Positions 1 through 64,000 of a DNA stretch of 64,000 bases are shown piece by piece. Source of the stretch: Candidatus Bathyarchaeia archaeon (GTDB lineage: Archaea; Thermoproteota; Bathyarchaeia; Bathyarchaeales; Bathycorpusculaceae). The stretch spans positions 110,819-174,818 of the forward strand of contig JBEKTQ010000007.1 of the NCBI GenBank assembly GCA_049515895.1, in the 5' to 3' direction. The position numbers and the translations under genes were made by a program. Under the pieces are notes generated by a model. The model was not told where the DNA came from. It was given only the letters and a program-made list of their open reading frames with translations, and searched no databases. Positions within the stretch are counted from its first letter, which is position 1, and each line of letters opens with the position of its first letter.

Positions 1-149
1 ATTCGCCAGGCGTAGGCGCTCAAGGTGGCTCTGCGGAAACAGCCCTTAAAGCAGGTGCTAATTACCTCATTATCGGAAGAGAAATTACTCTTGCAGCTGA
101 CCCTGCCAAAGTGGCAAGCGAAATATTGGATTCAATAAAAATGGTATAA
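1..149 (+). CDS. pyrF: orotidine-5'-phosphate decarboxylase, C-terminal part (truncated by window)
   Basis: Frame 3 reads SPGVGAQGGSAETALKAGANYLIIGREIT...KMV*; PGVGAQGG and IIGR are typical OMPDC C-terminal motifs. Confidence 0.85.
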   Translation, partial: SPGVGAQGGSAETALKAGANYLIIGREITLAADPAKVASEILDSIKMV

Positions 150-154
150 GTGGC

Positions 155-310
155 TTATCTTCCGCGTTTGTTCTCCCAAAGCTCTTTCTTAAGCAGGTCA
201 CGTACAGCTGACCTGATAACGCTGCTTCTGCTCGGGTACATGTTCGCTCGGACTAGTTCATCTAAGCCTTCCAGATATGCTTCTGGCAACAAGACTGTTA
301 CAAGTTTCAC
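155..310 (-). CDS. small ribbon-helix-helix DNA-binding protein (CopG/Arc/MetJ, CdrS-like)
   Basis: GTG start at 310 with GGAGG upstream; KLVTVLLPEAYLEGLDELVRANMYPSRSSVIRSAVRDLL is a typical RHH pattern. Confidence 0.8.
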   Translation of the reverse strand: MKLVTVLLPEAYLEGLDELVRANMYPSRSSVIRSAVRDLLKKELWENKRGR

Positions 311-504
311 TTCTGTTTTTCCTCCCTCAATATATATTATGCCTATAACATGCTCCAAATATAAGAGCTTAACCAGCAACCACTAACTACTCAACAACCC
401 TTTGATGCAAAATAGATTCCTCTTATTCGTTTTTCGCACCAGCAACAACCATTTTCTTATGATTTGATTCCCACTCCCAAAAATGAGGTGACTCCGAATG
501 CGTC

Positions 505-1347
505 TTAAAGATTCCTAAGTTGGTCCAGCGTTCCAAGATAAGTGCCGTCCAACAAGTAAAGCTCAGAGTTATCCACATCCACAGCTTCAGAACGTAATAC
601 GGGTCCAATCAAGGCTCTGCTGCCGATTTCTTTTCTGGGTTTAGTTTCATTTACGGGTCTGCCGCCCAAGAAATCGTTAAAGCTGGGCATTATGAAAATT
701 TCCTTTGCTTTGAGCTTTGCGTTATAATGTTTCCACAGCGTTTCAGCAACTGTGCCTTCGATTTTCACATGATGCTTTTGCAGCAGAATCTTCGCTAGGG
801 CTTCAGTATTGCAGCTTGCCCTCATCCAGGCTTGCCTTATGATTTTGAAGCCTGCTGGGTCGCGGAAGACAACGACCGGGTGCAAGTGCCCCATCACCAA
901 CGTTTTGCAGCCAAGCAACGCAGGCGAAGGCCATTTGTGCCCATGAAAAACGCCGACGTCGCCGATTGCAATACCTGTGGAAGGCAGAAGCCTGATGTTC
1001 TCTGGCAGAAGCGGCTCGATGTTAGCGTCGTGGTTTCCGCGGACAACTGCTATTTCGCTGACGATGCTTTGCAGTTTAGTAAAGAAGTCGGGTACATCAT
1101 GCCGCTCGCCTAGTTCGCTTGAAATAACTGTGTACTTCACGTCTCCGACAATTACCAACTGTTGCGGCTCGTATTTGCTGAGGATCGCCGTTAGCTTGTT
1201 GAGAATCTTGGGCGTCTGGCTTGGAATATGGATACCTTTTTGTTGAAGCTCCATCTCCCACCCGATGTGCGGGTCAGCGATAAGCAGAGTTTTTGTCTTT
1301 TCTGTTTTCACCATTGCTGCAGGGTTAGGCCAAAGTAGACTTAACAT
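505..1347 (-). CDS. calcineurin-like metallophosphoesterase
   Basis: DPH, GD, GNHD, HGH, GHLHP motifs. Confidence 0.85.
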   Translation of the reverse strand: MLSLLWPNPAAMVKTEKTKTLLIADPHIGWEMELQQKGIHIPSQTPKILNKLTAILSKYEPQQLVIVGDVKYTVISSELGERHDVPDFFTKLQSIVSEIAVVRGNHDANIEPLLPENIRLLPSTGIAIGDVGVFHGHKWPSPALLGCKTLVMGHLHPVVVFRDPAGFKIIRQAWMRASCNTEALAKILLQKHHVKIEGTVAETLWKHYNAKLKAKEIFIMPSFNDFLGGRPVNETKPRKEIGSRALIGPVLRSEAVDVDNSELYLLDGTYLGTLDQLRNL

Positions 1348-2177
1348 TACGGTTTAACCAGGCTTAAGATTTTTTCGTGGATTCTCTTGTTGCCCGAAGC
1401 TATGAAACTCAAAGTTCGCTTAGGGTCCAATTCAGCATTCAATGGTTGATTATCGGGAGTTGTTATTGTTCCGCCGGCCTCCTTAATGATGAGAAAGCTC
1501 GCCGCGACATCGGTGGTTCTGAGTTTTCCCCGCAGGTCGACAAACGCGTCTGTCGAACCGTCGGCCACGTAACAGAGCTCCAAAGCGTTGGCACCAAAAT
1601 GGCGGATATGCTTAGTTTTTCCAATAAGCTCGGTTACTTTTGGCGCGACATCTTTAACTTTGTAAGTATTAAGATCTAACCCTATCAATGCATCATCCAA
1701 CGAATCCGTTTTTGATGGCTCTATTTTTTTCCCTTCGCGGAATGCACCTTCGCCCAAAAAAGCGGTGTAAGTTACGTCATGGAAGAGATCTGCGACCAAC
1801 CCAGCTTGGACCTCCGCAAGCCAAGCCTTATCGGAAACCGCAATGGAGCAAGCGTAGAATGGCAAACCATGCATGAAATTGGTGCTTCCATCAATCGGGT
1901 CAACAGTAACATGGCACTTTTCAGCTGAGGAGCCGAACTCTCGCACCCCTGACTCTTCACTGATTAGCTTGAACGAAATGTTGTGTTGGTTTAAGGTGTC
2001 AATGATTGCTTTTTCAGCAGCCAAATCCATCGGCTTCACCGCGTCGCCGCCTGCGCCCACACCCAGGTTAGGCTGCGTTTCTTTGATGGTTTTGAAGCAC
2101 GGCGCAATGTTTTTTTGCACGTTGTTTTTGCATTCGAGAAGGATTTTTTGCCAGTTTGTTTGTTTCTGCATTTTCAT
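1347..2177 (-). CDS. suhB: bifunctional fructose-1,6-bisphosphatase/inositol monophosphatase
   Basis: SEESG, DPIDGSTNF and DVAAS inositol-monophosphatase family motifs. Confidence 0.85.
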   Translation of the reverse strand: MKMQKQTNWQKILLECKNNVQKNIAPCFKTIKETQPNLGVGAGGDAVKPMDLAAEKAIIDTLNQHNISFKLISEESGVREFGSSAEKCHVTVDPIDGSTNFMHGLPFYACSIAVSDKAWLAEVQAGLVADLFHDVTYTAFLGEGAFREGKKIEPSKTDSLDDALIGLDLNTYKVKDVAPKVTELIGKTKHIRHFGANALELCYVADGSTDAFVDLRGKLRTTDVAASFLIIKEAGGTITTPDNQPLNAELDPKRTLSFIASGNKRIHEKILSLVKP

Positions 2178-2295
2178 TGATGGGTCTTCCTGATTGTTGT
2201 TAATAGATGGAACGAATTGATAAAGACTATACCCTACATTTCAACGGCTAAAAGTCGGAAGCAGCCGGTTAAACAGTAGTCTGAATCCGAAATGC

Positions 2296-2303
2296 TTATA
2301 TTT
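2296..2303 (+). promoter_or_regulatory. putative TATA box of the aro leader/operon
   Basis: TTATATTT preceded by purine-rich BRE-like GAAATG, about 40 nt upstream of the leader ATG. Confidence 0.45.
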
Positions 2304-2341
2304 TCTGTTTTATGACTCATTGAGCAAGGTTCGAAGCTTCA

Positions 2342-2425
2342 ATGTCAAATAACGTGTTGAAAAAAGAAAACGTTGCCTCATGGTTCCAGAGCTTCGACTA
2401 CTTTTATTATAGTTATTTTCCTTAA
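2342..2425 (+). CDS. putative aromatic amino acid leader peptide MSNNVLKKENVASWFQSFDYFYYSYFP
   Basis: 27-aa ORF; 9 of the last 14 codons are Trp/Phe/Tyr; directly upstream of aro operon. Confidence 0.8.
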   Translation: MSNNVLKKENVASWFQSFDYFYYSYFP

Positions 2426-2463
2426 GCCCAGAACTGGAAATTTTTTTTAGTAAAGTTCTGGGC
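2426..2463 (+). promoter_or_regulatory. putative attenuator hairpin with U8 tract in loop
   Basis: GCCCAGAACT (2426-2435) / AGTTCTGGGC (2454-2463) perfect inverted repeat starting at the base after the leader stop; T8 at 2441-2448. Confidence 0.7.
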
Positions 2464-2481
2464 ACAGCATGGGTGTAGCAC

Positions 2482-3729
2482 ATGGAAAAAACTGGTCCAA
2501 ACAGAACAATTGTCGTTAAATTTGGTGGTTCTAGCCTAGCGGATCACGAGAGGCTTTTAAAAGCGGTGGTTGCCGTGGTTGATGAAGCCAAGAAGGGCAC
2601 ACGGGTCGCTGTCGTGGTATCGGCTATGGGTAAAACGACAGACGTTCTTATGACGACTGCGAAGAACGCTTCCAACGGGAAGCTGGAGAAGAAAGACCTT
2701 GACGACATCCTGTCGATGGGTGAGCGGACCAGCATCAGAATCTTCTCCACAGCGCTTAGAACCAATGGAGCAGAGTCCTGCTACTTTGACCCGATCGACA
2801 GCAACTGGCCAATAATAACTGATTCAGCCTTCCAAAACGCTAACCCGATCCTCAAGGACTGCGAAAGAAACATCCGAGAATGTGTTCTGCCACTAGTGGA
2901 AAAAGGCACTATTCCCGTCGTGGCAGGTTTCTTGGGCAAAACCAAGGACGGGAAAATCACAACTCTGGGCAGAGGTGGAAGCGACACAACCGCGTTTGTC
3001 CTAGCCGAAGCGCTTGGAGCGGACGAAATTATCTTGGTGACTGACGCAGACGGCATAATGTCAGCAGACCCAAAAATGCTCTCCAACGTCGAGCGCCTCA
3101 AAGAAATCGACGTAAACACGCTGGTGGGACTCGCCGATTCTGGAGCTAAATTCATTCACAGCAAAGCACTAAAGTACAAACCCAAAAACATTAACGTCCG
3201 CGTCATCAACCATTCCCGCGGCAGCCTGTCGGAAGAAGGCACCTTAATCACAGGTGGATTGGCCACGGAACTTGACGCTGAAATCGCGCATCCTTTCCCA
3301 GTTGCCGAAATCACCGTGATAGGAAACGGCATCTCGGCTAACCCGCAAATCATTCAGGAAATGGTTGAGGAAGCCAAGAGGCACTCGCGTCTCTTGGGCA
3401 TGTCAATGAACACAAACTCCGTAATCATTTATGTTTCAGAAGAGAAGAACTTGGAAGGGCTCTTCAACGACGTCCACAACATAACAAAGAGCAACAAGGA
3501 AACCATCGCAATGGCCGTCAAAAAAGACCTTGTTTTCATAAAAACAAGCGGCGTCGGCTTAGAAGAGACCCACGGGATCATCGGAAAGATCAGCGAAGAC
3601 CTGCGGCTCAGCGGCATAAACATTTCAGGCATACTAACAATAACATCAAGCATTCTTCTCTTTCTCGATTGGAACGAACGGGAAAAAGCCCTCAAACTAA
3701 TTAAAAACTCTTTAAGGAGCGCTAAGTAA
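2482..3729 (+). CDS. ask: aspartate kinase (aro-operon isozyme)
   Basis: KFGGSS, VVSAMG, LGRGGSDTTA motifs; C-terminal ACT-like region. Confidence 0.9.
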   Translation: MEKTGPNRTIVVKFGGSSLADHERLLKAVVAVVDEAKKGTRVAVVVSAMGKTTDVLMTTAKNASNGKLEKKDLDDILSMGERTSIRIFSTALRTNGAESCYFDPIDSNWPIITDSAFQNANPILKDCERNIRECVLPLVEKGTIPVVAGFLGKTKDGKITTLGRGGSDTTAFVLAEALGADEIILVTDADGIMSADPKMLSNVERLKEIDVNTLVGLADSGAKFIHSKALKYKPKNINVRVINHSRGSLSEEGTLITGGLATELDAEIAHPFPVAEITVIGNGISANPQIIQEMVEEAKRHSRLLGMSMNTNSVIIYVSEEKNLEGLFNDVHNITKSNKETIAMAVKKDLVFIKTSGVGLEETHGIIGKISEDLRLSGINISGILTITSSILLFLDWNEREKALKLIKNSLRSAK

Positions 3730-3738
3730 GGTGAAAAT

Positions 3739-4530
3739 ATGAACCAAGGAAAAACCCGAAGACTAAAAAGAATAATGCAGCAAGACAACCGCACAGTAAT
3801 TGTTCCCATGGACCACGGCGTAACAGTCGGACCCATCCAGGGCTTAACCAACATGCAACAAATAATCGACCAGCTTGTCAAAGGCGGGGTTGATGCCGTG
3901 CTTGTCCACAAAGGCATCGCTAAACACACTGACGCTGGAAATGTAGGATTAATCGTAATGCTGTCTGGTATGTCAAACCTCAGCCCAAACGTAAACGGCA
4001 AAGTCCAAGTCTGCAGCGTCAAAGAAGCTATACGTTTAGGGGCAGATGCGGTTTCAGTACATGTTAACATCGGCGCGCAAGACGAGGATAAAATGATTCA
4101 AAATCTTGGTAGCGTAGCTGACGAATGTGACGTTTACGGGATGCCATTGCTTGCGATGATGTATCCACGGGGACCCAAAATACAGAATGAACATGCAGCC
4201 GACGTGGTTGCTCACGCCGCACGCATAGGTGCTGAACTTGGTGCGGACATTATCAAAGCAAACTTCACAGGAAACATAGAAACCTTCAAAACCGTAGTAG
4301 AAAGCTGCCCCGTTCCGCTGGTGATCGCAGGAGGACCAAAATGCAAAACCTCCGAGGAAGTTCTGCAAACCACACGCGACGCCATTTCAGCCGGAGCAGC
4401 AGGGCTTTCCATCGGGCGCAACGTTTTCCAGCACGAAAATCCAACATTAATTGTTAAAGCGCTTTCAGCTATCGTTCATGGCAACGTAAGCGTGGAAGAA
4501 GCGCTGAAAATCGTCGGTGAAAAAGCTTGA
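3739..4530 (+). CDS. 2-amino-3,7-dideoxy-D-threo-hept-6-ulosonate synthase (class I aldolase, aroA')
   Basis: PMDHG, MMYPRG, ELGADIIK, AGG, GRNVFQ motifs; first gene before DHQ synthase II. Confidence 0.9.
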   Translation: MNQGKTRRLKRIMQQDNRTVIVPMDHGVTVGPIQGLTNMQQIIDQLVKGGVDAVLVHKGIAKHTDAGNVGLIVMLSGMSNLSPNVNGKVQVCSVKEAIRLGADAVSVHVNIGAQDEDKMIQNLGSVADECDVYGMPLLAMMYPRGPKIQNEHAADVVAHAARIGAELGADIIKANFTGNIETFKTVVESCPVPLVIAGGPKCKTSEEVLQTTRDAISAGAAGLSIGRNVFQHENPTLIVKALSAIVHGNVSVEEALKIVGEKA

Positions 4531-5570
4531 AGGAACTGTGGGTAGAAATTGAACCTGCGGCTTCACCGCAAGAAAAAGAAAACTTGCTTGGCACCGCATA
4601 TGAAAATGCAGATGTGGTCCTAGAAGGTACCCAAGCGAGCACCCGTAACGGCAAACTTGACGTGACATTTCTCGCCGAGCTTTCCGAGAAGAAGATTTCC
4701 CAAGCCAAAAATGAAGGCAGAAAAACCGCGGCCAAATTCAACATAACTGGGAAAGAAGACGAAAACCGCGCTGCTAAAGCGGCTGAACTGGGGGTTGATT
4801 ATATAATCATCAACACGTTGGACTGGAGGGTCATTCCTCTGGAGAACTTAATTGCGAAGGCGCATGGAGGCAAAAGCAAGCTTATCGCTGAAGTTGCGAC
4901 GGCACAGGACGCCAAAGTGGTTCTTGAGGCGTTGGAGCTGGGAACAGACGGTGTTCTGCTTAAAACTTCAAACCCAAATGAGCTTGCCAAAACTGTGAAG
5001 CTCGTCAAAGGGCAAATGCCTAAGGTAGCGTTGACAATAGCTAAGGTTCTGTCTATACAGCCCATCGGTACAGGAGCAAGGGTTTGCGTTGACACTGTTG
5101 ATTTGATGGTTCCAGGCGAAGGAATGCTTGTCGGCTGCCAATCTGCAGGGTTCTTTTTGGTCGAGGCTGAGGTGAACGAGAACCCATATGTGCAATCTCG
5201 ACCTTTCCGAGTAAACGCTGGACCAGCATCACACTACACTTTAACGTCGCTTCAGAGTACTCGGTACCTCTCCGAACTGAAGGCTGGAGACGAAGTCTTA
5301 ATCATAAACAGGGAAGGAAAAGTAAGAATAACGAACGTAGGAAGATCAAAAATCGAGTTCCGACCGCTCATCTTAATTGAGGCGCAAGCGGACGAAACAA
5401 AAATCAAAGCAATACTGCAAAACGCAGAAACCATCCGTCTCGTCACGCCAAAAGCCTCCAAACCCGTGACGGAACTCAAAGTAAGCGACGAGGTCTTGGT
5501 GCATTTGGCTGCAAAAGGGGGCAGGCACTTCGGCGTTTCCGTGCCTGAAGAAACGGTGATTGAAAGGTGA
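4527..5570 (+). CDS. 3-dehydroquinate synthase II (aroB')
   Basis: DWRVIPLENLIA, RVCVDT, RPFRVNAG, QNAETIRL motifs. Confidence 0.92.
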   Translation: MKELWVEIEPAASPQEKENLLGTAYENADVVLEGTQASTRNGKLDVTFLAELSEKKISQAKNEGRKTAAKFNITGKEDENRAAKAAELGVDYIIINTLDWRVIPLENLIAKAHGGKSKLIAEVATAQDAKVVLEALELGTDGVLLKTSNPNELAKTVKLVKGQMPKVALTIAKVLSIQPIGTGARVCVDTVDLMVPGEGMLVGCQSAGFFLVEAEVNENPYVQSRPFRVNAGPASHYTLTSLQSTRYLSELKAGDEVLIINREGKVRITNVGRSKIEFRPLILIEAQADETKIKAILQNAETIRLVTPKASKPVTELKVSDEVLVHLAAKGGRHFGVSVPEETVIER

Positions 5571-6250
5571 CTTTGAGAATCTGCGTTTCAATCCTACCAG
5601 AAAATAGTCTTCAAGCCCTAACGCTCATCAGGAAGGCGGAAAAAGCCAAAGCAGACCTCATCGAAGTCAGGTTGGATCGTCTTGAAACGACCACACACTT
5701 GAGGGAACTTGTCCAGAGCACAAAAATCCCCCTAATAGCAACGCACAAACTGACGAGCGAAAAAGGTTTTTTCTCCGGGACAGAGGCCCAAAGGCAACAG
5801 AGCCTTCTGAACGCAGCCGAAAGTGGTTTCGAATACGTTGACGTTGACGTGTCAAGCCCAAACCGCCAAGAAACAATCGATAAACTCAAACAGTTGGGAG
5901 TTAAACCAATCGTTTCCCACCACAAATTCGATGGCACATTAAGCCGTTCCGCTATGGAGAAGGTTCTGGAGCAGGAAATCTTGTGCGGCGCCTGCATATG
6001 CAAAATCGTTGCAACCGCCAAGAAAATCGAGGATAACCTGACGGTACTCAATTTTGTCGCTTCCCATTCAAGTAAGGCTAAACTTGTCTGTTTCTGCATG
6101 GGCGAAGTAGGTAAAGTTTCAAGGATTCTTTCACCGATGTTCGGCGCCTTCTTCACTTTTGCTTCGCTTGAACAGGGCAGCGAAACCGCGAAAGGGCAAA
6201 TCTCCATAGGCGAAATGAAGGCTGCTTTCGACCTCCTAGGAGCGCCTTAA
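5567..6250 (+). CDS. aroD: type I 3-dehydroquinate dehydratase
   Basis: EVRLD, SHH, KIVAT, FCMG..G..SR motifs; operon context. Confidence 0.9.
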   Translation: MTLRICVSILPENSLQALTLIRKAEKAKADLIEVRLDRLETTTHLRELVQSTKIPLIATHKLTSEKGFFSGTEAQRQQSLLNAAESGFEYVDVDVSSPNRQETIDKLKQLGVKPIVSHHKFDGTLSRSAMEKVLEQEILCGACICKIVATAKKIEDNLTVLNFVASHSSKAKLVCFCMGEVGKVSRILSPMFGAFFTFASLEQGSETAKGQISIGEMKAAFDLLGAP

Positions 6251-6251
6251 G

Positions 6252-7118
6252 ATGGCGGTTTCAGGAAAAACTAAAGTTTTCGGAGTAATCGGCGACCCTG
6301 TAGAGCACAGTCTAAGCCCGGTCATTCAGAACGCGGCGCTTGCAGCCTCGAAATTAGACTGCACATTCTTAGCCTTTAAAGTAAAATCCACAGCGGTCGG
6401 GAAAGCAATGGACGGTATGCGAGCGTTTGGCATTCAAGGGCTTAACGTTACAATGCCCCATAAAACCGCGGTTCTCAACTTTCTTGACGAAGTTCACCAG
6501 ACCGCCAGGGCGCTAAAGGCAGTTAACACGGTAAAGAACGAGAGCGACAAACTCTTAGGCTTCAACACTGACGGCACCGGTGCAATGTCTGCTTTGAGAG
6601 AAAACGGCGTTGAGCCAAAAGGCAAAAAAGTAATGTTGCTTGGAGCAGGTGGTGCTGCAAGAGCTATAGCCTTCGTTCTCGCGGATCAGGTGGATGAGCT
6701 TTCAATTTTGAATCGGACAATTCAGCCAGCCGCGGAGTTAGCAGATTTAATAAAGGAAAGGTTCAACAGCAAAGTTGTTGCGTACGCTCTTTCCCCGTTA
6801 ACGCTTAAGGCAAATCTAGCTGATGCTGACCTGCTGATTAACGCCACTTCAATCGGAATGAAATCGAACGCCAATAAAACCCTGATAGTCCCAAAATGGC
6901 TCAAGCCTGACTTGGCTGTGATGGACATAGTGTATGACCCGATAGAGACTAAACTAGCGAAAAATGCGAGGGCTGCGGGCGCCAAAGTGGTCAGTGGGGT
7001 TGAAATGCTGATTTATCAGGGCGCTGCGTCGTTTGAAATCTGGACTGGCAGGAAGGCGCCAATTGAAGTTATGAGGAAAGCAGCGCTTAATCACTTGCAG
7101 AAGGTGCAGAAGAGTTGA
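6252..7118 (+). CDS. aroE: shikimate dehydrogenase
   Basis: HSLSP, NVTMPHK, NTDG, GAGGAARA, NATSIGM. Confidence 0.95.
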   Translation: MAVSGKTKVFGVIGDPVEHSLSPVIQNAALAASKLDCTFLAFKVKSTAVGKAMDGMRAFGIQGLNVTMPHKTAVLNFLDEVHQTARALKAVNTVKNESDKLLGFNTDGTGAMSALRENGVEPKGKKVMLLGAGGAARAIAFVLADQVDELSILNRTIQPAAELADLIKERFNSKVVAYALSPLTLKANLADADLLINATSIGMKSNANKTLIVPKWLKPDLAVMDIVYDPIETKLAKNARAAGAKVVSGVEMLIYQGAASFEIWTGRKAPIEVMRKAALNHLQKVQKS

Positions 7119-7984
7119 CGGGGCAAGCTTCAGCTGTAGCACATGGCGCGGCGACGATTGTTAATGCAATGGCGCTCGGCAAAGGCGCCGCTTTCGGAGT
7201 TGACTTGTTCACGAAAGCGAAAGTGGAATTGACTGAAGAGCCAACAGTTGTCAAGGCAGAGATAGCTTCTGACCCGAAAGAAAGCAACGTTCTGGTGAAG
7301 AAAACCGTTGAGCGGGTTCTCCAGCGTTTCAAGATGGAAAAGAGATTCGGCGCTAAAGTTAAAACTTGGTCAAACATCCCCATCGCCAAAGGGCTCAAAA
7401 GTAGCAGTGCAGCAGCAAACGCGGTCGCCCTGGCAACCACGGCGGCGCTGGGGAAAACGCTGGATGACTTGGAAATTATCAACTTAGGTGTAGACTCCGC
7501 TTTCGACGCGAAAGTGACGGTTACTGGCGCTTTTGACGATGCATGCGCATCATATTTAGGCGGGATAATTGTCACTGATAACTTAGAACGGAAAATCGTG
7601 GGGCGGTTGGCGCTACCCGAAGATCTAGTTGTGCTTTTTCTTGTTCCTCCCCAAAAAGCTTATTCTGCTGACTCAAACGTTGAAAGGCTGAGAACTGTGA
7701 AGCCGCTTGTTCAAGTTGCTTACGAGAAGGTTTTAGGGGGTAGGTTCTGGGAGGCTTTGACGCTTAATGGTTTAATTTACTCCTCTGTCTCTGGGTATGA
7801 TCCCTCGATCGCGATTGACGCGTTGGCGGCTGGAGCAGTGGCGGCTGGGCTTTGCGGTAAAGGACCGGCAGTTACGGCAGTCACAACTAAAGACAAGGTT
7901 GATTCGGTGAAGGCTGCATTTCAAAAATTCGACGGCATAGTCTTGCAAGCCCGCTTCAACAAGGAAAAGGCAACGGTGATTTAG
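7115..7984 (+). CDS. aroK: archaeal shikimate kinase (GHMP family)
   Basis: GAATIVNA, GLKSSSAA, TGAFDDA motifs. Confidence 0.92.
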   Translation: MTGQASAVAHGAATIVNAMALGKGAAFGVDLFTKAKVELTEEPTVVKAEIASDPKESNVLVKKTVERVLQRFKMEKRFGAKVKTWSNIPIAKGLKSSSAAANAVALATTAALGKTLDDLEIINLGVDSAFDAKVTVTGAFDDACASYLGGIIVTDNLERKIVGRLALPEDLVVLFLVPPQKAYSADSNVERLRTVKPLVQVAYEKVLGGRFWEALTLNGLIYSSVSGYDPSIAIDALAAGAVAAGLCGKGPAVTAVTTKDKVDSVKAAFQKFDGIVLQARFNKEKATVI

Positions 7985-7986
7985 CA

Positions 7987-9291
7987 ATGGCGGATGTAAT
8001 CGTTAAAAAGTCTGAAAAATTAAGCGGCGAAGTATGCGCTCCCCCTTCAAAATCTTACACTCAGCGAATGCTCATCGCAGCGTCTCTCTCAAACGGGACT
8101 GGAAAAGTTTCAAATCCGCTTCTTTCCGAAGATACAGAAGCCACTTTGCGCGCGATAACCGCATTAGGTGCAGAAACGAGTTTTGAGGAAAACTGCTGGG
8201 TCATTAAAGGCGCTGTGCCTATTCAAAACGCGAAAGCACCAATTGATTGCGGAGAATCCGGAGCTACAATACGTTTCATGATACCTGTGGCTGCCCTGGC
8301 AAGTGACCCCTCAATCCTGATCTTCCGTGGGTCTCTTGACCGCAGACCCATCGAACCTTTGATTAAAAGCCTAGACGACTTGGGCGCAAAGGTTCACTCG
8401 AAAAAATTCGGCGACAAAGACGCCGTGGTTGTTGAAGGCGGGGGAATTCTTGGAGGACAAACCTCTATTTCAGGTGGTGTAAGTTCGCAGTTTATTTCGG
8501 GGTTGCTTTTTGCGTGCCCGATGGCTAAGGTTGAAACTGAAATAGTCTTCGAATCCCCATTGGAGTCCGCTGACTATGTTAAGATGACTTTGGATGTGCT
8601 TTCGAAGCATGGAATCAGAGTGGACGTTTATGGCAATTTCGAACGCATCTTAATCCCAGCCAACCAAACCTTCAAAACCATTGACTGCCGGGTGCCTGGC
8701 GACTTTTCTTCAGCCGCATTTCTTTTTGCAGCCGCAGCTGTCACCAAGTCGAAAGTGCAGGTAAACGATCTTGATTACGGGAGCGTTCAAGGCGACAAAG
8801 CAATTCTGAGCATCCTAAAACAGATGGGTGTAGCCGGCAAAGTGTGTGAAAACAGCGTTGAAATAGACGGCACGGGTAGCTCGCTTGAGCCATTAAATCT
8901 TGATGCAAAAAACATCCCTGACCTTGTCCCGGTATGCGCAGCTTTGGCATGCTTCGCAAATGGGACCTCGAAAATAACAGGCGCGCAAAGGCTCAGGCTC
9001 AAGGAATCAGATAGGCTGCAATCCCTCTATAGTGAGTTCACAAAGATGGGGGCAGAAATTGAAGTAGATTCGAACAGTCTAACCGTGAGGGGCACCTCTG
9101 CTTTGCACGGCGCCACAATTGACCCTCATAACGACCATCGTATAGCGATGGCTTGCGCGATTGCAGCTCTATGCGCGGAAAACCAAACTATTATTCAAAA
9201 TGCCCAGTGTGTCAGAAAGTCTTATCCACAGTTCTTCACTCATCTGAAACAGTTAGGAGCGGAAATTGTTGGCGGGAAATTCGACGGGTAA
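7987..9291 (+). CDS. aroA: EPSP synthase
   Basis: PPSKSY, GESGAT, SSQFISG, KESDR, DHRIAM, KSYP. Confidence 0.95.
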   Translation: MADVIVKKSEKLSGEVCAPPSKSYTQRMLIAASLSNGTGKVSNPLLSEDTEATLRAITALGAETSFEENCWVIKGAVPIQNAKAPIDCGESGATIRFMIPVAALASDPSILIFRGSLDRRPIEPLIKSLDDLGAKVHSKKFGDKDAVVVEGGGILGGQTSISGGVSSQFISGLLFACPMAKVETEIVFESPLESADYVKMTLDVLSKHGIRVDVYGNFERILIPANQTFKTIDCRVPGDFSSAAFLFAAAAVTKSKVQVNDLDYGSVQGDKAILSILKQMGVAGKVCENSVEIDGTGSSLEPLNLDAKNIPDLVPVCAALACFANGTSKITGAQRLRLKESDRLQSLYSEFTKMGAEIEVDSNSLTVRGTSALHGATIDPHNDHRIAMACAIAALCAENQTIIQNAQCVRKSYPQFFTHLKQLGAEIVGGKFDG

Positions 9292-10384
9292 AGAATTCAC
9301 AGTTACCACTTTCGGCGAAAGCCACGGCAAAGTCGTCGGCGTCATAGTGGACGGTTGCCCTGCAGGTTTGCCTCTTTCTGAAGCAGACATTCAAGCGGAG
9401 CTGGACAGACGCGTACCAGCAGATACCCGAATCGTTTCTGCAAGAATCGAAAGAGACGTGCCCAAAATTCTTTCGGGCGTTTTCAACTCGGTTACCACTG
9501 GCGCTCCAATAGCCGTGACGGTTGAGAACAAGGATGTTGACTCCGCGGATTATGAGGCAATTAAAAATCTGCCAAGACCTGGGCATGCAGACTACCCCGC
9601 AAGCGTTAGGTACGGCGGCTTTAACGATTACCGCGGAGGCGGACGCTTCAGCGGTAGAGTCACTGTGGCGTTAATAATGGCCGGAGCCATAGCGAAAAAA
9701 CTTCTGAGCCGTTTCGACGGGGACGTTTTAGCCTACACAAGAACCATAGGCAAAATCAGAAGCGACAAGAAGTTTAGCACTGAAGAAATCCGAAAGAACC
9801 GCTACGTGGCCTCTTCTAGATGCCCCGATTTGGCATGCGCAGGAAGAATGGAGGAAGCCATTGTTGACGCGCGAAAAGAGGGCGAAAGCCTCGGCGGCGT
9901 AGTTGAATGCCTTGCTCTGAACATACCAGTGGGGGTTGGGGACCCAATGTTTGATTCGCTCGACGCCGAGTTAGCCAAGGCACTGTTTAACGTTCCTGCA
10001 GTCAAGGCAGTTGAATTCGGATTGGGCTTCGAACTCATCAAGATGAAAGGCTCAGAAAGCAATGACGCCTACGTCATGCAAAACGGGAAAGTTGCTACTT
10101 CAACCGATAACATGGGCGGAATCTTAGGCGGCATATCCAACGGCATGCCAATCATCATGCGGGTAGCAATTAAACCGACGCCTTCCATCGGCCTAGAGCA
10201 GAAAACCGTTAACCTGACCACTATGGAAGATGCATCTCTCACAGTTAAGGGCAGACATGATCCATGTGTCGTTCCTAAAGCCGTGCCAGCCGTAGAAGCC
10301 GCAGTAGCCATAACGCTAGCTGACCACATGATTCGTTCTGGCTTCATACCGAAAGTCTTGGAGAGGAAAAAAATTGTTGGATGA
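9266..10384 (+). CDS. aroC: chorismate synthase
   Basis: TFGESHG, PRPGHAD, GGGRFSGR, KPTPSI, GRHDPC. Confidence 0.95.
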   Translation: MLAGNSTGKEFTVTTFGESHGKVVGVIVDGCPAGLPLSEADIQAELDRRVPADTRIVSARIERDVPKILSGVFNSVTTGAPIAVTVENKDVDSADYEAIKNLPRPGHADYPASVRYGGFNDYRGGGRFSGRVTVALIMAGAIAKKLLSRFDGDVLAYTRTIGKIRSDKKFSTEEIRKNRYVASSRCPDLACAGRMEEAIVDARKEGESLGGVVECLALNIPVGVGDPMFDSLDAELAKALFNVPAVKAVEFGLGFELIKMKGSESNDAYVMQNGKVATSTDNMGGILGGISNGMPIIMRVAIKPTPSIGLEQKTVNLTTMEDASLTVKGRHDPCVVPKAVPAVEAAVAITLADHMIRSGFIPKVLERKKIVG

Positions 10385-10637
10385 ACTCGAACTGTACAGA
10401 AAACAGGTTGATCAAATTGACGATTTGATTTTGAAAGCGCTAACTGAAAGAGTCAAGATATGCATGGCCATCGGTTTAGTAAAGAAAAAACGGGGCATCC
10501 CAATAAAAGACCTCTCCAGAGAAAACGACGTTTACAGAAAAGTAAAAGACAATTCTGCCGAATTCGGCTTAGATTCACAGAAGCTTGAGGCAATCTACCG
10601 CGAAATAGTTAATATGTGCAGTGCAGTTCAAGAGTAA
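10374..10637 (+). CDS. chorismate mutase (AroQ type)
   Basis: LELYRKQVDQIDDLILKALTERVKI...K...RE AroQ pattern. Confidence 0.88.
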   Translation: MLDELELYRKQVDQIDDLILKALTERVKICMAIGLVKKKRGIPIKDLSRENDVYRKVKDNSAEFGLDSQKLEAIYREIVNMCSAVQE

Positions 10638-10666
10638 GAAATAATCTAAAAGGAAAGTTCAAGGTA

Positions 10667-11746
10667 ATGCTCTACGAAATAAACGAGAAAGCCATAAGAC
10701 TCGAAAATCAAGGAAAGAAAATAATCCGCTTAAACCTAGGTGACCCTGACTTGGCTACGCCACCAGAAATTGTTGAGGCTGCGTACGCCGCGATGAAGGC
10801 TGGTAAAACAAAGTATTCTTCTGCTTACGGCGAGGAAAAACTAAGGCAGAAACTCGCTAAAATTCACGGAGTCAAAGCAGAAAATGTTGTTATTACTCCG
10901 GGTTCAAAATGGGGCGTCTTCGCCACTTTGTACCTGGCTATGAAGGCTAGAGGTAACATCATCATACCCACGCCTTACTGGACAGCTTACGATTTAATGG
11001 CTAAAAGTCTCGGTGCCCAAACAAGACTGCTCCGGACCGAAATGGAAGACGGCTGGAAAGTTGATTTGGGCAAGCTCGAAACTATGATTGACAAAGACAC
11101 TCGGATGATAATACTCAACAACCCGAATAATCCGACAAGCAAAGTGATGGATTCCGAGACTTTAGACGGTATAGTGGAAATAGCCAACAAGAAAGGCGTA
11201 ACCATACTCTCTGACGAAGTTTACGGTCCAATCAGTTTCATAAAGACAAAAAGCATCCTTGAATACGACGGCAACCACAATCACATTCTTTCAAACGGGT
11301 TCTCAAAAATGTTCACCATGACGGGCTGGCGAATCGGCTATATCATCGCGAATAAGGCGCTCGTGGACAACATAACAAAGCTAAACCAAATTACCATAAA
11401 CAACGTCCCAGTCTTCATACAAGAAGCAGCTCTAAAAGGGCTTGAAATGCAAAAGAACCTGACAAAAACCATTGAAAAAGAATATGAAGAAAGGGCAAAG
11501 ATAGCAAGCAAAACTTTGGCGAAAGCCGGCTTTTCCTTCACCGAACCCGAAGCACCATTCTACGTGTTCCCAAAGCTTAAAGGCTTAGACTCAGAAAAAT
11601 TCACCCTAGACCTGCTTGACAAAGGCGTTGCAGTGGCTCCCGGAACATCCTTCGGTGACTACAGAGAGCACTTCCGCATCTCTTTGACAGCTCCCCGAGA
11701 CGAAATAAAAATAGGGTTGGATAAAATCAGCGAGGCGCTCAAATGA
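10667..11746 (+). CDS. PLP-dependent class I/II aminotransferase (probable aromatic/prephenate aminotransferase)
   Basis: GDPD, NNPNNPT, SDEVY, SKMFTMTGWRIG; start set at ATG 10667. Confidence 0.85.
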   Translation: MLYEINEKAIRLENQGKKIIRLNLGDPDLATPPEIVEAAYAAMKAGKTKYSSAYGEEKLRQKLAKIHGVKAENVVITPGSKWGVFATLYLAMKARGNIIIPTPYWTAYDLMAKSLGAQTRLLRTEMEDGWKVDLGKLETMIDKDTRMIILNNPNNPTSKVMDSETLDGIVEIANKKGVTILSDEVYGPISFIKTKSILEYDGNHNHILSNGFSKMFTMTGWRIGYIIANKALVDNITKLNQITINNVPVFIQEAALKGLEMQKNLTKTIEKEYEERAKIASKTLAKAGFSFTEPEAPFYVFPKLKGLDSEKFTLDLLDKGVAVAPGTSFGDYREHFRISLTAPRDEIKIGLDKISEALK

Positions 11747-12618
11747 AAACCGCGGTTCTTGGCGCGGGAAAAATGGGTGTTTGGTTCGCAAAGTTTTGTA
11801 AGGAGAAAGGGGACAGCGTAATCCTCTCAGACAGGAAAGAGGAAAAGCTGTCAAAACTCGGAAAAGAGTTAGGTGTCGAAACTACCACTGACTTCTCGAA
11901 AGCGGTTGAAGACGCAGACAGAATCATGATTTGCGTTTCACTAAGCAGCTTCGAAGAAGTGGTAAAAAAAATCGGCTCCAGCGTTCGCGACGGGCAAGCG
12001 GTTATGGATATCTGCTCAATCAAGGAGTACCCAGTTAAGGTTATGCATGATTATATCAAGCACGGCTTGGTGTTGGGTACTCACCCCGTTTTTGGCCCAG
12101 GCAGCAAAGGCGTAAAACACAAAGCCTACGTTCTCACCCCCACAAATGCCAAGGAGGAGAAGTATGCCGAAGACTTCAAAGAGTGGCTGGAGAGTGAAGA
12201 AGCCCACGTTTTCGTAATGACACCCCAGAAACACGACCAACTCATGTCCGTCGTCCTAGGACTACCGCATTTCCTCGGATTAGTCGCTTGCGAAACCCTT
12301 CTTGATCAAAAGGCATTCACTGAAACTAAGCAATTGGCGGGGACGACTTACCGCATGCTTTTCACTTTGGCGGAAGCAACCGCGCTGGAAACTCCTGACC
12401 TTTACGCTAATTTGCAGATGAAGCTGCCTGGAATGGGAAAAATCGAAGACCTCTATATCTCCAAGGCTCAGGAATGGCTGGATTTGATCAAGCAGAAGAA
12501 TCCTCAGGCAATCATCGACAGGATGGAGCAACTTAAAGCTAAACTGCTGAAGGTTGATCCCGACTTCTCAGAATCATATGAAGTCATGTACAGAATGCTT
12601 GAAGCCACGGAGAAGTAA
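11743..12618 (+). CDS. tyrA: prephenate dehydrogenase
   Basis: GAGKMG, DICSIK, THPVFGP, HDQLMS. Confidence 0.92.
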   Translation: MKTAVLGAGKMGVWFAKFCKEKGDSVILSDRKEEKLSKLGKELGVETTTDFSKAVEDADRIMICVSLSSFEEVVKKIGSSVRDGQAVMDICSIKEYPVKVMHDYIKHGLVLGTHPVFGPGSKGVKHKAYVLTPTNAKEEKYAEDFKEWLESEEAHVFVMTPQKHDQLMSVVLGLPHFLGLVACETLLDQKAFTETKQLAGTTYRMLFTLAEATALETPDLYANLQMKLPGMGKIEDLYISKAQEWLDLIKQKNPQAIIDRMEQLKAKLLKVDPDFSESYEVMYRMLEATEK

Positions 12619-12627
12619 CGAAAACAG

Positions 12628-13248
12628 ATGCCCAAATCATTAGTCGTGAATTGTTCTCTAAAATCAAAAAACGAAGCTTTAGTTGAAGCCATCAGAGAAT
12701 TCAGCGACTGCGACGTTCTCCAGTTCAGTGATATCCATGAGGGCTACCGCGTCAAAGAGGAAGTTGATGCCGTCGTCATAAGCGGTTCTGCAGCTAGAAT
12801 AGTTAACTCTTCCGACAGACGTCTCTTTGAAGGAGTTGTCAATCTGATAAGAACCTGCGACTTGCCCACGTTGGGTATCTGCTTTGGGCATCAATTGCTC
12901 TGTTGGGCGTTCGGGGCAAAAGTTGGATCACTTGCTCAACCTGTTCTGGATCGTTTTGAGTCGGTTCGGGTGGTCGACGTCGACGGAATATTCTCTGGGT
13001 TTAGCGAAAACCTGATGGTGCCGCTGTCAGAAAACCATTACGATTACGTCCTAAAAGAAAACTTGTGCGAGGCGGGCTTTCTTTTGCTCGCGGATTCCGT
13101 CTCATGCGAAGTAGAAGCCGTTAGGCATAAAAGCAAGCCACTTTACGGCGTTCAATTTCATCCCGAACGTATAAAAGTAAAGGGCGAAACGCATTCTGGG
13201 GGTCACAAAGTTATAAAGAACTTTTACCAAAACGCGATTAGGCGATAG
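12628..13248 (+). CDS. class I glutamine amidotransferase
   Basis: LGICFGHQ nucleophile and QFHPE triad. Confidence 0.85.
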   Translation: MPKSLVVNCSLKSKNEALVEAIREFSDCDVLQFSDIHEGYRVKEEVDAVVISGSAARIVNSSDRRLFEGVVNLIRTCDLPTLGICFGHQLLCWAFGAKVGSLAQPVLDRFESVRVVDVDGIFSGFSENLMVPLSENHYDYVLKENLCEAGFLLLADSVSCEVEAVRHKSKPLYGVQFHPERIKVKGETHSGGHKVIKNFYQNAIRR

Positions 13249-13340
13249 GATGCGTATTGATTTTGCTGAGAACAAACACACATCGGGTTTCCTGCAGTTC
13301 TCGGGAAAAACTAAAGTATTTAGGTTCTCAAAGTTAATGT

Positions 13341-13709
13341 GTGGTTTCTGTGGAATTTAAGAAGGCTCCGGCTGAACTTGTTGAATTCATCAGAGAAAAA
13401 ATGAAGGACGTGAACTGCGACTATCGCCAAATGTTTGGGTACCCCGCATACTTCATTAACGGCAACATGTTCGCGGGACTTTTTGGCGACAAATTGCTTT
13501 TGAGGCTTTCAGACGTTGACTTCGCGGAAACCCTGAAAATCCACGGGGAAGTTAAGGTTTTTGAGCCCCTGCCGGGAAGGGCGATGAAAGGCTATGTTGC
13601 TCTCCCAAAATCAGTTTATTCAGATGACACTGAGTTCGAGAAGCTGCTTAACAAATCTGTAAAATACGTCTCTTCGTTGCCCCAAAAAATATCGAAAGCC
13701 AAAAAGTAA
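13341..13709 (+). CDS. TfoX/Sxy N-terminal domain protein
   Basis: RQMFGYPAYFINGNMFAG...LLLRL...MKGYV pattern. Confidence 0.75.
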   Translation: MVSVEFKKAPAELVEFIREKMKDVNCDYRQMFGYPAYFINGNMFAGLFGDKLLLRLSDVDFAETLKIHGEVKVFEPLPGRAMKGYVALPKSVYSDDTEFEKLLNKSVKYVSSLPQKISKAKK

Positions 13710-13712
13710 GTG

Positions 13713-14525
13713 TCAATTCGCTTTTGAGTATGAACCTAAGACTTTGACAAAATCAACGTACTTCTTGAGAGCCTTCAAGGCTTCCGAACATTGTTTCTCA
13801 CATCGGTGCCCCTCGAAATCCAAGTAGAAGTTGTATTCCCAAGGCGTTTGCTTGGTAGGTCTTGACTCGATTTTTGTTAGGTTTATGCCTCTTTTGGCAA
13901 ATTCACCCAGCGCGTTGTAAAGCGACCCTGGCTTGTGGGCTGCTGAGAAGATTATGCTTGTTTTGTCTTTGCCCGTTGGTGCTGAATCGCTGGTGGATAG
14001 AACAAAGAACCGTGTGTAGTTTTCGGAGTTGTCAGCAATATCTTCAGCGAGAATGTGCATGCCATAGAGGTCGGCTGCTCTTTTGCTGGCGATTGCGGCG
14101 GCGTTTATCAAACCTTTTTCTTTGATCATTTTGACGCTGCCTGCCGTGTCATAGGTCGGTATTAGTTCGCGACCGAATTCCTCCAGGAAACTTCTGCATT
14201 GCCCAAGCGCCTGCGGATGCGAATAGACAACTTTGATGTTTTCTAATGCTGCGCCGGGGTTCGCGACTAAGCAATGCTCGATTTTCACCACGACTTCCCC
14301 GCAAACTTTCAAGTCATAGCGCAGAAACAGGTCGTAGTTCTGAGGTACACTGCCTTCTAAACTATTTTCGACGGGTACGATGCCGTGCTGGGTTTCTTGA
14401 GTGCATACGCTGTCGAAAACGTCTTTGAAGTCGCGGCAAGGTTTAACCTGTGTTTCTGCTCCGAAGAACTGGTAGACTGCGCTTTCGCTGTAGGCGCCTC
14501 GTTCGCCTTGAAATGCTACTTTCAC
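13713..14525 (-). CDS. pheA: prephenate dehydratase
   Basis: AFQGERGAYSE, PVENSLEG, SHPQALGQC, NYTRF, LTKIESRP. Confidence 0.95.
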   Translation of the reverse strand: MKVAFQGERGAYSESAVYQFFGAETQVKPCRDFKDVFDSVCTQETQHGIVPVENSLEGSVPQNYDLFLRYDLKVCGEVVVKIEHCLVANPGAALENIKVVYSHPQALGQCRSFLEEFGRELIPTYDTAGSVKMIKEKGLINAAAIASKRAADLYGMHILAEDIADNSENYTRFFVLSTSDSAPTGKDKTSIIFSAAHKPGSLYNALGEFAKRGINLTKIESRPTKQTPWEYNFYLDFEGHRCEKQCSEALKALKKYVDFVKVLGSYSKAN

Positions 14526-16036
14526 TGTTTGTTTCCCCGATTACGATTCTTAAGCAAAAGCTTGTTTATACCGTTTATCATTGCTTCGACACTAGCCATT
14601 ACGATGTCCTCTCTTGCTGCCCGTGCGGACACGAGGTTGCCTTTCTCATCTTCCACTTTTATGATGACTTCTGCAACAGCGTTTGAGCCGCCTGTGATTG
14701 CTTCAAGCCGATATTCTCTCAGTCTGATTTTTTCTTGGTTACTGATTAACCTCTGGATTGCCTTCAGAACCGCGTCAACTGGACCAACACCCGTCTCAGC
14801 AGCAACGTACTCTTTCCCATCCAGAGTCAACCGCACCGAAGCCGTAGGGATAACCTTGATGCCTGTTACAACTGCCATATCGCATAAATCAACGATTTTC
14901 TCCTCTCCGACAACCTCACCCAAAACAGCTGAAGTTAACGCCAACAAATCAGCGTCCGTCACCATCTTGCCTTTATCACCAAGTTCCTTGACGCGCTGGA
15001 CAATTTCTTTCAGTTGCTCTTCACTCGGGTGGATGCCGACTTCTTCCAACTCCGCCTTGATGCCGCGTGTCCCCGCCAGTTTCCCAGCGACAAGTTTTCT
15101 AGTGCGACCAACCAGAGCAGGATCTATCGGCTCAAAGGTTAGAGGCTTCTCCGCAACTCCGCGTGTGTGGATGCCTGATTCGTGCGCGAACGCGTTTTCG
15201 CCCACAAGTGCCTTGTTAGCCTGCACAGCGATACCAGTTAATGAAGAAACCATTCTAGAGGTGCTGTAAAGCAGTCGGCTGTTTATTCCTGTCTTGTACT
15301 TGTAAAGAACATGCAAAGCCATAACCACTTCTTCCAGCGAAGCGTTACCTGCCCGCTCGCCTAACCCGTTGACGGCAACGTGCACTTGTACCGCGCCCGC
15401 TTCCACCGCAGCCAACGAGTTTGCAACTGCCAACCCGAAATCATCATGGCAATGAATGCTTATGGGCACGCTAACTACTGATTTTATTTCTTCCACAAAT
15501 TTTATTGTTGATTTTGGAATCATGATGCCGACGGTGTCAGGCAGATTTAAGCTGTCCATACCTGCATCCTGGGCTGCTTGACAGATTTTTTTGAGGAAAG
15601 GCATTTCGGAGCGCGTGGCGTCCATAGGTGAAAACTCACATTTTACACCATGCTTCTTAACGTACTCAATCGACTCGATTGCTGAAGCTAACACTTGCTC
15701 ATGCGTCAAATTGACCGCGTACTTCATCTGCACCTCAGAAGTGGGAATGAAAACGTGAATTAAATCGACGTTGCAGTCTAACGCCGCGTCAATGTCACCC
15801 TTTGTCGCCCGGGAAAGCGCACAGATTTCAGAGTTCAAGCCCAGTTTGACAATTTCTTTAACGACTTTTCTTTCGCCTTCGGAGGAACTTGGAAAGCCCG
15901 CTTCGATAACGTCAACGCCCAGCTTGCCTAGTTGGCGTGCAATCTCAATTTTGTCTTCAGGGGTTAAGGAAACCCCGGGGGTTTGTTCGCCGTCTCTTAG
16001 GGTAGTGTCTAAAATTCGAATGTATTTACTCGTCAT
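14522..16036 (-). CDS. leuA: 2-isopropylmalate synthase
   Basis: [33 protein letters not shown] regulatory domain. Confidence 0.9.
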
Positions 16037-16041
16037 TTTTT

Positions 16042-17079
16042 TCAGCCAGTTTTCGTTGTTAAGGCTGCGGCAATGGCTTCCGCCATCCCCACGGTCGTTG
16101 TGTTCCCGCCGCAGTCTGGAACAGTTTGACCGTTACGTAACGCGTGAACTACTCCATTCTCAATGGCTGTGCCTGCTTTCATGCATTTATTATCATTGTA
16201 TTTTTCTCCCAGCCACTCCAGCATCATTTTTGCGCTTAGAACCATCGAGATCGGGTTTGCCGTGTGTTTTCCTGCCCTGTTTGGCGCTGAACCATGGATG
16301 GGTTCGAATAATGCGAAGTTGTCGCCTATGTTTGCGCCTGGAGCCATGCCTAACCCGCCGATAAGCTGGGCTGCTTCGTCTGAGAGGATGTCGCCGAACA
16401 TGTTGCATGTGCAGAACACATCGAATTCTTGCGGCTCTTTGATTAGACGCATCGACGCCGCATCAACGTACAGTTCGTTAAACGCTATGTCTGGGTACTG
16501 CTTTGCTGTTTCGCGACATACGCTGGCGAATAGCCCGTCGGTCACGCGCATGACGTTTGCCTTGTGAATCGCCGTGACTTTCTTTTTGCCATTGCGTAGG
16601 CGTGCCATTTCGAATGCTTTTTTGGCTATACGCTGGCAGTTTTTTCGGGTGATGACTCTTAAGCACAGGGTTGTGTCATTGTCAAGGGTGAATTCTAAGC
16701 CTTTGTAAACGTCCTCGGTGTTCTCCCTGACAAAAAGCATGTCAATGTCGGGTCTAGCCACTGGGACGGCTGGGTAAGCCTTAAGCGGGCGCAGGTTAGC
16801 GTACAAATCGAACATTAACCTGAGTTTAACTATGACGTCTGCTGCCGATTCGCCGACAGGACCTTTAAGGCAAGCGTGAGACGCCTTAATCTTTTCGACG
16901 CTGTCAGCAGGTAGCGCCGCGCCTCTTTTTGCTAAGGTTTCGTCGCCTGCTTCTGCCTCAATCATTCTCAGTTTTATGCCGTATTTTTTCTGAGCTGCAT
17001 CCAACACTTTAAGGGTTGCTTCCGTTAATTCGGGGCCAATTCCATCGCCGCGAATCAACGAAATCTTATATTCATTCAT
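16042..17079 (-). CDS. leuB: 3-isopropylmalate dehydrogenase (IDH/IPMDH family)
   Basis: GDGIGPE, VRENTE, HKANV, NMFGDILSD, EPIHGSAP. Confidence 0.88.
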   Translation of the reverse strand: MNEYKISLIRGDGIGPELTEATLKVLDAAQKKYGIKLRMIEAEAGDETLAKRGAALPADSVEKIKASHACLKGPVGESAADVIVKLRLMFDLYANLRPLKAYPAVPVARPDIDMLFVRENTEDVYKGLEFTLDNDTTLCLRVITRKNCQRIAKKAFEMARLRNGKKKVTAIHKANVMRVTDGLFASVCRETAKQYPDIAFNELYVDAASMRLIKEPQEFDVFCTCNMFGDILSDEAAQLIGGLGMAPGANIGDNFALFEPIHGSAPNRAGKHTANPISMVLSAKMMLEWLGEKYNDNKCMKAGTAIENGVVHALRNGQTVPDCGGNTTTVGMAEAIAAALTTKTG

Positions 17080-17579
17080 TTCTTGTTCATTCTCCTTCGT
17101 AAATTCTCGATTAATCCGCCATCAGCTAAAATTTCCAATATGAACGGTGGAAGCTTTTCCACTTTAAACATTGTGCCGTTGGAAACATTTTCTATCTTGC
17201 CAGCATCAAAATCCACAGATAGTTGATCCCCGGTTTTAACTGCCGCCGATATTCCTTTGCATTCGATTACTGGTAACCCGATGTTGATTGCGTTTCGGAA
17301 AAAAATACGTGCGAAAGATTCAGCTAACACACATTTTACACCGGCATACTTCAGGGCTAACGGCGCTTGCTCTCGGCTTGAGCCACACCCAAAATTTTTG
17401 CCGCCTACCACGATCACCCCTTTTTTTGCTTTCTCAGGAAAGCCTGGATCTAAGCCCGCTAGGGCGTGTTTTGCCAACTCATAAGGGTCAACCAACGTCA
17501 TGTATTGTCCGGGCAGAATAACATCTGTGTCAACGTTGCTTCCGAATTTTATTGCTGGGCCTTTGATTTTCATATTCAT
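17076..17579 (-). CDS. leuD: 3-isopropylmalate dehydratase small subunit
   Basis: [26 protein letters not shown]. Confidence 0.92.
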
Positions 17580-18844
17580 GGTTTTGCCTCCATTTTTCTT
17601 GGGTCAGTGATTTTGCCTGTTACTGCTGAAGCAGCTACGGTCGCTGGAGAAGCCAAGTACACGCTGGCTTGGGTGCTGCCCATTCTTCCGATAAAGTTCC
17701 TGTTTGAACTGCTAACGCAGGTTTCGCCTGCCGCGAGTAATCCTATGTGACCTCCCAGGCATGGACCGCATGCTGAACCACAAACTATCGCGCCTGAGTC
17801 AGTGAAGATTTCCATTAAACCTTCATCTATGGCCTGACGGTAAACTTCCTGCGAGGCTGGAATCACAAGAGCCCTAACGCCGTCTTTTACGCGTTTGCCC
17901 TTCAAAACTTGAGCTGCTAAGCGCAAATCTTCGATTCTGCCGTTGGTGCAGGAACCGATAAAGGCCTGCTCAACGGGAACGTTGCCTACTTCGGAAATTG
18001 GTTTAACGTTGTCAACTGATGACGGGCAAGCAACTTGTGGTTCCATCTTTGAGACGTCAAAGTCCATTGTTTGCTCGTAAACAGAGTCTTTGTCGCTTTT
18101 CAACGCTTCAAAATTCGGTAATTCCTTGACTCTGGTTTTCAGGAACTCTCGGGTTGTTTCGTCGGGTTCAATGATGCCGTTTTTGGCGCCCATTTCCACC
18201 GCCATGTTGCATAGCGTCATTCTTCCCGCTATACTCATGCCCTTTATTGTTGGGCCAGTGAACTCGGCGCTTTCGTATGTGGCACCATCAACGCTCATGT
18301 GCCCTATTATTGAAAGGATCAGGTCTTTGGGAGTTACGAATTTTTGGAATTCTCCAGACACGACGAATTTGACAGCTTTAGGTATTTTCAGCCAGATCTT
18401 TCCCGTAGCCATAACCGCTGCGGCTTCGGTTGAACCTATTCCTGTTGCGAAAGCTCCGAATGCCCCGTAAGTGCAGGTATGCGAGTCGGCGCCTACGATG
18501 ACTGTTCCGGGAACAACGTGCCCCTTCTCAGGCATGACTTGATGGCAGATTCCGCCTCTGCCCACATCGTAAATGCGTAGGTTTTGGTCTTTGGCGAATT
18601 GGCGCATGGTTTTGTGCAGTTCCGCTGCTTTCACGGATTCAGCTGGTACCTGATGGTCCAGTATGACCACTGCTTTTTGGTTATCCCAAACTTTCTGTAC
18701 GCCTATTTTCTTAAAGGCTTCAACGGCTAAAGGTCCAGTTAAATCGTGCACCATCACCATGTCAACGTTTGCGTCGACTATTTCTCCTGGGTGCACAGCT
18801 TTTTTTCCTGAGGCTTTGGCCAAGATCTTTTCTGTTATGTTCAT
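17576..18844 (-). CDS. leuC: 3-isopropylmalate dehydratase large subunit
   Basis: DSHT, GSCTNGR, CGPCLG 4Fe-4S ligands, SNRNF. Confidence 0.93.
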   Translation of the reverse strand: MNITEKILAKASGKKAVHPGEIVDANVDMVMVHDLTGPLAVEAFKKIGVQKVWDNQKAVVILDHQVPAESVKAAELHKTMRQFAKDQNLRIYDVGRGGICHQVMPEKGHVVPGTVIVGADSHTCTYGAFGAFATGIGSTEAAAVMATGKIWLKIPKAVKFVVSGEFQKFVTPKDLILSIIGHMSVDGATYESAEFTGPTIKGMSIAGRMTLCNMAVEMGAKNGIIEPDETTREFLKTRVKELPNFEALKSDKDSVYEQTMDFDVSKMEPQVACPSSVDNVKPISEVGNVPVEQAFIGSCTNGRIEDLRLAAQVLKGKRVKDGVRALVIPASQEVYRQAIDEGLMEIFTDSGAIVCGSACGPCLGGHIGLLAAGETCVSSSNRNFIGRMGSTQASVYLASPATVAASAVTGKITDPRKMEAKP

Positions 18845-18888
18845 TTTTCTATTCTCTTCTATCAGTTGCCTTTTTTCTGTTGATAACT

Positions 18889-18904
18889 ATGACAAGTTTG
18901 TCAT
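18889..18904. promoter_or_regulatory. perfect inverted repeat ATGACAA-N2-TTGTCAT, putative operator upstream of leuC
   Basis: Seen in ilvN-leuC intergenic spacer next to an AT-rich TTAAAA element. Confidence 0.4.
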
Positions 18905-18948
18905 TTTAAGAAAGCTTGAAGTTAAGGGTTTCCGTGCTCGGAGAGGAT

Positions 18949-19461
18949 TTATTCGTCTATTCTTACTGATTTTGTTCCTCTTGCTAGCGCTGTTATGCCT
19001 GTTCTGGCAAGTTCAATGACGCCTGTTGCCTTCATCAAGTTTAGGAAGGCGTCAAGCTTGTCAGGTGTTCCGGTGATTTCCACGGTTAGGCTGTCAGTTG
19101 AAACGTCAATTATTCGTCCTCGGAAGACTTCTACACAGTTAATGATGTCGGAGCGATCTTTCGCAGTTGGAGAGTTAACCTTTATCAAAGCTAGCTCGCG
19201 CATTACATAGTTTCCAGGCTCCAGTTCCTCGACTTTAAGCACATCGACGAGTTTTGCGACTTGTTTGACGACTTGGACGATTGTTTTTTCATCCTCATTA
19301 ACTGTTATGGTCATACGCGCGATGTCTTTCCTCTCGCTCGGGCCGACAGTGATGCTTTCAATGTTAAAGTTTCTGCGTCGGAACAAGTTTGAAACTCCGA
19401 AGAGCACACCTGGCTTGTTTTCGACAAGTACCGAAATTATTTTTGTTCTTCCAGCTTCCAT
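18949..19461 (-). CDS. ilvN: acetolactate synthase small (regulatory) subunit
   Basis: SVLVENKPGVL, RRNFNIESITV, RELALIK, ARTG. Confidence 0.93.
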   Translation of the reverse strand: MEAGRTKIISVLVENKPGVLFGVSNLFRRRNFNIESITVGPSERKDIARMTITVNEDEKTIVQVVKQVAKLVDVLKVEELEPGNYVMRELALIKVNSPTAKDRSDIINCVEVFRGRIIDVSTDSLTVEITGTPDKLDAFLNLMKATGVIELARTGITALARGTKSVRIDE

Positions 19462-21167
19462 TAGTAATCACCTTTCTGTTGGGGTAAACCGCAGCCTGGA
19501 GGCACAAAGGGCACAACGTCCTGCTCCGAGCCTATAGGCACATCGATCACCGTGGTAACATTACTGTTCAATGCTGTCTTAACAGCTTTGTGGAATTCCT
19601 CGATTGATGTTGCCCGCAGTCCTTGCGCTCCGTAAGCTTCCGCCAGCTTAACGAAGTCTGGTGTTCTGCCTAGGTTAACCGCCATGTAGCGTCGTTTGTA
19701 GAGCATTCTTTGCCACTGGGCAACCATTCCTAGTACCGAATTGTTCAGCACTATGACAGTAACCGGAATCTTTTCGGTAACGGAGCAGGCGAGTTCTTGC
19801 TCGCTCATTATGAAGCTGCCGTCGCCCGCTATGTCTACGACTGGTCTGTCTGGGCAAGCGACTTTTGCGCCGATTGCCGCTGGGAAGCCGAAACCCATCG
19901 TTCCTAAGCCTCCTGAACTGATGAACGATCTCGGCTTCAAAGCTTGGAAGTAAAGCGCCGACCACATTTGGTTTTGCCCAACTTCCGTAGTGACTATCGC
20001 GCTTTCAGGAAGAAGGTTCCTTAACTCAGTCAACAATGCCTTCGGCACTATGTCTCTTGGTCTCTCTTTCATCAGTGGACTCAGCTGTTCTTTTGCTTCT
20101 TTAACTCGCTTTGCCCAAGCGTTGCCTTCACCTTTACGCAGTTTTTCGCTTAATGCGGCAAGCAAAAGATTCAGGGCAGCTTTTGCGTCGCCGACTATGG
20201 GTACATCAACCTCAATGTTCTTGCCGATTTCTGCCTCGTCAATGTCTATATGGATTTTTTTAGCTTCATGCGCAAAAGAGTCCAAATTTGCTGTTGCACG
20301 GTCGGAGAATCTTGTTCCGACAGCTAGCAGAACGTCAGCTTCGCACATGAGCCTGTTCGCCGCTGGGTTTCCATGCATTCCTATGCTACCTACCGACAGA
20401 GGGTGACATTCCGGGAACGAGCCTTTACCCATGAATGTTGTAGCGACTGGTGTCATCAGCAGGTCAGACATCCGCATGATTTCGTCTGAAGCGTTCGAGA
20501 TTATGACTCCGCCGCCTGCAAGGATGATCGGACGCTCCGCTTTCGCAAGCAAACTGGCGGCTTCGCTAATCTTGCATAAGTCTATCTCAATCATTGACTT
20601 GTAACCAAAGGCTTCGATCTTGTCAGTTACCTCCACTTCGCCAGTGTCTGACTGCACGTTTTTTGGCAAGTCAATCAGAACCGGTCCCGGTCTACCCGTA
20701 GACGCTATGTAGAACGCCGTGTTAACGATAGTTGGAATCTCTGCAACAGTTCTTGGCTGGAAATTGTACTTAGTGATTGGGGTTGTGATTCCGATTATGT
20801 CGGCTTCTTGGAACGCGTCTCTGCCGATTAAGTATGAAGTGTTTACGCCTGAAGAGGGAACCTGCCCTGTCAATGCTACTATGGGAGAAGAATCCATGTA
20901 TGCGTTCGCTATCCCGGTAACCAAGTTTGTAGCTCCGGGCCCTGAGGTTGCCATGCAAACTCCTACTCGTCCGCTGGCTCTGGCATAGCCTTCGGCTTCA
21001 TGCGCCGCGCATTGTTCGTGCCTGGCAAGGATGTGCCTAATTTTTGCGTTGCCGCACAAAGCGTCATACACAGGAAGGATTGCTCCGCCTAAGATGCCGA
21101 AGATCACGTTCACGTTTTGGCGTTCAAGAGATTCTAGGAGTGCTTTTGCACCAGACATTTTAGTCAT
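19461..21167 (-). CDS. ilvB: acetolactate synthase large subunit
   Basis: RHEQ, TSGPGATN, GTMGFG, GDGSF..N TPP motif. Confidence 0.95.
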   Translation of the reverse strand: MTKMSGAKALLESLERQNVNVIFGILGGAILPVYDALCGNAKIRHILARHEQCAAHEAEGYARASGRVGVCMATSGPGATNLVTGIANAYMDSSPIVALTGQVPSSGVNTSYLIGRDAFQEADIIGITTPITKYNFQPRTVAEIPTIVNTAFYIASTGRPGPVLIDLPKNVQSDTGEVEVTDKIEAFGYKSMIEIDLCKISEAASLLAKAERPIILAGGGVIISNASDEIMRMSDLLMTPVATTFMGKGSFPECHPLSVGSIGMHGNPAANRLMCEADVLLAVGTRFSDRATANLDSFAHEAKKIHIDIDEAEIGKNIEVDVPIVGDAKAALNLLLAALSEKLRKGEGNAWAKRVKEAKEQLSPLMKERPRDIVPKALLTELRNLLPESAIVTTEVGQNQMWSALYFQALKPRSFISSGGLGTMGFGFPAAIGAKVACPDRPVVDIAGDGSFIMSEQELACSVTEKIPVTVIVLNNSVLGMVAQWQRMLYKRRYMAVNLGRTPDFVKLAEAYGAQGLRATSIEEFHKAVKTALNSNVTTVIDVPIGSEQDVVPFVPPGCGLPQQKGDY

Positions 21168-21264
21168 TTTTCATCGTTTTCTCCTTTCAACAAATATTCT
21201 CTCGTCTTGGGAAGAAATGATTGCAAAATTAGATTCAGTTTTTTCAGAGAGGTTCCTGGGAGAA

Positions 21265-21315
21265 TCAAAGAATAAGTACCCGACGATCCCAGCTATTGAG
21301 GTGACGATCCCTCAT
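21265..21315 (-). CDS. putative branched-chain amino acid leader peptide MRDRHLNSWDRRVLIL
   Basis: 16-aa ORF ending GTA CTT ATT CTT TGA (V-L-I-L-stop) 97 nt upstream of ilvB; GAGG upstream of ATG. Confidence 0.7.
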   Translation of the reverse strand: MRDRHLNSWDRRVLIL

Positions 21316-21359
21316 TTTCGTGCCTCTTAAATACCACGTACCTTAAAGGTATCATCCAA

Positions 21360-21378
21360 GTAAACATAAAAAGTTTAC
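21360..21378. promoter_or_regulatory. inverted repeat GTAAAC-N7-GTTTAC straddling a TATA-like TTTTTAT (minus strand)
   Basis: Seen in divergent ilv/cooT promoter region. Confidence 0.4.
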
Positions 21379-21580
21379 GGTGTCCAGCTAATACGCATCG
21401 GAAGTTTACACTATTCCTTTGCAAGTTTAACTTGGTAAATGCAAATAAGAACTTGTTCTCCTTAAGCAGTGTTAAGATTTTTCCAAATGGAATTTCGATA
21501 TGCAGAAAAAACCCCGGAAATAATTAACTGAAAGAAAGGTCTTATTACTGCGAATGCTTTTTTGATTGCTGTGAAACTTT

Positions 21581-21766
21581 ATGTGCGAATTTAACGTCAT
21601 CCTTGATGGGAAAACCCAGTTTAGAGACGTAATTTACGTTAAAGTTGAAGGTGACAACGTCACAGTCAGGAACATTTTGGGCGAATCAAAAGAGTTCAAA
21701 GGCTGCAAAATCCTCGAAGTCGACGTTAATTACACAAGGCTAGTACTCTCCTCCATAAAATCATAA
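21581..21766 (+). CDS. CooT-family nickel-binding protein
   Basis: MCE start, 61 aa, beta-rich ILGE...KI.EVD pattern. Confidence 0.75.
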   Translation: MCEFNVILDGKTQFRDVIYVKVEGDNVTVRNILGESKEFKGCKILEVDVNYTRLVLSSIKS

Positions 21767-21946
21767 TCAAGCTCGGTCTCTTAGCCTTCAAGATTTTTCA
21801 CTTACATAACTAAGGCTAATCTTTCTGACTAAAAGCTAATTCAACCCTAAACCCGGCTGCAGCCTCAAGGGAGCCTAAGCGTAACCTGGCAACAATAAAG
21901 GGCACCTATTATTTGTGACAAGAGATCACTACAAAAATTGTGGGTC

Positions 21947-23086
21947 CTAAGCGCTTGGGTTTGTGTTGTTATGAAGCTCTGACAACCTCAGCAGTGTCTC
22001 TTTGTAGACTTGGATCGCGTTCAGGTACTCACCAACGTCAATGTGCTCATCCAAAGTGTGGTCAAGGCGGGAGTTGCCTGGTCCATAAGTGACTATTGGC
22101 AGGTTCATAGCTTTACCCAGAATATTCATGTCGCCAGTCCCAGTTTTACGCAGAAGCGTCGCTGGCTTGTTCAACACTTTTCGGACAGATGAAGAAAAAA
22201 CATGCACCAGCGGAGAAGCCTTGTTCACCTCGAAAGGCTCCACGGTGTCCAGAACAGTTGCTTTCACAGAAATTTTCGGGTTAGCGGCTTGGTACTTCGC
22301 GATAATCTTCTCTATCTGTTCAAAAACCTGATTCGTAGAAAACTGGATTGGCACCCGCACGTCAATGTTCATTTCAGCTTCAAAAGGAACAACCGACATC
22401 GGTCTGCCGCCTGCAACCTTAACCAAACAAGCCGTGACCGCATTGAAAGGGCTTTCCGAAGGATCAAGCGAAGGATAAGAAGAAGCATTCTTGATTTGCT
22501 CCCAAACCTCATACGCTTTCTCCAATGCATTATCATAAAGCCACGGCGTTGAAGAATGCCCCGTCTCAGTTTTGCAAACGATTTTCAGCTGGATCTGACC
22601 CTTGTACGCAACTGTTATATTTTCAACGCCGCTGGGTTCACCGAAAATGGCGTAGTCAGCCTTAATACCCTGAGTGATAAGGTGTTTAACGCCTCGGCTG
22701 GTCGCTTCCTCCTCGACTACGCTTGCAACCAAGATTTTGCCTTTAAACCCAGGTTCCTTCGCAGCGGAAACCGCAGCCATGATCATAGCGGCAAGCGGAC
22801 CCTTCGCGTCTACAGCGCCTCGAGCGTAGATTTTGCCTTCTTCAATTCGAAGCGGCAAATGCCCAGCCACTGTATCCATGTGACCGCACATCAGGATGAC
22901 GGGTTGGCCTTCGCCGACTACGCCAATTACGTTTCCGATTGCGTCTTTGCCAACCTCAAAACCCATCTTTTTCATTTCAACCTCTAAAAAGTTGGCGGCA
23001 TCCTCCTCTTTTCCTGACGGGCTATAAATGCCCAAGAGGTTAGTTAGAAACCGTACTGCTTCTTGCTCGCTCATTCTCTTCGTCAC
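21947..23086 (-). CDS. lysK: [LysW]-lysine/[LysW]-ornithine hydrolase (M20)
   Basis: GHMDTV, RGAVDAKG, VEEE, GTGDMN, DHTLDE; cluster context. Confidence 0.9.
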   Translation of the reverse strand: MTKRMSEQEAVRFLTNLLGIYSPSGKEEDAANFLEVEMKKMGFEVGKDAIGNVIGVVGEGQPVILMCGHMDTVAGHLPLRIEEGKIYARGAVDAKGPLAAMIMAAVSAAKEPGFKGKILVASVVEEEATSRGVKHLITQGIKADYAIFGEPSGVENITVAYKGQIQLKIVCKTETGHSSTPWLYDNALEKAYEVWEQIKNASSYPSLDPSESPFNAVTACLVKVAGGRPMSVVPFEAEMNIDVRVPIQFSTNQVFEQIEKIIAKYQAANPKISVKATVLDTVEPFEVNKASPLVHVFSSSVRKVLNKPATLLRKTGTGDMNILGKAMNLPIVTYGPGNSRLDHTLDEHIDVGEYLNAIQVYKETLLRLSELHNNTNPSA

Positions 23087-24254
23087 CTAACACTTCATCT
23101 AGCACAGTCACTATTCGGTCAATCTGCTTCTTCTGAATTACCAAAGGCGGCAACAGGCGGACAACTGTCCTTCCAGCATCTAAAACTAAAACACCTTTCG
23201 CGGCCGTCTTCAAAATCACGTTCAGAACATCGAAGCGTAGCTCCATGCCAAGCATTAATCCTAAGCCGCGAACTTCTTTGACGATTTTATGTTTTGCCTG
23301 TATTCCTTCCAGTTCAGTCTTGAAGTAATGACCCATTTTCGAGGCGCACTCAGTCAAGTTTTCTTCCACAAGCGCATCTATCGCAGCGCATCCAGCTGCA
23401 CAAACCAGCGGACTGCCGCTAAAAGTAGTTGAGTGCTCACCAACTTTAAGGGCTGACATAATATTTTTCTTTGCAACGGTTATGCCTATGGGCAAACCAC
23501 CAGCAAATGGCTTAGCCAAACACATCACATCAGGTATAACACCCCAGTTTTGGCAACCAAAAAGCTTGCCCGTGCGCCCGAAGCTTGTTTGAACTTCATC
23601 AAAAATCAGTAAAACATTCTTCTCGTCGCAGATCCTCCGCACCTCTTGCAGGTAGCCTTCAGGTGGAACCCGGACACCGCCCTCACCCCGAATAGGCTCC
23701 ATAAGAAACGCTCCTGTTTTCTCGCTAATAGCTTCACGGATTTTATCGGCATTATCAGGGGCGACATGCTTGATTTCTGGAACCAGAGGCATGAAAGGCT
23801 CACGGTACTTTTTGTCCCATGTTGCAGAAAGCGCACCCATGGTCTTGCCATGAAATGCACCCATCAAAGCGATAATTTCTGGTTTGCCTGTGTATTTGCG
23901 GGCGAGTTTAATGGCGCATTCAACTGATTCAGCTCCGCTATTTGACAGAAACACTTTGTCTAAGCCTTTAGGAGTTATGTGAACAAGTTTCTCGACGAAT
24001 TCTGCGCGTTTGTCGTTGTAGTAACAGCTGTGGCAGGTGATAAGCTGCTCAGCCTGAGCTTGGATTGCAGCGACAACTTTTGGGTGACAGTGCCCTAGCA
24101 GGGCGACACCGTAACTGGTTGAGCAGTCAATGTATTCTTTGCCTTTAATGTCCCAGACAAGCGCGCCTTTGCCCTTTGTCAAAACGACTGGTTTTTTGGA
24201 GAAAACGTTTGCCATGAACCGCGTTTCAACATCAATTATTTCTTGTTCATTCAC
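23040..24254 (-). CDS. lysJ: [LysW]-aminoadipate semialdehyde/glutamate semialdehyde transaminase
   Basis: SNSGAES, FHGKT, DEVQT, AKPFAGG class III PLP motifs. Confidence 0.9.
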   Translation of the reverse strand: MNEQEIIDVETRFMANVFSKKPVVLTKGKGALVWDIKGKEYIDCSTSYGVALLGHCHPKVVAAIQAQAEQLITCHSCYYNDKRAEFVEKLVHITPKGLDKVFLSNSGAESVECAIKLARKYTGKPEIIALMGAFHGKTMGALSATWDKKYREPFMPLVPEIKHVAPDNADKIREAISEKTGAFLMEPIRGEGGVRVPPEGYLQEVRRICDEKNVLLIFDEVQTSFGRTGKLFGCQNWGVIPDVMCLAKPFAGGLPIGITVAKKNIMSALKVGEHSTTFSGSPLVCAAGCAAIDALVEENLTECASKMGHYFKTELEGIQAKHKIVKEVRGLGLMLGMELRFDVLNVILKTAAKGVLVLDAGRTVVRLLPPLVIQKKQIDRIVTVLDEVLGDEENERARSSTVSN

Positions 24255-25056
24255 CAGTTATCACTGTACCAACCTTATGATTCAATACTGAACTTATAGG
24301 TTCATTTCCGGTGCCCGCCGTGACTAAAACCTCTTTGACTCCTTGACTTAATGCCTCCAACGCCGCGTGCACCTTAGTACTCATGCCTTGCCCAATGCTA
24401 GATAAAACCTCTTTAACCTCGGTGGCAGCAATTTTAGGAACACACTCGCCTCTAAGCATTAAGCCCTGCACGTCTGTAAGAAGAATTAAGCGGTCTGCCT
24501 TCAATGCGCCAGCGATTATCGCCGCTGTTCGGTCGCCATCCACATTGAGCGGTTCCCAGTCCTGGCTAATCGCAATAGGGGTCACAATCGGCACGTACCC
24601 CTTATCAAGCAGAAGATTAAGAAGCTCGGCGTTTACCGAAGTAATTTTTCCTGTGTAACCGCCGTCGATAACTTTTTTGCGTCCCCGTTCGTCAACGGCG
24701 ATAAGTTTTTTTTTCCGTTCAGCCTTTAGGGTGGCTGCATCCAACCCCGTTAATCCCACTGCTGGTATGCCTTGGCTTTGAAGGGCTAGAACGATTTGTT
24801 TGTTGATTTTGCCAGCCATAACCATGGTGTAAATCTCAATGGTTTCTTTGTCGGTGTAGCGGCTTCTGAATCCTTCAGGTGAAACAATGAATTTTTGTTC
24901 TTTTCCGAGTTTTGAGGCTATTTCTGTGACTTCTACGCCGCCACCGTGGACGAGCACGACTTTATTGGTTTTGGCTACTTCTTTTAGGTCAGCGACTAAA
25001 TTTTGAGATGCGCCCTCTTTGAGTATGCTTCCACCCATCTTGATAACAAGCAGCAT
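24247..25056 (-). CDS. lysZ: [LysW]-aminoadipate/glutamate kinase
   Basis: KMGG, VHGGG, SRYTD, NVDGDR. Confidence 0.92.
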   Translation of the reverse strand: MLLVIKMGGSILKEGASQNLVADLKEVAKTNKVVLVHGGGVEVTEIASKLGKEQKFIVSPEGFRSRYTDKETIEIYTMVMAGKINKQIVLALQSQGIPAVGLTGLDAATLKAERKKKLIAVDERGRKKVIDGGYTGKITSVNAELLNLLLDKGYVPIVTPIAISQDWEPLNVDGDRTAAIIAGALKADRLILLTDVQGLMLRGECVPKIAATEVKEVLSSIGQGMSTKVHAALEALSQGVKEVLVTAGTGNEPISSVLNHKVGTVITGE

Positions 25057-25060
25057 GGTA

Positions 25061-26116
25061 TCACATCGGATGGAATCCAGTGCTCTTCAGGCCAGTGGTC
25101 TCATCAATGCCCAGCTGTATATTCATGCATTGCACGGCTTGGCCTGATGCGCCCTTGGTCATGTTGTCGATTGCAGAGAAAAGCAAAAGACGATTCGCGT
25201 GTTCATCAATCTCGAAGCCGATATCGCAAAAGTTTGTGCCTAAAGTAACTTTCGGGTCGGGCAACTGATAAGGTCCCTTCTGATACTTCACTAAGCGCAC
25301 GAAGGGTTCATTCCCGTACATTCCCCGAAGAACTCTCCAAAGGTCTTTGTTCTCCAACTTCTGTTTAGGAAAAGTATGAATAGTCGCCAGAATCCCCCGG
25401 ACCATATTGACTGCATGTGGGGTAAACGAGATTTTAACTGGGTCGCTGCTCAACGCGTTAAGTTCTTGTTCAACCTCGGCAGTGTGACGGTGACCAGCTA
25501 CTTGGTAGGGCCGTACTCCACTGAAGCGTTCAGGATGATGAGAGGAAATAGACGGTTTGCTGCCTCCGCCTGAAGAACCAACCTTGAGATCTACAACAAT
25601 TTTGTCTTTATCAACCAGCCCAGCCTTCACTATAGGTGCTAAACCCAAAATGGCGGATGTTGCCATGCAGCCTGGGCAACCGATTAACTTCGCGTTTTTT
25701 ATTTCTTCACGGTGAAGTTCGGGCAACCCATATGCGGCGCCTTTTAGCATTTCAGGGTGAGCATGCTTCCAACCATAATAAGTTTCGTAATCAGCTGGGT
25801 TTTTGAGGCGGAAATCAGCGCTCATATCGATTACCTTTAAGCCCGCCTCCAAAAGTTTGGGAACAAGATTCACTGAACCCCCATGCGGCGTAGCTGTGAA
25901 TATCAGATCGCAGTTTTTCTGCAACTCAGCCACGTCTAAGGGCACAAATTTCAACTGGGTTAAACCCCGCAGGTTCGGATGGACGTTGAAAACGAATTCT
26001 CCTGCGCTTTGCCGCGATATAACCATGGTTACCTCTGCTTGGGGATGAAGAAGCAGCAGCCGCAGGAGTTCACTGCCAACGTACCCCGAACCACCGATTA
26101 TTCCAACTCGCACCAT
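25061..26116 (-). CDS. lysY: [LysW]-aminoadipyl/glutamyl-phosphate reductase
   Basis: GGSGYVG, PGCMAT, GSSGGG, HHPER, DNMTKGASGQA. Confidence 0.92.
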   Translation of the reverse strand: MVRVGIIGGSGYVGSELLRLLLLHPQAEVTMVISRQSAGEFVFNVHPNLRGLTQLKFVPLDVAELQKNCDLIFTATPHGGSVNLVPKLLEAGLKVIDMSADFRLKNPADYETYYGWKHAHPEMLKGAAYGLPELHREEIKNAKLIGCPGCMATSAILGLAPIVKAGLVDKDKIVVDLKVGSSGGGSKPSISSHHPERFSGVRPYQVAGHRHTAEVEQELNALSSDPVKISFTPHAVNMVRGILATIHTFPKQKLENKDLWRVLRGMYGNEPFVRLVKYQKGPYQLPDPKVTLGTNFCDIGFEIDEHANRLLLFSAIDNMTKGASGQAVQCMNIQLGIDETTGLKSTGFHPM

Positions 26117-26141
26117 TTTTCATTCTTCCTTTTTCATTTGA

Positions 26142-27326
26142 TTAATGGTCTATTAGGCTTTGAGCAGCCTTCAGTAGGGGAACCGCAACGTTAAGCCCCG
26201 TTGCGAGTCTAGTATTCTCCCAGAACTCGGGACACGAATTTGATTCATGAAACACAAGAGCGCTTTTATTTTTTTCTACGCTCTCTTCAATGATGTTTTT
26301 GATATTTTCGTAAGAGTCACTGTTCGCGTAAATCTGGAATGCTTTTTCCAGCTTTGTGGTCCAAACTTGAAAATCAGTTAGGCGCATCTGATCTTGCTTA
26401 ACTTTCTGAACGGGCAAAAACGCTTGTCCAGCCTTATCTAACTGGCCCTTAAGGTAAACATCATCAACATTTTTGTTTTCCTGATGGTTCACCATTGCAT
26501 CCAATGCGAAAATCCATGCTTCGCTGCCTTTGCCCAACGTCTTGCCACATTTCACCGCAAGTTCCTGAATTGTTTTGGGTAGCTTGGCACCGAAAACTAA
26601 GTTGCCCAAGAAAGTGTTGGTTCTAAAATCTTTAAAACCGGCTCTTGCCATCGCAGTTGGGTAACAGACAGGCTGCTTGCCTTTTTCTTTTGAGACGATA
26701 ATCCGCAGGTCGTAAAACCACTTTTCAACCAGTTCCTGCGCGACTACGCCAACTGGATTGATGATTGACGGTTTTGTTTCCTTTATGTTACTGATAAGCT
26801 CCTCAGTATTTTTCGACAGCATGATCATCTTGCCATGCGTCCCAGCGTCAGCTTTAATAACAATGCCGTCTGACAGGGGGATTTCTTGCTGGATTAGATC
26901 TGCTATGTCTTTCTCATTATGGATTTCTTGCCCATTCTTGAGGGTGTCAGTTGCGTCGCATGGCACATAAACTGTCTTGGGAATTGGCAAGCCTTCCTTC
27001 CACAGCTTCAGCAAAGTGCGCAGTTTGCTGTAGCAGACAAATTCGGTTTGAGACGTGTTCAAAGTTTTTTTTCCAAGCTGTTCCATCATGTAAGAAGCTT
27101 GGAGGCGACGGTTTTTGCTTTGCGCGCGGTTAAGCACGACCGCGACGTCTTTGACTATTCTCGTATAGTCTTTGCCTTTAGTTTTAGCATTGAAACCGTC
27201 TTTGAAAATCGAGATAGCGATTTTTCTGAAGGGCAGAAAAGTCAAATCAACATCTAATTGTTGAGCAGTTAGTTTGATGCCGTTTTCATCGTTTTCGGAC
27301 CGTTCATACAAAAGAGCAATGCTCAT
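26142..27326 (-). CDS. lysX: divergent, enlarged LysX/ArgX-like ATP-grasp ligase
   Basis: Position between lysW and lysY; SKLRT, GTHG, YDLRI, FRTN..LG, HESN..PEF ATP-grasp motifs. Confidence 0.75.
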   Translation of the reverse strand: MSIALLYERSENDENGIKLTAQQLDVDLTFLPFRKIAISIFKDGFNAKTKGKDYTRIVKDVAVVLNRAQSKNRRLQASYMMEQLGKKTLNTSQTEFVCYSKLRTLLKLWKEGLPIPKTVYVPCDATDTLKNGQEIHNEKDIADLIQQEIPLSDGIVIKADAGTHGKMIMLSKNTEELISNIKETKPSIINPVGVVAQELVEKWFYDLRIIVSKEKGKQPVCYPTAMARAGFKDFRTNTFLGNLVFGAKLPKTIQELAVKCGKTLGKGSEAWIFALDAMVNHQENKNVDDVYLKGQLDKAGQAFLPVQKVKQDQMRLTDFQVWTTKLEKAFQIYANSDSYENIKNIIEESVEKNKSALVFHESNSCPEFWENTRLATGLNVAVPLLKAAQSLIDH

Positions 27327-27396
27327 CGCTTCTCTGCCTCCACCAAAAAATATTCAAGAAACTGAGTCAAATGAAGGCTTAGCGGTGAATAACTGG

Positions 27397-27570
27397 TTAT
27401 TCTCCCCAGTCTTCCCCTTCAATTGTTAACTCTTGAAGGTCTACGCATCCGCCTTTAACCTGTTTAACTTCGAGTTCAAGTCCGCAACCCGGGCAACTGA
27501 GGATTTCTCCTTTCTCTGCGTCAACTGGAACATCAAGCTCGGCGTCACAGTCAGGGCATTTTGCTTTCAT
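27397..27570 (-). CDS. lysW: amino-group carrier protein LysW
   Basis: CPDC...CPGC zinc ribbon and C-terminal EDWGE. Confidence 0.95.
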   Translation of the reverse strand: MKAKCPDCDAELDVPVDAEKGEILSCPGCGLELEVKQVKGGCVDLQELTIEGEDWGE

Positions 27571-27662
27571 GTTTTGGGAATTTGAATTTACAGGTTTAAT
27601 CATTTTTTATTCGTCACTTTATTTTTTATAGGAAATGACTTTTTCATTAATTCAATACTAAA

Positions 27663-27688
27663 TTTAAACATTGTGACTAATTTGTTAC
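27663..27688 (-). promoter_or_regulatory. operator + TATA of lysW operon (GTAACAAATTAGTCACAATGTTTAAA)
   Basis: 22/26 identical to 57034-57059 upstream of argG; imperfect palindrome TTGTRAC-N6-GTYACAA. Confidence 0.7.
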
Positions 27689-27852
27689 AACTTGAACTAC
27701 TAATGTTCCATTTGGTGCACCCGCCAAAAACGCTGAAAGTCACAAGAACATTCAACAAACGAGAAAAAATGACGAAAAACGTACCATGGACCAGCATCCA
27801 CAAGGGAAAACGTTAAATTTTCCACAAAGTAATAACCAATCGGCGGCAACAG

Positions 27853-28263
27853 ATGGACGAAAAAGACAAAGAAATACTCAAGCTTCTAAAAGACGACGCA
27901 AGAGCAGGCTACGGAGACATCGGAGCAAAAATCGGGCTTTCAGAAGGCGCAGTCCGAAAAAGAATCAAAACGTTAACCGACGAAGGAATAATACGAAAAT
28001 TCACCGTTAAGATCAGCCTCACGGAAGGTGCTCAAGCCATAACTTTACTTACAGCAAACACCGCCTGCCCAACGCAGGAAGTGTCAAAGAAGATCCAGGC
28101 GATCCCGAACGTTGAAACAACTTACGAGGTCAGCGGCGAATACGACATTGTCGCAGTCATCGGCGGCATGAACATGACTGAAGTAAACGAATGCATCGAA
28201 AAAATCCGCATGGTTGAAGGAATAGTCAAAACCAACACAATGATCGTTCTCCGCAGTTCCTGA
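27853..28263 (+). CDS. Lrp/AsnC family transcriptional regulator (LysM-like)
   Basis: MDEKDKEIL..L..DAR..Y..IG..IGLSEGAVRKRIK HTH; SGEYD RAM domain; divergent from lysW. Confidence 0.9.
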   Translation: MDEKDKEILKLLKDDARAGYGDIGAKIGLSEGAVRKRIKTLTDEGIIRKFTVKISLTEGAQAITLLTANTACPTQEVSKKIQAIPNVETTYEVSGEYDIVAVIGGMNMTEVNECIEKIRMVEGIVKTNTMIVLRSS

Positions 28264-28406
28264 TGCGGCTAACTCCGTGATTGCGGGCGGCCGAAAATAG
28301 TTTTCCCCTCGGATTCGTAGGTGTGTTGAACAGACAGGAAGTTGAAGGCAGAATTAATAATGTTTATTAATATTCCAGATACATGCTTTTGTTGGAGCTG
28401 TAGAAA

Positions 28407-29051
28407 ATGAATGAAAAGCTGCAAGAAAGCGCTCAGTACCTGAAGTGCTTCAACAACATGGAGATTGAAGCTTTCCGGGTTTATGAAGCGCTATCTAAGA
28501 AGATCAACCAGCCTGAAAGCAGTTTTGTTTTGGGGTTAGGCTATGACAGCCTTAAATGCTCAAAAATCCTTCAAGGGATACTCAGCCATCTTGACCTCTC
28601 TCAGATCGAAGGCTTAGAATGCAAAAAAGAAATTGCGGAGTTAGCAGCCGAAATTTCGAGGTTTACCAAAGTATTATCTACCATTAACAACTTGAGTCCC
28701 CTGCTTAGCTGCGAAATAATGAGTGAACTAATCAACATGGAGGACCTCTTGAACGAGACCTATACGAATTACCTGCAGGGTTCAGCCACCAAGTTTGTCG
28801 CGGACGAGTTTTCAGCGTTGATCCCCCAAAGCTCAAACAACTTTAAGCGAATCTTCGATTCGTTCGTTGAAGAAAAAGAAAGACACCGCCAAACCCTCAT
28901 CGAAGTTATCTACAGCCTAGAATCCAAAGAAGCCGAAAAAATCCGGCATGTAACACCAGTTGTCAAATACCAAAACCCCGACTCATGGTACCACGAATCA
29001 ACAATCCACGCCTTCACAAGGATCCCAATAAGGGCCAAAAACCAGCCTTAA
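28407..29051 (+). CDS. hypothetical protein, ferritin-like helical pattern
   Basis: E.EA...Y..L, DS.K and EE.ERH-like segments; 214-aa ORF. Confidence 0.5.
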   Translation: MNEKLQESAQYLKCFNNMEIEAFRVYEALSKKINQPESSFVLGLGYDSLKCSKILQGILSHLDLSQIEGLECKKEIAELAAEISRFTKVLSTINNLSPLLSCEIMSELINMEDLLNETYTNYLQGSATKFVADEFSALIPQSSNNFKRIFDSFVEEKERHRQTLIEVIYSLESKEAEKIRHVTPVVKYQNPDSWYHESTIHAFTRIPIRAKNQP

Positions 29052-29303
29052 TCCAAGTCAACTCAAGATCAGTTTCTCCCTGTTTCTTTAGTGGCAGGCA
29101 AAATCTAGCTTTCAACGCGTGTTTCTGTAATCGCTGGAAAGGAAATTCAATCCTACCTCTATTTCTCTGCCAAAACTAACTTTCATTGCTAACATTTTTG
29201 ACAATCGCTATTCGTTTTCACTTTCACCTACCCCTCCACTCCCTTGCACGGCAGTTTCTCAGTTCGCCTTTTAACCAACCCCAAACGATAAGCCTGACTC
29301 AAG

Positions 29304-29549
29304 GTGGTTCACATCAAAAAGAAAACAGCACTCTTAACCGAGCAAGAAGACTTCCAGCTTGACTTGACACTTCATGACGTTCCAGCTTCTCTGATCAGCG
29401 AGTTTGCAGAGAAAATCGTAGGGCCTTACTACAACGGCAATTTGAACCTTGCCATACAAGACCTGATAGGAAAAATCCTGTCAGAGCAAGAATTTGTACA
29501 TTCACACATAACGCATGTCAAAAATCCGGTCGCGCACAAAAACAAGTAA
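29304..29549 (+). CDS. hypothetical protein
   Basis: 81-aa ORF in otherwise empty region. Confidence 0.5.
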   Translation: MVHIKKKTALLTEQEDFQLDLTLHDVPASLISEFAEKIVGPYYNGNLNLAIQDLIGKILSEQEFVHSHITHVKNPVAHKNK

Positions 29550-29599
29550 ACTCAACAACTGACTATTATTTTCGTGGCTAATCGCTACTCAAAACTATT

Positions 29600-30316
29600 T
29601 TATTCCAATCTTTTCCGCAGAATTTTCTCGACACCGCTTGTTTTTCCGATGTAGACAATATCTGTTAAGTTGACAAAAAAGCCTGTTTCCACAACTCCCG
29701 GAATCATTTTTATCTTAACTTCCAATTCACCCGGATTGGCGATTTCGCCGAAATAGCAATCTAAAATGGCATTACCGTTGTCTGTTATTGTCGGGCCTAG
29801 TTTGCCTTTTCCCTCACGCAGCACAGGATGACCGCCAGCAGCAACGATTTTTCGTTTAACCAGTGAAATAGCGAACGGCAAAATCTCAACGGGTACACCT
29901 TGATCTTTTTCGCCCAGCAACTTGACTTTTTTGTTCTCGTCAGCAATAATGATGTTTAGTTTTGAGGCTGCTGCAACAATCTTTTCCCTCGCCAAAGCTG
30001 CTCCCATGCCCTTGATTAAATACAATTCAGGGGTAACCTGGTCTGCCCCATCAATGGTTACGTCAACTTCTGAGTGCTCATCCAAAGTTGTGATCGGAAT
30101 TCTGCGTTCGACCGCTAGCAGGAAAGCTTGATATGAAGTGGGAATACCCATAATGTGCAGGTTTTCACGTTTCGCTCTTTCTCCAAGGGCTTCGACGGCA
30201 AACGCGGCTGTGCTTCCACTGCCTAAACCTACAATAAATCCATCTTTGACATGATTTACCGCGGCCAACGCTGCATTCCGCTTTGCCTCTTGAATTGGAT
30301 CAAGGTTAGCTTTCAA
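29600..30316 (-). CDS. rpiA: ribose-5-phosphate isomerase A
   Basis: GLGSGST, DGAD, KGMGAAL.REK, PGVVETG. Confidence 0.95.
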   Translation of the reverse strand: MKANLDPIQEAKRNAALAAVNHVKDGFIVGLGSGSTAAFAVEALGERAKRENLHIMGIPTSYQAFLLAVERRIPITTLDEHSEVDVTIDGADQVTPELYLIKGMGAALAREKIVAAASKLNIIIADENKKVKLLGEKDQGVPVEILPFAISLVKRKIVAAGGHPVLREGKGKLGPTITDNGNAILDCYFGEIANPGELEVKIKMIPGVVETGFFVNLTDIVYIGKTSGVEKILRKRLE

Positions 30317-31055
30317 TTTCCATCTGCCCCAGCTTATCTAGAACCTTCTCAACTTCACTTCGAATCGACTCAATCCTTTTCTCAGCCTCAGTTTTAGCAT
30401 CAGGTTTCTCTTCAGATGGCTTACGTTTCCGCTTCTGCTTTTCCTCGCCAGCGGTTTCTTCCTCTTCCTCCGCCTCATCAATTTTCTCCATTTGCGAAGC
30501 AGGCGCCGTTGTGGGCATTTTTACAGGTATCTCTTTTATCGGTTTGACGTCGATTCTGGTTCTCAACTCCTCAACCTTAGACGTCAATTCCGTAAAGCGC
30601 TCGCTGAAAAGCTTCATCAAATCTTCCTGCATATCTTCAAGGTCATGTAGCGCAACTATCGATTCATCTTTTGAAATGGATTCCTTAATTGACATCATTC
30701 TTGCTGTGTATGTTCCAGCAAGCTTCTCGCGTTCTTGCTCGTTAATTTTACCTTCAGCTTGAGCTTCATAAAGACGGCGAATCGCGTCGCTTAAAATTTC
30801 CCGCTCCAAATCCAGCATCCGCAACTCATTTTTGGCGGTGGAAGCTGTAGATGCCTGAACACTCTTGGAGATTTTGAACGGTGAAGCTGAATAATCAAGG
30901 TCCGAATCGCTCGCCAATGTTTGGGTCCGCTGTGGTTTTTTCTTCGGCGGAGTCTTGTTGCTGAGGCGTCTCATGGCGTAAATGACTACTCCGCATGCGA
31001 AAATTATCACTACCGCAACTGCAGTGACCCATAATGGATCGTCATACCAAGCCAT
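30306..31055 (-). CDS. membrane-anchored coiled-coil hypothetical protein
   Basis: N-terminal hydrophobic helix, long charged helical body. Confidence 0.7.
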   Translation of the reverse strand: MAWYDDPLWVTAVAVVIIFACGVVIYAMRRLSNKTPPKKKPQRTQTLASDSDLDYSASPFKISKSVQASTASTAKNELRMLDLEREILSDAIRRLYEAQAEGKINEQEREKLAGTYTARMMSIKESISKDESIVALHDLEDMQEDLMKLFSERFTELTSKVEELRTRIDVKPIKEIPVKMPTTAPASQMEKIDEAEEEEETAGEEKQKRKRKPSEEKPDAKTEAEKRIESIRSEVEKVLDKLGQMEIES

Positions 31056-31154
31056 GCCTAGCTGTCCTCGGTATCTTGATTATGTACCATTAATATATAA
31101 ATTATACAAATCTTAGAGGATTTTCAGGATTGGGAGCCAAGAAACTTGTTGTTT

Positions 31155-31985
31155 TCACTTTTGTCTGTCTAATGTTTTAAGCATGCCTCCTGACTGATAC
31201 CCTCCTAAATCAACGGTTACGTACTTAAAACCAAGCCTTTTCAAGGATTCACACACGGTGTCCAAAACATTGACGTTGCAGAAAACAAGTCGCTCCGTTT
31301 TTCCCACTTCTATTCTGGCTAAGCCGCTGTGGTCTCTCACCCGAACTTGCTTAGCACCAGTTATCGCTTTCACGGCTTGCTCCGCTTTGTCAATTCGGGT
31401 TAACTTTTCGGCCGTGATTCTCTCGTTGAACGGTATCCTCGACGCCAAACACGCTAAAGCAAGCTTTCCATGGACGCTGAGCCCCATTTCTTTTGCCACT
31501 TGCCGAATTTCGTCCTTTGTAAACTTGTTGAGCATCCACGGACTGTACACGTTTTTTGTTTCTTTAACGGCTTGGAAGCCTGGCCTGTGATCATTCAAAT
31601 CGGAGAAGTTTGTGCCTTCAAAAACAGCTTCGAATTCGATTTCATGTGCAAAGTCGCTTAGGTTTTTGAGAAGTGCTTTTTTGCAGTAGTAGCAGCGGTT
31701 TTCTGGGTTTCGGCTAAAATCCTCGTTTGATAACTCGTCAGTTTCAATTATGAATAGTTTGATGCCTATTTCCTTGGCTACTCTCTTGGCATCCTCTAGT
31801 TCTTCAGAGGTGTAAGTGGGCGACTGAGCGATAACAGCCACCGCTTTCTCGCCCAGAACCTCGCGGCTTATCGCCGCTAGAGTTGAGCTGTCTACACCTC
31901 CGGAGAAAGCGATTACTGCTCCGTTTTTCCCAGTTTCTCTGATGAAATGTCGAAGCTGCTCAAGTTTGTGGCTTAACTCTTCCAT
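31155..31985 (-). CDS. larE: ATP-dependent sacrificial sulfur transferase
   Basis: AFSGGVDSS PP-loop, RCYYCK, RPG, CLASRIP, RVRDH. Confidence 0.92.
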   Translation of the reverse strand: MEELSHKLEQLRHFIRETGKNGAVIAFSGGVDSSTLAAISREVLGEKAVAVIAQSPTYTSEELEDAKRVAKEIGIKLFIIETDELSNEDFSRNPENRCYYCKKALLKNLSDFAHEIEFEAVFEGTNFSDLNDHRPGFQAVKETKNVYSPWMLNKFTKDEIRQVAKEMGLSVHGKLALACLASRIPFNERITAEKLTRIDKAEQAVKAITGAKQVRVRDHSGLARIEVGKTERLVFCNVNVLDTVCESLKRLGFKYVTVDLGGYQSGGMLKTLDRQK

Positions 31986-31994
31986 GCCGATTAC

Positions 31995-33245
31995 CTATTT
32001 TGAATAAAAAAGTTCTCTTGCACGTGAAACCGCCATTTCCGAGAGTTCTCTGAGGGGCTTGTTAGTTTTTTCCGCGAGCCTTTTAAGGTCATCGTACTCG
32101 GGTTTTATGCGGATAATGCTTCCATCAGTGTTCTTGGCGATTTTGACTTTCACAAGTTCCTTTGTTCCGCCAACGAGCAAGTCGACTGAGGATAGTTCCC
32201 GATTTATGATGTGCCTTTCACACGGGTAAACCCTGACGCCTAGCGTTCCAGTCTCTTCAATCAGCACGCGGGAAAGACGTTTGGCATCTTTTTGGTCAGC
32301 AACAACCTTGACTATTTGCCCCGGCCTGTTCTTTTTAGTGAACATAGGAATAATGCTAACGTCCTTTGCCCCTTCGGCAAAAAGCCTGTCAACAGCATGC
32401 CCCACGATTTCTCCTGAAACGTCATCAATGTTGGTTTCCAACAATGCAATCTGATCCGTCATCAAACAGTTCTCTAAAGGCTTACCTACCACTATTCGAA
32501 GAATGTTGGGGATTTCAGCAAAATCTTTACCGCCTGCGCCGTAACCAACTTCCAAAGGAGCCATTTCAGGGTAAAAACGGCTAACTGCTTCGGCCAAATT
32601 GACTATTATTGATGCACCAGTAGGTGTAGCTAATTCAGACTCGACAGGTCCCCCTTTGATCGGAAAATTTCTTGACTGAAAAATAGCCAACGCCGCGGGC
32701 GAGGGGCTTGAGACTATACCATGTGAGAACTGAAACGTTCCTCCCCCCACAGATACGGGGGTCGAAACTATCTTCGCCGCAAAGAAGCCGAGGTCTTCCA
32801 AGGCAACAGCTGACCCAATAATTTCGGCAGCAGTGTCAACCAATCCGACCTCATGCAGATGCGCGTCCGCTAAGTTGTGTCCATGAAGCTTCGCCTCGGC
32901 GTCAACGAGCGTGTGGATGACATTTGAGGCAAACTGCCTTGATTTGGCGGAAAGATCTATCGTTTTCGCTGTTTTTTCGACTATCGCTATAAGTTGTTTG
33001 CCGTCTTTTCTGGATTTTCCTTCAGCTGTGACATCGACTTTGGTAGCTAAAAACCCTTTGCGAACAACTTGCCTTATGTCCACTGACACGTTCTTGTAAC
33101 CGTTTTCGGCCCTTTCTAAGCTCATTATTGCTGAAGTCACTCTTTCTTTGTTTGCGCCCAGATCCAGTAGCGCGCCTAGCACCATGTCTCCTGAAACACC
33201 AGCGACTTGGCAGTCAACGACAACTATTTTAGAAAACTCAGTCAT
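31995..33245 (-). CDS. larC: nickel pincer cofactor nickel-insertion protein
   Basis: DCQ.AGVSGDM, HLHEVG..D, TPTGA, LETNIDD, KKNRPG, EYDD. Confidence 0.92.
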   Translation of the reverse strand: MTEFSKIVVVDCQVAGVSGDMVLGALLDLGANKERVTSAIMSLERAENGYKNVSVDIRQVVRKGFLATKVDVTAEGKSRKDGKQLIAIVEKTAKTIDLSAKSRQFASNVIHTLVDAEAKLHGHNLADAHLHEVGLVDTAAEIIGSAVALEDLGFFAAKIVSTPVSVGGGTFQFSHGIVSSPSPAALAIFQSRNFPIKGGPVESELATPTGASIIVNLAEAVSRFYPEMAPLEVGYGAGGKDFAEIPNILRIVVGKPLENCLMTDQIALLETNIDDVSGEIVGHAVDRLFAEGAKDVSIIPMFTKKNRPGQIVKVVADQKDAKRLSRVLIEETGTLGVRVYPCERHIINRELSSVDLLVGGTKELVKVKIAKNTDGSIIRIKPEYDDLKRLAEKTNKPLRELSEMAVSRARELFYSK

Positions 33246-33323
33246 TATGTTTCGACCGCTTGTTAATATAAAAAAAGCCAAAAACGATATATTACTTGTG
33301 GTTTAATGGCAAGTGATTAAATC

Positions 33324-34109
33324 ATGAGTGCGTTGAAGGATATTTTGGAAAAAACTGCTAAAGGCGAGCTAACGATTGAGGAAGCAGAAAAACTTGTGCG
33401 TTTGCAAGCTGTCGCTGAGCTTGAAGGCGTAGCGAAGATAGATTTTAACAGAGAACAGAGAAAAGGCATTCCAGAAATAATCTTGGCGGAAAACAAAACG
33501 GTGTCGGATGTGATCGACATAACTCAGCGAATGATGCATGAAAGCGGACGAGTAATTGTCAGCAGGTGCAGCCAGCAACAGATTCAAGCCCTCAAAGATG
33601 CGTTTCCAAATGAAACCGTTTTTGAAGTAAATGACAAAGCAAGAATAGCAGTCGTAAAAACCAAGGATTATACCGTGAAAAGTACTGGAGGAAAAATTGG
33701 GATTTTGACGGCCGGTACTTCTGATATTCCTGTAGCTGAAGAGGCAAAGGTTATTGCGGAAGAGATGGGTTGTGCCGTTTACGCTTCGTATGATTTGGGT
33801 GTGGCTGGTATCCACAGGTTGCTTTCGCCGCTGAAGGACTTAATCTTAAAGGATGTTGACGTTATCATTGTTGTCGCAGGCAGAGAAGGTGCCCTTTGCT
33901 CCGTAGTCGCTGGGTTAGTTAGTGTTCCCGTGATTGCGGTTCCAACGTCAAACAGTTACGGTTTCGGCGAAAAAGGAGTAAGCACGCTAATGGCCATGCT
34001 GCAGTCATGCTCGTTAGGTTTGTCAGTTGTTAACATTGACGCCGGAGTTGCGGCGGGCGCTGCGGCAACGTTAATCGCTAATCGGGCCGCGAAATTCAGG
34101 GAAAAATAA
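33324..34109 (+). CDS. larB: nickel pincer cofactor carboxylase/hydrolase
   Basis: R..G.PE, AGTSDIPVAEE, DLGVAGIHR, VAGREGAL, PTS..YG, C..G..VVNID. Confidence 0.92.
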   Translation: MSALKDILEKTAKGELTIEEAEKLVRLQAVAELEGVAKIDFNREQRKGIPEIILAENKTVSDVIDITQRMMHESGRVIVSRCSQQQIQALKDAFPNETVFEVNDKARIAVVKTKDYTVKSTGGKIGILTAGTSDIPVAEEAKVIAEEMGCAVYASYDLGVAGIHRLLSPLKDLILKDVDVIIVVAGREGALCSVVAGLVSVPVIAVPTSNSYGFGEKGVSTLMAMLQSCSLGLSVVNIDAGVAAGAAATLIANRAAKFREK

Positions 34110-34185
34110 CCTTGATTATTTTTAAAATTGGAACTTTCAGCATAGGGGATTCGACCGAACAGGTTGTTTGTGAGTTTAGATAGAA

Positions 34186-35427
34186 ATGGATGCATCAGAG
34201 AAACCTAGACTTGTAATCTTCGACGTTGAAGGAGTTCTTATTCCGAAAAACCGCTTCTTTTTTGAAGTTGGAAAGAAATTAGGCTTAACCAGATTGGTTA
34301 AACTTCTCTTTTTCGGTTTCCTCTATGAAGCAGGCATTCTTAAGCTTGAATCAGTACTGAAGCACATGTTCAATCAAGCGAAGGGGATCAAGCTTGAAGA
34401 TCTGACGAAAATTCTTGAAAAAATCTCTTCAACAAATTATCAGAAAGGCATCTTTTCGCAGATAAAAACGAGAAACTGCAAGATCGCTTTAATCAGCTCT
34501 GGTTTGCCAACTTTCGCTGTTAAAGAATTAGCCGATTCTGTCGGCGCAGACTACGCTTACGGGGTTGAGGTAGAAACGGAAGGAGGCAAATTGACGGGAA
34601 AAATCTGGGGCGATGCGATTCAGCCCGATGGAAAACTGAAGATTCTCGCGCAAGTATTAACCGCTGAGAACCTAAGACTAAGAGACTGTATCGTAGTTGC
34701 TGACGATAGAAATAACCGTTGCCTGTACCTGCCTGGAATGCTGAAGATCGGTTTTAACCCCGATTTTATAATACGGGTTAAAGCAGACAGAGTAGTAAAC
34801 GGCAGACTTTCCTCGGTCATCCCTATAATAGATGGCAAACCCCGAAAGCGTTCTTTTCCATCGGCAAACGATTTTGTTCGGGAAGACATTCATGCATCTG
34901 GAATTTTCATGCCGGTTATCGCTAGTTTAATCGGCGTTCCCGCGGTCGGCACGCTAATTTTTCTCATTGCGGCACTTTACACTGTTTCTGAGCTTTGGCG
35001 CCTGGAAGGAAAAAACCTGATTTTCATCTCAGCTATTACCCGGCATGCCGCGTCACAGTCAGAACTGCACGGGTTCGCGGCGGCGCCGCTGTATTTTGCT
35101 GGGGGCATCTTGTTTACTTTAGTTGTTTTTCCTCACCCTGCAAGTTACGCTGCAATCGCGATGTTCTGCCTTGGTGACAGCACAGCTTCACTTTTCGGAG
35201 CCTTCGCTTCATGGTCTTTGCCGTTCAACAAGGGGAAAACTTGGGGAGGCTCTTTTGCAGGGCTGTTTTTCGCTTTCTTAGCTGGTCTGATCTTCTTGCC
35301 GACACAGCCGCTTTTGGCTTTAGCAGGCGCAGCCATCGCGATGACCGTTGAGGTTCTACCGTTGCCTGTAAACGATAACGTGCTGATTCCAATAATCACG
35401 GGGGCAGCATTGACACTACTACTATAA
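34186..35427 (+). CDS. HAD (SerB-like) hydrolase fused to dolichol/phytol-kinase-like membrane domain
   Basis: N-term FDVEGVL, ISSG, K, ADDRNN; C-term REDIH, GDSTASLFG, KGKTWGGS, NDN. Confidence 0.7.
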   Translation: MDASEKPRLVIFDVEGVLIPKNRFFFEVGKKLGLTRLVKLLFFGFLYEAGILKLESVLKHMFNQAKGIKLEDLTKILEKISSTNYQKGIFSQIKTRNCKIALISSGLPTFAVKELADSVGADYAYGVEVETEGGKLTGKIWGDAIQPDGKLKILAQVLTAENLRLRDCIVVADDRNNRCLYLPGMLKIGFNPDFIIRVKADRVVNGRLSSVIPIIDGKPRKRSFPSANDFVREDIHASGIFMPVIASLIGVPAVGTLIFLIAALYTVSELWRLEGKNLIFISAITRHAASQSELHGFAAAPLYFAGGILFTLVVFPHPASYAAIAMFCLGDSTASLFGAFASWSLPFNKGKTWGGSFAGLFFAFLAGLIFLPTQPLLALAGAAIAMTVEVLPLPVNDNVLIPIITGAALTLLL

Positions 35428-35895
35428 CTCTATCATCGAATTCAAGTAGTCCTTCACAAAATATTTCTTGCCCCTTTTGGCTATCTCGTGCCCTTCCTGT
35501 TCCAGAAGCCGCTTTTGATTTTCCATTCCGCCGGGGTATTTCTCGTTTAGGAACCCGCCAGTTTTGAGGGTGCGCCAATAAGGAGTAATGTCAGCTGCGC
35601 CTTGGTGTTTTTGCTCTTCCGCCGCGTTAGCGGATATCCAAGCGAAAATGCCCGTTGTCAATGGGCAACCGATCGTGGCGACGTGTTTCTTTGCAAGGGC
35701 TGAGCGGATCTCGTTGATCGTTGTCAGTTTTCCTTTGGGCACTTTCTTCATTAACTGGTCAACCTCGATTGGCGCCGGAATAACCAAGGTGCCTGTGCCC
35801 CATTTAGCTGCCATTCTGCCTGTGAGCGGCTCAACTTTAGGGTAGCCTTTGCTGTTATTCAGTTTTTCCTTCCAAGTCGGTCTCTTCTTCGCCAT
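35422..35895 (-). CDS. MGMT/alkyltransferase-like DNA-binding protein
   Basis: VPKGKLTT...IR, CPLTTG, PYWRTLK, Q..LL..EG. Confidence 0.75.
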   Translation of the reverse strand: MAKKRPTWKEKLNNSKGYPKVEPLTGRMAAKWGTGTLVIPAPIEVDQLMKKVPKGKLTTINEIRSALAKKHVATIGCPLTTGIFAWISANAAEEQKHQGAADITPYWRTLKTGGFLNEKYPGGMENQKRLLEQEGHEIAKRGKKYFVKDYLNSMIEL

Positions 35896-35996
35896 ATTCT
35901 TACACTTAAATATGTATCTTGGGTGATTTAATGAAACTTTCTAATAACTCTTTTTTGGCATCGTTTGTCTCAAAACAGAAAGTAGTAGTCGGACGT

Positions 35997-36251
35997 TTAT
36001 TTCATGTTTTGTGCGTTGATTAGGTCGAGTTTTTGTTGGTGGTTGAGTTTTTTTATTTCTCTTTCCCGTTTCATAGCTTCGCTTCTCGAGCCGAATATTT
36101 CGGCGTAAGCGAGTTTCTTAGGCTTGTGTGATTTGGTATATTTTGCGCCATTGCCGTTCATGTGAAGCTTTGTTCTAGTGTCAAGATCTTGGGTGTAGCC
36201 TGTGTAGAAGGTGCCGTCGCTGCAAAGCAGAATGTAGACGCAAAATGACGT
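35997..36251 (-). CDS. GIY-YIG nuclease (YhbQ/YazA-like) lacking a canonical start codon
   Basis: Open frame (T)SFCVYILLCSDGTFYTGYT.DL..R...H..G.GAKYT...EA.KRE..IK; first codon ACG; absent from ORF track. Confidence 0.75.
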   Translation of the reverse strand, partial: TSFCVYILLCSDGTFYTGYTQDLDTRTKLHMNGNGAKYTKSHKPKKLAYAEIFGSRSEAMKREREIKKLNHQQKLDLINAQNMK

Positions 36252-36256
36252 TTCGC

Positions 36257-36937
36257 CTATTGCCCCCTGACTTCGCGTGGCATGTAATCGTAGACGATGC
36301 CTCTTTGAATGGCTCTTTTCAGGTATGCTTCAGGGTCTATTTCTTGAACTTTCGCATGGTCAACATCGATGATGTAGATTTCATGTATTCGGGCGTTTTT
36401 TATTTCTTCAAATGTGACGGGCGGCTTCTGATAGTACGCGTCGCAGAGCCTTTTTATCTGCAGGATTTCCCAGTCTTCACGGTTTCTTGGCGGCTTTGCC
36501 AGTGCACGGGGAAAGGGTAAGATGTAGTGGGGTGGCACGCCCAAGGCGAATTTTCCAGCGAAACTGCTGTACCTGATTATTTTGCTTGCCAGACGTGCGG
36601 AAGTGTAAGTAAGTGGCGCCAAGGCGTTTTCAGGCGGAATAAAGCCTGTTTCAACTTCAACAATGAGGTTTCCTAAGCCTTTTGTGGCATAGAGGTCGCA
36701 GGTCAAGATTTGATTCAGGACATGTTCGATCTGTACCTCGTGCCCTTTTTCTACCAAGTACTTAGCGCAGCCAAGCTCCATCACGGAATGGTTGATCTTT
36801 ACAATGTTTTCCTTCCGCAGTTCAACCAGACAATTTTTTAGGATTTTAAGTTTATCTTTGACTTGCTCATCAGAATCCATTGTTAGCCTTGACAGGAAAA
36901 CCGTTAAATCTTCTTCGAACTCTTGCCTGCTGCTCAT
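36257..36937 (-). CDS. hypothetical protein, PD-(D/E)xK nuclease-like
   Basis: E....L..KG...E....CDLYA....IVEVETG pattern. Confidence 0.55.
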   Translation of the reverse strand: MSSRQEFEEDLTVFLSRLTMDSDEQVKDKLKILKNCLVELRKENIVKINHSVMELGCAKYLVEKGHEVQIEHVLNQILTCDLYATKGLGNLIVEVETGFIPPENALAPLTYTSARLASKIIRYSSFAGKFALGVPPHYILPFPRALAKPPRNREDWEILQIKRLCDAYYQKPPVTFEEIKNARIHEIYIIDVDHAKVQEIDPEAYLKRAIQRGIVYDYMPREVRGQ

Positions 36938-37240
36938 TTACTCTTCCTTTCCAAGTTGACCTGTCATGTTTACTTAAACTATTTGGTTTCAGATTATATA
37001 AAGTCAGAAAACGCTTTACCTTGAAGATGAATTGAGAATCTCTTGAATTAGAAGGATGCATCCGCCATGTTTACATGGTTAATTTGATTTTTTGTGAAAT
37101 TGTATATTCTGCAAGATTTGGCCTCTTCCTATAGAGTCCAACTAAGATTCAATATAGAAGTGAGGTCATTGCATTTTTCAATTTAGGTAGATTGTTTTTT
37201 TGAGGGTTTCCATTGAAGGAATTGTGGTCGACTGTGCTTG

Positions 37241-39160
37241 CTAATGACTACTTGGTTTTTCGTGTTTTTTCGCTCTCTTGACATAAAGTGCAGATAATAT
37301 TGTTGCCGCTACCAAGACTGCCACAACCGTGTATAACGGGAGGTTTGGGGTACTGAGGATACTAGATGGTTTTTGGGTTGTCTGAGGCTCCTTAGCGATA
37401 GGGGTTTGGGTTTGGATTGTCAAGTTTTTGAGTGCGATGGCGGTGTCCTCATTGTTTGTTATGAGAAGCACTGTTGAATTGTTGCTGTTTTGACTGTTTG
37501 CGCTCTCAATTACGGTGCCGTTTTCGTAGCTTAGATTAGTTGTCGTGTTGTTGCCGCTTATTTTGGTGGTAATAGAGTACCAGATGTTTTGTTTTATGCT
37601 TCCTGTGGCGTTTGTTATGGCTGCTGATCCTTGCATATTCAAGATGTCTTCTTGGCTTAATCCCTTAAGGTTCAAGCTAAAGTTGCCTGCGTTGTTTTGA
37701 AGAATAAGGCTGAATTGGTTATCGAGGGTTTGGTTGAAATCGTCTGATAACATCAGCGGCGCAAGACCCTGGGGAACGCTTAAGGGAACCGTTTCGTTGT
37801 GAGACGGCACCTCTATTGTTGCTACTCTTCCACGGGACAATAACACTCTTTCTACCATGGCTGGTACAGTTATGTTGATGGTCGGCACGTTGGATATGGT
37901 TTGTCCTGCCCGAAGCACAATGAACTTGTAGCTTAACGAAGCATTTGTGCCCAATGGTAGTGTGAGGAAATCGTTTGCGCCTTGCATGGGAATTGTGGCG
38001 AAAGCTGCGAGGCCGGGTTCCCCAAAAATATAGTTGTAGTCAACTGAGTTAAACTGTAAGTATGATTGAGGTCCGACGAAGATTGGCAACATTTGGCTGT
38101 CGGCGCCTGCGTAGTTTGAACCGCCGTTCCAGCTTGCTGTTACGTAGTAAGTTCCTGACGTGGTGAAGTTCCATGTCAAACTGTAGTTGCCGGCATTGTC
38201 GGTTGTTGTTGTCAAGAAGTTTAGCACTTCACCTTCGTAGTTGCTGCTGCTTACGTAAACGTTTACAGTTTGACCTGATACCGCTGGTGTAATTGAGCCA
38301 GAGATTAACAGGGACCTCTCACCATTTACATCAGTGCTTGTTGCTTGCTGGCTGAGGTTCAGTGTTATCGTGGAATTGATTAAATTTTTGTTTAAGCCGG
38401 CTGAGATCTCTGCTGGGGGCAACGACTCCGTAGTACTATTAAGGGGAATGATGTTTGCTATTGCATTGGCTAATGTTTGGGATTGGTCTCCCACTTTCCA
38501 GTTGCCTTCTGGCGTAGTTTCGGCAGTCCAGTAGGTTTTGTTGTCGTATGTGAAGCTTGTCGGGGTCATGAAGGAAGTATGGTAAACTGGAGTATAGGGC
38601 AAGTACACACCAACGTTCATGTGCTGGGGATTTATGCCAGTGTAGAGAATCAATACGACGTCCAAGCCGCCAGCCTCCATGATGGATGCAGTAAGGAGCG
38701 ACAGCCCAACGCAATCACCCATGTTTTTTGAAAGCGTTTCAACCGGGTATTGTGGGTTAGTAACATTGTAGGTAAACTGGTGGACGAACCCCAACACTGC
38801 ATCTGCAAATTGCTCATCTTGGTGGGGCAGGTTGTCAGTGACATTCATGATAGAATCCGCTATTGGTGCTACCACCTGAGGTGTTACAAAATTTGCGTAA
38901 TCACTGTTATCGTTTATTGAGTGAGTCAAGTTACCATAATAGTTAACGAGCGAAGTCGGTGTGGAGACGTAAAGCTTTTGGTTGTGCCCACTGCTAAGAA
39001 GCCTAGGCTGCACGTTAATTATCCCGTATTGGCGGGTGGAAGGCGGTTGAATCGTGTAGGTTTTTTCGATATTGCCCAATGCCGTAACAGGTATCATGCA
39101 AACCGCTAGAAGAACGATGAAAAGAAAAACGGCGGCTTTCTGATAATTTAAAAAATTCAT
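37241..39160 (-). CDS. secreted, C-terminally anchored transglutaminase-like + Ig-like surface protein
   Basis: Signal peptide, GDC...H..VG...ET putative triad, G.Y.LTW....SG.YYV.ASW.G Ig-like, C-terminal TM + basic tail. Confidence 0.7.
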   Translation of the reverse strand: MNFLNYQKAAVFLFIVLLAVCMIPVTALGNIEKTYTIQPPSTRQYGIINVQPRLLSSGHNQKLYVSTPTSLVNYYGNLTHSINDNSDYANFVTPQVVAPIADSIMNVTDNLPHQDEQFADAVLGFVHQFTYNVTNPQYPVETLSKNMGDCVGLSLLTASIMEAGGLDVVLILYTGINPQHMNVGVYLPYTPVYHTSFMTPTSFTYDNKTYWTAETTPEGNWKVGDQSQTLANAIANIIPLNSTTESLPPAEISAGLNKNLINSTITLNLSQQATSTDVNGERSLLISGSITPAVSGQTVNVYVSSSNYEGEVLNFLTTTTDNAGNYSLTWNFTTSGTYYVTASWNGGSNYAGADSQMLPIFVGPQSYLQFNSVDYNYIFGEPGLAAFATIPMQGANDFLTLPLGTNASLSYKFIVLRAGQTISNVPTINITVPAMVERVLLSRGRVATIEVPSHNETVPLSVPQGLAPLMLSDDFNQTLDNQFSLILQNNAGNFSLNLKGLSQEDILNMQGSAAITNATGSIKQNIWYSITTKISGNNTTTNLSYENGTVIESANSQNSNNSTVLLITNNEDTAIALKNLTIQTQTPIAKEPQTTQKPSSILSTPNLPLYTVVAVLVAATILSALYVKRAKKHEKPSSH

Positions 39161-39347
39161 ATGTATCTACAACATGGAGCGGTTTTAAACCAATTACATT
39201 ATGGACTTTGGGCAAACATTTATCCTTTTTGTATATCACCCCAGAAGCGTTCCCTATGTTGGTTTGGGAGAAAAAATAATTCAAAGATTTCTTGAGGCAA
39301 GGTTTTTGAGCTTTCACGTGACTTCTTAATTCTGAAGGACAAGGCGT

Positions 39348-39668
39348 TTGAGCAAGAGTTTTGTTTCTTCCATAAAAGAAGGCGAACTGGGGGAAGGCAA
39401 AATGAAAGCCGTCAGGCTTAAGGGAAAGCCAATTTTGCTATTAAGGGTAGGAGGAGAAATTTATGGTGTATCAAACTCTTGCCCTCACGAAAGCTGCAGC
39501 TTTCAAGGCGGAATCCTCACAGGCTATACCTTGATGTGCCCCTGTCACGGCTGGAAATTCGATATACGAAACGGGCAATACCAAGAAATCCCGCAGGTGA
39601 AACTATCGTGCTATCCCTGCAAAGTTGAGAATGAAAAAATATTAGTTGAAATCAAAAAAGCCAAGTAG
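39348..39668 (+). CDS. Rieske [2Fe-2S] ferredoxin
   Basis: CPHE...CPCHG.KFD Rieske ligands. Confidence 0.9.
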   Translation: MSKSFVSSIKEGELGEGKMKAVRLKGKPILLLRVGGEIYGVSNSCPHESCSFQGGILTGYTLMCPCHGWKFDIRNGQYQEIPQVKLSCYPCKVENEKILVEIKKAK

Positions 39669-39815
39669 CATCCATCTTCTCCCGACTATGGATTTGGATT
39701 TTAAGTTTATTCGCATTCCGTTTTTTGGGCTGCGGGGAGATTTGCAAAAAACAGCTTTATATAAAACAGTAATCTCGTTAAGACATAGGTATTTCAGTGC
39801 GTAGGAAGGATTTTT

Positions 39816-41150
39816 TTGAGACTATTTGATTGGCAACTTTTTGCAGACGCGGAATCTTTTCTTCAAACGCAGCTAAATAAACTTCTGGGCAAGAGCAGTT
39901 TCGCATCGCGGGTGGCCATGGAAATTCAACAGAACACTTCGACAAGCATTTTCAACTGGGTTGACCACTTAAGTCTACCGGCAGAAACCGTAAAAATTGA
40001 GGAGCTTACGAAGCTAGGTTTCGAAGAGTCACAGAAAAACTTGGAAGACTCAGCAGTTTTTCGGGTTAATGGAAGTACGCTGTTCCCGTTGATTCTAAAA
40101 AGAGACAAAAACTCAGAAGTTGCACTCGCCGTTGAAGATATAGAAGATTTCCGAAAAACTATCGGAAAAGAAAAAAGTATTCAAGGAGCACCCTACTCGA
40201 ACTTTAGAAAGTTGTCTCTAGTCAGCGAAAACGATTTTATTTTTTCTCTTGTTGAGAGACGCGGCTCATCAGGCTACACAACTGAAGAAGACATAGGGGA
40301 CGTTGACTTGTATGTTAACGCCTTGCATACATTAGAAACACGCCAAAGACTCTTCTCATCTGCTGAAGAAGGCATTTTCGAAACTGAGAAACTGCTAAGA
40401 GACTTTGGAAACAAACTTAGCAAACCGCGATTAGCTGACGCTTTCTTCCGTGCGGAAAGACGCTACTGGGAAACCCGAAATCACTCAGCCAAAACTCAGA
40501 AAGCTAGGCAGGATAGGGTAGGCGTTGGATGGGGCAACGTTGACCACCATACCTTCAGGTCCTCACGCCGAAGTTTTGCCGCTTTAATCCGCCTATTCGA
40601 GTATATAGGACTTAAGTCCCGCGAAAGTTTTCACGCTGGCGCCCAAGCGGGTTGGGGAGCACAAATCTTGGAGGATCGAGATGGGCGAAACGTTGTTTTC
40701 GCCGATGTTGACTTGTCTGCCCAAGAAAAAGACGTTGATTTCGCTCACATAGGGCTTGAAATGCGTAATGAGTTGGGTTCGGTTGGCTTGTGGGTTGGGT
40801 TGCACGGGGAAAGCATCCTTGAGGCTGGGATGCATCACTTAGCTGCACGTTTCAACTTTGAGGCGGTGCGAGAAGACCTTAAGGCGATAGGCGTCGGCAT
40901 GATGAGACCTTTCTCCAATTTTCCCTTCCTTAAACAGGCCTTCACGGAACCTGAGAAGTGGCAGATTCATGGCGAAAAACTGAATTTGCTATTAAAAAAT
41001 CAAAGCATAAGCAGTCAGCAGGCTTCAGCGTTTCTTCGGGACGGCGCGATTGCCAGCCATTTGGAGAACATCGAGCGCGGTCAAGGTTTCAAGGGGTTCA
41101 ACCAGAATTCAGTCAGCGCAATTATCAAATGGACCAATCCCTTAACTTAA
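39816..41150 (+). CDS. conserved hypothetical protein, possible VOC/glyoxalase-fold metalloprotein
   Basis: 444-aa ORF with DHHTFR, GLHGES, GMHHL, HLE His/Glu clusters. Confidence 0.45.
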   Translation: MRLFDWQLFADAESFLQTQLNKLLGKSSFASRVAMEIQQNTSTSIFNWVDHLSLPAETVKIEELTKLGFEESQKNLEDSAVFRVNGSTLFPLILKRDKNSEVALAVEDIEDFRKTIGKEKSIQGAPYSNFRKLSLVSENDFIFSLVERRGSSGYTTEEDIGDVDLYVNALHTLETRQRLFSSAEEGIFETEKLLRDFGNKLSKPRLADAFFRAERRYWETRNHSAKTQKARQDRVGVGWGNVDHHTFRSSRRSFAALIRLFEYIGLKSRESFHAGAQAGWGAQILEDRDGRNVVFADVDLSAQEKDVDFAHIGLEMRNELGSVGLWVGLHGESILEAGMHHLAARFNFEAVREDLKAIGVGMMRPFSNFPFLKQAFTEPEKWQIHGEKLNLLLKNQSISSQQASAFLRDGAIASHLENIERGQGFKGFNQNSVSAIIKWTNPLT

Positions 41151-41174
41151 GAAGAAAAATATGCCTAAGTTAGA

Positions 41175-42152
41175 TTAGGCGTTGGGGTTCTGGCTTAGCT
41201 GCTGCAGCGCTCGAAGACGCTTGGTTATGTTCGGGTGAGTCGACAAAGCTTCTGTCAAATTGTCTGCGCCAGTTATTTTCCTCGACAGGATTTCCTGAAC
41301 CATGAACGATGCTTCGACGTTTTTTGCAGCTTGGTCGGAATTGCCCGGATCGGAGATGAAGAGGCATTTGAAAGCACTTACGCTTTGCTGCTGTCCTTGC
41401 CCTCTTGACTTACTTGTTTTCTTTGAGGCGCTGACGATTTTCGCGAGCGCAGTCGAGAGCTTCCATGCGCCGTTATCTACCACTTGAACGCTGTTTCTGT
41501 CGGCGTAATACTCACGTATTCTGCTCAACCATAACGTAAAGAAGGTGAGTAGATACCCAAATCCCATCAAGCCAATGCCGATGATTGCCCCATTGCCGTT
41601 GCTGCTTCTTCTGCTTCCCCCAGAGGCCATTCCAGACCACATCAGTGAGTACCCAGCATACATGAAGATGGACGGCAAGACTGAAACAGCCATCATAACT
41701 TGAACGTCTCGATGCCTGAGATGTCCCAGTTCATGTCCCAAGACCGCTTCAACCTCGTCCGTGTTCAACGCCGTCAGCAATCCTGGTGTCACTGCGACAC
41801 GGCTGCCTGCAAGCGGAGAACCATAGGCGAAAGCGTTTGGAACAGGGATCTGAGCTAGCATGAGCTCCGGGGTTTTTATGTGGCATTTCTGACTTAGGGT
41901 GTTGACGATTTGGTGAAGTTGAGGATTCTCTGCTTGTGAAATTTTTCTGATCTTGTAAACAGCGCCTAATAAGTATGGTGCGAAGAGCCATTGAGCAACG
42001 TTTATGACTACTACAATTATGCCTAACGCAACGATGTTGAAGACGCCGAAATACAACATAACGCCAGTTAAGACTAGAGTAGACAACCCGATGATGATTG
42101 TAAGGGTTGCCAGCATTGAAAGTCTAAGTTCAACAATACCCATATTGGTCAA
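41175..42152 (-). CDS. htpX: zinc metalloprotease HtpX (M48)
   Basis: PNAFA, HELGH, SRIREYYAD, STHP...R. Confidence 0.92.
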   Translation of the reverse strand: MTNMGIVELRLSMLATLTIIIGLSTLVLTGVMLYFGVFNIVALGIIVVVINVAQWLFAPYLLGAVYKIRKISQAENPQLHQIVNTLSQKCHIKTPELMLAQIPVPNAFAYGSPLAGSRVAVTPGLLTALNTDEVEAVLGHELGHLRHRDVQVMMAVSVLPSIFMYAGYSLMWSGMASGGSRRSSNGNGAIIGIGLMGFGYLLTFFTLWLSRIREYYADRNSVQVVDNGAWKLSTALAKIVSASKKTSKSRGQGQQQSVSAFKCLFISDPGNSDQAAKNVEASFMVQEILSRKITGADNLTEALSTHPNITKRLRALQQLSQNPNA

Positions 42153-42341
42153 TAATTGGCATTCATAACAGCCGCTTATATTTTTTACTTAGTGCAATGG
42201 CTATTTGCCACGGAAAAGACAACGTTTTCTTTAACAATTCAGACAACGGAGATTCTTGATTTTTTTGAACAGTAAGAGAGGTCTAGATAGTGTTTAATAT
42301 TAAAATAGGATGCATAAGTAATTAATGAAAGTCATCTGTGA

Positions 42342-42773
42342 GTGAAGATTATGATGGGCGAAAATAATGCGGATAGCTTAGAAATCGAGGTCCATCCTCA
42401 AGCTCTTGAGTTTCTTAAGAAAAGCGGCGATGTCTTCGTCCTTACGGATGTTCAAAACCCCCAGTATTCCTACTACAGAATTAAGGATTATGATTCTAAT
42501 CTCAAGGTCAAGTTTGAAGAGTTCGTGGAAATCTGCAAAGGATATCCTGAAAGTCAAACGGATGTAAACAACCCGACCGCTGAATTTGTCGTCACCGTTT
42601 TTAACGTAAATTCCCCATCAAAGACGATGCCTTCCAACCTGGCCTTTTATGTTTCGAAATCTGGGTTCCCGTCAGTTGACGATTGGTTGAAAACATTGAA
42701 GGCGGATGAAATTCCCGATTGTGAAAGTGGATATAGAAAAACGTTCTACCTTTACCGCATACAAACTTCCTAA
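42342..42773 (+). CDS. hypothetical protein
   Basis: 143-aa ORF. Confidence 0.6.
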   Translation: MKIMMGENNADSLEIEVHPQALEFLKKSGDVFVLTDVQNPQYSYYRIKDYDSNLKVKFEEFVEICKGYPESQTDVNNPTAEFVVTVFNVNSPSKTMPSNLAFYVSKSGFPSVDDWLKTLKADEIPDCESGYRKTFYLYRIQTS

Positions 42774-42895
42774 AATGCTGTCCTTTTAATTTCATTTTTT
42801 CGTTCGGTGGCATCTGCTACTTTTGAACGGAAAATTTTAAAAGCTTACATTTGTTGTGGTCTATTAATCTACAAATTTACTGAAGATGAAAAGAA

Positions 42896-44164
42896 ATGAA
42901 GAGAATACTCACAGCGTTACTTCTGGGGATTTTGTTTTTGTCGATTTTTGTGGCAGTAGCTCCGAAAAGCTTGGCTCAACAATCAATTGACTGGTGGTCC
43001 ACGTTCCGCCACGACACAACTCACACGGCATACTCAACTTCGACGGGACCAACTACAAACACCCTCCTTTGGAGTTACGCAACAGGCAATTCAGTATCCT
43101 ATAGTTCTCCCGCGGTTTTAAACGGTGTCGTTTTCGTCGGTTCCAATGATCACTACCTTTACGCCCTCAATGCTGCCAATGGTGCGTACATCTGGAGCTA
43201 CAAGACAGGCAGTTCCATTGATTCTTCCCCAGCAGTCGCCAACGGCATCGTCTACGTAGGATCAGAAGACCACAAAGTCTATGCAATAAACGCCACGAAC
43301 GGTTCCAAGTTATGGAGCTTCAGCACCGGTGACAAAGTCGAGTCCTCGCCTGCAGTCGCTAATGACATAGTATATGTTGGTTCAGACGACGGCAAAGTTT
43401 ATGCTATCTACGCTCAAACAGGCACCAAAGACTGGAGCTTCAGCGCTGGCAACGCAGTTGTTTCGTCACCTGCAGTTGCAAATGGTGTAGTGTACGTTGG
43501 TTCAGAAGACAACAACGTGTACGCTTTGAACGCTGCAACGGGCTCCAAAATCTGGAGCTACGCGACCAGTGGCTCAGTGGATGGCTCTCCGGCAGTTTGG
43601 AACGGCACAGTGTACATCGGTTCAGACGATAACAGCGTGTACGCTTTAAGCGTCCAAACTGGTACCAGAGTCTGGAGCTTCGGAACAGGAAACTATGTGG
43701 TTTCTTGTCCGGCCGTCGCTAACGGCGTCGTTTTCATAGGTTCAGAAGATGACAACGTGTATGCTTTGAATGCTGAAAGCGGCAGCAAGATCTGGAGCTA
43801 CAATACAGGCAACCAAGTTGAGTCTTCGCCTTCCGTCGTCAACGGCTTAGTGTACGTAGGTTCTGACGACGACAACGTCTACGCTTTGAACGCATCTACA
43901 GGCGGCACGGTTTGGACTTACGGAACCACCAATCTCGTAGATTCTTCCCCTGCAGTTGCAAACGGAGTGGTCTACGTTGGCTCAGTCGATAACAGTGTCT
44001 ACGCTTTCGGTACAATTACCATTCCCCAACCATCCCCCTATCAACCACCAATTCCAGAGTTCCAAGGCAAAGCAGTCACTTTTACATTGGTTGCCATCGT
44101 GGCATTCGCTTCATTCGCTGTAATCGCCGCAAATAAAAAGAGCATAAGAGAAAGAAGACCTTAG
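42896..44164 (+). CDS. PQQ-type beta-propeller surface protein with PEF-CTERM-like sorting signal
   Basis: Signal peptide; eight ~40-aa repeats W.Y.TG..V.SSPAVANG.VYVGS.D..VYALNA; IPEF + TM + basic tail. Confidence 0.88.
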   Translation: MKRILTALLLGILFLSIFVAVAPKSLAQQSIDWWSTFRHDTTHTAYSTSTGPTTNTLLWSYATGNSVSYSSPAVLNGVVFVGSNDHYLYALNAANGAYIWSYKTGSSIDSSPAVANGIVYVGSEDHKVYAINATNGSKLWSFSTGDKVESSPAVANDIVYVGSDDGKVYAIYAQTGTKDWSFSAGNAVVSSPAVANGVVYVGSEDNNVYALNAATGSKIWSYATSGSVDGSPAVWNGTVYIGSDDNSVYALSVQTGTRVWSFGTGNYVVSCPAVANGVVFIGSEDDNVYALNAESGSKIWSYNTGNQVESSPSVVNGLVYVGSDDDNVYALNASTGGTVWTYGTTNLVDSSPAVANGVVYVGSVDNSVYAFGTITIPQPSPYQPPIPEFQGKAVTFTLVAIVAFASFAVIAANKKSIRERRP

Positions 44165-44228
44165 GGCTAAAAAAAATTTGGAAAAATCGACAATATAGGT
44201 AAATCGTGCACCACATGATGAGCTTTAT

Positions 44229-45692
44229 CTATTCGATGTAGGTTTTCTGAAGATTTCCAGAATAGTCAACATACACCGTTTTCAGCTCAGTAAATTCCCT
44301 CACGCCTTCAGGTCCGTCTTCCCGCGTGTTTCCCGAATGCTTGCTGCCTCCGAAAGGAAGGTGACATTCTGCGCCGATTGTCGGGCTGTTAACATAAGTT
44401 AATCCTGCCTGCAGCTTGTTGATTGCGACAAAAGCGTTCCTTATGCTGTTGGTGTATATGGAGGAGCTCAAGCCGTACTCAACGGAATTTGCAACCTCGA
44501 TTGCCTCAACAAGGTTTCTTGCGGCGAAAATTGAGATTACTGGTCCAAAGATTTCCTCCTGAGCGATCCGCATGTTAACAGCGCAGTCAGTAAAGACAGT
44601 TGGCTCAAAGAAGTACCCTTTCAAATCTCTAGGTACACTGCCCCCAATAAGGAGCTTTGCGCCCTCTTTTTTCCCGATTTCCACGTATCTGCCTACTTTT
44701 TCTTGAGCCGCTTTATTAACTAAAGGTCCAAGGTCAGTTTTAGGGTCTAAACCATTTCCAAGTCGAAGTCTGCGGACCCGCTCGACCAGCATAGCTTCAA
44801 AGGCTTCTTTTATTTTCTCATGAACAATCACTCTGGAGCTGGCCGTGCATCTCTGCCCCGAGGTTTCAAAGCCGCCCCAAAGAACCCCGTCAACAGCCAG
44901 CTTAAGATCTGCATCATCCATAACAACAATCGGGTTTTTCCCGCCCATCTCAAGATTTACCCTTTTAAGCCCAGCCTCCCTCAGGATGGAGGCGCCTGTG
45001 TCTTTGTGTCCTGTGAAACTGATGACTCGCACACGTTTATCGCTAATCAAAGCCATCCCGACGGTTTCGCCTGGACCAGTAACCAAATTAAGTACGCCCT
45101 TCGGGATACCTGCTTTTTCCACTATCTCGACAAGCTTAGTTGCGCAAAGCGGCGTGTCAGAAGCGGGCTTAAACACGGCGGTGTTCCCGCAGAGAAGCGA
45201 GTAAAAAACCTTTTTGGCAGGAATGGCTATGGGAAAATTCCATGGCGAAATCAACCCAGCCACGCCGATAGGCAGCCGAACCGTCATTGCAAACTTGCGT
45301 GGTTTTTCCGAGGGCGCCGTATACCCGAAGAGCCTTTTGCCTTCACCCGCTGCGTAAAACCCAACGTTGATTGCCTCTTGAACGTCGGCGCTTGCGTCAA
45401 GCAACGTCTTTCCCATCTCTCGGGTCATAATTCGAGATAGCTCATCCTTATTTTCGCTAAGCAACTGGGCAGCTTTAAAAATGTACTCGGCACGTTTCGG
45501 AGCTGGCGTATCCGACCAACCGTCAAAAGCTTCTTCAGCAAACTCAACTGCCTTCTGGGCGTCAAGAGCGTTTCCTTTCTGAAATTCCCCTATGACTTCG
45601 TCTGGGTCTGCAGGGTTAACCCTTGTGAAGGTTTCACCCGATTCTGAGTTTACCCATTCACCGTTGATGAACAATTGATATTTCGAAACCAT
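44229..45692 (-). CDS. NAD(P)-dependent aldehyde dehydrogenase
   Basis: PWNFP, KPA, FTG, EMGGKNP, GQRCTA, EEIFGP, PFGG. Confidence 0.93.
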   Translation of the reverse strand: MVSKYQLFINGEWVNSESGETFTRVNPADPDEVIGEFQKGNALDAQKAVEFAEEAFDGWSDTPAPKRAEYIFKAAQLLSENKDELSRIMTREMGKTLLDASADVQEAINVGFYAAGEGKRLFGYTAPSEKPRKFAMTVRLPIGVAGLISPWNFPIAIPAKKVFYSLLCGNTAVFKPASDTPLCATKLVEIVEKAGIPKGVLNLVTGPGETVGMALISDKRVRVISFTGHKDTGASILREAGLKRVNLEMGGKNPIVVMDDADLKLAVDGVLWGGFETSGQRCTASSRVIVHEKIKEAFEAMLVERVRRLRLGNGLDPKTDLGPLVNKAAQEKVGRYVEIGKKEGAKLLIGGSVPRDLKGYFFEPTVFTDCAVNMRIAQEEIFGPVISIFAARNLVEAIEVANSVEYGLSSSIYTNSIRNAFVAINKLQAGLTYVNSPTIGAECHLPFGGSKHSGNTREDGPEGVREFTELKTVYVDYSGNLQKTYIE

Positions 45693-45878
45693 TTTAAACA
45701 CTTCTTAATTTTTTTGGCCCTTCTAAAATTAACTGCTTTTTTGTCTGACCCTGCGTTTAATTTGTTCAGGGTCATGTTCTAGATTGTAAATAGCATTATT
45801 AACCTCTTCGAATCAAACGGAATTGAGAAAAAGTCTTTCTGACACGGCGATGATTCTTAATCCTGAGAGTCGAATTGA

Positions 45879-46484
45879 ATGGAAGATTATGATTGGGATT
45901 CTGATTATGCATCAGGGAATTTTAGTCATTGGGAGCCGAATGCTCCGTCACCTGAGCTTGCTGCATTAATAGCTGCTGGGTTAATCGGGAAAAAAGCTAA
46001 GATTTTGGATGTCGGTTGTGGAGGTGGGTTGGACTCGATTTTTATGGCGCAATGCTGGTTCAGCGTAACTGGCGTCGACTTAAGCAAGAAAGCGCTTAAT
46101 ATCGCCAGAGAAAGAGCAGACAAAGGCAAGGCTAAGGTTGACTGGTTAGTTGGTAGTGTTTTGCATTTGCCGATTAAAGCTGGAGCCTTCGATTTCGTTA
46201 CTGACCGCGGTTTGTTTCACTTAATCGAAAACGTCGACAGACCGAGGTATGGTTCTGAAATATTCCGAGCCCTAAGACCCGGTGGGTATGCGGTGATTAG
46301 GGGAGCAAGCGAAGAAATTGGGCAAGATCGTTTTAACCCTATAACCGAGGAAGCAATCGACAAAGCATTTCCAAAACCAAAATGGCACAGAGGTTCAGTC
46401 GTGCCTTTGCCACTTTCTTCCAGCGCTGGAACGATTGACGCCAGAATCGCAATTCTGAAAAAGATAAACAAAAATTCCGTCTAG
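45879..46484 (+). CDS. class I SAM-dependent methyltransferase
   Basis: ILDVGCGGG, GVDLS, FDFVTDRGLFH, LRPGG. Confidence 0.9.
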   Translation: MEDYDWDSDYASGNFSHWEPNAPSPELAALIAAGLIGKKAKILDVGCGGGLDSIFMAQCWFSVTGVDLSKKALNIARERADKGKAKVDWLVGSVLHLPIKAGAFDFVTDRGLFHLIENVDRPRYGSEIFRALRPGGYAVIRGASEEIGQDRFNPITEEAIDKAFPKPKWHRGSVVPLPLSSSAGTIDARIAILKKINKNSV

Positions 46485-46495
46485 CTCGTTATAGC

Positions 46496-46660
46496 TTAAG
46501 CTGCTTTTCCAGAAAGTTCATGTTTCCTTACTATTCTGGTGCGGTACCAACTCCAAATCTGCTCTGCGGCGTCCTCAGAGTATCCTGAATTGGTTAAAAC
46601 TCTTTTGAACGAATGCTGTGATAACGTCTTCGGTTTTTTGTTGTTCTGTTGCGGTGGCAT
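46496..46660 (-). CDS. small hypothetical protein (54 aa)
   Basis: MPPQQNNKKPKTLSQHSFKRVLTNSGYSEDAAEQIWSWYRTRIVRKHELSGKAA; below ORF-track cutoff. Confidence 0.5.
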   Translation of the reverse strand: MPPQQNNKKPKTLSQHSFKRVLTNSGYSEDAAEQIWSWYRTRIVRKHELSGKAA

Positions 46661-46880
46661 ACTTTTTCAAACGGGGAAAAAATAATAAAGGTTTTGATTT
46701 TTGAATCAAATTTGTAGGTGTGTACAACGTGAATACAAATCATTCAAGCCTTATGGATTTCTTCAGTTGTTTTGCCGGTTTTCTCCATATTCCTGTCTGC
46801 AAGTTTTTGCATTTTCACTCTGAAAAAACCTTAAATGAGGCATTAATCTCGTACCAAAATGAGTTTTTTGAGGAGTTTGC

Positions 46881-47130
46881 GACAGATTTGACTTTTTTTC
46901 GACTTCTATTGACTTTGGGGAGATTTAAGGAGATTTTGGGAGAATTTGGGAGATTAAGGGAGAATTCGAAAATTTTCCATCGCCTTACGTCGCTAATCCT
47001 GTCATTAGCTTTGACTTTTTAAGACGTTTATTGACTTTTTCAGACTTCTATTGACTTCTATTGACTTTTGTTGACGTTAGTAGACTTTAGTTGACTTTGG
47101 CAGACGATAGTTGACTTTAGTTGACGCAAC
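46881..47130. repeat. 10-bp-period tandem arrays (GAC-core and GGAGA-core)
   Basis: Twelve consecutive 10-mers NNGACNNNNN at 47011-47130; five AGAWTTNRGG-like 10-mers at 46921-46970. Confidence 0.85.
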
Positions 47131-47142
47131 CTGCAACCAATC

Positions 47143-47373
47143 CAAGCCCCAAACCAAAAAACCAACCCAAAACGCAAAGAACAAAATTTCCGCGACAAAA
47201 AACCGCAAAACCTCCAGCTCACACCTCTCGACCGGCATTTCCCTTGCGATTTTTTTTGGATTCTTTTAGATTTTTCTAGATCTTTCTAGATGTTTTTAGA
47301 TGTTTCTAGATGATAGTTGCAATAGCTGCAAGCCCCAAACCAAGAAACCAACCCAAAACACAAAGAACAAAAT
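47143..47373. repeat. 45-bp direct repeat flanking a third 10-bp array
   Basis: 47143-47187 and 47329-47373 are 43/45 identical; six TNTTTYTAGA-like 10-mers at 47251-47310. Confidence 0.85.
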
Positions 47374-47386
47374 AGCTGAAAGAACT

Positions 47387-49471
47387 TTAGGTTTCATGCT
47401 TCTCTTCTTTTATTCCAAGTTGCTCCAGCATAGTGGAAAGGTTTTCGGTGGGAGGTAGGCATGTTTGGTCACGGCAAACGTAGGCGGTGGCTTTGCCTTC
47501 GATTTGCTGGTAAGCTAATCCTGCCTTGTCAGGGGTGGTAAGTGCGATTACGGCGGTTGGCAGGTAATTGTGTCTTAGTGTTTTGAGCATTTCTTGCGTG
47601 TCCTTTGCGTTTAAGTCGCCGATTACTGTTACCATGTAGGATGGGCCGAGTTGGAAGTCAAGTGCGGAAAGAAAGAACGTGTAAACGTCGGGTGCACCTT
47701 CGACTTCTTCAGCGAAGGTTTTAGTCATTTGCGTCGCCATCTGCTCGTATGTGGGCTCGTTGGTTAAGCGGCTAAGCCACAGCAGGTTGTGAAACGCCAC
47801 TGAGTTGCCTGATGGGGTTGCGCCGTCGTAGAGCTGTTTTATTTTTGGCATACCCGCCGGGGTGCTTTGTGTTTGGTAGAATCCGCCGTTTTGCTTGTCC
47901 CAAAACTTGCTCACCATGCTTTTGGTAAGGTCGATGGCGGCTTGAAGGTACACGTAATTGAACGCCGCCTCGTACAACTGTATTAGCCCAAACACCGCGT
48001 AGGCGTAGTCATCTAGAAATCCCTCTATAGCCACTTCGCCTTTCGCGTAACGATGATACAACACTTCTCCTTTCCGCATATAATTCAATAGAAAATCGGC
48101 TGTCTTGGATGCCGCAGTAAGATACGCAGTGTTGTCGAAGACGCTACCAGCTTTGGCTAAAGCCGCAATCATCAAGCCGTTCCAGTCGGCTAAGACCTTG
48201 TCATCTACCGCTGGAGCGACCCGTCTTTGTCTTGCTTCAAAAAGGGTGTTTTGGATTTTGCCCATCTGCATAATTAGTTGATCAACTGTTAAACCCTTGT
48301 ATGAAGCGAGGTCCTCAAGGCGTTCTGCAATGTGAAAAATGTTTTTGCCGTTTGCATGCCCAGTTTCGTCAAGATAATTGCCTTCAGGTCTCAAGCCATA
48401 GAGGTGAACCGCCAATTCTGAGTCTGCCGGAGCCAAGACATCGAGAACCTCGTCGACAGTCCACAGATAAAATTTGCCTTCTTCACCTTCTGAGTCAGCG
48501 TCTTGAGCGGAGAAAAACCCGCCTTCGCCACCTGCAGACAGCTCACGAAGAATATATTCCAAGGTTTCTTTTCCTGTAATCTTGAACTTGGGGGCGCCCG
48601 TCGCCTGATACGCTTCGACATACGCCAGCGTAAGCAAACCTTGGTCGTAAAGCGTTTTTTCGTAATGAGGAACCAACCAGCTCGCGTCGGTGCTGTACCT
48701 GTGAAAACCAAAACCGATTTGGTCAAAGATTCCCCCCAACCGCATTTGGCGCAAAGTATTTTCAGCGATAGACAAAGCGCTTTTATCCCCAGTGTGAGCA
48801 TACCGGCGCAGAAGATACAGAAGCTTGTGGGGGGTGGGAAACTTTGGGGCTGACCCGAACCCGCCGTTTTCCTTGTCGTAATCCAGCTTGAGACGGTCGA
48901 AGCCATCCTGCAAAACCTCAGGGGCGAGCTGGTTTTGTGGGGTTCTTTTTTCCACGGCTTCTATACGCGACTTGATGTCTGCGCCAACCATTTCCATTTG
49001 GGAACGCTGCGTTTTCCAAATTTGCATTACCTGCGGAATAAGGTCGAGCATGCCGATTATGCCTGGTCGGCTGTGTTTAGGGATGTAGCTTTGCGCATAG
49101 AAAGGGTTCAGTTTAGGCGTCATTATTATGTTTAGGGGCCACCCACAGTTTCTGCCCATGGCTTGGCAAACAGCCATATACGAAGCGTCTATGTCGGGTC
49201 TTTCTTCGCGGTCAACCTTTATGCATACAAACGCCTGATTAAGCAGCTCTGCAACTTGCTTGTCGTTAAAGCATTCCATTTCCATAACGTGGCACCAATG
49301 ACAAGTCGAGTAGCCTATGCTGAGGAAAATGGGTTTATCCTCTGCTTTGGATTTGTCTAGAGCTTCCTGGTTCCAAGGGTACCAGTCTACTGGGTTATAG
49401 GCATGCTGAAGAAGATAAGGGCTTTTTTCGTTGATGAGCCTGTTTGGTTCAGGTTCTTGTTTTGGCTGCAT
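47387..49471 (-). CDS. thioredoxin domain-containing protein (YyaL/SPATA20, DUF255)
   Basis: [47 protein letters not shown]. Confidence 0.92.
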
Positions 49472-49800
49472 AAAAGGTGACTTCCTGCTTCAGTATAAGC
49501 TTGGTGTCTTTTATTAACTGTTAGGGTTTGACTTGCTTGCGCCATTTATTTGCATAATTTTTAGATTGTTTTTAGTATTTTAAGCGAAATGATTCTTCAA
49601 TAATATTATTGGGATCGTTTGTGCGTTGAAGGGAGGATCCCTACCAATAAGAAAACAGCCCTAACTGACGCAACAAACGCGGATTGACATAACACTCTGG
49701 GCACCTTAAAATCAAAAGCCGAGACCGCTTGTTTATGAGTTTTCTTGTTGTTTCAGCAGGTTTATTGCTATTGAAGCCCACATTTCATTTGGGACTCATC

Positions 49801-50436
49801 ATGAATGTGGAGGAAGTCTTGTCAAAACTGCTAAGCTATTCCATGGAGCTTGACTTAGATTTGTCCAAGCCTGAGGACAGGTTCAAATGGTTTTTAGCTT
49901 CAGTGCTTTTTGCCAAGAGAATATCCGCGGAAACAGCCAAGGAGACCTACCGTTATTTCGAACAAGAAGACTTGACGAGCCCAGATGCAATTTTGCAAGC
50001 GGGTTGGGACCGCCTAGTCGAAGTTCTCGATTCCGGAGGCTACACCCGGTATGACTTTTCTACTGCGACAAACCTCTTGGGAATCGCAAAAACTTTGAAA
50101 GAACAGTACGGCAACTTGGAAAGGCTTCATTCAGAATCCAACAGCCCTGAAGATTTGGAAAGACGCTTGAAAGAGTTCAGAGGCGTTGGCCCCGTGTGCA
50201 TAAGCATATTCCTCCGGGAGCTGAGAGGAATATGGGAAAAGGCAAAACCTGAACCTTCGCCGGCGACTGTTGCAACAGCACAAAAAATTGGTCTAAGAGC
50301 AGAATTCGTTGGGAGATATGAGTCTCAGCTGGTTCGGTTAAATCTTGAGTACTGCAAGAAAAATCGAAGCTCAGAATGCCCGCTTGGCAATAACTGCCCA
50401 GATAGAAAACCTCGTCAGTTAAGACCTTACAGGTAG
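49801..50436 (+). CDS. HhH-GPD-like DNA-binding/glycosylase-like protein
   Basis: FLASVLFAKRI, GGYTRYD, GVGP....FLRE helix-hairpin-helix, C-terminal Cys cluster. Confidence 0.7.
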   Translation: MNVEEVLSKLLSYSMELDLDLSKPEDRFKWFLASVLFAKRISAETAKETYRYFEQEDLTSPDAILQAGWDRLVEVLDSGGYTRYDFSTATNLLGIAKTLKEQYGNLERLHSESNSPEDLERRLKEFRGVGPVCISIFLRELRGIWEKAKPEPSPATVATAQKIGLRAEFVGRYESQLVRLNLEYCKKNRSSECPLGNNCPDRKPRQLRPYR

Positions 50437-50572
50437 CCACCGAATTCACTGAGCAATTGCATCCTGATGACCCAAAGCGTCATTTGCGAGAAGCTCTCAA
50501 GCGAAGCAAGATATTTTGCAGTTTCAGCCAAAGAATTCAATTTTGTCTGAAAAGCAAGATTGCGGTTATTCC

Positions 50573-51157
50573 TTATTTTTGCAGCTGGCAGGATCTTATG
50601 CATTCTACCAGTGACTTGAGGTTTTCCATCCCTTTGTCTAAGGTGACAAAGTTTTCGATTTCGCCTATTGCACTGCGTGGGATTAATACGACTACCTTGC
50701 TCAGGAATGGTCTATTGAACCCAAGTTCCATTGCAGCTTCGTTAGTTAAGGCGACCTGCATGCCCTTGACATGCCAGTCGCTGAAATTTACATCTAACCC
50801 TTCAACTTCTCCTACAACGAAGCCGCTTGGACTGACAACTTTTTTGCCTTCGACTTTGACGGTTTCTAACTGCATCTCTTTATCCGCTACGTCTTTGAGG
50901 CTTCCAATCGGCGCTTTAAGCGTTATTACATCGCCGACTACCTCGATTAACTCAGTTGGCAGGCAAATCATTATTCTGCGCATGAACGGCTTTTTCAAGT
51001 TGAGTTCTGCCGCCGCTTCATCGCCGAGTATTACGTAGAAGGCAGTGGCTTGCCACTTGTAGAAGTCAACATGCAGATCGTTCATTTCGCCCAGTATGTA
51101 GCCTTCCGCTCCAACAACTTTCCTTCCTTTTAACAGTACAGGATTCATCGCGCTCAC
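50573..51157 (-). CDS. tandem PRC-barrel domain protein
   Basis: Two internal repeats G.KVV...G...GEV.....D...W.V. Confidence 0.75.
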   Translation of the reverse strand: MSAMNPVLLKGRKVVGAEGYILGEMNDLHVDFYKWQATAFYVILGDEAAAELNLKKPFMRRIMICLPTELIEVVGDVITLKAPIGSLKDVADKEMQLETVKVEGKKVVSPSGFVVGEVEGLDVNFSDWHVKGMQVALTNEAAMELGFNRPFLSKVVVLIPRSAIGEIENFVTLDKGMENLKSLVECIRSCQLQK

Positions 51158-51579
51158 GTTCTCGGTTAATTCAACAGTTTCGAGAATAAATAACTTGCTA
51201 AATGCCAGCTCACAAGCGGGGAAAGGGTGATAAAAGTTTTTTTCCTCAAGTCTATAACCAAATAGCGATTAAGAAAAACATCAAACATTGGTTTTAGTTC
51301 AGCTATGATCTAAGGTTAATTGATGGCGATTCAATTAAAAGGCGGAGAAGAACGACAACAAGCATTTTTCAGTTGTTGTTGTTCTAAGTTTAGGTTGTAC
51401 AAGCGGCAAAGTGTTGAAGAGATAACCAGTGTTCAGTAGTAGCAGAAGAAGAAGTGTGCACACTGCCATTATCTTCTTCTTTTGACAAAATAAATTTCTA
51501 TGTTTTTTGTTCAACGCACTACTTTACTCTTTTTAAGGATTGAAACAAGCTATGAAGCTAGTTATCGATATATGGTTGT

Positions 51580-51786
51580 TCAACGGTTAGTTTGCCTGTC
51601 CAGCCTACGGAAGATATAGTTTGCTGCTAACCCAACCACCAAGTCAGCGATAAGAAAGTCAATTAAATTAAGAATCCTGAAGAACAGGAGGACCGCAAAC
51701 AGCACCACCAACACAATTGCCACGACTCCGATGCTTCGCTTTTTCCTTTGGATATTAGATGAAGCAGAACCGCTTGACCCGATCAT
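51580..51786 (-). CDS. small two-TM membrane protein
   Basis: 68-aa ORF with two hydrophobic segments. Confidence 0.6.
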   Translation of the reverse strand: MIGSSGSASSNIQRKKRSIGVVAIVLVVLFAVLLFFRILNLIDFLIADLVVGLAANYIFRRLDRQTNR

Positions 51787-52018
51787 TTAGCACACCACAC
51801 CTCACCAATCAATCAATAGCCTATAATCATTGCTGTTGCCAGCCGAAACTGGAAAAATGAAGTTCTTGTGCTTTGTTTTCTGTTGCTTTTTTCTCTTGGG
51901 ATTTGCGCCATTTACAGGTGAATCAAAAAACTTGGCTTCTAAGAACTATCGAAAACTAAGCGATCGCACCTAACTAATTTGGGTAATTCTTAAATAAGAA
52001 CCACCTGAAAAATTAATC

Positions 52019-52537
52019 ATGCTGGGAACCTGAATATTTAGAGACAGAGAACAGATTTGGCACCAAATTCAAGGAATAATTCAGAAATTCAGGGAAAAGG
52101 GAGCAACAAGCCCAGAAAAAGCATTGACCATTCAGGAACTGGGTTTGCCGCCTCGGTTCGAAGAAGCCATGCATCGAAGACTTGGACAAACAGGCATTTT
52201 CTTTGAAGTAAACGGCAAATACTACCTGAATGAAGAGCGGCTTAAACAAATCCAGGAACAACGTGCCAACCGGACTGGTGGCGGCGGCTATAACAGACAG
52301 GGTGCTCCAGGCTGGCTACGTTACGGCAGAGTATTACTCATGTTGCCGATTGGCATCATTATTGTCGGCTTTTTACTGTTTTACTTTTACGTTAGTAACG
52401 GAGCCGGTTACTTTCCAGGTGAAATCCTCCTCATCTTGCTCGTTGTCTCATTGGTGTTGTTTATAGTTCGAATGCTTTTCTGGCGAGCACGAAGGCAATA
52501 CAAACGCGAAGGCTGTATGCAGAACAAAACGCCATAA
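52019..52537 (+). pseudogene. membrane protein with in-frame TGA at codon 5 (or downstream alternative start)
   Basis: ATG 52019 CTG GGA ACC TGA then open frame IFRDRE...GATSPEKAL into the 52124-52537 ORF. Confidence 0.5.
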
Positions 52538-52592
52538 TTACTGTAAAGAAATGGGGCTCTAAGCCCCGAGTTTCATTCTTACGTTTTTGGCT

Positions 52593-54002
52593 CTAAATTT
52601 TGTCCAGGTTGAATGCTTCGTGAATGGCTCGGACAACTTCTTTCCCGTCTTTTTCTTTTACCACAAAAGAAATGTTCAGCTCCGACGAGCCCTGTGCAAT
52701 CATTCGGATGTTTATGCCTTTTCTTGCGACTGTTGTGAATATTTTTGAGGCTACGCCCAAAGTGCCCTTCATATTGGCGCCAACAACAGCTATTACTGCC
52801 ACGTCGTCTTCCGAAGAAATGTCGCTTACTAAGCCACCCCTATCAAGCAAGGCGATTTCAAGGCTGCTTATCGCCCTGCCTAAAACTCCTCGTCGAATAA
52901 CCATTGAAATGTTGGCTTCTGAGGCAGCGGTAGATATCATCATAACGTTAATGTTGTTTTTTCCGAGCACATCGAAAACTTTCGCGTAGCTTCCAGGTGC
53001 ACCAACCATTCCTGCGCCGCTGACGTTTAACATTGCAACTTCCCTTATCATTGCTACCGCTTTAACGACTTGTTTTGCGTTCGCATCAGGCTCTTCCGTA
53101 ATCAATGTGCCTTGGTTTTCCGGATGAAAAACACTGCGTATCCTCACTGGGACGTTTTCTTTTATGACAGGCTCTAGAGCTCTTGGATGCATGGCTTTTG
53201 CGCCAAAAATCGCCATTTCCGCAGCTTCTTGATAGCTTAATTGCGGTAGCATTTTGGCGGCTGGAACTATTTTGGGGTCGGTGGTCATAATGCCGTCTAC
53301 GTCAGTCCATATCCAGACTTCGTCAGCGCCTAATGCAACGCCTAAAATTGTTGCAGTGTAATCTGATCCACCCCGTCCAACTGTTGTCACTACTCCGTTT
53401 TGGTCCGCGGCAATGTAACCTGTAACAACTGGGACGACGCCTTTTTCAAGCAGTGGACTCAGCCTTTCTCGGATCAGGTGAGTGGTAAAGTTCATAAGTG
53501 GGTCTGCTTCCCCGAAGTTTGAGTCTGTTACGATACCTGCTTCTTTGCCTGTGAAACATTGAGTCTCCAGCTTGCGGTCTTTTATGGCTCCCCAAACAAT
53601 TGGTGCTGAAAGCCGCTCGCCGAACGATAGTACATAATCTTTTGACTTAGGCGTAAGCTCGCCAACATAGCATATGCCCGTTAACACCTTCTCGAGTTCA
53701 GCGATAGTTTTCTCTGTGATTTGAGTTACTTCTTTTTGAATCGCCTCGCTACTAATGGCCGATTTGATTGCCATCAAATGCTTCTCCGAAAGTTCCGTTG
53801 TGAAGGCTTGAATTTGTTTTTCATTGCTTCTCTTCGCTTGCTCTGCGACTTCAATCAGGCCGTTAGTTACTCCTGCTAAAGCTGATACAACAACGGCGAT
53901 TCTGCAGTTGTTCTTGGCGTTTTGCTTTATTATAGAACTTACATGGCGTATATTTTCGCCCGTTGCTACGCTGCTACCGCCGAACTTCATGACTACTTTC
54001 AT
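52593..54002 (-). CDS. ask: aspartate kinase (thr-operon isozyme)
   Basis: KFGGSS, SFGERLS, GRGGSDYTA, WTDVDG, two ACT domains (GSSELNIS). Confidence 0.93.
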   Translation of the reverse strand: MKVVMKFGGSSVATGENIRHVSSIIKQNAKNNCRIAVVVSALAGVTNGLIEVAEQAKRSNEKQIQAFTTELSEKHLMAIKSAISSEAIQKEVTQITEKTIAELEKVLTGICYVGELTPKSKDYVLSFGERLSAPIVWGAIKDRKLETQCFTGKEAGIVTDSNFGEADPLMNFTTHLIRERLSPLLEKGVVPVVTGYIAADQNGVVTTVGRGGSDYTATILGVALGADEVWIWTDVDGIMTTDPKIVPAAKMLPQLSYQEAAEMAIFGAKAMHPRALEPVIKENVPVRIRSVFHPENQGTLITEEPDANAKQVVKAVAMIREVAMLNVSGAGMVGAPGSYAKVFDVLGKNNINVMMISTAASEANISMVIRRGVLGRAISSLEIALLDRGGLVSDISSEDDVAVIAVVGANMKGTLGVASKIFTTVARKGINIRMIAQGSSELNISFVVKEKDGKEVVRAIHEAFNLDKI

Positions 54003-54004
54003 TT

Positions 54005-55048
54005 TCAGGACTCCGAGTTTTCAGATAGCATTCGATCTGCTAACTTATGTCTTATATCTAAGAGGTCTCTTAAAACTGCACTGGCAGTCTCCATACCACC
54101 AGCACCCTTACCGATAATTGTTTCCTCACCAGCATATTCCGTGTAAAAAGTCACAGCGTTAAGAACTCCGCTGACGCACAACGGGCTGTTTTTCGCTATT
54201 TCCATGGGTTTGACAGTTGACCCGTTGTGGTCAATTGACCCTAAGAGCTTAATTGTGTTTCCTCTCTTTGAAGCTTCATCAAGCGCTTCCAACGAAACCT
54301 TACGGATGCCCGTAATCTCGACATCCTTTAAGGTTATTTTCTTGTTCAATATCCAGTTTGCCAGAATGACAACTTTGCAGGCTGCGTCGAATCCGTCAAC
54401 ATCCATGGACGGCTCCCGCTCCGCGTAGCCCAGCTTCTGAGCGTTTGCCAGCGCCTCTTGGAAGGTAACACGGTTTTGAGCCATTTCAGTCAGTATGTAG
54501 TTTGTTGTTCCGTTCAGTATTCCTTTTATGGCTAAGATTTTGTCTCCGGCTAAACAGCGCTTAGCGAACTCAAGGACTGGTGTTCCACCGCCGACGGTTC
54601 CGCTGAATCGGAGGCAAACATTGTTGTATTCTGCTAGTTCTGTGAGGGCGGGCATTGCTAAGGCTAATGGTCCCTTGTTGGTTGTGACAACATGTTTTCC
54701 TGTTTGGAAGGCTTTTGTTATGTGCGACAGGGCTGGTTCAGCGTTTTTGATATTAACGGGCGTTACCTCAACAACCACTTCTGCCTCAACAGACTCGATA
54801 ACATCTGACACTGACATTCCAGGGTGACCAAACTCGGGGTCTTTAGAGATTGGAAATCCCCTTTGCCTAATCTCCCCCAATTTTTCGGGGCTTAAACCTC
54901 TTGGGTTTATGACGGCTCCGTCTATGTCAGCTATGGCGACGATTTTTGGGTTAAACCCGTAATCCTTAACTTTTTCTAGGGATCTGTTCGCAAGAATAGT
55001 TGTTACGCTTTTCCCAACTACTCCGAAGCCAACTAAGATTATCCTCAT
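54005..55048 (-). CDS. hom: homoserine dehydrogenase
   Basis: GFGVVG, HVVTTNKG, TVGGGTP, GILNGTTNYIL, GKGAGG.ETA. Confidence 0.95.
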   Translation of the reverse strand: MRIILVGFGVVGKSVTTILANRSLEKVKDYGFNPKIVAIADIDGAVINPRGLSPEKLGEIRQRGFPISKDPEFGHPGMSVSDVIESVEAEVVVEVTPVNIKNAEPALSHITKAFQTGKHVVTTNKGPLALAMPALTELAEYNNVCLRFSGTVGGGTPVLEFAKRCLAGDKILAIKGILNGTTNYILTEMAQNRVTFQEALANAQKLGYAEREPSMDVDGFDAACKVVILANWILNKKITLKDVEITGIRKVSLEALDEASKRGNTIKLLGSIDHNGSTVKPMEIAKNSPLCVSGVLNAVTFYTEYAGEETIIGKGAGGMETASAVLRDLLDIRHKLADRMLSENSES

Positions 55049-55055
55049 TTTTTGT

Positions 55056-56306
55056 TCACCTAGCCAGAATCACTTTTTGCTGTTTTAACCCCAGAGCATG
55101 CTCAATAGCCAACATATCAGCGTCGACTTCAACCGGTTTTTCGCATTGCTTTATCGCGGTGTCGGGGTCTTTTAATCCATGTCCAGTGGTAATACAGACA
55201 ACCCGTTCGTCTTTACCTATGACGCCACTTTTAACCAGCTTCTTTAACCCTGCGATTGACGAGGCACTTGCAGGCTCTACAAAGATCCCTTCAATTCTAG
55301 CCAACATTTTCTGTGCATCCAAGATTTCGTCGTCGGTAACGGTTTCGGCGGTGCCGTGGGATTCGTGGATGGCGTTAATGGCTTTTTTCCAGCTAACTGG
55401 AGCACCAATTCGGATGGCAGTGGCGACTGTTTCCGGATGTTCAACAGGAATGATTTTGTCGCTGTTGGTTTTGATTGCTTGTGCTATGGGCGCCGAACCA
55501 GTTGCTTGAATTCCGGTCATTTTTGGCAATTTTTTTATGAATCCAAGTTTGTAGAATTCAGTCAAGCCTTTCCAGACAGCACTTATGTTCCCAGCGTTGC
55601 CGACGGGTATGATAATTCTATCGGGGGCATCATTGTTCAGCTGCTCACAGATTTCGTAGCCCAATGATTTTTGTCCTTCAATACGGAACGGGTTAATTGA
55701 ATTAAGCAGGTAAATGTTCTTATGTTTCTCGGCCAACTTCAAGACGAATTCTAGGGATTGGTCGAAGTTCCCCCGTACTTGCAAGACTTTCGCGCCGTGA
55801 ATCATAGCCTGCGCCAATTTACCATAAGCAATCTTGCCCGACGGAATCAGAACAGTACACTTTAATCCTGCCCTTGCAGCGTAAGCCGCTAAACTTGCGC
55901 TAGTATTCCCAGTTGAAGCGCAAATTACGTGCCTGGCTCCAAGCTCGACGGCTTTTGTCACGCCGACTGTCATGCCCCGATCTTTGAAGCTGCCCGTTGG
56001 GTTCTCGCCTTCATTCTTGACGTATACTTCCTTCAGCCCTACTTCGTCGCCTAAGCGTGAAGAACGATGCAAGCCAGTCCCACCTTCATTAAGAGTAACA
56101 ACGTGCGCAGTTTCATGAATGGGCATGAAGTCGCGGTACCGCCAAACAGAAAGTGACTTTGTTTTCCAGTCGCTGCCTTTGAGAGTTTGAGCTAGCTCTT
56201 TAAAGTCAAATTTTATTTCTAGGATATCTCCACATTTCCTACAGAAGTAAACGATATCGTCAATGTCATATTTTGTTTTGCAGTTAATGCATTCTTGGTG
56301 TACCAT
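55056..56306 (-). CDS. thrC: threonine synthase
   Basis: NPTGSFKDRG, ASTGNT, PVGNAGN, EPASA, TGHGLKD. Confidence 0.95.
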   Translation of the reverse strand: MVHQECINCKTKYDIDDIVYFCRKCGDILEIKFDFKELAQTLKGSDWKTKSLSVWRYRDFMPIHETAHVVTLNEGGTGLHRSSRLGDEVGLKEVYVKNEGENPTGSFKDRGMTVGVTKAVELGARHVICASTGNTSASLAAYAARAGLKCTVLIPSGKIAYGKLAQAMIHGAKVLQVRGNFDQSLEFVLKLAEKHKNIYLLNSINPFRIEGQKSLGYEICEQLNNDAPDRIIIPVGNAGNISAVWKGLTEFYKLGFIKKLPKMTGIQATGSAPIAQAIKTNSDKIIPVEHPETVATAIRIGAPVSWKKAINAIHESHGTAETVTDDEILDAQKMLARIEGIFVEPASASSIAGLKKLVKSGVIGKDERVVCITTGHGLKDPDTAIKQCEKPVEVDADMLAIEHALGLKQQKVILAR

Positions 56307-56322
56307 GTTTTTAGCCTCTCCT

Positions 56323-56412
56323 TTAGATGAGCCCCTTAGCTAAGTGAGGCAATGAAGGCTGCTGCTGAACTATCTGTTTAGGCATTATTAATTTTGTCGT
56401 TTGCATTGCCAT
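56323..56412 (-). CDS. possible thrC leader ORF MAMQTTKLIMPKQIVQQQPSLPHLAKGLI
   Basis: Starts at TAATG overlap with upstream stop, ends at TAA directly before the thrC SD (AGGAGAGG). Confidence 0.3.
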   Translation of the reverse strand: MAMQTTKLIMPKQIVQQQPSLPHLAKGLI

Positions 56413-56990
56413 TAGCCCACCAGATTGGATAAAGTTTCATAAACTTTCAAGCTGTCTTTTTTCTCGATGACAATGATGGTTTCCGTCCAGCAAGAAATGA
56501 ACTCAACTATGTTCACGCTTTGCTCCGCCAAAAGTGTTGCTATGAAAGCGACAACTCCTGGAGTCGCCTCCAGCTCTTCAGGCGAGTGCACAACAATCAT
56601 TGTGCAATTGTCATGCTTCATAAGGACGTTTATGCGTTCAGGTAAATCGCTTCTGTCAAGCAGATAAACGAATTTATCGAGCAAATCCACTTTCATGCCA
56701 GTTTTCGAATTAACTTCTTTGCCAGTTATTATGACGGATTTACGATCATAAACCGCAATGCTGCTGCGCTTAAGAAGGTGAAGAACTTTTTCTTCCCTTT
56801 TCTGCTTGTGTTTCTGCAGTTCCTCCGAGTAACGGCGGAGAGCAGCTTTTATTGCGCTTGGATCTTTAGTTTTTAATTCTTTCTGTATTTGCCTTGCCAA
56901 CTCGCTGAGATTCACAATACCTTTTTCCAAGGCTTCAAGTAAGTACGGCTTATTTCTCAGATAATTCCTAACGCTTTGAGCTACACTCAT
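56412..56990 (-). CDS. HTH-like + ACT domain protein (putative amino-acid-sensing regulator)
   Basis: N-term NLSELARQI...AIKAALRRY helical motif; C-term TPGVVAFI...L....NIVEFISCWTET ACT motif. Confidence 0.7.
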   Translation of the reverse strand: MSVAQSVRNYLRNKPYLLEALEKGIVNLSELARQIQKELKTKDPSAIKAALRRYSEELQKHKQKREEKVLHLLKRSSIAVYDRKSVIITGKEVNSKTGMKVDLLDKFVYLLDRSDLPERINVLMKHDNCTMIVVHSPEELEATPGVVAFIATLLAEQSVNIVEFISCWTETIIVIEKKDSLKVYETLSNLVG

Positions 56991-57033
56991 GTTACTCCAA
57001 GATGTATCAAATGGGACATTTAAATTTTGTTAA

Positions 57034-57059
57034 GTAACAAAAAAGTCACAAGGTTTAAG
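57034..57059 (+). promoter_or_regulatory. operator + TATA of argG operon (GTAACAAAAAAGTCACAAGGTTTAAG)
   Basis: 22/26 identical to the lysW promoter element, same orientation relative to the gene. Confidence 0.7.
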
Positions 57060-57100
57060 AAGACAGGGTTCAAGGTTAGGGAAATAGTTCAAGCAAAAAA

Positions 57101-58345
57101 ATGGGGGAACAAAAAATAGCCGAAAAGATAGTGTTAGCGTACTCAGGCGGATTAGACACATCTGTGCTGATCAAGTATCTCCAAGAGAAATACAACGCCC
57201 AAGTGATAACTGTAACCGTTGATGTTGGCCAACAAGAAGATTTGAAAGCCGCTGAGGAGAAAGCCAAAAAACTCGGGGTTCTAAAGCATTTTTCAATCGA
57301 TGCGAAAGACGAGTTCGCGAAGAACTATATTTTCCCAGCGATAAAAGCAAATGCCCTCTATGAGGGGAAGTACCCGATAAGCACAAGCCTCTCGCGACCT
57401 CTCATAGCAGCAAAGATGGTTGAAGTAGCTGAAAAAGAGGGCGCAACAGCTTTAGCTCACGGATGTACTGGAAGAGGAAACGACCAAGTACGCTTCGACG
57501 TCACACTTGGATCCTTAGCACCTGACAAAAAAATTATTGCACCAGTGCGGGAATGGGGAATGACCCGCGAGGAAGAGATAGACTACGCAAAAGCAAGGGG
57601 CATCCCCGTCTCCAATGCAGCCAAAAAGTACAGCATAGATGCAAGCGTCTGGGGGAGAGCAATCGAATGTGGTCTGCTGGAAGATGCAAGTCAAGAACCC
57701 CCTGAAGATGCCTACGAATGGACTACTTCACCTGAAAAGGCTCCAAACAAGCCTGAACTTGTAACCTTAAAGTTTGAGGCTGGCGTGCCGGTAGCCGTCA
57801 ACGACAAAAACATGAAGCCACTTGACATAGTTGAAGCAATGAATAAACTCGCAGGCAGAAATGGAGTGGGCCGAATAGACCACATCGAAGACCGCCTAGT
57901 CGGAATAAAATCAAGAGAAGTCTACGAGTGTCCGGCGGCAACTGTAATCCTGGAGGCTCATAAAGACCTTGAAAAAATGGTTATGACGCGACACCAAGTT
58001 CTCTTTAAGCAACAAATCGATGCAGAATGGGTATTCTTGGCCTACGCTGGTTTATGGGTCGACCCATTAAAGGATGACCTTGACGCCTTCATAAACAAGT
58101 CGCAGGAAAACGTGACTGGGGACGTCAAACTCAAACTTTACAAGGGGAACATGCAAGTTATTGGGCGCTCCTCGGCGATGTCGCTCTACGACAAGAACCT
58201 GGCTAACTACAACATAAAAACCACTTTCAACCAGTCGTACTCCAAGGGCTTTATTGAACTGTGGGGGCTCCAAACAAGAATGTACAATGCACTCAAAAAG
58301 ACAAGCCAGAAAACAGCTGGGAAAACCAAGGAAGCCGAAAAGTAA
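57101..58345 (+). CDS. argG: argininosuccinate synthase
   Basis: LAYSGGLDTS, HGCTGRGNDQVRF, GIKSREVYE. Confidence 0.96.
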   Translation: MGEQKIAEKIVLAYSGGLDTSVLIKYLQEKYNAQVITVTVDVGQQEDLKAAEEKAKKLGVLKHFSIDAKDEFAKNYIFPAIKANALYEGKYPISTSLSRPLIAAKMVEVAEKEGATALAHGCTGRGNDQVRFDVTLGSLAPDKKIIAPVREWGMTREEEIDYAKARGIPVSNAAKKYSIDASVWGRAIECGLLEDASQEPPEDAYEWTTSPEKAPNKPELVTLKFEAGVPVAVNDKNMKPLDIVEAMNKLAGRNGVGRIDHIEDRLVGIKSREVYECPAATVILEAHKDLEKMVMTRHQVLFKQQIDAEWVFLAYAGLWVDPLKDDLDAFINKSQENVTGDVKLKLYKGNMQVIGRSSAMSLYDKNLANYNIKTTFNQSYSKGFIELWGLQTRMYNALKKTSQKTAGKTKEAEK

Positions 58346-58370
58346 AAACAAAAAAACGGAGAGCTGCGAA

Positions 58371-59855
58371 GTGTCGAAGATACTGCATGGTGGAAGGTTG
58401 TCGTCGGTGCGTGAAGACGTAGCAAAGTTTACTTCTTCCCGAAAAGACGACGAACGCTTAGCCTCAGCCGTCGTCGACATCAACATAGCCCACGTTGTAA
58501 TGTTAATGGAGCAGAAAATAATTCAGCCGCAAGATGGATCCAAAATCCTCAAAGTCCTCCAGAAACTGTCGAATGTTCCAATGGACCCTGCAGCCGAGGA
58601 TGTCCACATGGCAGTTGAAGAAGCCGTCCTCAAGGAGACAGGGCCAGAAGTCGGTGGAAACCTTCACATCGCAAAAAGTAGAAACGACCAAGTCACAACA
58701 GCCATTCGCATGACGCTTCGAAACGAACTTGTCGCACTTATGCTTCAGCTGCTTCAGGTGCAGGAAAACCTCTTGGAAACCGCAGGTAAAAATGTCGATA
58801 CGGTTATTCTGGAGTACACTCACCTGCAGGCGGCGCAGCCCGTCACTTTTGCCCATTATCTATTGTCATACGTGCAAGCCTTAGAACGCGACTTGAATCG
58901 GCTTAGAGGAGCTTATGAACGGGTTAATGAATGTCCTCTTGGAGCTGGGGCGTTGGCGACGACAAGTTTTCCAATAGATCGGGTTAGAACCGCTTGCCTC
59001 TTAGGCTTCGATTCAGTGCTGGAGAATTCGATAGATGCTGTTGGCAGCCGAGATTTCATCCTTGAAACCCAGTCCGCACTTACTTTGCTTGCTGTGAACT
59101 TGAGCCGTTTGGCTGAGGATTTGATCATTTGGAGTTCACAGGAATTCGGCACGGTTGAGTTGCCTGATGAATTCACCTCTACAAGTAGTATTATGCCGCA
59201 GAAGAAGAATCCGGAGGTTCTTGAAGTAATCCGTGCAAGAGCCAGTTACGCACTTGGCGATTTCGTAGCTTCAGCCGCTGCCCTAAAAAGCCTGCCGACA
59301 GTGTATAACCTTGATTTTCAAGAGGTAACGCCGAAACTTTGGGCTTCCATAACCAACCTCTCTGGTTCACTTGCCATATTCACGGCGCTTATCCCGAACT
59401 TGAAAGTGTCGTCAAACATTGAAAACAAGGCGGCGGTTTCCTTCGCGGGCGCAACTGAACTTGCCAACATGCTTGTAATGAAATACAATGTGGCATTTCG
59501 AACATCGCATAAGATAGTGGGTGCTCTTGTCAAATCGCTGGCAGAATCAAAGAAGACTTTGCTTGATGCAACCCCTGAACTTTTTCAGGCAATAGCTAAG
59601 GAAGCCGCAGGCGTGAATCTATTAGTTAAAATAGAAGACATGGTCGGTTGCACAAATCCACGCAAAATAGTCGAAACCTACATAGTACTAGGGGGACCCT
59701 CAGGCGTCGAGGTTGAAAAGGCCATAAAAACAAACAAGAAAAACATAGCAGAAACCAAAAACAACATAGTTAAACTTAAAAACAACCTTGCAGAAGCACA
59801 AAGGAACCTTTACAGCGTCGCGGAATCATGCTCCAAACAAGCAGTCCGTGCCTGA
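58371..59855 (+). CDS. argH: argininosuccinate lyase
   Basis: GTG start 58371; SRNDQ, YTHLQ.AQP, SSIMPQKKNPE. Confidence 0.95.
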   Translation: MSKILHGGRLSSVREDVAKFTSSRKDDERLASAVVDINIAHVVMLMEQKIIQPQDGSKILKVLQKLSNVPMDPAAEDVHMAVEEAVLKETGPEVGGNLHIAKSRNDQVTTAIRMTLRNELVALMLQLLQVQENLLETAGKNVDTVILEYTHLQAAQPVTFAHYLLSYVQALERDLNRLRGAYERVNECPLGAGALATTSFPIDRVRTACLLGFDSVLENSIDAVGSRDFILETQSALTLLAVNLSRLAEDLIIWSSQEFGTVELPDEFTSTSSIMPQKKNPEVLEVIRARASYALGDFVASAAALKSLPTVYNLDFQEVTPKLWASITNLSGSLAIFTALIPNLKVSSNIENKAAVSFAGATELANMLVMKYNVAFRTSHKIVGALVKSLAESKKTLLDATPELFQAIAKEAAGVNLLVKIEDMVGCTNPRKIVETYIVLGGPSGVEVEKAIKTNKKNIAETKNNIVKLKNNLAEAQRNLYSVAESCSKQAVRA

Positions 59856-59887
59856 AAACATAAGATTTAAAAATCCAAACTTATAGG

Positions 59888-61045
59888 TTGAATAGGGCTT
59901 TGGTCCCACAACATCGCACGTCCGAAAAAAGTAAAAAAGCGATTCTGCTTCTTGAAGACGGAACGTCTTTTGTCGGCAACGGTTTTGGAGCAACAGGAAA
60001 AATCTCAGGCGAAGTAGTTTTCTCAACCCAAATGGTCGGCTATCCTGAAGCGTTGACTGACCCTTCGTATAAAGGTCAAGTTCTGACCCTGACTTACCCG
60101 CTTATAGGTAACTATGGTGTACCATCAAAAGAGCTGAACTTTGGTCTGCCGCTCTACTTTGAGTCAGAGCACATTCAAGTTCAAGGATTAGTTATTCACG
60201 AGTTGTGTCATGAACCTTTCCACTGGGCTTCAACAAGAACCCTGGACAAGTGGCTATTGGACGAGGGCGTCCCAGGAATATACGGTGTAGACACGCGCCG
60301 TCTGACAAAGAAGCTTAGAACCCACGGTGTTATGCTTGGGGTCCTGCAGGTTTTCGATGCAGGCGAAAAGCCGGATATGGCGTCAGTTATAGGGGATGGG
60401 AAGAACATTGTTGACCCTAACTTGACGGACTTGGTTAAGGAAGTGTCCGTGAAGCAGCCCGTTGAATACAGTGTAGACGGGAAAAAAACCGTTGTCTTAA
60501 TCGATTGTGGTGTAAAATACAGCATTATCCGCAACCTGCTTAAACGGGGCATAAACGTTGTACGCGTTCCTTATGACACTTCAGCCAGCGAAGTTTTAGC
60601 TTACGACCCTGACGGCGTCTTCCTCAGCAACGGTCCAGGCGACCCCAAAAAATGCGTGAAAACAATCGACTGCATTCGCGAAGTGGTTGATAAGGTTCCT
60701 TTCATGGGGATCTGCCTTGGCGCGCAAATCTTAGCGTTGGCAATGGGTGGAGATACATACAAGTTGAAGTTTGGTCACCGCGCCCAGAACCAGCCCGCTC
60801 TAGATTTGAGTAGTCAACGGTGCTACATAACAACTCAGAATCACGGTTACGCAGTGGACATAGAATCCCTCAAGAAAACCCCTCTTGAAACTTGGTTCAT
60901 CAACCCAAACGACAAAACAACTGAAGGCATCAAACATAAGAACAAACCTGTTTTCGCCGTTCAGTGGCACCCTGAAGCTTCGCCGGGACCATACGATACG
61001 GAGCTGCTGTTTGACAAATTTGCGAAGACGTTGGAGGCACCGTAG
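59888..61045 (+). CDS. carA: carbamoyl-phosphate synthase small subunit
   Basis: GEVVFST, SNGPGDP, GICLG, QNHG, QWHPE. Confidence 0.96.
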   Translation: MNRALVPQHRTSEKSKKAILLLEDGTSFVGNGFGATGKISGEVVFSTQMVGYPEALTDPSYKGQVLTLTYPLIGNYGVPSKELNFGLPLYFESEHIQVQGLVIHELCHEPFHWASTRTLDKWLLDEGVPGIYGVDTRRLTKKLRTHGVMLGVLQVFDAGEKPDMASVIGDGKNIVDPNLTDLVKEVSVKQPVEYSVDGKKTVVLIDCGVKYSIIRNLLKRGINVVRVPYDTSASEVLAYDPDGVFLSNGPGDPKKCVKTIDCIREVVDKVPFMGICLGAQILALAMGGDTYKLKFGHRAQNQPALDLSSQRCYITTQNHGYAVDIESLKKTPLETWFINPNDKTTEGIKHKNKPVFAVQWHPEASPGPYDTELLFDKFAKTLEAP

Positions 61046-64000
61046 ATGCCAAAGTTTGACTGGATAAAAAAAGTGTTGGTTCTCGGAAGCGGCGCCATAA
61101 AAATTGGTGAAGCAGCCGAATTCGACTACTCGGGAAGCCAGTGCCTCAAGGCTCTGAAAGAGGAAGGTATAGAAACCGTTCTTGTTAACCCTAACATAGC
61201 GACTATTCAGACTGACCCGCGGCTGTCGGGAAAAGTTTACCTTTTGCCCGTTACGCCTGAATACGTTGAGAAAGTTATAGAGAAAGAGCGCCCAGACGGC
61301 ATCCTGCTGGGTTTCGGCGGACAAACCGCTTTGAACTGCGGCGTCGAGCTTGACAAAAAAGGTATTTTGCAGAAATACAATGTTAAAGTTTTAGGCACGC
61401 CTATCCACTCGATTGAAGATACAGGCGACCGTGAACGATTCCGCCAAGCGATGCTTAAAGCAAATGTTCCGCCCCTGAACAGCAAGTCAGCTACGAGCGT
61501 TAAGCAAGCGTTGGAAGTAGCTGATGAGATCGGTTATCCAGTCATCGTCCGAGTCGCTTACACTCTTGGCGGCAAAGGCGCAGGCGTAGCCCGCACACCC
61601 GAGGCGCTTAAAGAAACAGCCACCCGTGGTTTGGCCCAGAGCAGAATCAGCCAGATACTTATCGAAGAGTACGTTGGGCACTGGAAGGAAGTCGAGTACG
61701 AGGTTATGCGCGACTACGCAGACAACTGCTTAACAGTTTGTAATATGGAGAACTTTGACCCGATGGGCGTCCACACGGGCGACTCGATAGTTGTTGCGCC
61801 GTCACAGACCATGACTAACCGCGAGTACCACCTTATCCGCTCCACATCCATAAGCGCCATACGTGCCCTAGGAATCGTTGGCGAATGCAACATACAATGG
61901 GCTTTACACCCAAAATCAGAAGAGTACCGAGTAATCGAAGTCAACTCCCGCATGTCCCGAAGCAGCGCACTTGCAAGCAAAGTCACAGGCTACCCCCTAG
62001 CCTACATAGCTACGAAATTAACGTTGGGCTACCTGCTGCCGGAACTCATCAACAAAGTGACGGAGGTCACAACGGCATGCTTTGAACCAGCCTTGGATTA
62101 TATCACCGTGAAGATTCCGCGTTGGGACCTTCAGAAATTCAAGAACGCTGACCGCCATGTTGGTCCTCAAATGCGTTCTGTGGGCGAGGTGATGGCTATC
62201 GGCCGCTGCTTTGAAGAGGCTCTGCAGAAAGCGGTGCGCATGCTGGACACGGGCAAGATAGGCTTAGTTTGTAACCCTGAAGATTGTGAGCCTGAAAGTG
62301 AAGCGCGGATACGTGACGCAGTCGAGAACCCCACAGACGAGCGGCTCTATAAGATTGTTAAAGCCTTGAAAACGGGCATTTCGGTCGCTGAAATTTATCG
62401 TTTAAGCGGTGTTGACCCCTTTTTCCTCTACAAGATCCAAAACATCGTAGACATGGAGTCGGAGTTGCGGCAGCTAAACCTGGCTGAGGATTCTGCTGCC
62501 GAAGTCGTCCGTGAAGCCAAACGGCTGGGTTTCTCTGACGAGCAAATAGCCCAGTGCCAGAAGACCGATGAATCCACAATCCGATCCTTTAGGAAAAGCG
62601 CGAATATAATTCCGGTTATCAAGCAGATCGACACGTTGGCGGCTGAGTGGCCCGCGAAAACAAATTACCTCTACCTTACTTATGGCGGAGATGAAGATGA
62701 CATCGAACTGAAAAGCGGAATTAGCAAGGTCATCGTGCTCGGCGCAGGCGTCTTCAGGATAGGGTCAAGCGTTGAGTTCGACTGGTGTGGAGTCAACACG
62801 ATTTGGGCGCTCAAGAAGAACGGGATCCAAGAGGCAATAATGGTCAACTACAACCCTGAAACCGTCTCCACCGACTACGACGTCTCCGACAAACTCTACT
62901 TCGAAGAACTCACAACTGAGCGTATTCTGGATATCTACGAGAAAGAGAACCCGATGGGCGTCATCACCAGCGTCGGCGGCCAGATCCCGAACAACCTGGC
63001 GATGGGGCTTTCCGAGCGAGGTGTTCAGTTGCTGGGTACCTCGGCTGAGAACGTGGATTTAGCTGAGGACCGTTCAAAATTCAGTGCGCTTCTTGATCAA
63101 CTTGAAATTTGTCAGCCCGGCTGGAGCAAACTCCTCTCTGTCGGCGAGGCTAAGCGGTTTGCAGAGAAAATCGGCTACCCGGTTCTTGTGCGTCCCAGCT
63201 ACGTGTTGTCGGGTTCAGCGATGCGTGTGGCTTATAATGAGACCTCGCTTGAGAACTTTTTGAAGTTGGCGGCGAAGGTTTCGCGTGACCACCCCGTTGT
63301 GATCAGCAAGTTCATCGACCACGCGAAGGAGGTTGAGGTGGACGGGGTTTCGGACGGAGAAAACGTGTTGATCGGTGCCATAATGGAGCATGTGGAGTAC
63401 GCTGGCGTCCATAGCGGCGACGCAACCATGACCATTCCCCCTCAGGCTTTGAAGGTTGAGGTTCAGCAGAACATCGCGAACTGCACGGAACGAATAGTTA
63501 AAGCGCTGAAGATCCATGGACCCTACAACATCCAGTACCTCGTCAAAGACGACGTCGTCAACGTGATTGAATGTAACCTTCGGGCGTCCCGTTCGATGCC
63601 GTTTGTCAGCAAGACAAGGGGAATAAACCTGATTGAGCTGGCGACTTTGGCGATGCTGGGCAAAAAGATCGATGGGTTCAAGCTGTCGCCTATGACCACG
63701 GCGAATCATGTAGGCGTGAAGGTTCCACAGTTCAGTTTCATGCGTCTTAGCGGCGCTGACCCCGTTTTAGGCGTTGAAATGCTCAGCACAGGCGAGGTCG
63801 CGTGTTTAGGTGAGAACTTCTCGGATGCGTTCTCAAAGGCGCTGCGTTCAGCGGAGTTCAGCATTCCAGACAGAGACGGCTCGGTCTTCATCAGTGTCGG
63901 AGGCGATATTGAGCGCAAGAGACGGGTTGTGCCGATTGCGCAAGCTTTTGTTGACATGGGCTTTAAGATCTACGCGACGGATCACACTGCTGAAGTGCTT
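61046..64000 (+). CDS. carB: carbamoyl-phosphate synthase large subunit (truncated by window)
   Basis: ATG 61046 MPKFDWIKKVLVLGSGAIKIGEAAEFDYSG; open to the window end. Confidence 0.96.
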   Translation, partial: MPKFDWIKKVLVLGSGAIKIGEAAEFDYSGSQCLKALKEEGIETVLVNPNIATIQTDPRLSGKVYLLPVTPEYVEKVIEKERPDGILLGFGGQTALNCGVELDKKGILQKYNVKVLGTPIHSIEDTGDRERFRQAMLKANVPPLNSKSATSVKQALEVADEIGYPVIVRVAYTLGGKGAGVARTPEALKETATRGLAQSRISQILIEEYVGHWKEVEYEVMRDYADNCLTVCNMENFDPMGVHTGDSIVVAPSQTMTNREYHLIRSTSISAIRALGIVGECNIQWALHPKSEEYRVIEVNSRMSRSSALASKVTGYPLAYIATKLTLGYLLPELINKVTEVTTACFEPALDYITVKIPRWDLQKFKNADRHVGPQMRSVGEVMAIGRCFEEALQKAVRMLDTGKIGLVCNPEDCEPESEARIRDAVENPTDERLYKIVKALKTGISVAEIYRLSGVDPFFLYKIQNIVDMESELRQLNLAEDSAAEVVREAKRLGFSDEQIAQCQKTDESTIRSFRKSANIIPVIKQIDTLAAEWPAKTNYLYLTYGGDEDDIELKSGISKVIVLGAGVFRIGSSVEFDWCGVNTIWALKKNGIQEAIMVNYNPETVSTDYDVSDKLYFEELTTERILDIYEKENPMGVITSVGGQIPNNLAMGLSERGVQLLGTSAENVDLAEDRSKFSALLDQLEICQPGWSKLLSVGEAKRFAEKIGYPVLVRPSYVLSGSAMRVAYNETSLENFLKLAAKVSRDHPVVISKFIDHAKEVEVDGVSDGENVLIGAIMEHVEYAGVHSGDATMTIPPQALKVEVQQNIANCTERIVKALKIHGPYNIQYLVKDDVVNVIECNLRASRSMPFVSKTRGINLIELATLAMLGKKIDGFKLSPMTTANHVGVKVPQFSFMRLSGADPVLGVEMLSTGEVACLGENFSDAFSKALRSAEFSIPDRDGSVFISVGGDIERKRRVVPIAQAFVDMGFKIYATDHTAEVL

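Follow-up and report, generated by a model that had tools for sequence, protein, structure and literature searches.

A candidate leader-peptide attenuator upstream of the ask-aro-tyrA operon in Bathyarchaeia

Introduction

Can an archaeal operon for aromatic amino acid synthesis be governed by a ribosome that reads a short leader peptide ahead of the first structural gene and, if so, by what means would the state of that ribosome be passed on to the transcription machinery? The question is raised by the region 5' of an aspartokinase gene (ask) in a Bathyarchaeia genome, where a small open reading frame (ORF) crowded with aromatic codons is followed by a hairpin and then by an ask-aro-tyrA operon. 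The region lies within a 64,000-nt stretch of DNA, the whole of which is referred to here as the window; positions are those of the window, and features lie on its forward (+) strand unless stated otherwise. As of 2021, no example of transcription attenuation or antitermination was known in archaea (PMC8448881), and the present reading, if true, would supply a regulated mechanism of this kind. Full-text literature searches also returned no archaeal leader-peptide attenuator, and the preliminary description of the locus, which held that ribosome-mediated attenuation had not been experimentally established in archaea, agrees with this record.

The best overall explanation of the locus is that it is probably a leader-peptide attenuator of the ask-aro-tyrA operon. 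Its sensor half is conserved across a class of abundant uncultured archaea of sediment and soil, and it offers parts that can be mutated, namely the start codon, the aromatic codons, two helices and the U-tracts. It thereby makes testable whether archaea use transcription-translation coupling for gene-specific control, how ribosomes and RNA structure modulate FttA-dependent termination, and whether leader-peptide attenuation is ancient or arose independently in archaea. Annotation pipelines, for their part, gain a small gene that they now miss, along with a regulatory RNA, to search for 5' of archaeal aro operons.

The leader ORF, its promoter and its operon

The leader ORF comprises 27 codons (MSNNVLKKENVASWFQSFDYFYYSYFP; 2342-2425, with the ATG at 2342 and the TAA at 2423-2425) and is intact in all orthologous loci. 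Its aromatic run (2381-2419) consists of W14, F15, F18, Y20, F21, Y22, Y23, Y25 and F26, so that Trp, Phe and Tyr make up nine of the 14 final residues, exactly as had been noted before, while aromatic residues account for 9.1% of the proteome as estimated from the long ORFs of the genome. Across the whole genome, 25,100 small ORFs begin with ATG and have 14 codons or more, and two of them have a C-terminus of this composition. The other one (C25:24733) precedes a gene for a membrane or secreted protein that has its own promoter, and was set aside as probably a product of chance. Tyr and Phe codons far outnumber Trp codons in the leader, which agrees with an operon that ends in genes for chorismate mutase, an aminotransferase and TyrA. 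The choice among synonymous codons is also biased: in leader tails, UUU accounts for 88% of the Phe codons and UAU for 63% of the Tyr codons, against 46.5% and 37%, respectively, genome-wide. This bias gives rise to two conserved U4-U5 tracts inside the aromatic run, which in the window are U4 tracts at 2402-2405 and 2416-2419; such tail tracts are absent from some distant leader designs.

The TATA-like box that had been noticed 5' of the leader proved to be part of a conserved archaeal promoter directly ahead of the ORF, at a fixed distance from the leader ATG. It consists of a BRE-like CGAAA (2288-2292) and a TATA box, TTATATTT (2296-2303); the combined BRE/TATA sequence CCGAAA(C/T)GCTTATATTTT is invariant across all loci of the genus, and 43-48 nt separate the TATA box from the leader ATG in each family. 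From the usual archaeal spacing between TATA box and transcription start, the start site is predicted near 2326, some 12-16 nt ahead of the leader ATG, which would leave a very short 5' untranslated region (5'UTR).

The first gene of the operon is ask, encoding an aspartokinase of 415 aa (2482-3729), with a Shine-Dalgarno (SD) sequence of its own, GGGTG (GGGUG in the RNA; 2471-2475), placed 6 nt ahead of its ATG and kept as GGGTG, GGGGG or GGATG in all loci. Pfam scans identify the operon (2482-12618) as ask, aroA', aroB', aroD, aroE, aroK, aroA, aroC, chorismate mutase, aminotransferase and tyrA, in ORFs that overlap or are tightly spaced; aroA' is an ADH synthase of the DeoC type, aroB' a DHQ synthase II (DHQS-II), aroK is of the GHMP type, the chorismate mutase belongs to CM_2, and tyrA is annotated as a prephenate dehydrogenase. 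By the same Pfam scans, a GATase (12628-13248) and a TfoX_N ORF (13341-13709) follow 3' of the operon, and pheA (prephenate dehydratase) is convergent on the opposite strand.

Conservation of the leader across Bathyarchaeia

Orthologues of ask were collected from 24 further genomes of the same genus and from three genomes of other families of the order. Of the 27 orthologous loci, among them that of the window, 27 have an aromatic-rich leader ORF in the corresponding position, with six to ten aromatic residues among the last 14, and it is found again in 29 of 29 named Bathyarchaeia loci, a set that contains at least two duplicate genomes of the first. Altogether the leader occurs in about 50 genomes of uncultured Bathyarchaeia, all of them metagenome-assembled, in at least six unrelated sequence designs. 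These include SFDYYFYYYHFP, PFFGSFGYFGY, YSFGYFFYN, PFFGSFGYFGYRG, YFEFYFSGYWYMFNY and MMFYRYRFFFYR, with GYIFGGHIYGGHYW in a deeper clade, and across families the aromatic composition alone is kept, not the peptide sequence. Over roughly the first 13 codons the sequence is free to diverge within a frame that is kept open, and lengths differ by whole codons (mostly 23-29 aa). An expectation of the preliminary description, that relatives would show conserved aromatic codons in an open frame together with covarying stem pairs, was thus borne out in its first part; the second part is taken up below. The aromatic leader was not found at paralogous ask genes (about 40% identity), at one Asgard locus or at one Thermococcus locus.

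The free N-terminus, the open frame and the conservation of composition alone give the ORF the look of a translated leader peptide in which the codons matter and the product does not. That the ORF encodes a functional aromatic-rich micropeptide, with a codon content unrelated to sensing, is scarcely credible: such a peptide would account for an ORF conserved and intact in every locus, but between families only composition persists and the N-terminal half varies, the ORF is strictly linked to the aromatic operon and absent from the paralogous ask genes, and its nucleotides are constrained by RNA helices. Judged from these sequence comparisons, the leader very likely serves the ask-aro-tyrA operon as a sensor, in which ribosome stalling registers how much charged Phe- and Tyr-tRNA is available.

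Two predicted helices frame the aromatic codons

An inverted-repeat search recovered the perfect 10-bp hairpin that had been described as starting on the first base after the leader stop and as carrying T8 in its loop. This hairpin, P2 (2426-2463), has the 5' arm GCCCAGAACT (2426-2435), an 18-nt loop in which the T8 (U8 in the RNA) occupies 2441-2448, and the 3' arm AGTTCTGGGC (2454-2463), which ends 7 nt ahead of the ask SD. Its local fold energy is -19.5 kcal/mol; the 64-kb window contains three inverted repeats with separated arms of at least 10 nt lying within 40 nt, and the hairpin motif occurs once in the 3.18-Mb genome. Searched against Rfam, the whole window gave no match at the gathering threshold, and at E-values up to 10 the matches were at chance level alone. 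P2 is kept in 41 loci, with changes that are solely wobble-compatible on the + strand. In other families, hairpins of unrelated sequence with 9 to 24 pairs stand at the position of P2, where 0-6 nt separate them from the stop of the leader and 0-9 nt from the SD of ask. At one locus (L036), by eye, an insertion has occurred in both arms with pairing preserved.

A second conserved helix, P1, did not figure in the preliminary description. Its 5' strand (region 1, G-UCGAAGCU; 2329-2338) makes up nearly the entire short 5'UTR, and its 3' strand (region 2, AGCUUCGAC; 2390-2398) corresponds to Ser-Phe-Asp codons. The helix itself pairs UCGAAGCU (2331-2338) with AGCUUCGA (2390-2397), that is, with the codons that open the aromatic run, and the nucleotides of the 3' strand are invariant despite room for synonymous change. 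When an alignment of 39 distinct leaders was given to RNAalifold without guidance, P1 and P2 were each predicted independently, and 94% of cells were paired. Comparison across loci thus shows P1 and P2 as two conserved predicted helices that frame the aromatic run.

The nature of the substitutions in these helices is informative. In our own tally of the pair tables, about ten of the 12 distinct one-sided substitution types keep a G.U pair on the + strand only, being either A-to-G opposite U or C-to-U opposite G. Such wobble changes hold in the + strand RNA and would be mismatches in the RNA of the opposite strand or in palindromic DNA. In the main hairpin family (GCCCAG) there is hardly any double-sided covariation, and shuffle controls were not significant, because the arms are almost invariant; of the covarying stem pairs that had been anticipated, few are seen. 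Support for the helices in the main family accordingly comes from the wobble-only pattern and from the unrelated hairpins elsewhere, and not from formal covariation.

These observations bear directly on the idea that a transcription factor binds the palindromes as DNA operators, or that the A/T-rich loop is a second ask promoter, with the small ORF being incidental or of weak relevance. P2 is indeed a perfect DNA palindrome around an A5-7/T5-8 centre, the palindrome TTCGAA occurs twice in P1, and the arms are nearly invariant in sequence, as would be expected of protein-binding sites; to our knowledge, the known archaeal regulators of aromatic genes are proteins (TrpY, Tar). Either form of the idea is nonetheless highly improbable here, since almost all arm substitutions preserve G.U pairing in the + strand RNA and would disrupt the symmetry of the DNA, the other families keep a hairpin at the same place with unrelated sequence, and some 50 genomes retain the ORF with its aromatic content although its N-terminal codons are free. 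The conserved SD of ask likewise calls for a transcript start 5' of about 2465.

An alternative pairing between TTCCAG in the leader and CTGGAA overlapping the 5' arm of P2 had also been put forward. The position of CTGGAA (2434-2439) was given correctly, and TTCCAG lies at 2384-2389, not at 2383-2388. The pairing itself did not hold up on comparison, being confined to about six sequences with the W-F-Q-S-F-D design and replaced by unrelated sequence in the others.

U-tracts as termination signals in this genome

Whether a run of U residues in the leader could end transcription depends on what such runs do elsewhere in the genome. Sense-strand runs of T6 or longer occur at 0.28 per kb in coding sequences, at 1.10 per kb on the antisense strand and at 3.6 per kb in the 60 nt after convergent genes; they are fourfold depleted in the sense relative to the antisense of coding sequences, and 13-fold enriched after convergent genes relative to coding sense. 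This depletion and the enrichment at gene ends, a pattern customary among archaea, indicate that oligo-T serves as a transcript-ending signal in this genome, so the role that the preliminary description had assigned to oligo-U on the strength of other archaea is credible here as well. The genome encodes an ortholog of aCPSF1/FttA. The KH domains of aCPSF1 bind U-tracts, more strongly where the tracts are longer or more numerous (PMC8716108).

Against this background the leader T8 stands alone in being enclosed by a strong stem. Runs of T8 or longer are present in 0.75% of the 60-nt regions 5' of genes, and the leader run tops the genome-wide list of intergenic T-runs that precede a gene. Ordinary terminator T-runs have no flanking stems: the arms around the leader T8 give -19.8 kcal/mol, a value matched by 0 of 178 such runs. 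A loop T-run as a general type of terminator in this genome was accordingly rejected. In the main family, a loop T-run of T4-T8 is present in 33 of 41 loci, at a fixed distance of 15-17 nt past the stop. It drops to T3 or disappears in a Bathycorpusculum-like branch. In other families a run of U4-U5 comes after the hairpin, or there is no run, as at L026, L027, L048 and L057.

That the loop T-run is not universal counts against the attenuator explanation, as does the lack of a clear leader peptide at any other amino-acid operon of the genome. Among 35,844 small ORFs of the same genome screened for enrichment in any amino acid, no other convincing leader peptide was found, and the trp operon is preceded by just a 15-codon small ORF with one Trp. 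A candidate leader peptide of ilvB was rejected: its nucleotide sequence is conserved, yet the peptide ends differently from one relative to the next (VLIL, VQLL, VHFY, VPRN).

From sensor to output: a proposed mechanism and its alternatives

In the proposed attenuator, a ribosome would translate the 27-codon ORF and would slow or park on the Phe and Tyr codons among the last 14 when the corresponding tRNAs are poorly charged. The output would be premature termination at a cluster of U-tracts, made up of the two U4 tracts of the sensor codons and the U8 of the P2 loop, with the assistance of the U-tract-binding aCPSF1/FttA, and this termination would be blocked by the parked ribosome and P2; such an output is offered tentatively and with considerable doubt. 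With ample Phe and Tyr, the ribosome would reach the stop codon, unzip the 5' arm of P2 and then be released, after which the U-tracts would lie single-stranded behind RNA polymerase and transcription would end. With scarce charged Phe- or Tyr-tRNA, the parked ribosome would cover both U4 tracts and P2 would close around the U8, so that the factor would have no entry site and the polymerase would read on into ask. P1 might close the 5' end once a ribosome has passed, limiting each leader to one round of sensing and protecting that end. Intrinsic termination at the loop U8 would come before the 3' arm of P2 had been synthesized, and P2 could therefore modulate factor-dependent termination only.

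Seen in this way, the locus may be, although we advance this with reserve, a ribosome-mediated attenuator built for the archaeal machinery, in which the UUU and UAU sensor codons would themselves be part of the aCPSF1/FttA signal and the hairpin would be an antiterminator, the reverse of its role in bacteria. This retains the protective, non-terminating hairpin of the preliminary description, a logic that may be correct and that has the appropriate regulatory sign, and adds the covering of the sensor codons by the ribosome. A difficulty lies in the aromatic codons that reach to one or two codons before the stop, since a ribosome parked there would itself open P2.

With an identical sensor, P2 could instead be a negative element as in classical attenuators. 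P1 and P2 would both form in the ribosome-free or amino-acid-replete state, and P2 would turn the operon off, whether by making the polymerase pause or terminate or by obstructing 30S binding immediately 5' of the SD. A ribosome held on the final aromatic codons would then melt the 5' arm, or would cover region 2 and thereby allow region 1 to pair with region 3 (the stop codon and the 5' arm); in both cases P2 would be blocked and the operon turned on. P1 together with P2 is in fact the minimum-free-energy fold, and in every case aromatic codons abut the stop on its 5' side and the 5' arm begins 0-6 nt beyond it. The pairing that this reading calls for may possibly exist: in 93% of cells the 5'UTR could pair with the stop codon together with the P2 5' arm (-7 to -13 kcal/mol), and in two further families (f5 and f7) the 5'UTR complements the 5' arm, by eye, with quite different sequences. 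The four segments form two look-alike pairs, and their almost constant sequences are what would be expected if each had more than one partner. Three loci (L054, L058 and L025) have a hairpin followed by U4-U5, which is canonical terminator geometry, and in L050 the 3' arm of the hairpin contains the SD of ask. This is the foremost of the alternatives, but a negative role for P2 is nevertheless unlikely. In the window, no terminator-like site was found within 2100-2600 and no U-run follows P2, and the translation initiation region (TIR) of ask is not sequestered; the pairing between regions 1 and 3 has far less stability than P2 and no covariation of its own; and P2 would stay closed if the ribosome stalled near the beginning of the run. 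Terminators are without hairpins in this genome, and hairpins are missing from the terminators of model archaea (PMC8716108).

Control might alternatively act on translation alone, as in ermC/cat or the Cys-sORFs of mycobacteria, with the U-rich last codons of the leader pairing with the purine-rich SD and AUG of ask, the duplex being clamped by P2, and a parked ribosome freeing the site. In predictions for 41 loci, the ask SD pairs chiefly with the segment formed by the last four leader codons and the stop (mean 0.42 of the pairing mass), and mean SD/AUG accessibility rises from 0.37 to 0.55 when a ribosome is placed at codon -3, a weak trend across relatives. At L050 there is perfect complementarity between the Tyr-Tyr-stop codons and the AUG region of ask, and the short distance from hairpin to SD (0-9 nt) is seen in all designs with a locatable SD. 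This reading is improbable all the same: any purine-rich start region pairs with U-rich codons, and in the window the duplex of leader end and TIR stands at the 20th percentile of 965 gene starts, no better than random, while the accessibility of the ask TIR stands at the 80th percentile of 400 genes. In the alignment, by eye, the pairing beyond CC:GG shows no covariation.

Comparison with known systems

The attenuator proposed here has its nearest counterparts in the pheL-pheA (Rfam Phe_leader), trpL and hisL leaders of E. coli, which also have a short ORF at the 5' end with cognate codons near its end, conserve codon composition alone, interlock their helices with the codons and the stop, and carry a U-run in the leader. 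The pheL peptide likewise ends in Phe-Pro-stop. The differences are equally clear. The host is an archaeon with a BRE/TATA promoter; there is no terminator made of a hairpin followed by a U-run, the U8 being inside the loop; the upstream partner helix uses the 5'UTR and not a segment 3' of the codons; and the archaeal leader has no Rfam match and is transcribed by an RNA polymerase that works without hairpin terminators. The likeness to a bacterial trpL or pheL layout that the preliminary description had drawn is hence sound for the short ORF with cognate codons (nine of 14 aromatic, with conservation of composition only), and fails for the hairpin and U-run terminator. The leader thus resembles pheL and trpL but lacks their terminator, and it belongs to a domain with a different termination machinery.

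Other systems share single elements of the proposal. Small ORFs of the ermC and cat type, and the polycysteine small ORFs of mycobacteria (bioRxiv 10.1101/834739), are also upstream and codon-rich, and ribosome occupancy on them alters the expression of the operon; here, by contrast, the ribosome-binding site of ask is not sequestered in the window. The oligo-U/aCPSF1 terminators of Methanococcus and Thermococcus (PMC8716108, PMC11616081) compare with the T8 and the neighbouring sense-strand U4 tracts, the factor being encoded in this genome as well. Those terminators stand at gene ends, whereas here the run is in a 5' leader and within a 10-bp stem, a setting seen in none of the 178 ordinary T-runs. 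In the E. coli tnaC/Rho system, as would be the case here, a ribosome near the leader end denies a termination factor its RNA entry site beside the stop, in a logic of release and exposure. However, tnaC senses free Trp by means of a conserved arrest peptide and exposes a C-rich rut site to Rho, whereas the Bathyarchaeia leader is proposed to sense tRNA charging through its codon composition and to expose U-tracts to the nuclease aCPSF1/FttA.

Genes of the aro operon and its surroundings

The aro operon (window 2482-12618, + strand) opens with an aspartokinase gene, ask (2482-3729), and two further members of this family are encoded in the same genome, one in the window itself (52677-53666, - strand) and the other on contig C10 (42479-43636). 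These share 32% and 39% identity with the aro-linked ask, so that the operon has an aspartokinase isozyme dedicated to it. Downstream of tyrA, on the + strand, 12628-13709 encodes two proteins, one a class-I glutamine amidotransferase of 206 aa and the other, of 122 aa, with a TfoX_N domain; the ORF of the latter is preceded by a gap of 93 nt and may form a separate unit. The gene pheA (13713-14525, - strand), whose product is a prephenate dehydratase carrying an ACT domain, is convergent to the aro operon and therefore lies outside the control of the putative leader, the aromatic-rich ORF of 27 codons ahead of ask. The leader is nevertheless equally rich in Phe and Tyr codons.

Other small ORFs in the genome

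Besides the leader, only one small ORF of this genome reaches nine aromatic residues (Trp, Phe or Tyr) in its last 14 codons, namely MSRKTIYFPHSVLFFVFLPYYSSYFYWY on contig C25 (24733-24860), outside the window. This ORF contains a 22-nt direct repeat and is followed by T7, the stem flanking which is weaker. Its aromatic richness is probably due to chance, because the next gene encodes a membrane or secreted protein and has a TATA-like box of its own.

The region upstream of the trp operon (trpE onward; contig C8, 68395-68640, also outside the window) has a TATA-like box and an ORF of 15 codons, MRNYIWRSRHTNQTS, with a single Trp codon. The conserved N-terminus of TrpE (...LKEQPLEIFSRLQKKYRTAYLLES) is open in a different frame, and at this locus no ATG, GTG or TTG precedes it in its frame, which points to a frameshift, an error in the assembly or a start of an unusual kind.

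The region upstream of ilvB (window 19461-21167), at 21168-21330 on the - strand, contains an ORF of 16 codons, MRDRHLNSWDRRVLIL. The stretch around it, AUGAGGGAUCGUCACCUCAAUAGCUGGGAUCGUCGGGUAC, is conserved at the nucleotide level in 16 genomes of the genus and partly in other families, and contains GGGAUCGUC twice. Since the C-terminal residues of the ORF vary (VLIL, VLVL, VQLL, VQLF, VHFY, VLFC, VPRN and VFIL), it resembles a structured RNA, or a leader of some other type, more than it does a clean Val/Leu/Ile sensor.

Oligo-T tracts across the genome

Throughout this uncultured Bathyarchaeia genome, there is strong avoidance of oligo-T on the sense strand of coding sequence, where runs of T8 or longer occur at 0.009 per kb in the sense and 0.038 per kb in the antisense orientation. 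Such runs are concentrated after convergent genes (0.5 per kb), where the oligo-T has no flanking hairpins; the genome thus has a clean, hairpin-free terminator signature.

Follow-up and report, generated by a model that had tools for sequence, protein, structure and literature searches.

Translated leader ORFs upstream of amino-acid biosynthetic operons suggest ribosome-based sensing of amino-acid shortage in Bathyarchaeia

The window, a stretch of 64,000 nt, probably contains two real translated leader ORFs, upstream of the aro and ilv operons, which differ in kind. On the same reading at least two more are present in the same genome, upstream of the his and trp genes, and these leaders jointly make up a lineage-wide set of amino-acid sensors in Bathyarchaeia that rely on the ribosome; a putative operator for a protein is common to the lysW and arg promoters, and the leader-like ORFs before thr and lysW are due to chance. 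In each of the four leaders the conserved codon stands for an amino acid that the operon behind it makes (Tyr/Phe for aro, Val/Leu for ilv, His for his and Trp for trp). To judge from the sequences, the ribosome itself most likely senses amino-acid shortage before the aromatic, branched-chain, histidine and tryptophan operons. We found no published description of this type of control in Archaea. A preliminary description of the window had proposed lineage-wide control of this kind by leader peptides, in parallel with transcription-factor control. That core idea holds for aro, ilv, his and trp, but mostly in a form other than the one predicted.

The aro leader ORF (positions 2342–2425, forward strand) comprises 27 codons, encodes MSNNVLKKENVASWFQSFDYFYYSYFP and ends in P27-UAA. 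With W14, F15, F18, Y20, F21, Y22, Y23, Y25 and F26, nine of its last 14 codons specify Trp, Phe or Tyr (P=6.9e-6), and it ranks first among 713 comparable short upstream ORFs of this genome; the earlier proposal of a product-matched aro leader is confirmed. The ORF lies upstream of the aspartokinase gene at every one of the 54 Bathyarchaeia loci taken from public genomes and in 20 genomes of the same genus (about 70 genomes; this count, like the others made across genomes, is inflated by phylogenetic non-independence), and families f7 and f32, the latter from outside this order, have it as well. Across relatives, aro leaders have 25–28 codons with 7–10 Tyr/Phe codons at the end. Towards the N terminus the sequence is variable and the length changes a little; the ATG is always at a fixed distance from a conserved upstream element, arm A (UCGAAGCU, 2331–2338, +). 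Only the Tyr/Phe codons are kept: aromatic positions swap solely among TAT, TAC, TTT and TTC and the spacer codon is unconstrained (R/S/H/G/Y/F/Q), which results in a strict T-W-Y three-base periodicity. A putative BRE/TATA element (GCTTATATTT, 2295–2304, +) would place the start of the leader transcript a few nucleotides before arm A, and a TATA-like block about 30 nt upstream of arm A is conserved in relatives, where it is visible as NAYIFW/RLYFL translations. Downstream, an SD-like GGGUG and the AUG of the aspartokinase gene (2482–3729) occupy 2471–2484 (+). The operon that would be regulated (2482–13248, +) encodes aspartokinase, aroA', aroB', aroD, aroE, aroK, aroA, aroC, chorismate mutase (10374–10637), an aminotransferase, tyrA and an amidotransferase, that is, the common pathway and the Tyr/Phe branch. 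The presence of chorismate mutase, tyrA and the aminotransferase makes this operon a match for Tyr/Phe sensing.

RNAalifold and pair counts over 30 sequences identified two conserved helices around the aro leader. Helix P1 is formed by arm A, just upstream of the leader AUG, and a 3' arm (AGCUUCGA, 2390–2397, +) that coincides with the invariant Ser-Phe-Asp codons; 97% of its cells are paired. Hairpin P2 (2426–2463, +) begins at the first base past the leader stop codon and has a 10-bp stem made of GCCCAGAACU (2426–2435) and AGUUCUGGGC (2454–2463), with a loop consisting of an A-run followed by U8 (2441–2448). Its free energy is -17.7 kcal/mol (z=-4.06) and 100% of its cells are paired, with compensatory changes from AU to CG (4 sequences), CG to GC (4) and CG to AU (2). 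The two helices together are 98.7% paired, slid controls reach at most 45%, and the covariation exceeded that of 500 of 500 shuffles. Every one-sided change in either helix produces a G-U pair on the sense strand. These data bear on the idea that the element acts at the DNA level, with TTTTATTAT serving as a TATA box, the 10-bp inverted repeat as the operator of a dimeric repressor and the ORF being incidental. The Tyr/Phe run is indeed T/A-rich, like an archaeal TATA box, and the inverted repeat is nearly invariant in the genus. However, the G-U changes would be mismatches in a DNA palindrome, the stem carries compensatory double changes, the palindrome occurs once in the genome, and a separate TATA-like box is conserved upstream. 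Moreover, the ATG frame is kept through the variable N-terminal part in more than 70 genomes and the codon periodicity tolerates TAC/TAT and TTT/TTC swaps (for example TTTTAC for TTTTAT), so that we regard a DNA-level element as very improbable.

The same helices explain part of the peptide conservation. The AGC-UUC within the P1 3' arm never shows a synonymous change, unlike the Tyr/Phe codons, and Ser-Phe-Asp is conserved because of P1 pairing. Conserved motifs such as SFDY..FY in aro and MRDCVH in his could otherwise indicate that the leaders function as micro-peptides, or that they are conserved upstream ORFs adjusting translation constitutively, and not amino-acid sensors. We consider this improbable, since codon class alone matters at the aromatic positions, the other peptide positions drift freely, and the conserved codon matches the operon product in each of the four cases.

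We propose that the aro leader, here called kind I, works by ribosome stalling. A shortage of Tyr-tRNA or Phe-tRNA would make the ribosome stall on the last aromatic codons and cover the 5' arm of P2, and with P2 blocked the aspartokinase-shikimate-tyrA operon would be expressed. Under good supply, the ribosome would terminate and leave, allowing P2 to fold, and folded P2 may stop transcription at the U-tract, hinder aspartokinase initiation, or both. P1 is a second helix, enclosing the leader start. The distance from leader stop to P2 is 0–1 nt in the sequences printed or aligned. A simple coupling argument could even lead one to expect the reverse sign of regulation. The position of the U-tract differs between lineages: in this genus the P2 loop contains it, and in f7 it is found 3' of the stem, the hairpin being directly followed by U4-U5 and then GGAG. 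In many relatives it is just U4, and it is missing in one (L086). Sense-strand T runs of at least six occur at 3.0 per kb downstream of genes, 1.3 per kb upstream and 0.32 per kb within coding sequence, and T8 is found in only 14 of 1999 upstream regions. We found no bacterial-type terminator (GC hairpin followed by a U-run) at aro in this genus, where P2 cannot be one since the U-tract is inside its loop, and no conserved alternative (antiterminator) pairing. SD occlusion, which the preliminary description had offered as an alternative to termination, is weak at aro, ribosome-binding-site accessibility rising from 0.47 to at most 0.57.

The ilv leader is of a different kind, kind II. Its transcript is preceded by a conserved TATA element (CUUUUUAUG/U, 21365–21373, minus strand), and the 16-codon ORF (21265–21315, -), encoding MRDRHLNSWDRRVLIL and containing two GGGAUCGUC modules, follows 7 nt after a conserved SD (AGAGG, 21323–21327, -; GGAGG in other families). 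SD, start codon and stop are always at the same place in relatives, and families f1, f5, f11 and f12 all retain the SD, the start codon and the module. The preliminary description was right about the ORF, but not about its match to the product: the Val-Leu-Ile-Leu end is not conserved, the last three codons varying among LIL, LVL, QLL, QLF, LFC, PRN and HFY, and branched-chain enrichment is not significant (5 of 15, P=0.28). What is kept instead is AUG-AGG-GAU, a spacer codon, CGG_GUA (proposed slip site, 21282–21277, -) and an open +1 frame. In the window this frame extends over 36 sense codons plus stop (21171–21281, -). None of its codons is ATG, GTG or TTG, and the UGA of cgAUGAaaaAUG closes it 3 nt ahead of the ilvB AUG (21167). 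Of 33 unique leaders, 31 keep the frame free of stops until 6 nt or less from the ilvB AUG (shuffle null about 0.10 each); 13 of the 33 lack any canonical start in it and 20 contain some at non-conserved positions. The +2 frame meets an early stop. In the first module, CAC_CUC (codon 6 CUC, 21300–21298, -) is not slippery. The ilv 5'UTR also carries a conserved A-run...U4 block (GAAAAAACUGAAUCUAAUUUU, 21225–21244, -), a candidate U-tract terminator.

The same module as at ilv precedes hisG and trpE elsewhere in this genome. The his and trp leaders begin M-R-D/N. The preliminary description had predicted His-rich and Trp-rich leaders; these do not exist, and the actual leaders are short, codon 6 being their only cognate codon. 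The his leaders read MRDCVH in eight cases (two from the host's own genus and six from other genera), using both CAT and CAC for His6, and comprise two modules, the second of them in the +1 frame with a stop 0–6 nt after it. Past a second shift, the frame is open for 48–58 codons and stops 5 or 10 nt beyond the hisG AUG (null 0.02–0.11 each). Re-pairing at the his slip (GUU to UUC) would be poor. For trp, start-N4-NUU_UGG is one base out of frame with TrpE in 37 of 38 unique loci from five families, and in 20 of the 37 the TrpE frame, the +1 frame of the leader, lacks any canonical start. A UAG directly before UUU in the TrpE frame fixes the trp shift site in two loci.

A single cognate codon at position 6, together with an alternative frame leading to or into the enzyme gene, suggests +1 frameshifting at his and trp rather than classical attenuation, and the kind II pattern as a whole points to hungry-codon +1 frameshifting. 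Kind II leaders run AUG-AGG-GAU, in which AGG-GAU looks like an SD sequence, then one spacer codon, a proposed slip codon and the cognate codon. In ilv this last codon stands for Val (GUA) or Leu (CUC); in his it is CAU/CAC and in trp UGG. With a hungry cognate codon in the A site, the P-site tRNA would slip +1, as in E. coli prfB. For trp the new frame would be TrpE itself, whereas after one slip in ilv, or two in succession in his, it would be a start-less open frame across the whole 5'UTR, carrying the ribosome to a stop on the ilvB or hisG AUG and switching on the operon through coupling and the prevention of premature termination.

Two other readings of kind II have to be weighed against frameshifting. 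The ilv and his elements might be structured RNAs or tandem protein or ligand binding sites, with the short ORF and open frames as by-products. Consistent with this, GGGAUCGUC occurs twice with a spacing of 21 nt and GAUUGCGUUCA twice with a spacing of 19 nt (about two helical turns), the modules are invariant at the nucleotide level with few synonymous changes, and most his and ilv leaders have a CCCUC further downstream with which GAGGG can pair. Such an element has no Rfam family match, however, and leaves unexplained both a specific stop-free frame of 35–58 codons that ends on the gene AUG in otherwise unalignable UTRs (31 of 33 ilv, 8 of 8 his) and the occurrence of the identical module at trpE, with TrpE itself as the frame; we judge it unlikely. 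There is likewise only a small chance that the long ilv and his frames and TrpE start independently, at non-canonical or internal codons (UUG in the his module, AUU/AUC or the f7 AUG before UUU), with the short leader merely competing. The long his (+2) frame does have a conserved UUG at nt 9–11 that could be its own start, and TrpE could alternatively begin at the in-frame AUG or GUG that sits next to UUU on its 5' side in f7 and f4. Against independent starts, the 13 ilv and 20 TrpE frames lacking any ATG, GTG or TTG would have none to use, the only properly spaced SD serves the zero-frame start, the TrpE frame opens only at UUU in loci L227 and L230, and the cognate codon lies exactly one codon past the slip codon in all three operons.

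Of the four leaders listed in the preliminary description, aro and ilv are real, and those assigned to thr and lysW are attributed to chance. Cognate-codon enrichment in this and related genomes had been put forward as the check on such leaders, and both ORFs fail it. Of the 28 codons in the thr ORF (56323–56412, -), 2 are Thr (P=0.42), and relatives lack the ORF; the sole conserved element there, the TATA-like AAAATTAATAAT, is located downstream of the ORF's ATG. The lysW ORF (27600–27647, -), encoding MKKSFPIKNKVTNKK, is Lys-rich (6 of 14, P=2.9e-4), yet it sits in a conserved A-rich 5'UTR and is not conserved as an ORF, its ATG being found in only about 5 of 13 relatives. A predicted palindromic operator, TTGTAACAAATTAGTCACAA (27671–27690, -), adjoins the lysW TATA box TTTAAAT, next to a divergent Lrp/AsnC regulator gene (27853–28263). 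The same motif precedes argG-argH-carAB (GTAACAAAAAAGTCACAA, 57034–57051, +), in agreement with the palindromic arg operator noted earlier, and nothing comparable was seen before thrC.

In Sulfolobales, the lysW cluster is under Lrp/LysM-type transcription-factor control. The putative operator described here similarly overlaps the lysW promoter beside an Lrp/AsnC gene and recurs before arg genes, although its sequence is specific to this lineage. Bacterial leader-peptide transcription attenuation is exemplified by E. coli pheL, trpL, hisL, leuL, thrL and ivbL. As there, a short SD-led ORF lies directly upstream of the biosynthetic operon with a run of end-product codons, and RNA helices flank the regulatory codons; like pheL, the aro leader ends F-P-stop. 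In contrast, the host is archaeal (an uncultured peat archaeon), no mutually exclusive terminator/antiterminator pair and no match to Rfam leader families were found, and at aro in this genus the stop abuts the hairpin and the U-tract is in the loop. Only aro conforms to a model in which the leader abounds in cognate codons. In the translational attenuation of ermC and cat and the single-hairpin attenuation of pyrBI type, a ribosome stalling or sitting at the leader ORF's end likewise blocks a downstream hairpin, but the signal is an antibiotic or UTP-dependent coupling, whereas at aro it would be Tyr/Phe-tRNA supply, and the aspartokinase SD lies outside the hairpin.

For kind II the closest geometry is that of E. 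coli prfB (RF2), with its programmed +1 frameshift at AGG GGG UAU CUU UGA C. The trp leader shares the SD-like element, the 3-nt spacer, a slip codon whose tRNA could pair again at +1 (NUU_U in trp) and a slow A-site codon, and the product would be made only after the shift. In prfB the slow codon is a stop, whereas in kind II it would be a sense codon specifying the amino acid that the pathway makes, and the site is at codons 5–6 of a mini-ORF; moreover, the ilv and his frames encode no conserved protein and would only deliver the ribosome to the gene AUG, and his appears to need two shifts. Hungry-codon frameshifting also occurs at the CUU-AGG-C of yeast Ty1. The experiments of Gallant and Lindsley on such frameshifting are cited in PMC8211752. 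Neither that archaeal review nor the part of a 2016 review available to us (PMC5009743) describes it as a natural amino-acid sensor of a biosynthetic operon. As proposed here, a P-site tRNA slips in those cases while the A site awaits a scarce aminoacyl-tRNA, but they concern transposon expression or laboratory constructs, whereas the Bathyarchaeia leaders precede biosynthetic operons.

The source genome spans 3.18 Mb in 53 contigs, the window being C7:110819-174818, and its close relatives are uncultured Candidatus Bathyarchaeia of peat, bog and soil, known from SPRUCE, Stordalen and Microflora Danica samples. An operon map of the window was built from family searches. The aro operon (2482-13248, plus strand) opens with an aspartokinase gene, followed by aroA' (ADH synthase), aroB' (dehydroquinate synthase II), aroD, aroE, an archaeal aroK, aroA and aroC, and later by genes for chorismate mutase (10374-10637), an aminotransferase, tyrA and an amidotransferase. 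The chorismate mutase ORF, of 87 aa, occupies a seeming gap between aroC and the aminotransferase gene, so the operon is continuous into the Tyr/Phe branch. Two aspartokinase paralogues are present, one at the head of the aro operon (2482-3729) and one with ACT domains in the thr operon (52593-54002); the former position is consistent with the aspartate-semialdehyde-dependent archaeal shikimate route. On the minus strand lie ilvB, ilvN, leuC, leuD, leuB, leuA and pheA (21167-13713), lysW, lysX, lysY, lysZ, lysJ and lysK (27603-21947), and thrC, hom and the second aspartokinase gene (56306-52593). A Lrp/AsnC regulator gene (27853-28263) diverges from lysW, and argG, argH, carA and carB run from 57101 on the plus strand. 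The gene at 56412-56990, immediately ahead of thrC and transcribed divergently from argG, encodes a DUF7523 and ACT-domain protein, a candidate small amino-acid-binding regulator. Two other regions of the map drew attention. Adjacent genes at 31155-34109, with NAD_synthase/QueC-like ATP-pyrophosphatase, nickel-insertion (PF01969) and AIR-carboxylase-like domains, resemble a larE/larC/larB nickel-pincer cofactor cluster, and a small ORF read by eye (MCEFNVILDGK..., about 21583-21770, plus strand), between the end of lysK and the ilv promoter, may encode a small metal-binding protein.

The product-matched leader proposed for the aro operon in the preliminary description proved to be real. The ORF at 2342-2425 encodes MSNNVLKKENVASWFQSFDYFYYSYFP followed by a stop codon. 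Equivalents stand upstream of the aspartokinase gene in 20 same-genus genomes and at 54/54 Bathyarchaeia loci from public genomes (aspartokinase identity 64-93%), as well as in family f7 and in f32, a family outside the order, in which the tail ends in AFFDSYYYFYFS before the stop. The leader was not present in the Nitrososphaerota, Halobacteriota and Methanophagales matches examined, and no aromatic leader of at least 20 codons was seen upstream of aspartokinase in family f26, which also lies outside the order. At L258, a locus of this GC-rich family, the aspartokinase frame stays open for 60-90 codons ahead of the conserved N-terminus. The N-terminal half of the leader is variable, and its ATG always lies 9-14 nt past a conserved block. 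Its aromatic positions use only TAT, TAC, TTT and TTC, with many synonymous changes and Tyr/Phe swaps among 52 distinct C-terminal blocks, and one interspersed codon in the tail is unconstrained (R, S, H, G, Y, F or Q). Reading the aromatic run as a TATA box is disfavoured by the three-base periodicity and by variants such as TTTTAC. We scanned the genome for ATG-started ORFs of 9-45 codons ending 10-150 nt ahead of a gene (n=713). The aro leader ranked first, with a cluster of cognate codons (9/14, P=6.9e-6), and had the most stable downstream fold of all 713. A composition-only scan without positional constraints, which had high noise, placed it about 23rd. The genes that follow other top-ranking matches resembled, by eye, those of membrane proteins or a transposase.

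The leader RNA has two conserved helices. P1 (2331-2338 with 2390-2397, plus strand) closes around both the leader AUG and the variable codons; its 3' arm consists of the invariant AGC-UUC-GA, which encodes Ser-Phe-Asp. P2 (2426-2435 with 2454-2463, plus strand; -17.7 kcal/mol, z=-4.06) begins 0-1 nt past the leader stop codon. In 30 diverse sequences, pairing was retained in 98.7% of cells overall and in 100% of those in P2. One-sided changes in the stems were all G-U in the sense strand, compensated pairs comprised AU to CG (4 sequences), CG to GC (4) and CG to AU (2), and covariation exceeded that of 500/500 shuffles, with slid controls pairing at no more than 45%. Since the G-U pairs fall in the sense strand and the stems show compensation and covariation, the conserved element is an RNA and not a DNA operator. 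As a candidate regulon-wide operator the aro palindrome was rejected, having a single occurrence in the genome. Rfam gave no match in the window at the gathering threshold and only noise at E<=10.

In the loop of P2 an A-run leads into a U-run. The latter is U8 in the window (2441-2448) and U4-U8 in relatives, and it is missing at one locus (L086). No intrinsic terminator, that is, a GC-rich hairpin followed by a U-run, was found in 2180-2500, the U8 lying inside the hairpin loop; in several f7 genomes a hairpin-then-U-run arrangement is present, with U4-U5 directly 3' of the P2 stem and ahead of GGAG. In the source genome, sense-strand T-runs are over-represented past gene ends and under-represented within coding sequence and in upstream regions, where T8 is seldom seen (14/1999 regions). 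Such a distribution is consistent with oligo-U as a signal for termination. As expected of an archaeal oligo-U attenuator (FttA/aCPSF1-assisted), the aro operon carries a U-tract in its 5' leader in a genome where T-runs mark gene ends. An A-run/U-run block is a recurring element of the ilv, his and aro 5'UTRs.

How P2 might act was considered against several schemes. Occlusion of the aspartokinase SD by the leader RNA, one of the outcomes first envisaged, was not upheld, accessibility changing just from 0.47 to 0.57. We found no conserved alternative pairing in the aro leader and no mutually exclusive antiterminator and terminator helices, just the two independent helices P1 and P2; on inspection, a candidate antiterminator pairing between an upstream arm (arm A) and the 5' arm of P2 was lost in species with covarying P2 variants. 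Passage of ribosomes from the leader into aspartokinase by frameshifting, bypass or read-through was likewise discounted, no alternative frame being conserved and the stops being scattered. The last sense codon ahead of the leader stop varies. What is conserved is the packing of aromatic codons against the stop, the abutment of the stop on P2 and the tie between the U-tract and P2, and these features best fit a masking model. Stalled at the last Tyr/Phe codons, a ribosome would cover the 5' arm of P2 and block the hairpin. The hairpin would act by termination at the U-tract, to which we give slightly less than even probability, or by hindering initiation of aspartokinase translation, a distinctly less probable outcome, and other modes of action share the rest. 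The presence of chorismate mutase, tyrA and aminotransferase genes in the operon means that a Tyr/Phe sensor is fitting here, rather than a Trp sensor.

At the ilv-leu operon, the ORF of the proposed leader is real and conserved, but its product-matched tail is not. In 16 same-genus genomes the TATA box, an AAGAGG SD and a 16-codon ORF with a fixed stop position are all conserved, while the tails read LIL, LVL, QLL, QLF, LFC, LFL, PRN, HFY or FIL, and enrichment in branched-chain codons is not significant (P=0.28). The first 13 codons are near-invariant as nucleotides and contain GGGAUCGUC twice. The form found in the order's other families is GGAGG-N6-8-GUG AGG GAU NNN CGG GUA..., encoding MRDxRV.... 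The +1 frame from CGG_GUA runs without a stop to 6 nt or less from the ilvB AUG in 31/33 distinct leaders, where it closes in forms such as AUGA, UGA-N3-AUG or AUGxxUGA; in the window, it is open from 21281 to a TGA at 21173-21171 (minus strand), with the ilvB AUG at 21167. The UTRs, of 144-189 nt, are otherwise unalignable, and shuffled UTRs keep the +1 frame open in about 10% of trials. Stops occur early in the +2 frame. No ATG, GTG or TTG stands anywhere in the +1 frame of 13/33 leaders.

Using Pfam models, we located hisG (contig C2) and trpE (contig C8) in the source genome. The His-rich and Trp-rich leaders predicted for such operons do not exist; his and trp carry one cognate codon each. 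Upstream of hisG is a mini-ORF, M(M)RDCVHSRRLRSLRAIQTV followed by a stop codon, and the sequence [AT]TG AGG GAT TGC GTT CA[TC] also precedes hisG in another genome of the genus and in six other genera, its last codon being CAT in some and CAC in others. GAU-UGC-GUU-CAY occurs twice in the his leader, the second copy in the +1 frame with a stop 0-6 nt after it. In 8/8 leaders, the frame reached by a further +1 shift stays open for 48-58 codons and has its end 5 or 10 nt beyond the hisG AUG, against a null expectation of 0.02-0.11 per leader. The long his frame could also be started independently, an internal UUG being available for initiation without any shift.

Upstream of trpE, a palindrome, a TATA box and an SD are followed by ATG [AG]GG [GA]AT NNN NUU UGG. 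A Trp codon occupies position 6 at 37/38 unique trp loci from five families. TrpE lies in the +1 frame relative to the leader, and a canonical start is missing in 20/37 loci. A rival start for TrpE exists in family f7, where an AUG in the TrpE frame stands immediately before UUU; at two trp loci that position holds a UAG, so that the TrpE frame opens only at UUU. Just upstream of the trp promoter of the source genome (C8:68380-68450, outside the window; L174), we noted a conserved palindrome GTACAxTTxTGTAC (AAGCCTTAAATAA), and a protein operator may act on trp besides the Trp-codon leader. The GAGGG with which the leader starts could base-pair, in most of the his and ilv leaders (L175-L184 and L021-L036, respectively), with a segment containing CCCUC that lies 30-100 nt further on.

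The leaders suggested for thr and lysW were not conserved. Enrichment of Thr codons in the thr ORF is not significant (P=0.42), and its ATG lies upstream of the sole conserved block, the TATA-like AAAATTAATAAT. There are genomes in which thrC abuts the gene before it, a putative thrB judging by its C-terminal sequence. The Lys-rich ORF before lysW has its ATG in only about 5/13 genomes; conserved there are a palindrome, TTGTAACAAATAAGTCACAA (TTGTAACAAATTAGTCACAA in the window), a TATA box and an A-rich UTR. On this comparison, both leaders are chance ORFs. The palindromic operator described for arg, by contrast with these leaders, withstood examination: TGTAAC-N6-GTCACA is common to the promoters of lysW (27671-27690) and argG (57034-57051), a finding in favour of regulation of the lys and arg genes by a transcription factor. 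Together with the Lrp/AsnC gene adjoining lysW, the palindrome at both promoters is reminiscent of Lrp/LysM-type control by a putative operator. Two more intergenic copies of the loose motif occur, at C4:139754 and C19:23619.

The leaders of trp (W), his (H) and ilv (V or L) share a six-codon module, with one cognate codon each. The frames that it leads into are open far beyond chance, with counts inflated by shared ancestry, and the patterns recur in families with unalignable UTRs. Hungry-codon +1 frameshifting is the best explanation of this module. Shortage of Trp, Val/Leu or His would cause a +1 shift at the module's "hungry" codon. At trp, the shifted ribosome would itself be the one translating TrpE; at ilv and his, it would cross the 5'UTR in a start-less frame and be delivered to the ilvB or hisG start, and the two his modules in series would amount to a squared, ultrasensitive check. 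Genome-wide, short ORFs beginning M-R-D/N/E gave 81 matches, mostly chance; among 28 intergenic matches to the word [AG]TGAGGGA[TG], only those at his and ilv looked like leader ORFs; and out-of-frame ORFs within genes confounded a scan for the module together with an open alternative frame. Two Trp-at-codon-6 matches that were followed up proved to be ordinary SD-plus-ATG gene starts.

A translated, SD-led ORF immediately upstream, as in a classical attenuator, is found at aro and ilv in the window and at his and trp in the same genome. A cluster of cognate codons is found at aro and is lacking at ilv, thr, his and trp. The preliminary description had envisaged ribosome-based attenuation in parallel with transcription-factor control; a lineage-wide system of ribosome-based sensing is likely, but made up of a single leader of classical appearance and a module of frameshift type rather than of a set of cognate-rich attenuators. 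That Bathyarchaeia, and possibly other archaea, possess a repertoire of such sensors, comprising a Tyr/Phe-rich leader with a masked hairpin and a portable frameshift module, we regard on sequence grounds as an evenly balanced proposition. On the comparative evidence, an abundant uncultured class of soil and peat archaea carries a Tyr/Phe leader resembling the textbook type, and three further operons (ilv, his and trp) share a different, very compact sensing module. Leaders and modules are concrete short sequences suited to reporter tests. They also bear on annotation: TrpE is without a callable start codon in these genomes, the leaders fall below gene-caller length, and long 5'UTRs conceal start-less coding frames.

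To our knowledge, leader-peptide attenuation of amino-acid biosynthesis has been regarded as a bacterial invention, and full-text literature searches found no report of it in archaea. If the proposal is true, it would add archaeal leader-peptide control and a naturally occurring frameshift switch for amino-acid sensing, a type of which we found no description. In a review of archaeal recoding, the sole demonstrated cellular programmed frameshift is a -1 event in fucA1; a +1 frameshift in a virus and one of unstated direction in Mg chelatase are no more than suspected (PMC8211752). The accessible portion of a 2016 review of frameshifting mentions neither trpE nor any case in amino-acid biosynthesis (PMC5009743). 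E. coli prfB offers a parallel, its geometry being matched at trp by an SD-like element, a 3-nt spacer, a NUU_U slip codon and a slow A-site codon. An SD-like element about 3 nt ahead of the slip codon is present in trp, ilv and his alike, as AGG-GAU (or GGG-AAU) plus one spacer codon. Re-pairing of the slip codon is provided for by NUU_U in 37/37 module-bearing trp loci and is plausible for CGG_G of ilv; it is poor for GUU_C of his and CAC_C of ilv module 1. The cognate sense codon in the A site (UGG, GUA or CAU/CAC) would be slow under starvation, and the loci without a canonical start (20/37 for TrpE, 13/33 for the ilv +1 frame) provide frames that would be reachable only through the shift.

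Follow-up and report, generated by a model that had tools for sequence, protein, structure and literature searches.

A candidate charged-tRNA-sensing +1 frameshift leader preceding the ilvBN-leuCDBA operon in Bathyarchaeia

The ilvBN-leuCDBA operon of a Candidatus Bathyarchaeia archaeon is preceded by a short open reading frame (ORF) overlapped by a long, stop-free +1 frame that ends at the first gene of the operon. From its conservation and framing, this leader is probably a programmed +1 frameshift element of prfB-like geometry that senses charged tRNA and acts as a translational switch of two overlapping frames. Operon-level amino acid sensing in archaea is largely unknown, and RF2 and antizyme are among the few products for which programmed +1 frameshifting is known to act as a feedback sensor. 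On comparative sequence evidence, both frames of the leader are under selection for translation. Readout of branched-chain amino acid (BCAA) supply by a translated leader ORF is the best reading. The interpretation in the preliminary description is partly supported: its sensing idea was right, but it misidentified, or only partly captured, the element that senses and how the leader works. We infer that the shift takes place at the sensor codon, that tRNA scarcity is its trigger, and that reinitiation follows; the shift could be constitutive instead of regulated.

RESULTS

The analyzed window comprises 64,000 nt of contig JBEKTQ010000007.1. Downstream of the leader, NCBIfam assignments give the gene order ilvB, ilvN, leuC, leuD, leuB, leuA, and then pheA; two AUGs are kept at the start of ilvB, at 21167 and 21158. 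A BRE/TATA box (ACCGTAAACTTTTTAT in the genus) is conserved among the genus leaders about 50 nt upstream, and the position of the TATA box predicts a transcription start site approximately 25 to 28 nt 5′ of the small ORF, near 21343. A 61-aa CooT-like gene also lies upstream and is transcribed divergently from 21581. Coordinates of all leader features are collected in Table 1.

Table 1. Features of the ilvB leader in the window
Feature	Position	Strand	Conservation or support
Leader promoter, BRE/TATA box CCGTAAACTTTTTATG	21365..21380	-	TTTTTAT invariant, flanks almost so, in 23 genus leaders
Small-ORF Shine-Dalgarno (SD) AAGAGG, 7 nt 5′ of AUG	21323..21328	-	Core conserved
Frame-0 small ORF, MRDRHLNSWDRRVLIL plus UGA stop	21265..21315	-	Found in 55/55 leaders, stop always in frame
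+1 frame, 46 sense codons (GIVTSIAGIVGY...VERRKR) plus UGA	21171..21311	-	Translation; own start codon absent
Module 1 GGGAU, SD-like, one codon (3 nt) 5′ of predicted P-site CAC	21307..21311	-	Invariant
Sensor codon 1, Leu6 CUC, predicted A-site codon of shift site 1	21298..21300	-	55/55 genus leaders
Module 2 GGGAU, second repeat copy, same frame	21286..21290	-	Sequence
Sensor codon 2, Val13 GUA	21277..21279	-	55/55 genus leaders
Variable tail, codons 14-16, Leu-Ile-Leu here	21268..21276	-	21 distinct tails in genus
CCCAG, pairs with CUGGG of module 2 (21292-21288)	21256..21260	-	Covariation
CCUCU, complement of small-ORF SD AGAGG	21248..21252	-	95.6% of cells paired, little covariation
Frame-0 back-up stop UGA, within CCUCUGAA box	21244..21246	-	Stop here in 54/55
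GACGA box, pairs with UCGUC of repeat 1 (21307-21303), ~105 nt apart	21202..21206	-	Covariation
ilvB SD core GGAG	21181..21184	-	Conserved; predicted paired more often than in shuffles
UGA closing the +1 frame, 3 nt 5′ of ilvB ATG1	21171..21173	-	Overlaps AUG of the MKND ORF (21174-21172)
ilvB, acetolactate synthase large subunit, first gene of the operon	19461..21167	-	NCBIfam TIGR00118, 743 bits

To compare the leader across relatives, 55 distinct leaders from the genus and its sister genus within Ca. Bathyarchaeia were gathered by IlvB and pattern searches. The preliminary description had drawn attention to a 16-aa ORF in front of ilvB-ilvN-leuCDBA, and this ORF is present as described: the upstream comparison recovers it, with its SD, start, and in-frame stop, in all 55 leaders, while IlvB identity drops to 78%. 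Here its codons, from the ATG at 21315 on the minus strand, read ATG AGG GAT CGT CAC CTC AAT AGC TGG GAT CGT CGG GTA CTT ATT CTT TGA. Among the 55 leaders the ORF is 15, 16, 19, or 23 codons long, and codons 1 to 3, 5, 6, and 13 (ATG AGG GAT, CAC CTC, and GTA) are invariant at the codon level. The 7-nt spacer between SD and AUG is fixed in length and variable in sequence in the genus. In leaders of other classes (see below) the SD is GGAGG, GAGG, or GGUG, which are different stretches of the anti-SD complement, and across the order the small ORF starts with AUG, GUG, or UUG. A back-up stop at nucleotides (nt) 69 to 71 of frame 0 occurs as UAA in 32 leaders and UGA in 22. Translation of frame 0 is thus marked by SD variants at a fixed distance, by start-codon variants, and by UAA/UGA exchange at the back-up stop; in addition, Arg8 of the leuC leaders varies synonymously (CGA, CGG, or CGC).

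The C-terminal Val-Leu-Ile-Leu run, which had been taken for the key element, did not hold up as such. Leu-Ile-Leu is found in 20 of the 55 leaders, the remainder carrying tails such as QLF, QIL, HFY, or PRN, and a BCAA tail is missing altogether from leaders of other families; it is Leu6 and Val13 that are invariant instead. Tail composition in the 55 leaders is U/C rich and almost free of G, and BCAA residues make up 63% of the tails, versus 24% in the proteome background and 31% expected from composition.

The second reading frame of the leader, which the preliminary description had missed, carries the strongest frame-specific signature. In all 54 genus leaders scored, the +1 frame is without stops from nt 4 up to the ilvB start. 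From the small-ORF end to ilvB, these leaders contain 157 stops in frame 0 and 99 in frame +2 but 5 in frame +1, the last in 1,704 codons where 128 were expected, and all 5 lie at the ilvB start. A stop-free spacer would arise by chance with a probability of about 0.09 per sequence, and the +1 frame stays open over approximately 145 to 160 nt in the genus despite indels. Its translation in the window (21311 to 21171) is GIVTSIAGIVGYLFFDSPRNLSEKTESNFAIISSQDERIFVERRKR followed by the stop. On its 5′ side the frame is closed by the UGA (nt 1-3) of the A-UGA at the small-ORF start. A conserved start within the +1 frame was not found: 37 of 55 leaders lack ATG, GTG, and TTG in it, and in the others such codons are scattered and without an SD. 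At its 3′ end, the +1 stop falls between −9 and +5 nt of ilvB ATG1 in 52/54 leaders, with an AUGA or UUGA stop/start overlap at ilvB in 36/54. That a stop-free +1 frame joins the small ORF to the ilvB start argues for frameshifting rather than simple stalling.

This framing also accounts for a four-codon ORF (MKND plus stop, 21174-21160) reported to overlap the ilvB start. The ORF exists in the window, but it occurs in three species only and is not conserved; what is conserved is the UGA closing the +1 frame, with which the AUG of this ORF happens to overlap. We therefore rejected it as a second sensor ORF.

Two candidate shift sites are suggested by a repeat inside the small ORF. As had been noted, the leader contains a doubled element: GGGATCGTC occurs twice in the same frame, 21 nt apart, at 21311-21303 and 21290-21282 on the minus strand. 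Only 10 copies of the 9-mer exist in the genome (3.18 Mb), and nowhere but in the ilvB leader are two of them arranged in this way. Leu6 and Val13 each stand 6 nt past a GGGAU. Across all leader classes the module takes the general form xGG-(G/A)AU-NNN-NNN-codon, and GGGAU lies exactly one codon ahead of the predicted P-site codon in each of them. The amino acid specified by xGG differs among modules (R, W, or G) while GG is kept, which indicates that GGGAU is constrained as nucleotides and not as amino acids. The 3′ end of the genome's own 16S rRNA (...GGAUCACCUCCU) is complementary to GAGG-GAUC with a one-base bulge. The P-site codons (CAC, CGG, UUC, and GUU) would retain 1 to 2 of 3 base pairs after a +1 shift; because they are not slippery, the shift would need to be Ty3-like, i.e., without slippage. 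The base after GUA is always C or U in the 55 leaders, by which UAA and UAG are avoided in the +1 frame.

Codon rarity was considered as the cause of the invariant CUC and GUA and was rejected, since CUC accounts for 14% of Leu codons and GUA for 19% of Val codons. What the sensor codons share is their match to the downstream gene: codon 6 is cognate to the downstream product in approximately 150 leaders, with zero exceptions. Before ilv and leu genes the sensor codons are CUC, CUU, or CUA (Leu), GUA or GUU (Val), and AUC or AUU (Ile), and CUC is the sensor in 8/8 leuC and 10/10 leuS leaders as well.

The leader belongs to a family that extends across the order. Of 301 genomes in the order, 204 contain the pattern SD-N6-9-RTGAGGGAT; they represent 65 of its 98 genera, and a reversed-pattern control scored far lower. 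Occurrence beyond the order was rejected, since class-level matches fall inside genes and are attributable to chance. Members precede ilvB, leuA/cimA-type synthase genes, leuC, leuS, and hisG (Table 2). The smallest of them hold a single cognate codon directly 5′ of the stop (MRDRFL and MRDRFI). In the source genome, the module was found only in the ilvB leader and in the leader of the genome's own hisG, which lies on another contig and is preceded by MRDCVHSRRLRSLRAIQTV plus stop; a dispersed DNA-site regulon in this genome was accordingly discarded. The window's other product-matched leader, which carries aromatic codons (2342-2425), proved to be of a different design, with no frame signature.

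Table 2. Leader classes of the order and their reading frames
Downstream gene	Families	Example small ORFs (each ends in a stop unless followed by dots)	Sensor	Leaders scored	Stops in frames 0/+1/+2	Frame relation to gene
ilvB	f1, f4, f5, f7, f10, f11, f12	VRDSRVRRNRFLRK; VRDHFLVH; MRDRFL	L/V	18 (other families)	44/0/31	UGA just ahead of second ilvB AUG
leuA/cimA-type synthase	f7	MRDHWVLEGHKMGDRFIH; MRDRFI	V/I	8	22/0/25	Enzyme frame is +1
leuC	f7	MRDRFLxR	L	8	39/1/16	+1 A-UGA overlaps leuC AUG in 8/8
leuS (LeuRS)	f1, f2, f3, f6, f7, f9	MRDRFLSRA; MRDCFL	L	10		LeuRS frame is +1, open back to nt 4 in 10/10
hisG	f1, f5, f7, f11	VRDxVH(K/R)RRL...	H	9 (full length)	31/20/0	Open frame is +2

Two classes have the enzyme itself in the shifted frame. 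At the leuA loci, a canonical start codon is missing ahead of DTTLRDGEQ in 7/8 cases. In the leuS class, the downstream product was confirmed as LeuRS, and one genome lacks an AUG at the usual LeuRS start. The leuS loci also carry a TATA-like box 3′ of the small ORF, placed exactly 25 nt ahead of the leuS AUG, and the leuC loci perhaps have a similar box at leaderless-mRNA distance. A TATA-like box at this distance suggests that a second, frameshift-independent expression route is probably present at leuS and perhaps at leuC.

The hisG leaders are framed differently. The sensor is CAU or CAC in 26/26 leaders; all 26 have a second GUU-CAY copy, framed in +1, and in 24 of the 26 this copy is followed after 0 to 2 codons by a +1 stop. 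Among the nine full-length leaders, the open +2 frame ends 5 to 11 nt past the hisG start in six and 3 nt before it in one, and in two it has no stop by 11 nt past the start. With the second His codon in +1 and the +2 frame open, two successive +1 steps would be needed to get to hisG, each taken at a His codon and provided with an exit stop. Leu-type and His-type leaders have the start region in common but not the fold.

RNA pairing was examined by scoring covariation on the 55-sequence alignment of genus and sister-genus leaders. The preliminary description had proposed mutually competing pairings, which fared unequally. The GACGA box had been paired with UCGUCGGG of repeat 2, but 14 sequences mismatch there and the box covaries with repeat 1: at alignment pair 53-160, 39 sequences have C-G and 9 have U-A, and the observed double changes were reached in 0 of 500 shuffles. 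For CUGGG with CCCAG the segments are present, and alignment pair 71-99 (G-C in 41, G-U in 7, and A-U in 5) provides one compensatory pair; a rival local hairpin, UAGCUGG with UCGGGUA, uses the same 5′ arm and is backed by other substitutions. The complementary segments UUUCUUC and GGAGAAA at the ilvB SD are indeed there. A hairpin, UGAGG-N8-CCUCA, is conserved in addition. Mean predicted pairing of the ilvB SD is 0.70, versus 0.43 in shuffles, in folds of the 3′ segment alone. Together, the compensatory pairings and the paired ilvB SD are consistent with a folded "off" state.

Other structural searches were negative. Single-sequence folding of the leader was no better than that of shuffles (z = 0.34), and RNAalifold on 23 sequences gave zero compensatory pairs because the block is invariant. 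A "kissing loop" joining the hairpin loop to the GACGA box was set aside and stays conjecture, the box not being consistently single-stranded in the folds. No conserved terminator-like site was found on the leader strand, and the alignments contain no conserved U-run, in agreement with the earlier remark that a long U-tract is lacking. Rfam returned zero matches at the gathering threshold for the whole window and, for the leader under a permissive setting (E up to 10), only a spurious lncRNA match (E = 8).

DISCUSSION

The frameshift reading can be set out as follows. A ribosome would enter the frame-0 small ORF through the SD AAGAGG at AUG 21315 and meet two predicted shift sites, GGGAU-CGU-CAC-CUC (Leu6) and GGGAU-CGU-CGG-GUA (Val13), in each of which the P-site codon precedes the sensor codon. 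With ample charged cognate tRNA, frame 0 would be kept up to the stop at codon 17 (back-up at nt 69), and termination approximately 100 nt short of ilvB would leave the ilvB ribosome-binding site folded. With scarce Leu-tRNA or Val-tRNA, an empty A site would permit a +1 move, helped by pairing of GGGAU with the 16S 3′ end. The shifted ribosome would cross the stop-free +1 frame, melting leader structure, terminate at the UGA at 21173-21171, and reinitiate at the adjoining ilvB AUG, turning on ilvBN-leuCDBA. The predicted trans-frame peptide of the ilvB leader is MRDRH joined at the shift to SIAGIVGYLFFDSPR or, for the second site, ...DRR joined to YLFFDSPR. At leuA and leuS, a ribosome that has shifted would carry straight on into the enzyme, with predicted junctions ...MGDRF to STKFPK(S/K)IRVFDTTLR for leuA and MRDRF to SS... 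for leuS. The additional BCAA codons of the tail may supply further shift or pause sites. The translation-coupled control at the level of SD accessibility that was proposed earlier survives here in its sensing component and in the paired ilvB SD, while it left the stop-free +1 frame out of account.

Extended to the order, the same evidence allows the tentative proposal, which we rate at slightly below an even chance, that one modular sensor device serves a regulon of ilvBN-leuCDBA, leuA/cimA, leuCD, leuS, and hisG, with its specificity set by codon and its logic by framing. A single codon behind a prfB-like SD mimic would set the specificity. Two modules in one frame would form an OR gate (Leu or Val at ilvB), modules in successive frames with an exit stop each would form an AND or cooperative gate (His-His at hisG), and direct fusion to the enzyme would amount to RF2-style autoregulation of LeuRS.

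Four alternatives were weighed against the frameshift sensor. We regard as unlikely an obligatory, unregulated recoding, in which a fixed-rate +1 shift or noncanonical +1 entry delivers the ribosomes and regulation, if any, lies elsewhere. An open +1 frame indicates translation, not regulation, and the sensor codons are not rare; moreover, because the leuA loci and one leuS locus have no other start for an essential enzyme, some shifting must always occur there. However, unregulated recoding leaves unexplained why codon 6 always specifies the amino acid that the downstream gene serves to make or charge, why the two His codons of the his leader stand in successive frames, each with an exit stop, and why a short frame-0 exit is conserved together with its back-up stop.

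Classical leader-peptide control, in which a stall at BCAA codons refolds the RNA and frees the ilvB SD or blocks termination without any frameshift, appears improbable. It fits the translated small ORF, the invariant cognate codons, and the BCAA-enriched tail, and it could draw on alternative pairings with some covariation and on an ilvB SD that tends to be paired. Neither the stop-free +1 frame, present in all 54 leaders and throughout the other classes, nor the minimal leaders, with one cognate codon just before the stop, are explained by it; it provides no route to leuA translation, and the conserved terminator hairpin or U-tract is absent.

Binding of a protein, a tRNA (in the manner of a T-box), or a metabolite by a structured RNA, with the small ORF incidental, is more doubtful still. 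A 40-nt block is invariant at the nucleotide level, with zero synonymous changes, and the leader has the conserved UGAGG-N8-CCUCA hairpin and a long-range covarying pair. T-boxes use specifier codons, of which the fixed choice of CUC, AUC, and CAC is reminiscent. Against this, the leader matches no Rfam family with E up to 10, the Leu- and His-type leaders are without a common fold, and the SD, start, and stop signatures, like the lack of stops in one particular frame, belong to translation.

A DNA operator, with the TGAGG-N8-CCTCA palindrome and the GGGATCGTC repeats bound by a transcription factor such as an Lrp-type sensor, is the least credible reading. In its favor, the inverted repeat is invariant, the direct repeats are 21 bp apart, and in leuS loci the element lies just 5′ of the TATA box 25 nt from the leuS AUG. 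At ilvB, however, the conserved promoter is located 5′ of the element, which occupies about +25 to +75; G-U-type changes are tolerated on the sense strand only, and only one of the two repeats covaries with the GACGA box. The SD-like sequences vary from class to class, always in agreement with the anti-SD; each regulon member has the motif at a single locus, with the palindrome unique in the genome; and the frame signatures are left unexplained.

If the charged-tRNA frameshift reading is true, the leader would be the first natural hungry-codon frameshift used as a nutrient sensor and the first amino acid-responsive cis regulator described in Archaea. It would offer a compact, sequence-defined, and retargetable sensor in which one codon sets specificity, and it would account for leuA and leuS in these metagenome-assembled genomes seeming start-less or being miscalled by gene finders. 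In the literature searched, we found neither archaeal leader peptides, T-boxes, or amino acid riboswitches described for these pathways nor a prior account of a tRNA-scarcity frameshift leader as a control principle. A 2016 review knew of no natural starvation-induced ("hungry codon") frameshifting with a useful product (PMC5009743), and a 2021 review lists a single experimentally reported frameshift in Archaea, a −1 case (PMC8211752).

Among known systems, the bacterial amino acid attenuators (ivbL/ilvL, leuL, hisL, and pheM) likewise have a short translated 5′ ORF with codons for the operon's own amino acid, and, as proposed for the leaders, the ribosome there reads tRNA charging and the regulon spans biosynthetic operons and a synthetase gene (pheM-pheST). 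They differ in using a long codon run, where the leaders described here have one invariant cognate codon per module; in their terminator/antiterminator and U-tract, which have no counterpart here; and in acting through RNA refolding rather than through a second reading frame. With no conserved codon run and no terminator, the leader does not belong to the classical attenuators.

Frameshifts at a slowly decoded A-site sense codon share the proposed shift chemistry. Ty3 (GCG_AGU_U), Ty1 (CUU_AGG_C), and the starvation shifts of Escherichia coli (Gallant) are likewise +1 events at such codons, and Ty3 likewise does not require re-pairing in the P site; unlike the leaders, the yeast Ty and E. coli cases either require a tRNA that is constitutively rare or belong to the laboratory. 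Eukaryotic antizyme also couples metabolite feedback to a +1 shift between a short ORF1 and ORF2, but its shift occurs at a stop codon, with polyamines and a 3′ pseudoknot as stimulators, and what it switches on is a negative regulator, not a biosynthetic enzyme.

A close parallel in layout and logic is prfB, which encodes RF2 and in which a short frame-0 ORF is likewise overlapped by a long, start-less +1 frame. Its shift site is AGGGGG-UAU-CUU-UGA, with the SD-like element 3 nt 5′ of the P-site codon, and the predicted site GGGAU-CGU-CAC-CUC has the same spacing. The leuS leader, where the LeuRS frame is +1 and follows a Leu codon, would be the direct logical analogue. The two systems differ in what is sensed, which is a stop codon read by RF2 in prfB and a sense codon read by charged tRNA in the leaders, and in the P-site codon, CUU_U being slippery in prfB and the leader codons not, so that membership in the prfB type fails on this point. 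They differ further in that the shifted frame of prfB is the product, whereas that of the ilvB, leuC, and hisG leaders is a noncoding bridge ending at the target start; finally, prfB is bacterial and the leaders are archaeal, and the his version would need two shifts.

Synthase genes in the +1 frame

Dependence on the shifted frame was examined in the leuA/cimA-type synthase leaders of eight relatives, all from a single family of the order, f7 (L039, L040, L042, L043, L046, L049, L060 and L105). At each locus the gene for 2-isopropylmalate/citramalate synthase lies in the +1 frame relative to the small ORF, and seven of the eight have no ATG, GTG or TTG upstream of the catalytic DTTLRDGEQ motif. 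Automated gene calling would shorten these ORFs to a downstream Met. Only recoding can yield the enzyme.

Initiation and leader structure at other branched-chain loci

Both in the window and in the genus alignment, the ilvB Shine-Dalgarno sequence (SD; GGAG) is farther than normal spacing from either conserved ilvB AUG; the codon best served by it is whichever AUG or UUG overlaps the +1-frame UGA. This spacing is consistent with termination-reinitiation as the main entry to ilvB.

By eye, the leuC leaders L041-L058 (f7) show a long-range helix between the SD region of the small ORF and a downstream GCCUCU box, with apparent covariation (GAGGCUA:UAGCCUC versus GAGGUUGU:ACAGCCUC), and a conserved GGATAAATTTATTAGG box about 27 nt upstream of the leuC AUG.

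Further leaders and ORFs in the same genome

Features of the window and of C2, another contig of the same genome.
Feature	Location	Strand	Remark
Aromatic-codon leader, MSNNVLKKENVASWFQSFDYFYYSYFP then stop	window 2342-2425	+	upstream of aspartokinase-like gene at 2482
Two in-frame ilvB AUGs (M-T-K-M-S-G-A)	window 21158-21174	-	both conserved, genus alignment
61-aa ORF (MCEFNVILDG...)	window 21581-21766	+	divergent from ilvB leader promoter region
hisG	C2:152064-152696	-	outside window
hisG leader ORF, MRDCVHSRRLRSLRAIQTV then stop	C2 about 152862-152806	-	166 nt upstream of hisG

The hisG leader carries two direct copies of GAUUGCGUUCAU. The second of them lies in the +1 frame, with UAA immediately after it; the +2 frame stays open until 10 nt beyond the hisG AUG. 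This arrangement suggests a His-specific two-step frameshift leader, and it is kept in 26 genomes from four families. The aromatic-codon leader is of the classic codon-run design: it has no open shifted frame and does not start with MRD. Downstream of it lies a hairpin of 10 bp (GCCCAGAACU...AGUUCUGGGC), the loop of which contains a U8 run. The 61-aa ORF product presumably resembles CooT-type small nickel-binding proteins.

Leucyl-tRNA synthetase loci

Ten leuS loci from six families were compared (L289, L304, L314, L318, L324, L325, L327, L328, L329 and L333). Each has a small ORF whose codon 6 is Leu, and the synthetase is encoded in +1 relative to that ORF; L333 has ACG at the position of the LeuRS AUG in the others. 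A BRE/TATA-like AAAACnTTTAATA exactly 25 nt upstream of the AUG suggests an additional leaderless transcript. With the synthetase in +1 behind a Leu codon, these loci resemble the autoregulatory layout of RF2.

Follow-up and report, generated by a model that had tools for sequence, protein, structure and literature searches.

The LysW operon and the arginine genes

The window analyzed here, a stretch of 64,000 nucleotides from the 3.18-Mb genome of a bathyarchaeon (Bathyarchaeia, Bathy-6), contains a LysW operon and the argGH-carAB genes, each of them flanked by a divergent gene. The genes of interest are as follows.

21947-27603, minus strand: LysW operon, consisting of lysW (27397-27603), an atypical 394-aa LysX/ArgX-like ligase, and then argC-, argB-, argD-, and argE-like genes
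27853-28263, plus strand: lysM-like Lrp/AsnC gene, divergent from lysW (Pfam HTH_AsnC and AsnC_trans_reg)
56412-56990, minus strand: gene for a 192-aa protein with a DUF7523 domain and tandem ACT domains (Pfam DUF7523 and ACT_7), the candidate regulator
57101-64000, plus strand: argGH-carAB, with argG at 57101-58345, argH to 59855, carA at 59888-61045, and carB from 61046 onward

The carB gene runs 321 bp past the end of the window, and no arginine gene follows it. The argB- and argC-like genes of the LysW cluster are the only copies in the genome, which is estimated to be 100% complete and which also encodes argF, argG, argH, and carAB. Both lysA and dapA, belonging to the DAP pathway for lysine, score above their curated cut-offs, and no homocitrate synthase was found in the genome above the curated cut-off. 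Because the argB/argC-like genes are single-copy and a DAP lysine pathway is present, the LysW cluster is predicted to make ornithine, with the substrate specificity of the ligase likewise a prediction. On the genomic evidence it would constitute the sole ornithine route. A sequence-only reading of this DNA had assigned the cluster to arginine synthesis, and the sole argB/argC-like genes, the presence of the downstream arginine genes, and the DAP route for lysine all agree with that assignment. The same reading had regarded the circuit as independent of ArgR. Indeed, no match to ArgR (TIGR01529) was observed at E ≤ 0.01 in this assembly of 100% estimated completeness, with the controls positive in 9 of 14 reference genomes.

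A bipartite element in the lysW and argG promoters

The sequence-only reading had drawn attention to two 26-mers, one at each promoter. Both are present at the positions given for them, 29.3 kb apart, and they are identical at 22 of 26 positions with four differences. In 100 dinucleotide shuffles of the 64,000-nt window there were 0 matches, and this and the genome-wide counts given below exclude chance. The likeness between the two promoters extends over ∼52 bp, however, and is thus longer than the 26 bp first noted. Read from 5' to 3', the element is composed of Box A (CAAATGGNACATT), a 13-bp spacer, Box B (GTAACAAANNAGTCACAA), 2 bp, and a TATA box, such that the 26-bp sites would represent the proximal half of a bipartite operator.

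27663-27688, minus strand: site 1, lysW promoter, GTAACAAATTAGTCACAATGTTTAAA
27702-27714, minus strand: Box A of the lysW promoter, CAAATGGAACATT, 13 bp upstream of Box B; a conserved island in the genus alignment
27671-27688, minus strand: Box B of the lysW promoter, GTAACAAATTAGTCACAA, with two GT[AC]ACAA repeats 11 bp apart
27663-27668, minus strand: predicted TATA box of the lysW operon, TTTAAA, 2 bp downstream of Box B
27736-27746, plus strand: extra copy AAAGTCACAAG, species-specific and outside the conserved module (column conservation 0.2-0.3 in the genus)
57034-57059, plus strand: site 2, argG promoter, GTAACAAAAAAGTCACAAGGTTTAAG
57008-57020, plus strand: Box A in the region between argG and the ACT gene, CAAATGGGACATT, exactly 13 bp upstream of Box B
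57034-57051, plus strand: Box B of the argG promoter, GTAACAAAAAAGTCACAA
57054-57059, plus strand: predicted TATA box of argGH-carAB, TTTAAG, 42 nt upstream of the argG ATG (57101)

The predicted lysW TATA box is invariant in the genus alignment, and the conserved ATG (27603) follows ∼60 nt downstream. On the other strand, the argG-side Box A is positioned between the TATA box of the ACT gene (57018-57025) and its start codon (56990). No gene starts divergently at the lysW-side Box A, and hence its conservation is not explained by a neighboring core promoter. Note that the lysW Box A holds a degenerate TATA-like stretch, and the whole bidirectional cassette looks duplicated.

Two details of the original description require revision. 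The letters of each site do fit the proposed GTRAC-N6-GTYAC palindrome, but the variation among relatives (GTNACA... / GTC[AG][CAT]AA) is not palindrome-like. Box B behaves instead as 11-bp direct repeats, and the center of Box A is G-rich. The extra copy of the half-site at 27736-27746 is indeed there, but as a conserved half-site it fails, being conserved in none of the 23 other genomes of the genus.

The lysW-promoter element is kept in all 24 genomes of the genus, with Box B also occurring in other genera, and Box B of the argG promoter is kept in 72 of 80 related loci. At the argG locus the mean pairwise identities are 0.89 for Box A, 0.92 for Box B, and 0.95 for the TATA box; the corresponding value for the silent (fourfold) sites of the adjacent gene is 0.38, which is nearly saturated. 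The lysW and argG copies vary independently of each other, and their likeness is therefore not the result of gene conversion. In five other genera, Box A/B pairs were confirmed at both lysW and argG, and a duplicated solo lysW bears the module with the same spacing. Where argG has moved away, the ACT promoter retains Box A and loses Box B, and the relocated argG retains both.

Within the 3.18-Mb genome, Box A and Box B are each confined to the lysW and argG promoters. The string GTAACAA-N4-GTCACAA occurs only in these two places, and a PWM built from the relatives gives them 33.2 and 28.9 bits, versus 15.1 bits for the next best match. The pattern GTCnnAAnn-TATA is found in 0 of the 164 other TATA-bearing upstream regions of the genome, and only the AA at -4/-3 is general among its promoters. 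The element is thus specific, rather than a generic BRE-TATA combination. The expectation that argF or transporter genes would share the motif did not hold: argF (C4:31149-32060) has no box, and the genome-wide PWM search revealed no third site.

Operator dialects and candidate regulators

The gene for the DUF7523-ACT protein is divergent from argG and, in this genus, heads a thrC-hom-ask operon. The divergent arrangement recurs in other genera of this family and in five other families of the order. A phyletic survey of the family, covering 151 genomes, compared the Box B-TATA pattern with the occurrence of the short form of the DUF7523-ACT orthologue. The two coincide in 19 genera: every genus with the short form shows the pattern, and no other genus does, the exception being matches with one mismatch (TTCAAG) in a twentieth genus, where two genomes have them. 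A genome typically yields two matches, compared with 0 or 1 for the reversed control pattern. Where the ACT protein is of the long form, in other genera and families, argG has a different motif, TTTTTGGTCA...TGACCAAAAA-TATATAA, and this bipartite motif is also located upstream of lysW in three genomes of two genera (G052, G170, and G138), where the lysW neighbor is proC, not lysM. In these genomes, both promoters have thus switched motif together with the type of ACT protein. This co-variation is essentially one evolutionary switch, confounded with phylogeny, and in the ancestor in which the ACT form changed, some other factor may have changed as well.

A specific shared element conserved across at least 19 genera gives a sound basis for the proposed co-regulation of the LysW cluster with argGH-carAB. 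Shared ancestry by itself, namely a duplicated promoter cassette whose copies were kept for promoter strength without a dedicated regulator, would account for the apparent duplication of the bidirectional cassette as a whole, TATA-like stretch included, and for the solo lysW having carried its promoter along. We regard it as very improbable. Over 19 genera, both copies have preserved the same positions despite divergence of the flanks and silent sites, no other promoter contains the sequence, and the sister group switched both promoters to another shared motif. Taken together, the retained positions, the specificity, and the joint switch of motif require a common trans-acting reader.

The LysM-like protein is the only recognizable DNA-binding regulator adjoining either promoter. 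It scores 163.6 bits against the LysM model NF040947, which is below the cut-off of 180, and its nearest solved structures are LrpA and FL11. The LysM protein of Sulfolobus has its binding site immediately upstream of the lysW BRE, with both lysine and arginine as effectors (PMC3597687). By analogy with the activation of lysW by Sulfolobus LysM, the protein might bind Box A and Box B, perhaps as an octamer that wraps phased sites, and place lysW and argG under joint control by lysine or arginine. The AAATG-N3-CATTT of Box A even displays the 5-3-5 geometry of FFRP sites. Such sites require A/T at the center, however, where Box A is G-rich, and Box A and Box B do not correspond to the FFRP dyad (13-15 bp, abcde-WWW-e'd'c'b'a') that would fit the contact residues of this Lrp. 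According to the recognition rules (PMC2715240), Ser 34, Glu 35, Gly 36, Ala 37, and Arg 39 predict TACGn-WWW-nCGTA, which is conserved at another position in the intergenic region.

27770-27784, minus strand: LysM/FFRP-type box GTACGTTTTTCGTCA, ACG-N5-CGT with conserved columns; predicted Lrp site, apart from Box A and Box B

This box also agrees with the Sulfolobus LysM boxes, GTWCG-N5-CGWAC (PMC3597687). LysM orthologues occur in 26 genera, only 19 of which have Box B; elsewhere LysM flanks dapA. Indeed, the same recognition helix (SEGAVRKRIK) is found in seven Box B-less genera of the family, beside dapA with its TACG-N5-CGTA boxes. In addition, no lysM gene neighbors the solo lysW copies or the lysW promoters that carry the other dialect. 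Given that its predicted box lies elsewhere and that its orthologue occurs in genera without Box A/B, the Lrp is judged, of the two binders proposed in the sequence-only reading, a less likely candidate for binding the module than is the ACT protein, and its control of both promoters through Box A and Box B seems improbable.

The ACT protein presents a layout typical of a regulator, with its gene adjacent and divergent to argG and with Box A in its own promoter. Its AlphaFold2 model has a pLDDT of 96, and the C-terminal part resembles the regulatory β subunit of aspartate kinase. The N-terminal DUF7523 domain, a four-helix unit, carries a net charge of +9 (family mean +6.8) and has invariant arginines at positions 33 and 53; the ACT part is acidic. 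A Foldseek search with the N-terminal domain, which is modeled with confidence (pLDDT 95), matched no known DNA-binding fold (best E-value 2.7), and profile searches with it gave no matches. More distant members of the DUF7523-ACT family lie in unrelated neighborhoods.

A role for the ACT protein as an enzyme regulator is possible because its C-terminal part is of the aspartate-kinase regulatory type and its gene heads the thrC-hom-ask operon. In that event, the module would be read by an unlinked transcription factor or by a specialized TFB/TBP paralogue, and the DUF7523-ACT protein would be a metabolic regulatory subunit and simply a member of the regulon. The likeness to the β subunit, the shared orientation with thrC-hom-ask, and the absence of detectable DNA-binding homology in the N-terminal domain are consistent with this, Box A at the ACT promoter fits "regulated by" equally well, and Box B overlaps the BRE position. 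Nevertheless, at least six families keep the ACT gene divergent from argG, including where it is not followed by thr genes, and in two families an Lrp gene occupies its position. Box B and the short ACT form occur in the same 19 genera, and the N-terminal domain is strongly basic with its invariant arginines. An unlinked reader is accordingly considered unlikely, although it is a more serious candidate than the Lrp.

On balance we favor a two-promoter arginine regulon, consisting of the LysW operon and argGH-carAB, in which the shared bipartite operator is read by one factor that is neither ArgR nor a LysM-type Lrp and is most likely the DUF7523-ACT protein. A single sequence-specific factor would recognize both promoters, its basic N-terminal domain contacting Box A and Box B and its ACT domains binding an amino acid, for which arginine or a pathway intermediate are the obvious guesses. 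Occupancy of Box B, which overlaps the BRE position, would hinder TFB/TBP and repress argG and lysW. Occupancy of Box A, between the TATA box and the start codon of the ACT gene, would lead to autorepression of the regulator. The data show that the element is specific, that it is conserved, and that it co-varies with the ACT form across genera. We infer the identity of the binder, its ligand, and the sign of regulation, and the choice of repression over activation is a guess from position alone.

Comparison with known systems and significance

The arrangement is reminiscent of Sulfolobus LysM and lysWXJK in that an archaeal LysW-type operon lies next to a ligand-sensing regulator gene, with an operator just upstream of the BRE/TATA. 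The effectors of Sulfolobus LysM are amino acids including lysine and arginine (PMC3597687), and the present genome likewise has a LysM orthologue and a LysM-type box. The shared element, however, is not a LysM box (GTWCG-N5-CGWAC) and does not co-vary with LysM; it ends 2 bp from the TATA box, whereas the Sulfolobus LysM box is 11 bp upstream of the BRE; and it joins lysW to argGH-carAB, a connection not known for LysM.

The bacterial ARG box is an 18-bp palindrome, TNTGAATWWWWATTCANW, and is often found in tandem. As had been supposed, neither Box A nor Box B conforms to this sequence. The resemblance to the bacterial ArgR system is one of functional analogy: one operator type serves several arginine promoters (ornithine branch, argG, and carAB), overlaps core promoter elements, and, as proposed here, includes autoregulation of the regulator gene. 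It differs from the bacterial regulon in the lack of an ArgR homologue, in its archaeal TATA/BRE promoters, and in leaving argF outside. The proposal also has parallels in the Lrp/FFRP RAM domain, NikR, and TyrR, where an ACT-like ligand module is fused to a DNA-binding module and operator occupancy is ligand dependent. Unlike those factors, the sensor here is a tandem ACT pair of the aspartate-kinase β type, and the putative DNA-binding part, the four-helix DUF7523 domain, shows no detectable relation to HTH, RHH, or other known DNA-binding folds.

The DUF7523-tandem-ACT proteins form ∼900 clusters at 50% identity, the contexts examined being those in Bathyarchaeia genomes and unassigned metagenome contigs. 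Tentatively, and with the odds set slightly against it, the family may represent a previously unrecognized class of archaeal transcription factors that sense amino acids and bind DNA through a new fold; in Bathyarchaeia they would fill the role of ArgR and control LysW-dependent ornithine synthesis and argG-carAB through a bipartite operator with at least two co-evolved dialects.

The Bathyarchaeia are abundant but uncultured, and what is known of the control of arginine synthesis in archaea comes, to our knowledge, largely from a few model organisms. The locus offers a delimited operator, a regulon of two promoters (three with the solo lysW), and a named candidate regulator from a family without an assigned function. 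The two dialects and the two protein forms provide a ready-made system for specificity swaps, and the role of LysM, with its TACG boxes at dapA and lysM, is separated from that of the new element. The data point to an arginine control circuit that uses neither the bacterial ArgR nor the known archaeal LysM site, and that probably employs an uncharacterized amino-acid-sensing protein, for which the DUF7523-ACT protein is the candidate.

A module common to the lysW and argG promoters

The related 26-mers reported in the sequence-only reading are present at both loci (27663-27688, minus strand; 57034-57059, plus strand), with four mismatches between them. Each is closed by a TTTAAR hexamer, which is positioned ∼60 nt 5' of the lysW ATG (27603) in the one case and 42 nt 5' of the argG ATG (57101) in the other. 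The similarity extends beyond the 26-mers in that a second element, Box A (CAAATGGNACATT), lies exactly 13 bp upstream of Box B (GTAACAAANNAGTCACAA) at both loci. The original observation was thus confirmed and extended, and its interpretation held in part. The relevant features of the window are as follows.

21947-27603, minus strand: lysW, followed by an atypical 394-aa RimK/LysX-like ligase gene and argC-, argB-, argD- and argE-like genes
27702-27714, minus strand: Box A, lysW side
27853-28263: LysM-like Lrp gene, divergent from the lysW operon
56412-56990: gene for a 192-aa DUF7523 and ACT protein, divergent from argG; thrC, hom and aspartate kinase come next
57008-57020, plus strand: Box A, argG side
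57101 to just past the end of the window, plus strand: argG, argH, carA and carB

No arginine gene is located 3' of carB. An N-terminal extension, MIKPVNSN... (27570-27603, minus strand), precedes the usual MKAKCPDC start and is conserved in the LysW proteins of this genus. Because it displays in-frame indels between species, lysW probably starts at the upstream ATG (27603). The ligase encoded next to lysW (26142-27326, minus strand; 394 aa) scores 84 bits to LysX TIGR02144 versus a cut-off of 275, and its occurrence in a sample of 40 relatives is limited to this genus and a single other family; the enzyme may represent a separate, ArgX-like glutamate-LysW ligase. Short conserved blocks occur in the presumed 5'-UTRs of lysW (TCATTTCC and AAAGTGACGAA; 27609-27638, minus strand) and argG (AAGGTAAGGG-AA; 57075-57095, plus strand). 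Most other genera have both modules on one strand, separated by 10-12 kb (for example, G061:C1:60335-72078 in a related genome), which is consistent, as checked by the lysM and ACT positions only, with one supercluster in which lysM and the lysW operon diverge at one end and ask-hom-thrC-ACT and argGH-carAB diverge at the other. In the genome under study the two halves of this arrangement are inverted and 29 kb apart.

The description of the element as a GTRAC-N6-GTYAC palindrome was not upheld. Box B varies in relatives as GTNACA...GTC[AG][CAT]AA with no mirroring across the dyad, and the palindrome reading is therefore unsupported; Box B is better described as two repeats spaced 11 bp. The looser pattern GTNAC-N6-GTNAC has 46 matches genome-wide, both strands counted, with two per locus at these sites. 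The extra half-site proposed at 27736-27746 falls in an unconserved stretch of the lysM-lysW spacer alignment.

Specificity and conservation of the module

Across the assembly (53 contigs totaling 3.18 Mb, 44% G+C), GTAACAA-N4-GTCACAA occurs at these two places only, and shuffles of the window gave no matches. The Box A 13-mer is likewise unique to the two loci. When scored with a PWM derived from relatives (89 distinct module sequences), Box B yields 33.2 and 28.9 bits at the two sites, with the next match in the genome at 15.1; Box A shows the same behavior. The 164 other upstream regions bearing a TTTAWA box are enriched only for A at -4 and -3, and none contains GTCnnAAnn-TATA. The genome-wide pattern search, the PWM scores and this promoter-composition scan rule out the alternative of a generic BRE/TATA element.

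It was anticipated in the sequence-only reading that argF would carry the motif; the gene is monocistronic, on another contig and without the box. Its promoter (contig C4, ∼32100-32160) lacks Box B and contains ACATAAAGCTTATTATTAC, which is similar to the argG Box A-Box B spacer of relatives, ACATTTAAAGCTTGTTAAGTAAC, a likeness that may be due to chance. A possible third site at C39:10068 was rejected, given its weak score and unrelated downstream ORF. The genome also has a distant second LysW-like gene (C13:84932-85105; 42% identity), which stands solo with neither a module nor pathway genes nearby.

Promoters of relatives were retrieved via protein anchors, with no use made of the motif, and the argG/ACT and lysM/lysW spacers were aligned. 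The ArgG proteins of congeneric genomes are 79-92% identical to that of the window, and 80 further loci were taken from a species-representative collection. The full module is found at 72 of 80 argG loci and at all 24 lysW loci. Mean pairwise identity is 0.38 at four-fold degenerate positions in the neighboring ACT gene and reaches 0.89 in Box A, 0.92 in Box B and 0.95 in the TATA box. Conservation in the lysM-lysW spacer is concentrated in islands at the TATA region of lysM, an ACG-N5-CGT box spanning 27770-27784, Box A, Box B plus the adjoining TATA box, and two short 5'-UTR blocks.

In five loci with argG elsewhere, the ACT promoter has kept Box A and the TATA box and has lost Box B. Two loci, L114 and L129, have the module well away from the ACT gene; both copies retain Box B together with a Box A-like element, and decay of the opposing TATA box is seen in L129. 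Some genomes carry a third site 5' of a solo 72-aa lysW paralogue, with identical Box A-Box B spacing. These natural experiments, relocated argG and solo lysW, argue that Box B belongs to the biosynthetic promoters and that Box A is retained in them as well as in the promoter of the ACT gene itself. Three Bathyarchaeia-type ACT/argG contigs (L091, L093 and L138) are filed under Limnocylindrales, Chloroflexia and Methanocella MAGs, probably through binning contamination.

Candidate readers of the module

The Box B-TATA pattern was found in 20 genera, mostly with two matches per genome, and a reversed control gave 0 or 1 per genome. One genus is doubtful, its match being TTCAAG with one mismatch. 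The remaining 19 coincide exactly with the set of 19 genera that encode a short-form ACT orthologue (at least 60% identity), and paired modules at lysW and argG were confirmed in five of these. The long form of the protein (220-250 aa, 23-27% identical) is likewise encoded divergently from argG in its genera and families, where the argG spacer contains TTTTTGGTCA ∼25 bp upstream of TGACCAAAAA-TATATAA. In three related genomes (G052, G170 and G138) this two-part motif also lies 5' of lysW, whose neighbor there is proC. The apparent palindrome TGACCA-N-TGGTCA at argG of this second type was considered as the Shine-Dalgarno sequence and start codon of the ACT gene, a possibility rejected since the same element precedes lysW without a gene start. 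The long-form motif shared by argG and lysW thus points to both promoters having switched operator version jointly, a change that tracks the ACT protein and not LysM. This co-variation is essentially one switch, confounded with phylogeny.

The AF2 model of the ACT protein is a confident one (pLDDT 96 overall, 95 over residues 1-78), with a match to aspartate-kinase beta regulatory subunits in its C-terminal part. The four-helix N-terminal domain (DUF7523) gave no significant structural or profile match, HTH included; its charge is strongly basic (+9, compared with a family mean of +6.8), and its Arg 33 and Arg 53 are invariant. Two distant DUF7523-ACT homologues on long contigs have no arginine or threonine link nearby, and the contig of a third is too short to show its neighborhood. 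No literature was found on DUF7523/PF24367, COG2150 appears in two passing mentions only, and nothing was found on arginine regulation in Bathyarchaeia.

The other candidate is LysM. The LysM boxes of Sulfolobus are GTWCG-N5-CGWAC (PMC3597687). Aligned to FL11, the window's LysM carries Ser 34, Glu 35, Gly 36, Ala 37 and Arg 39, a combination that under the published contact pattern corresponds to TACGn-WWW-nCGTA (PMC2715240). This predicted site is matched by GTACGTTTTTCGTCA at 27770-27784 and by neither Box A nor Box B. Across the family (151 genomes, 70 genera), 26 genera encode LysM orthologues in which the recognition helix is the same. LysM flanks dapA in seven genera that lack Box B, as well as in three divergent genera that have it, with TACG-N5-CGTA boxes in those spacers, and the genome under study has a LysM-type box, TACGATTTTAGTA, 5' of dapA (C10, ∼45500-45600). 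Many related genera have lysM and dapA in divergent orientation, accompanied by TACG-N5-CGTA and CCGAAATTC-TATA motifs. On the basis of the box before dapA and this divergent arrangement, Bathyarchaeia LysM looks to be primarily a lysine (DAP pathway) regulator.

Arginine synthesis and proposed mechanism

ArgR is absent from the genome, in agreement with the proposal of an ArgR-independent regulon. The suggestion that the LysW cluster serves arginine synthesis was also borne out: the argB-like and argC-like genes are single copy in the genome, and lysA and dapA score above curated cut-offs, whereas no homocitrate synthase in the genome does. Together with the presence of argF and the lack of ArgR, this gene content argues that the LysW cluster is the only route to ornithine.

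In the mechanism proposed here, Box A and Box B would be occupied by a ligand-bound oligomer. Separated from the TATA box by 2 bp, Box B overlaps the BRE position, an arrangement that would favor repression at lysW and argG. Box A is located downstream of the TATA box and upstream of the start codon of the putative regulator gene itself, where autorepression would be favored. We infer the sign of regulation and the ligand from position only. The DUF7523-ACT protein is a credible candidate for a new regulator family, and among archaeal arginine regulons the module constitutes a new type of operator.
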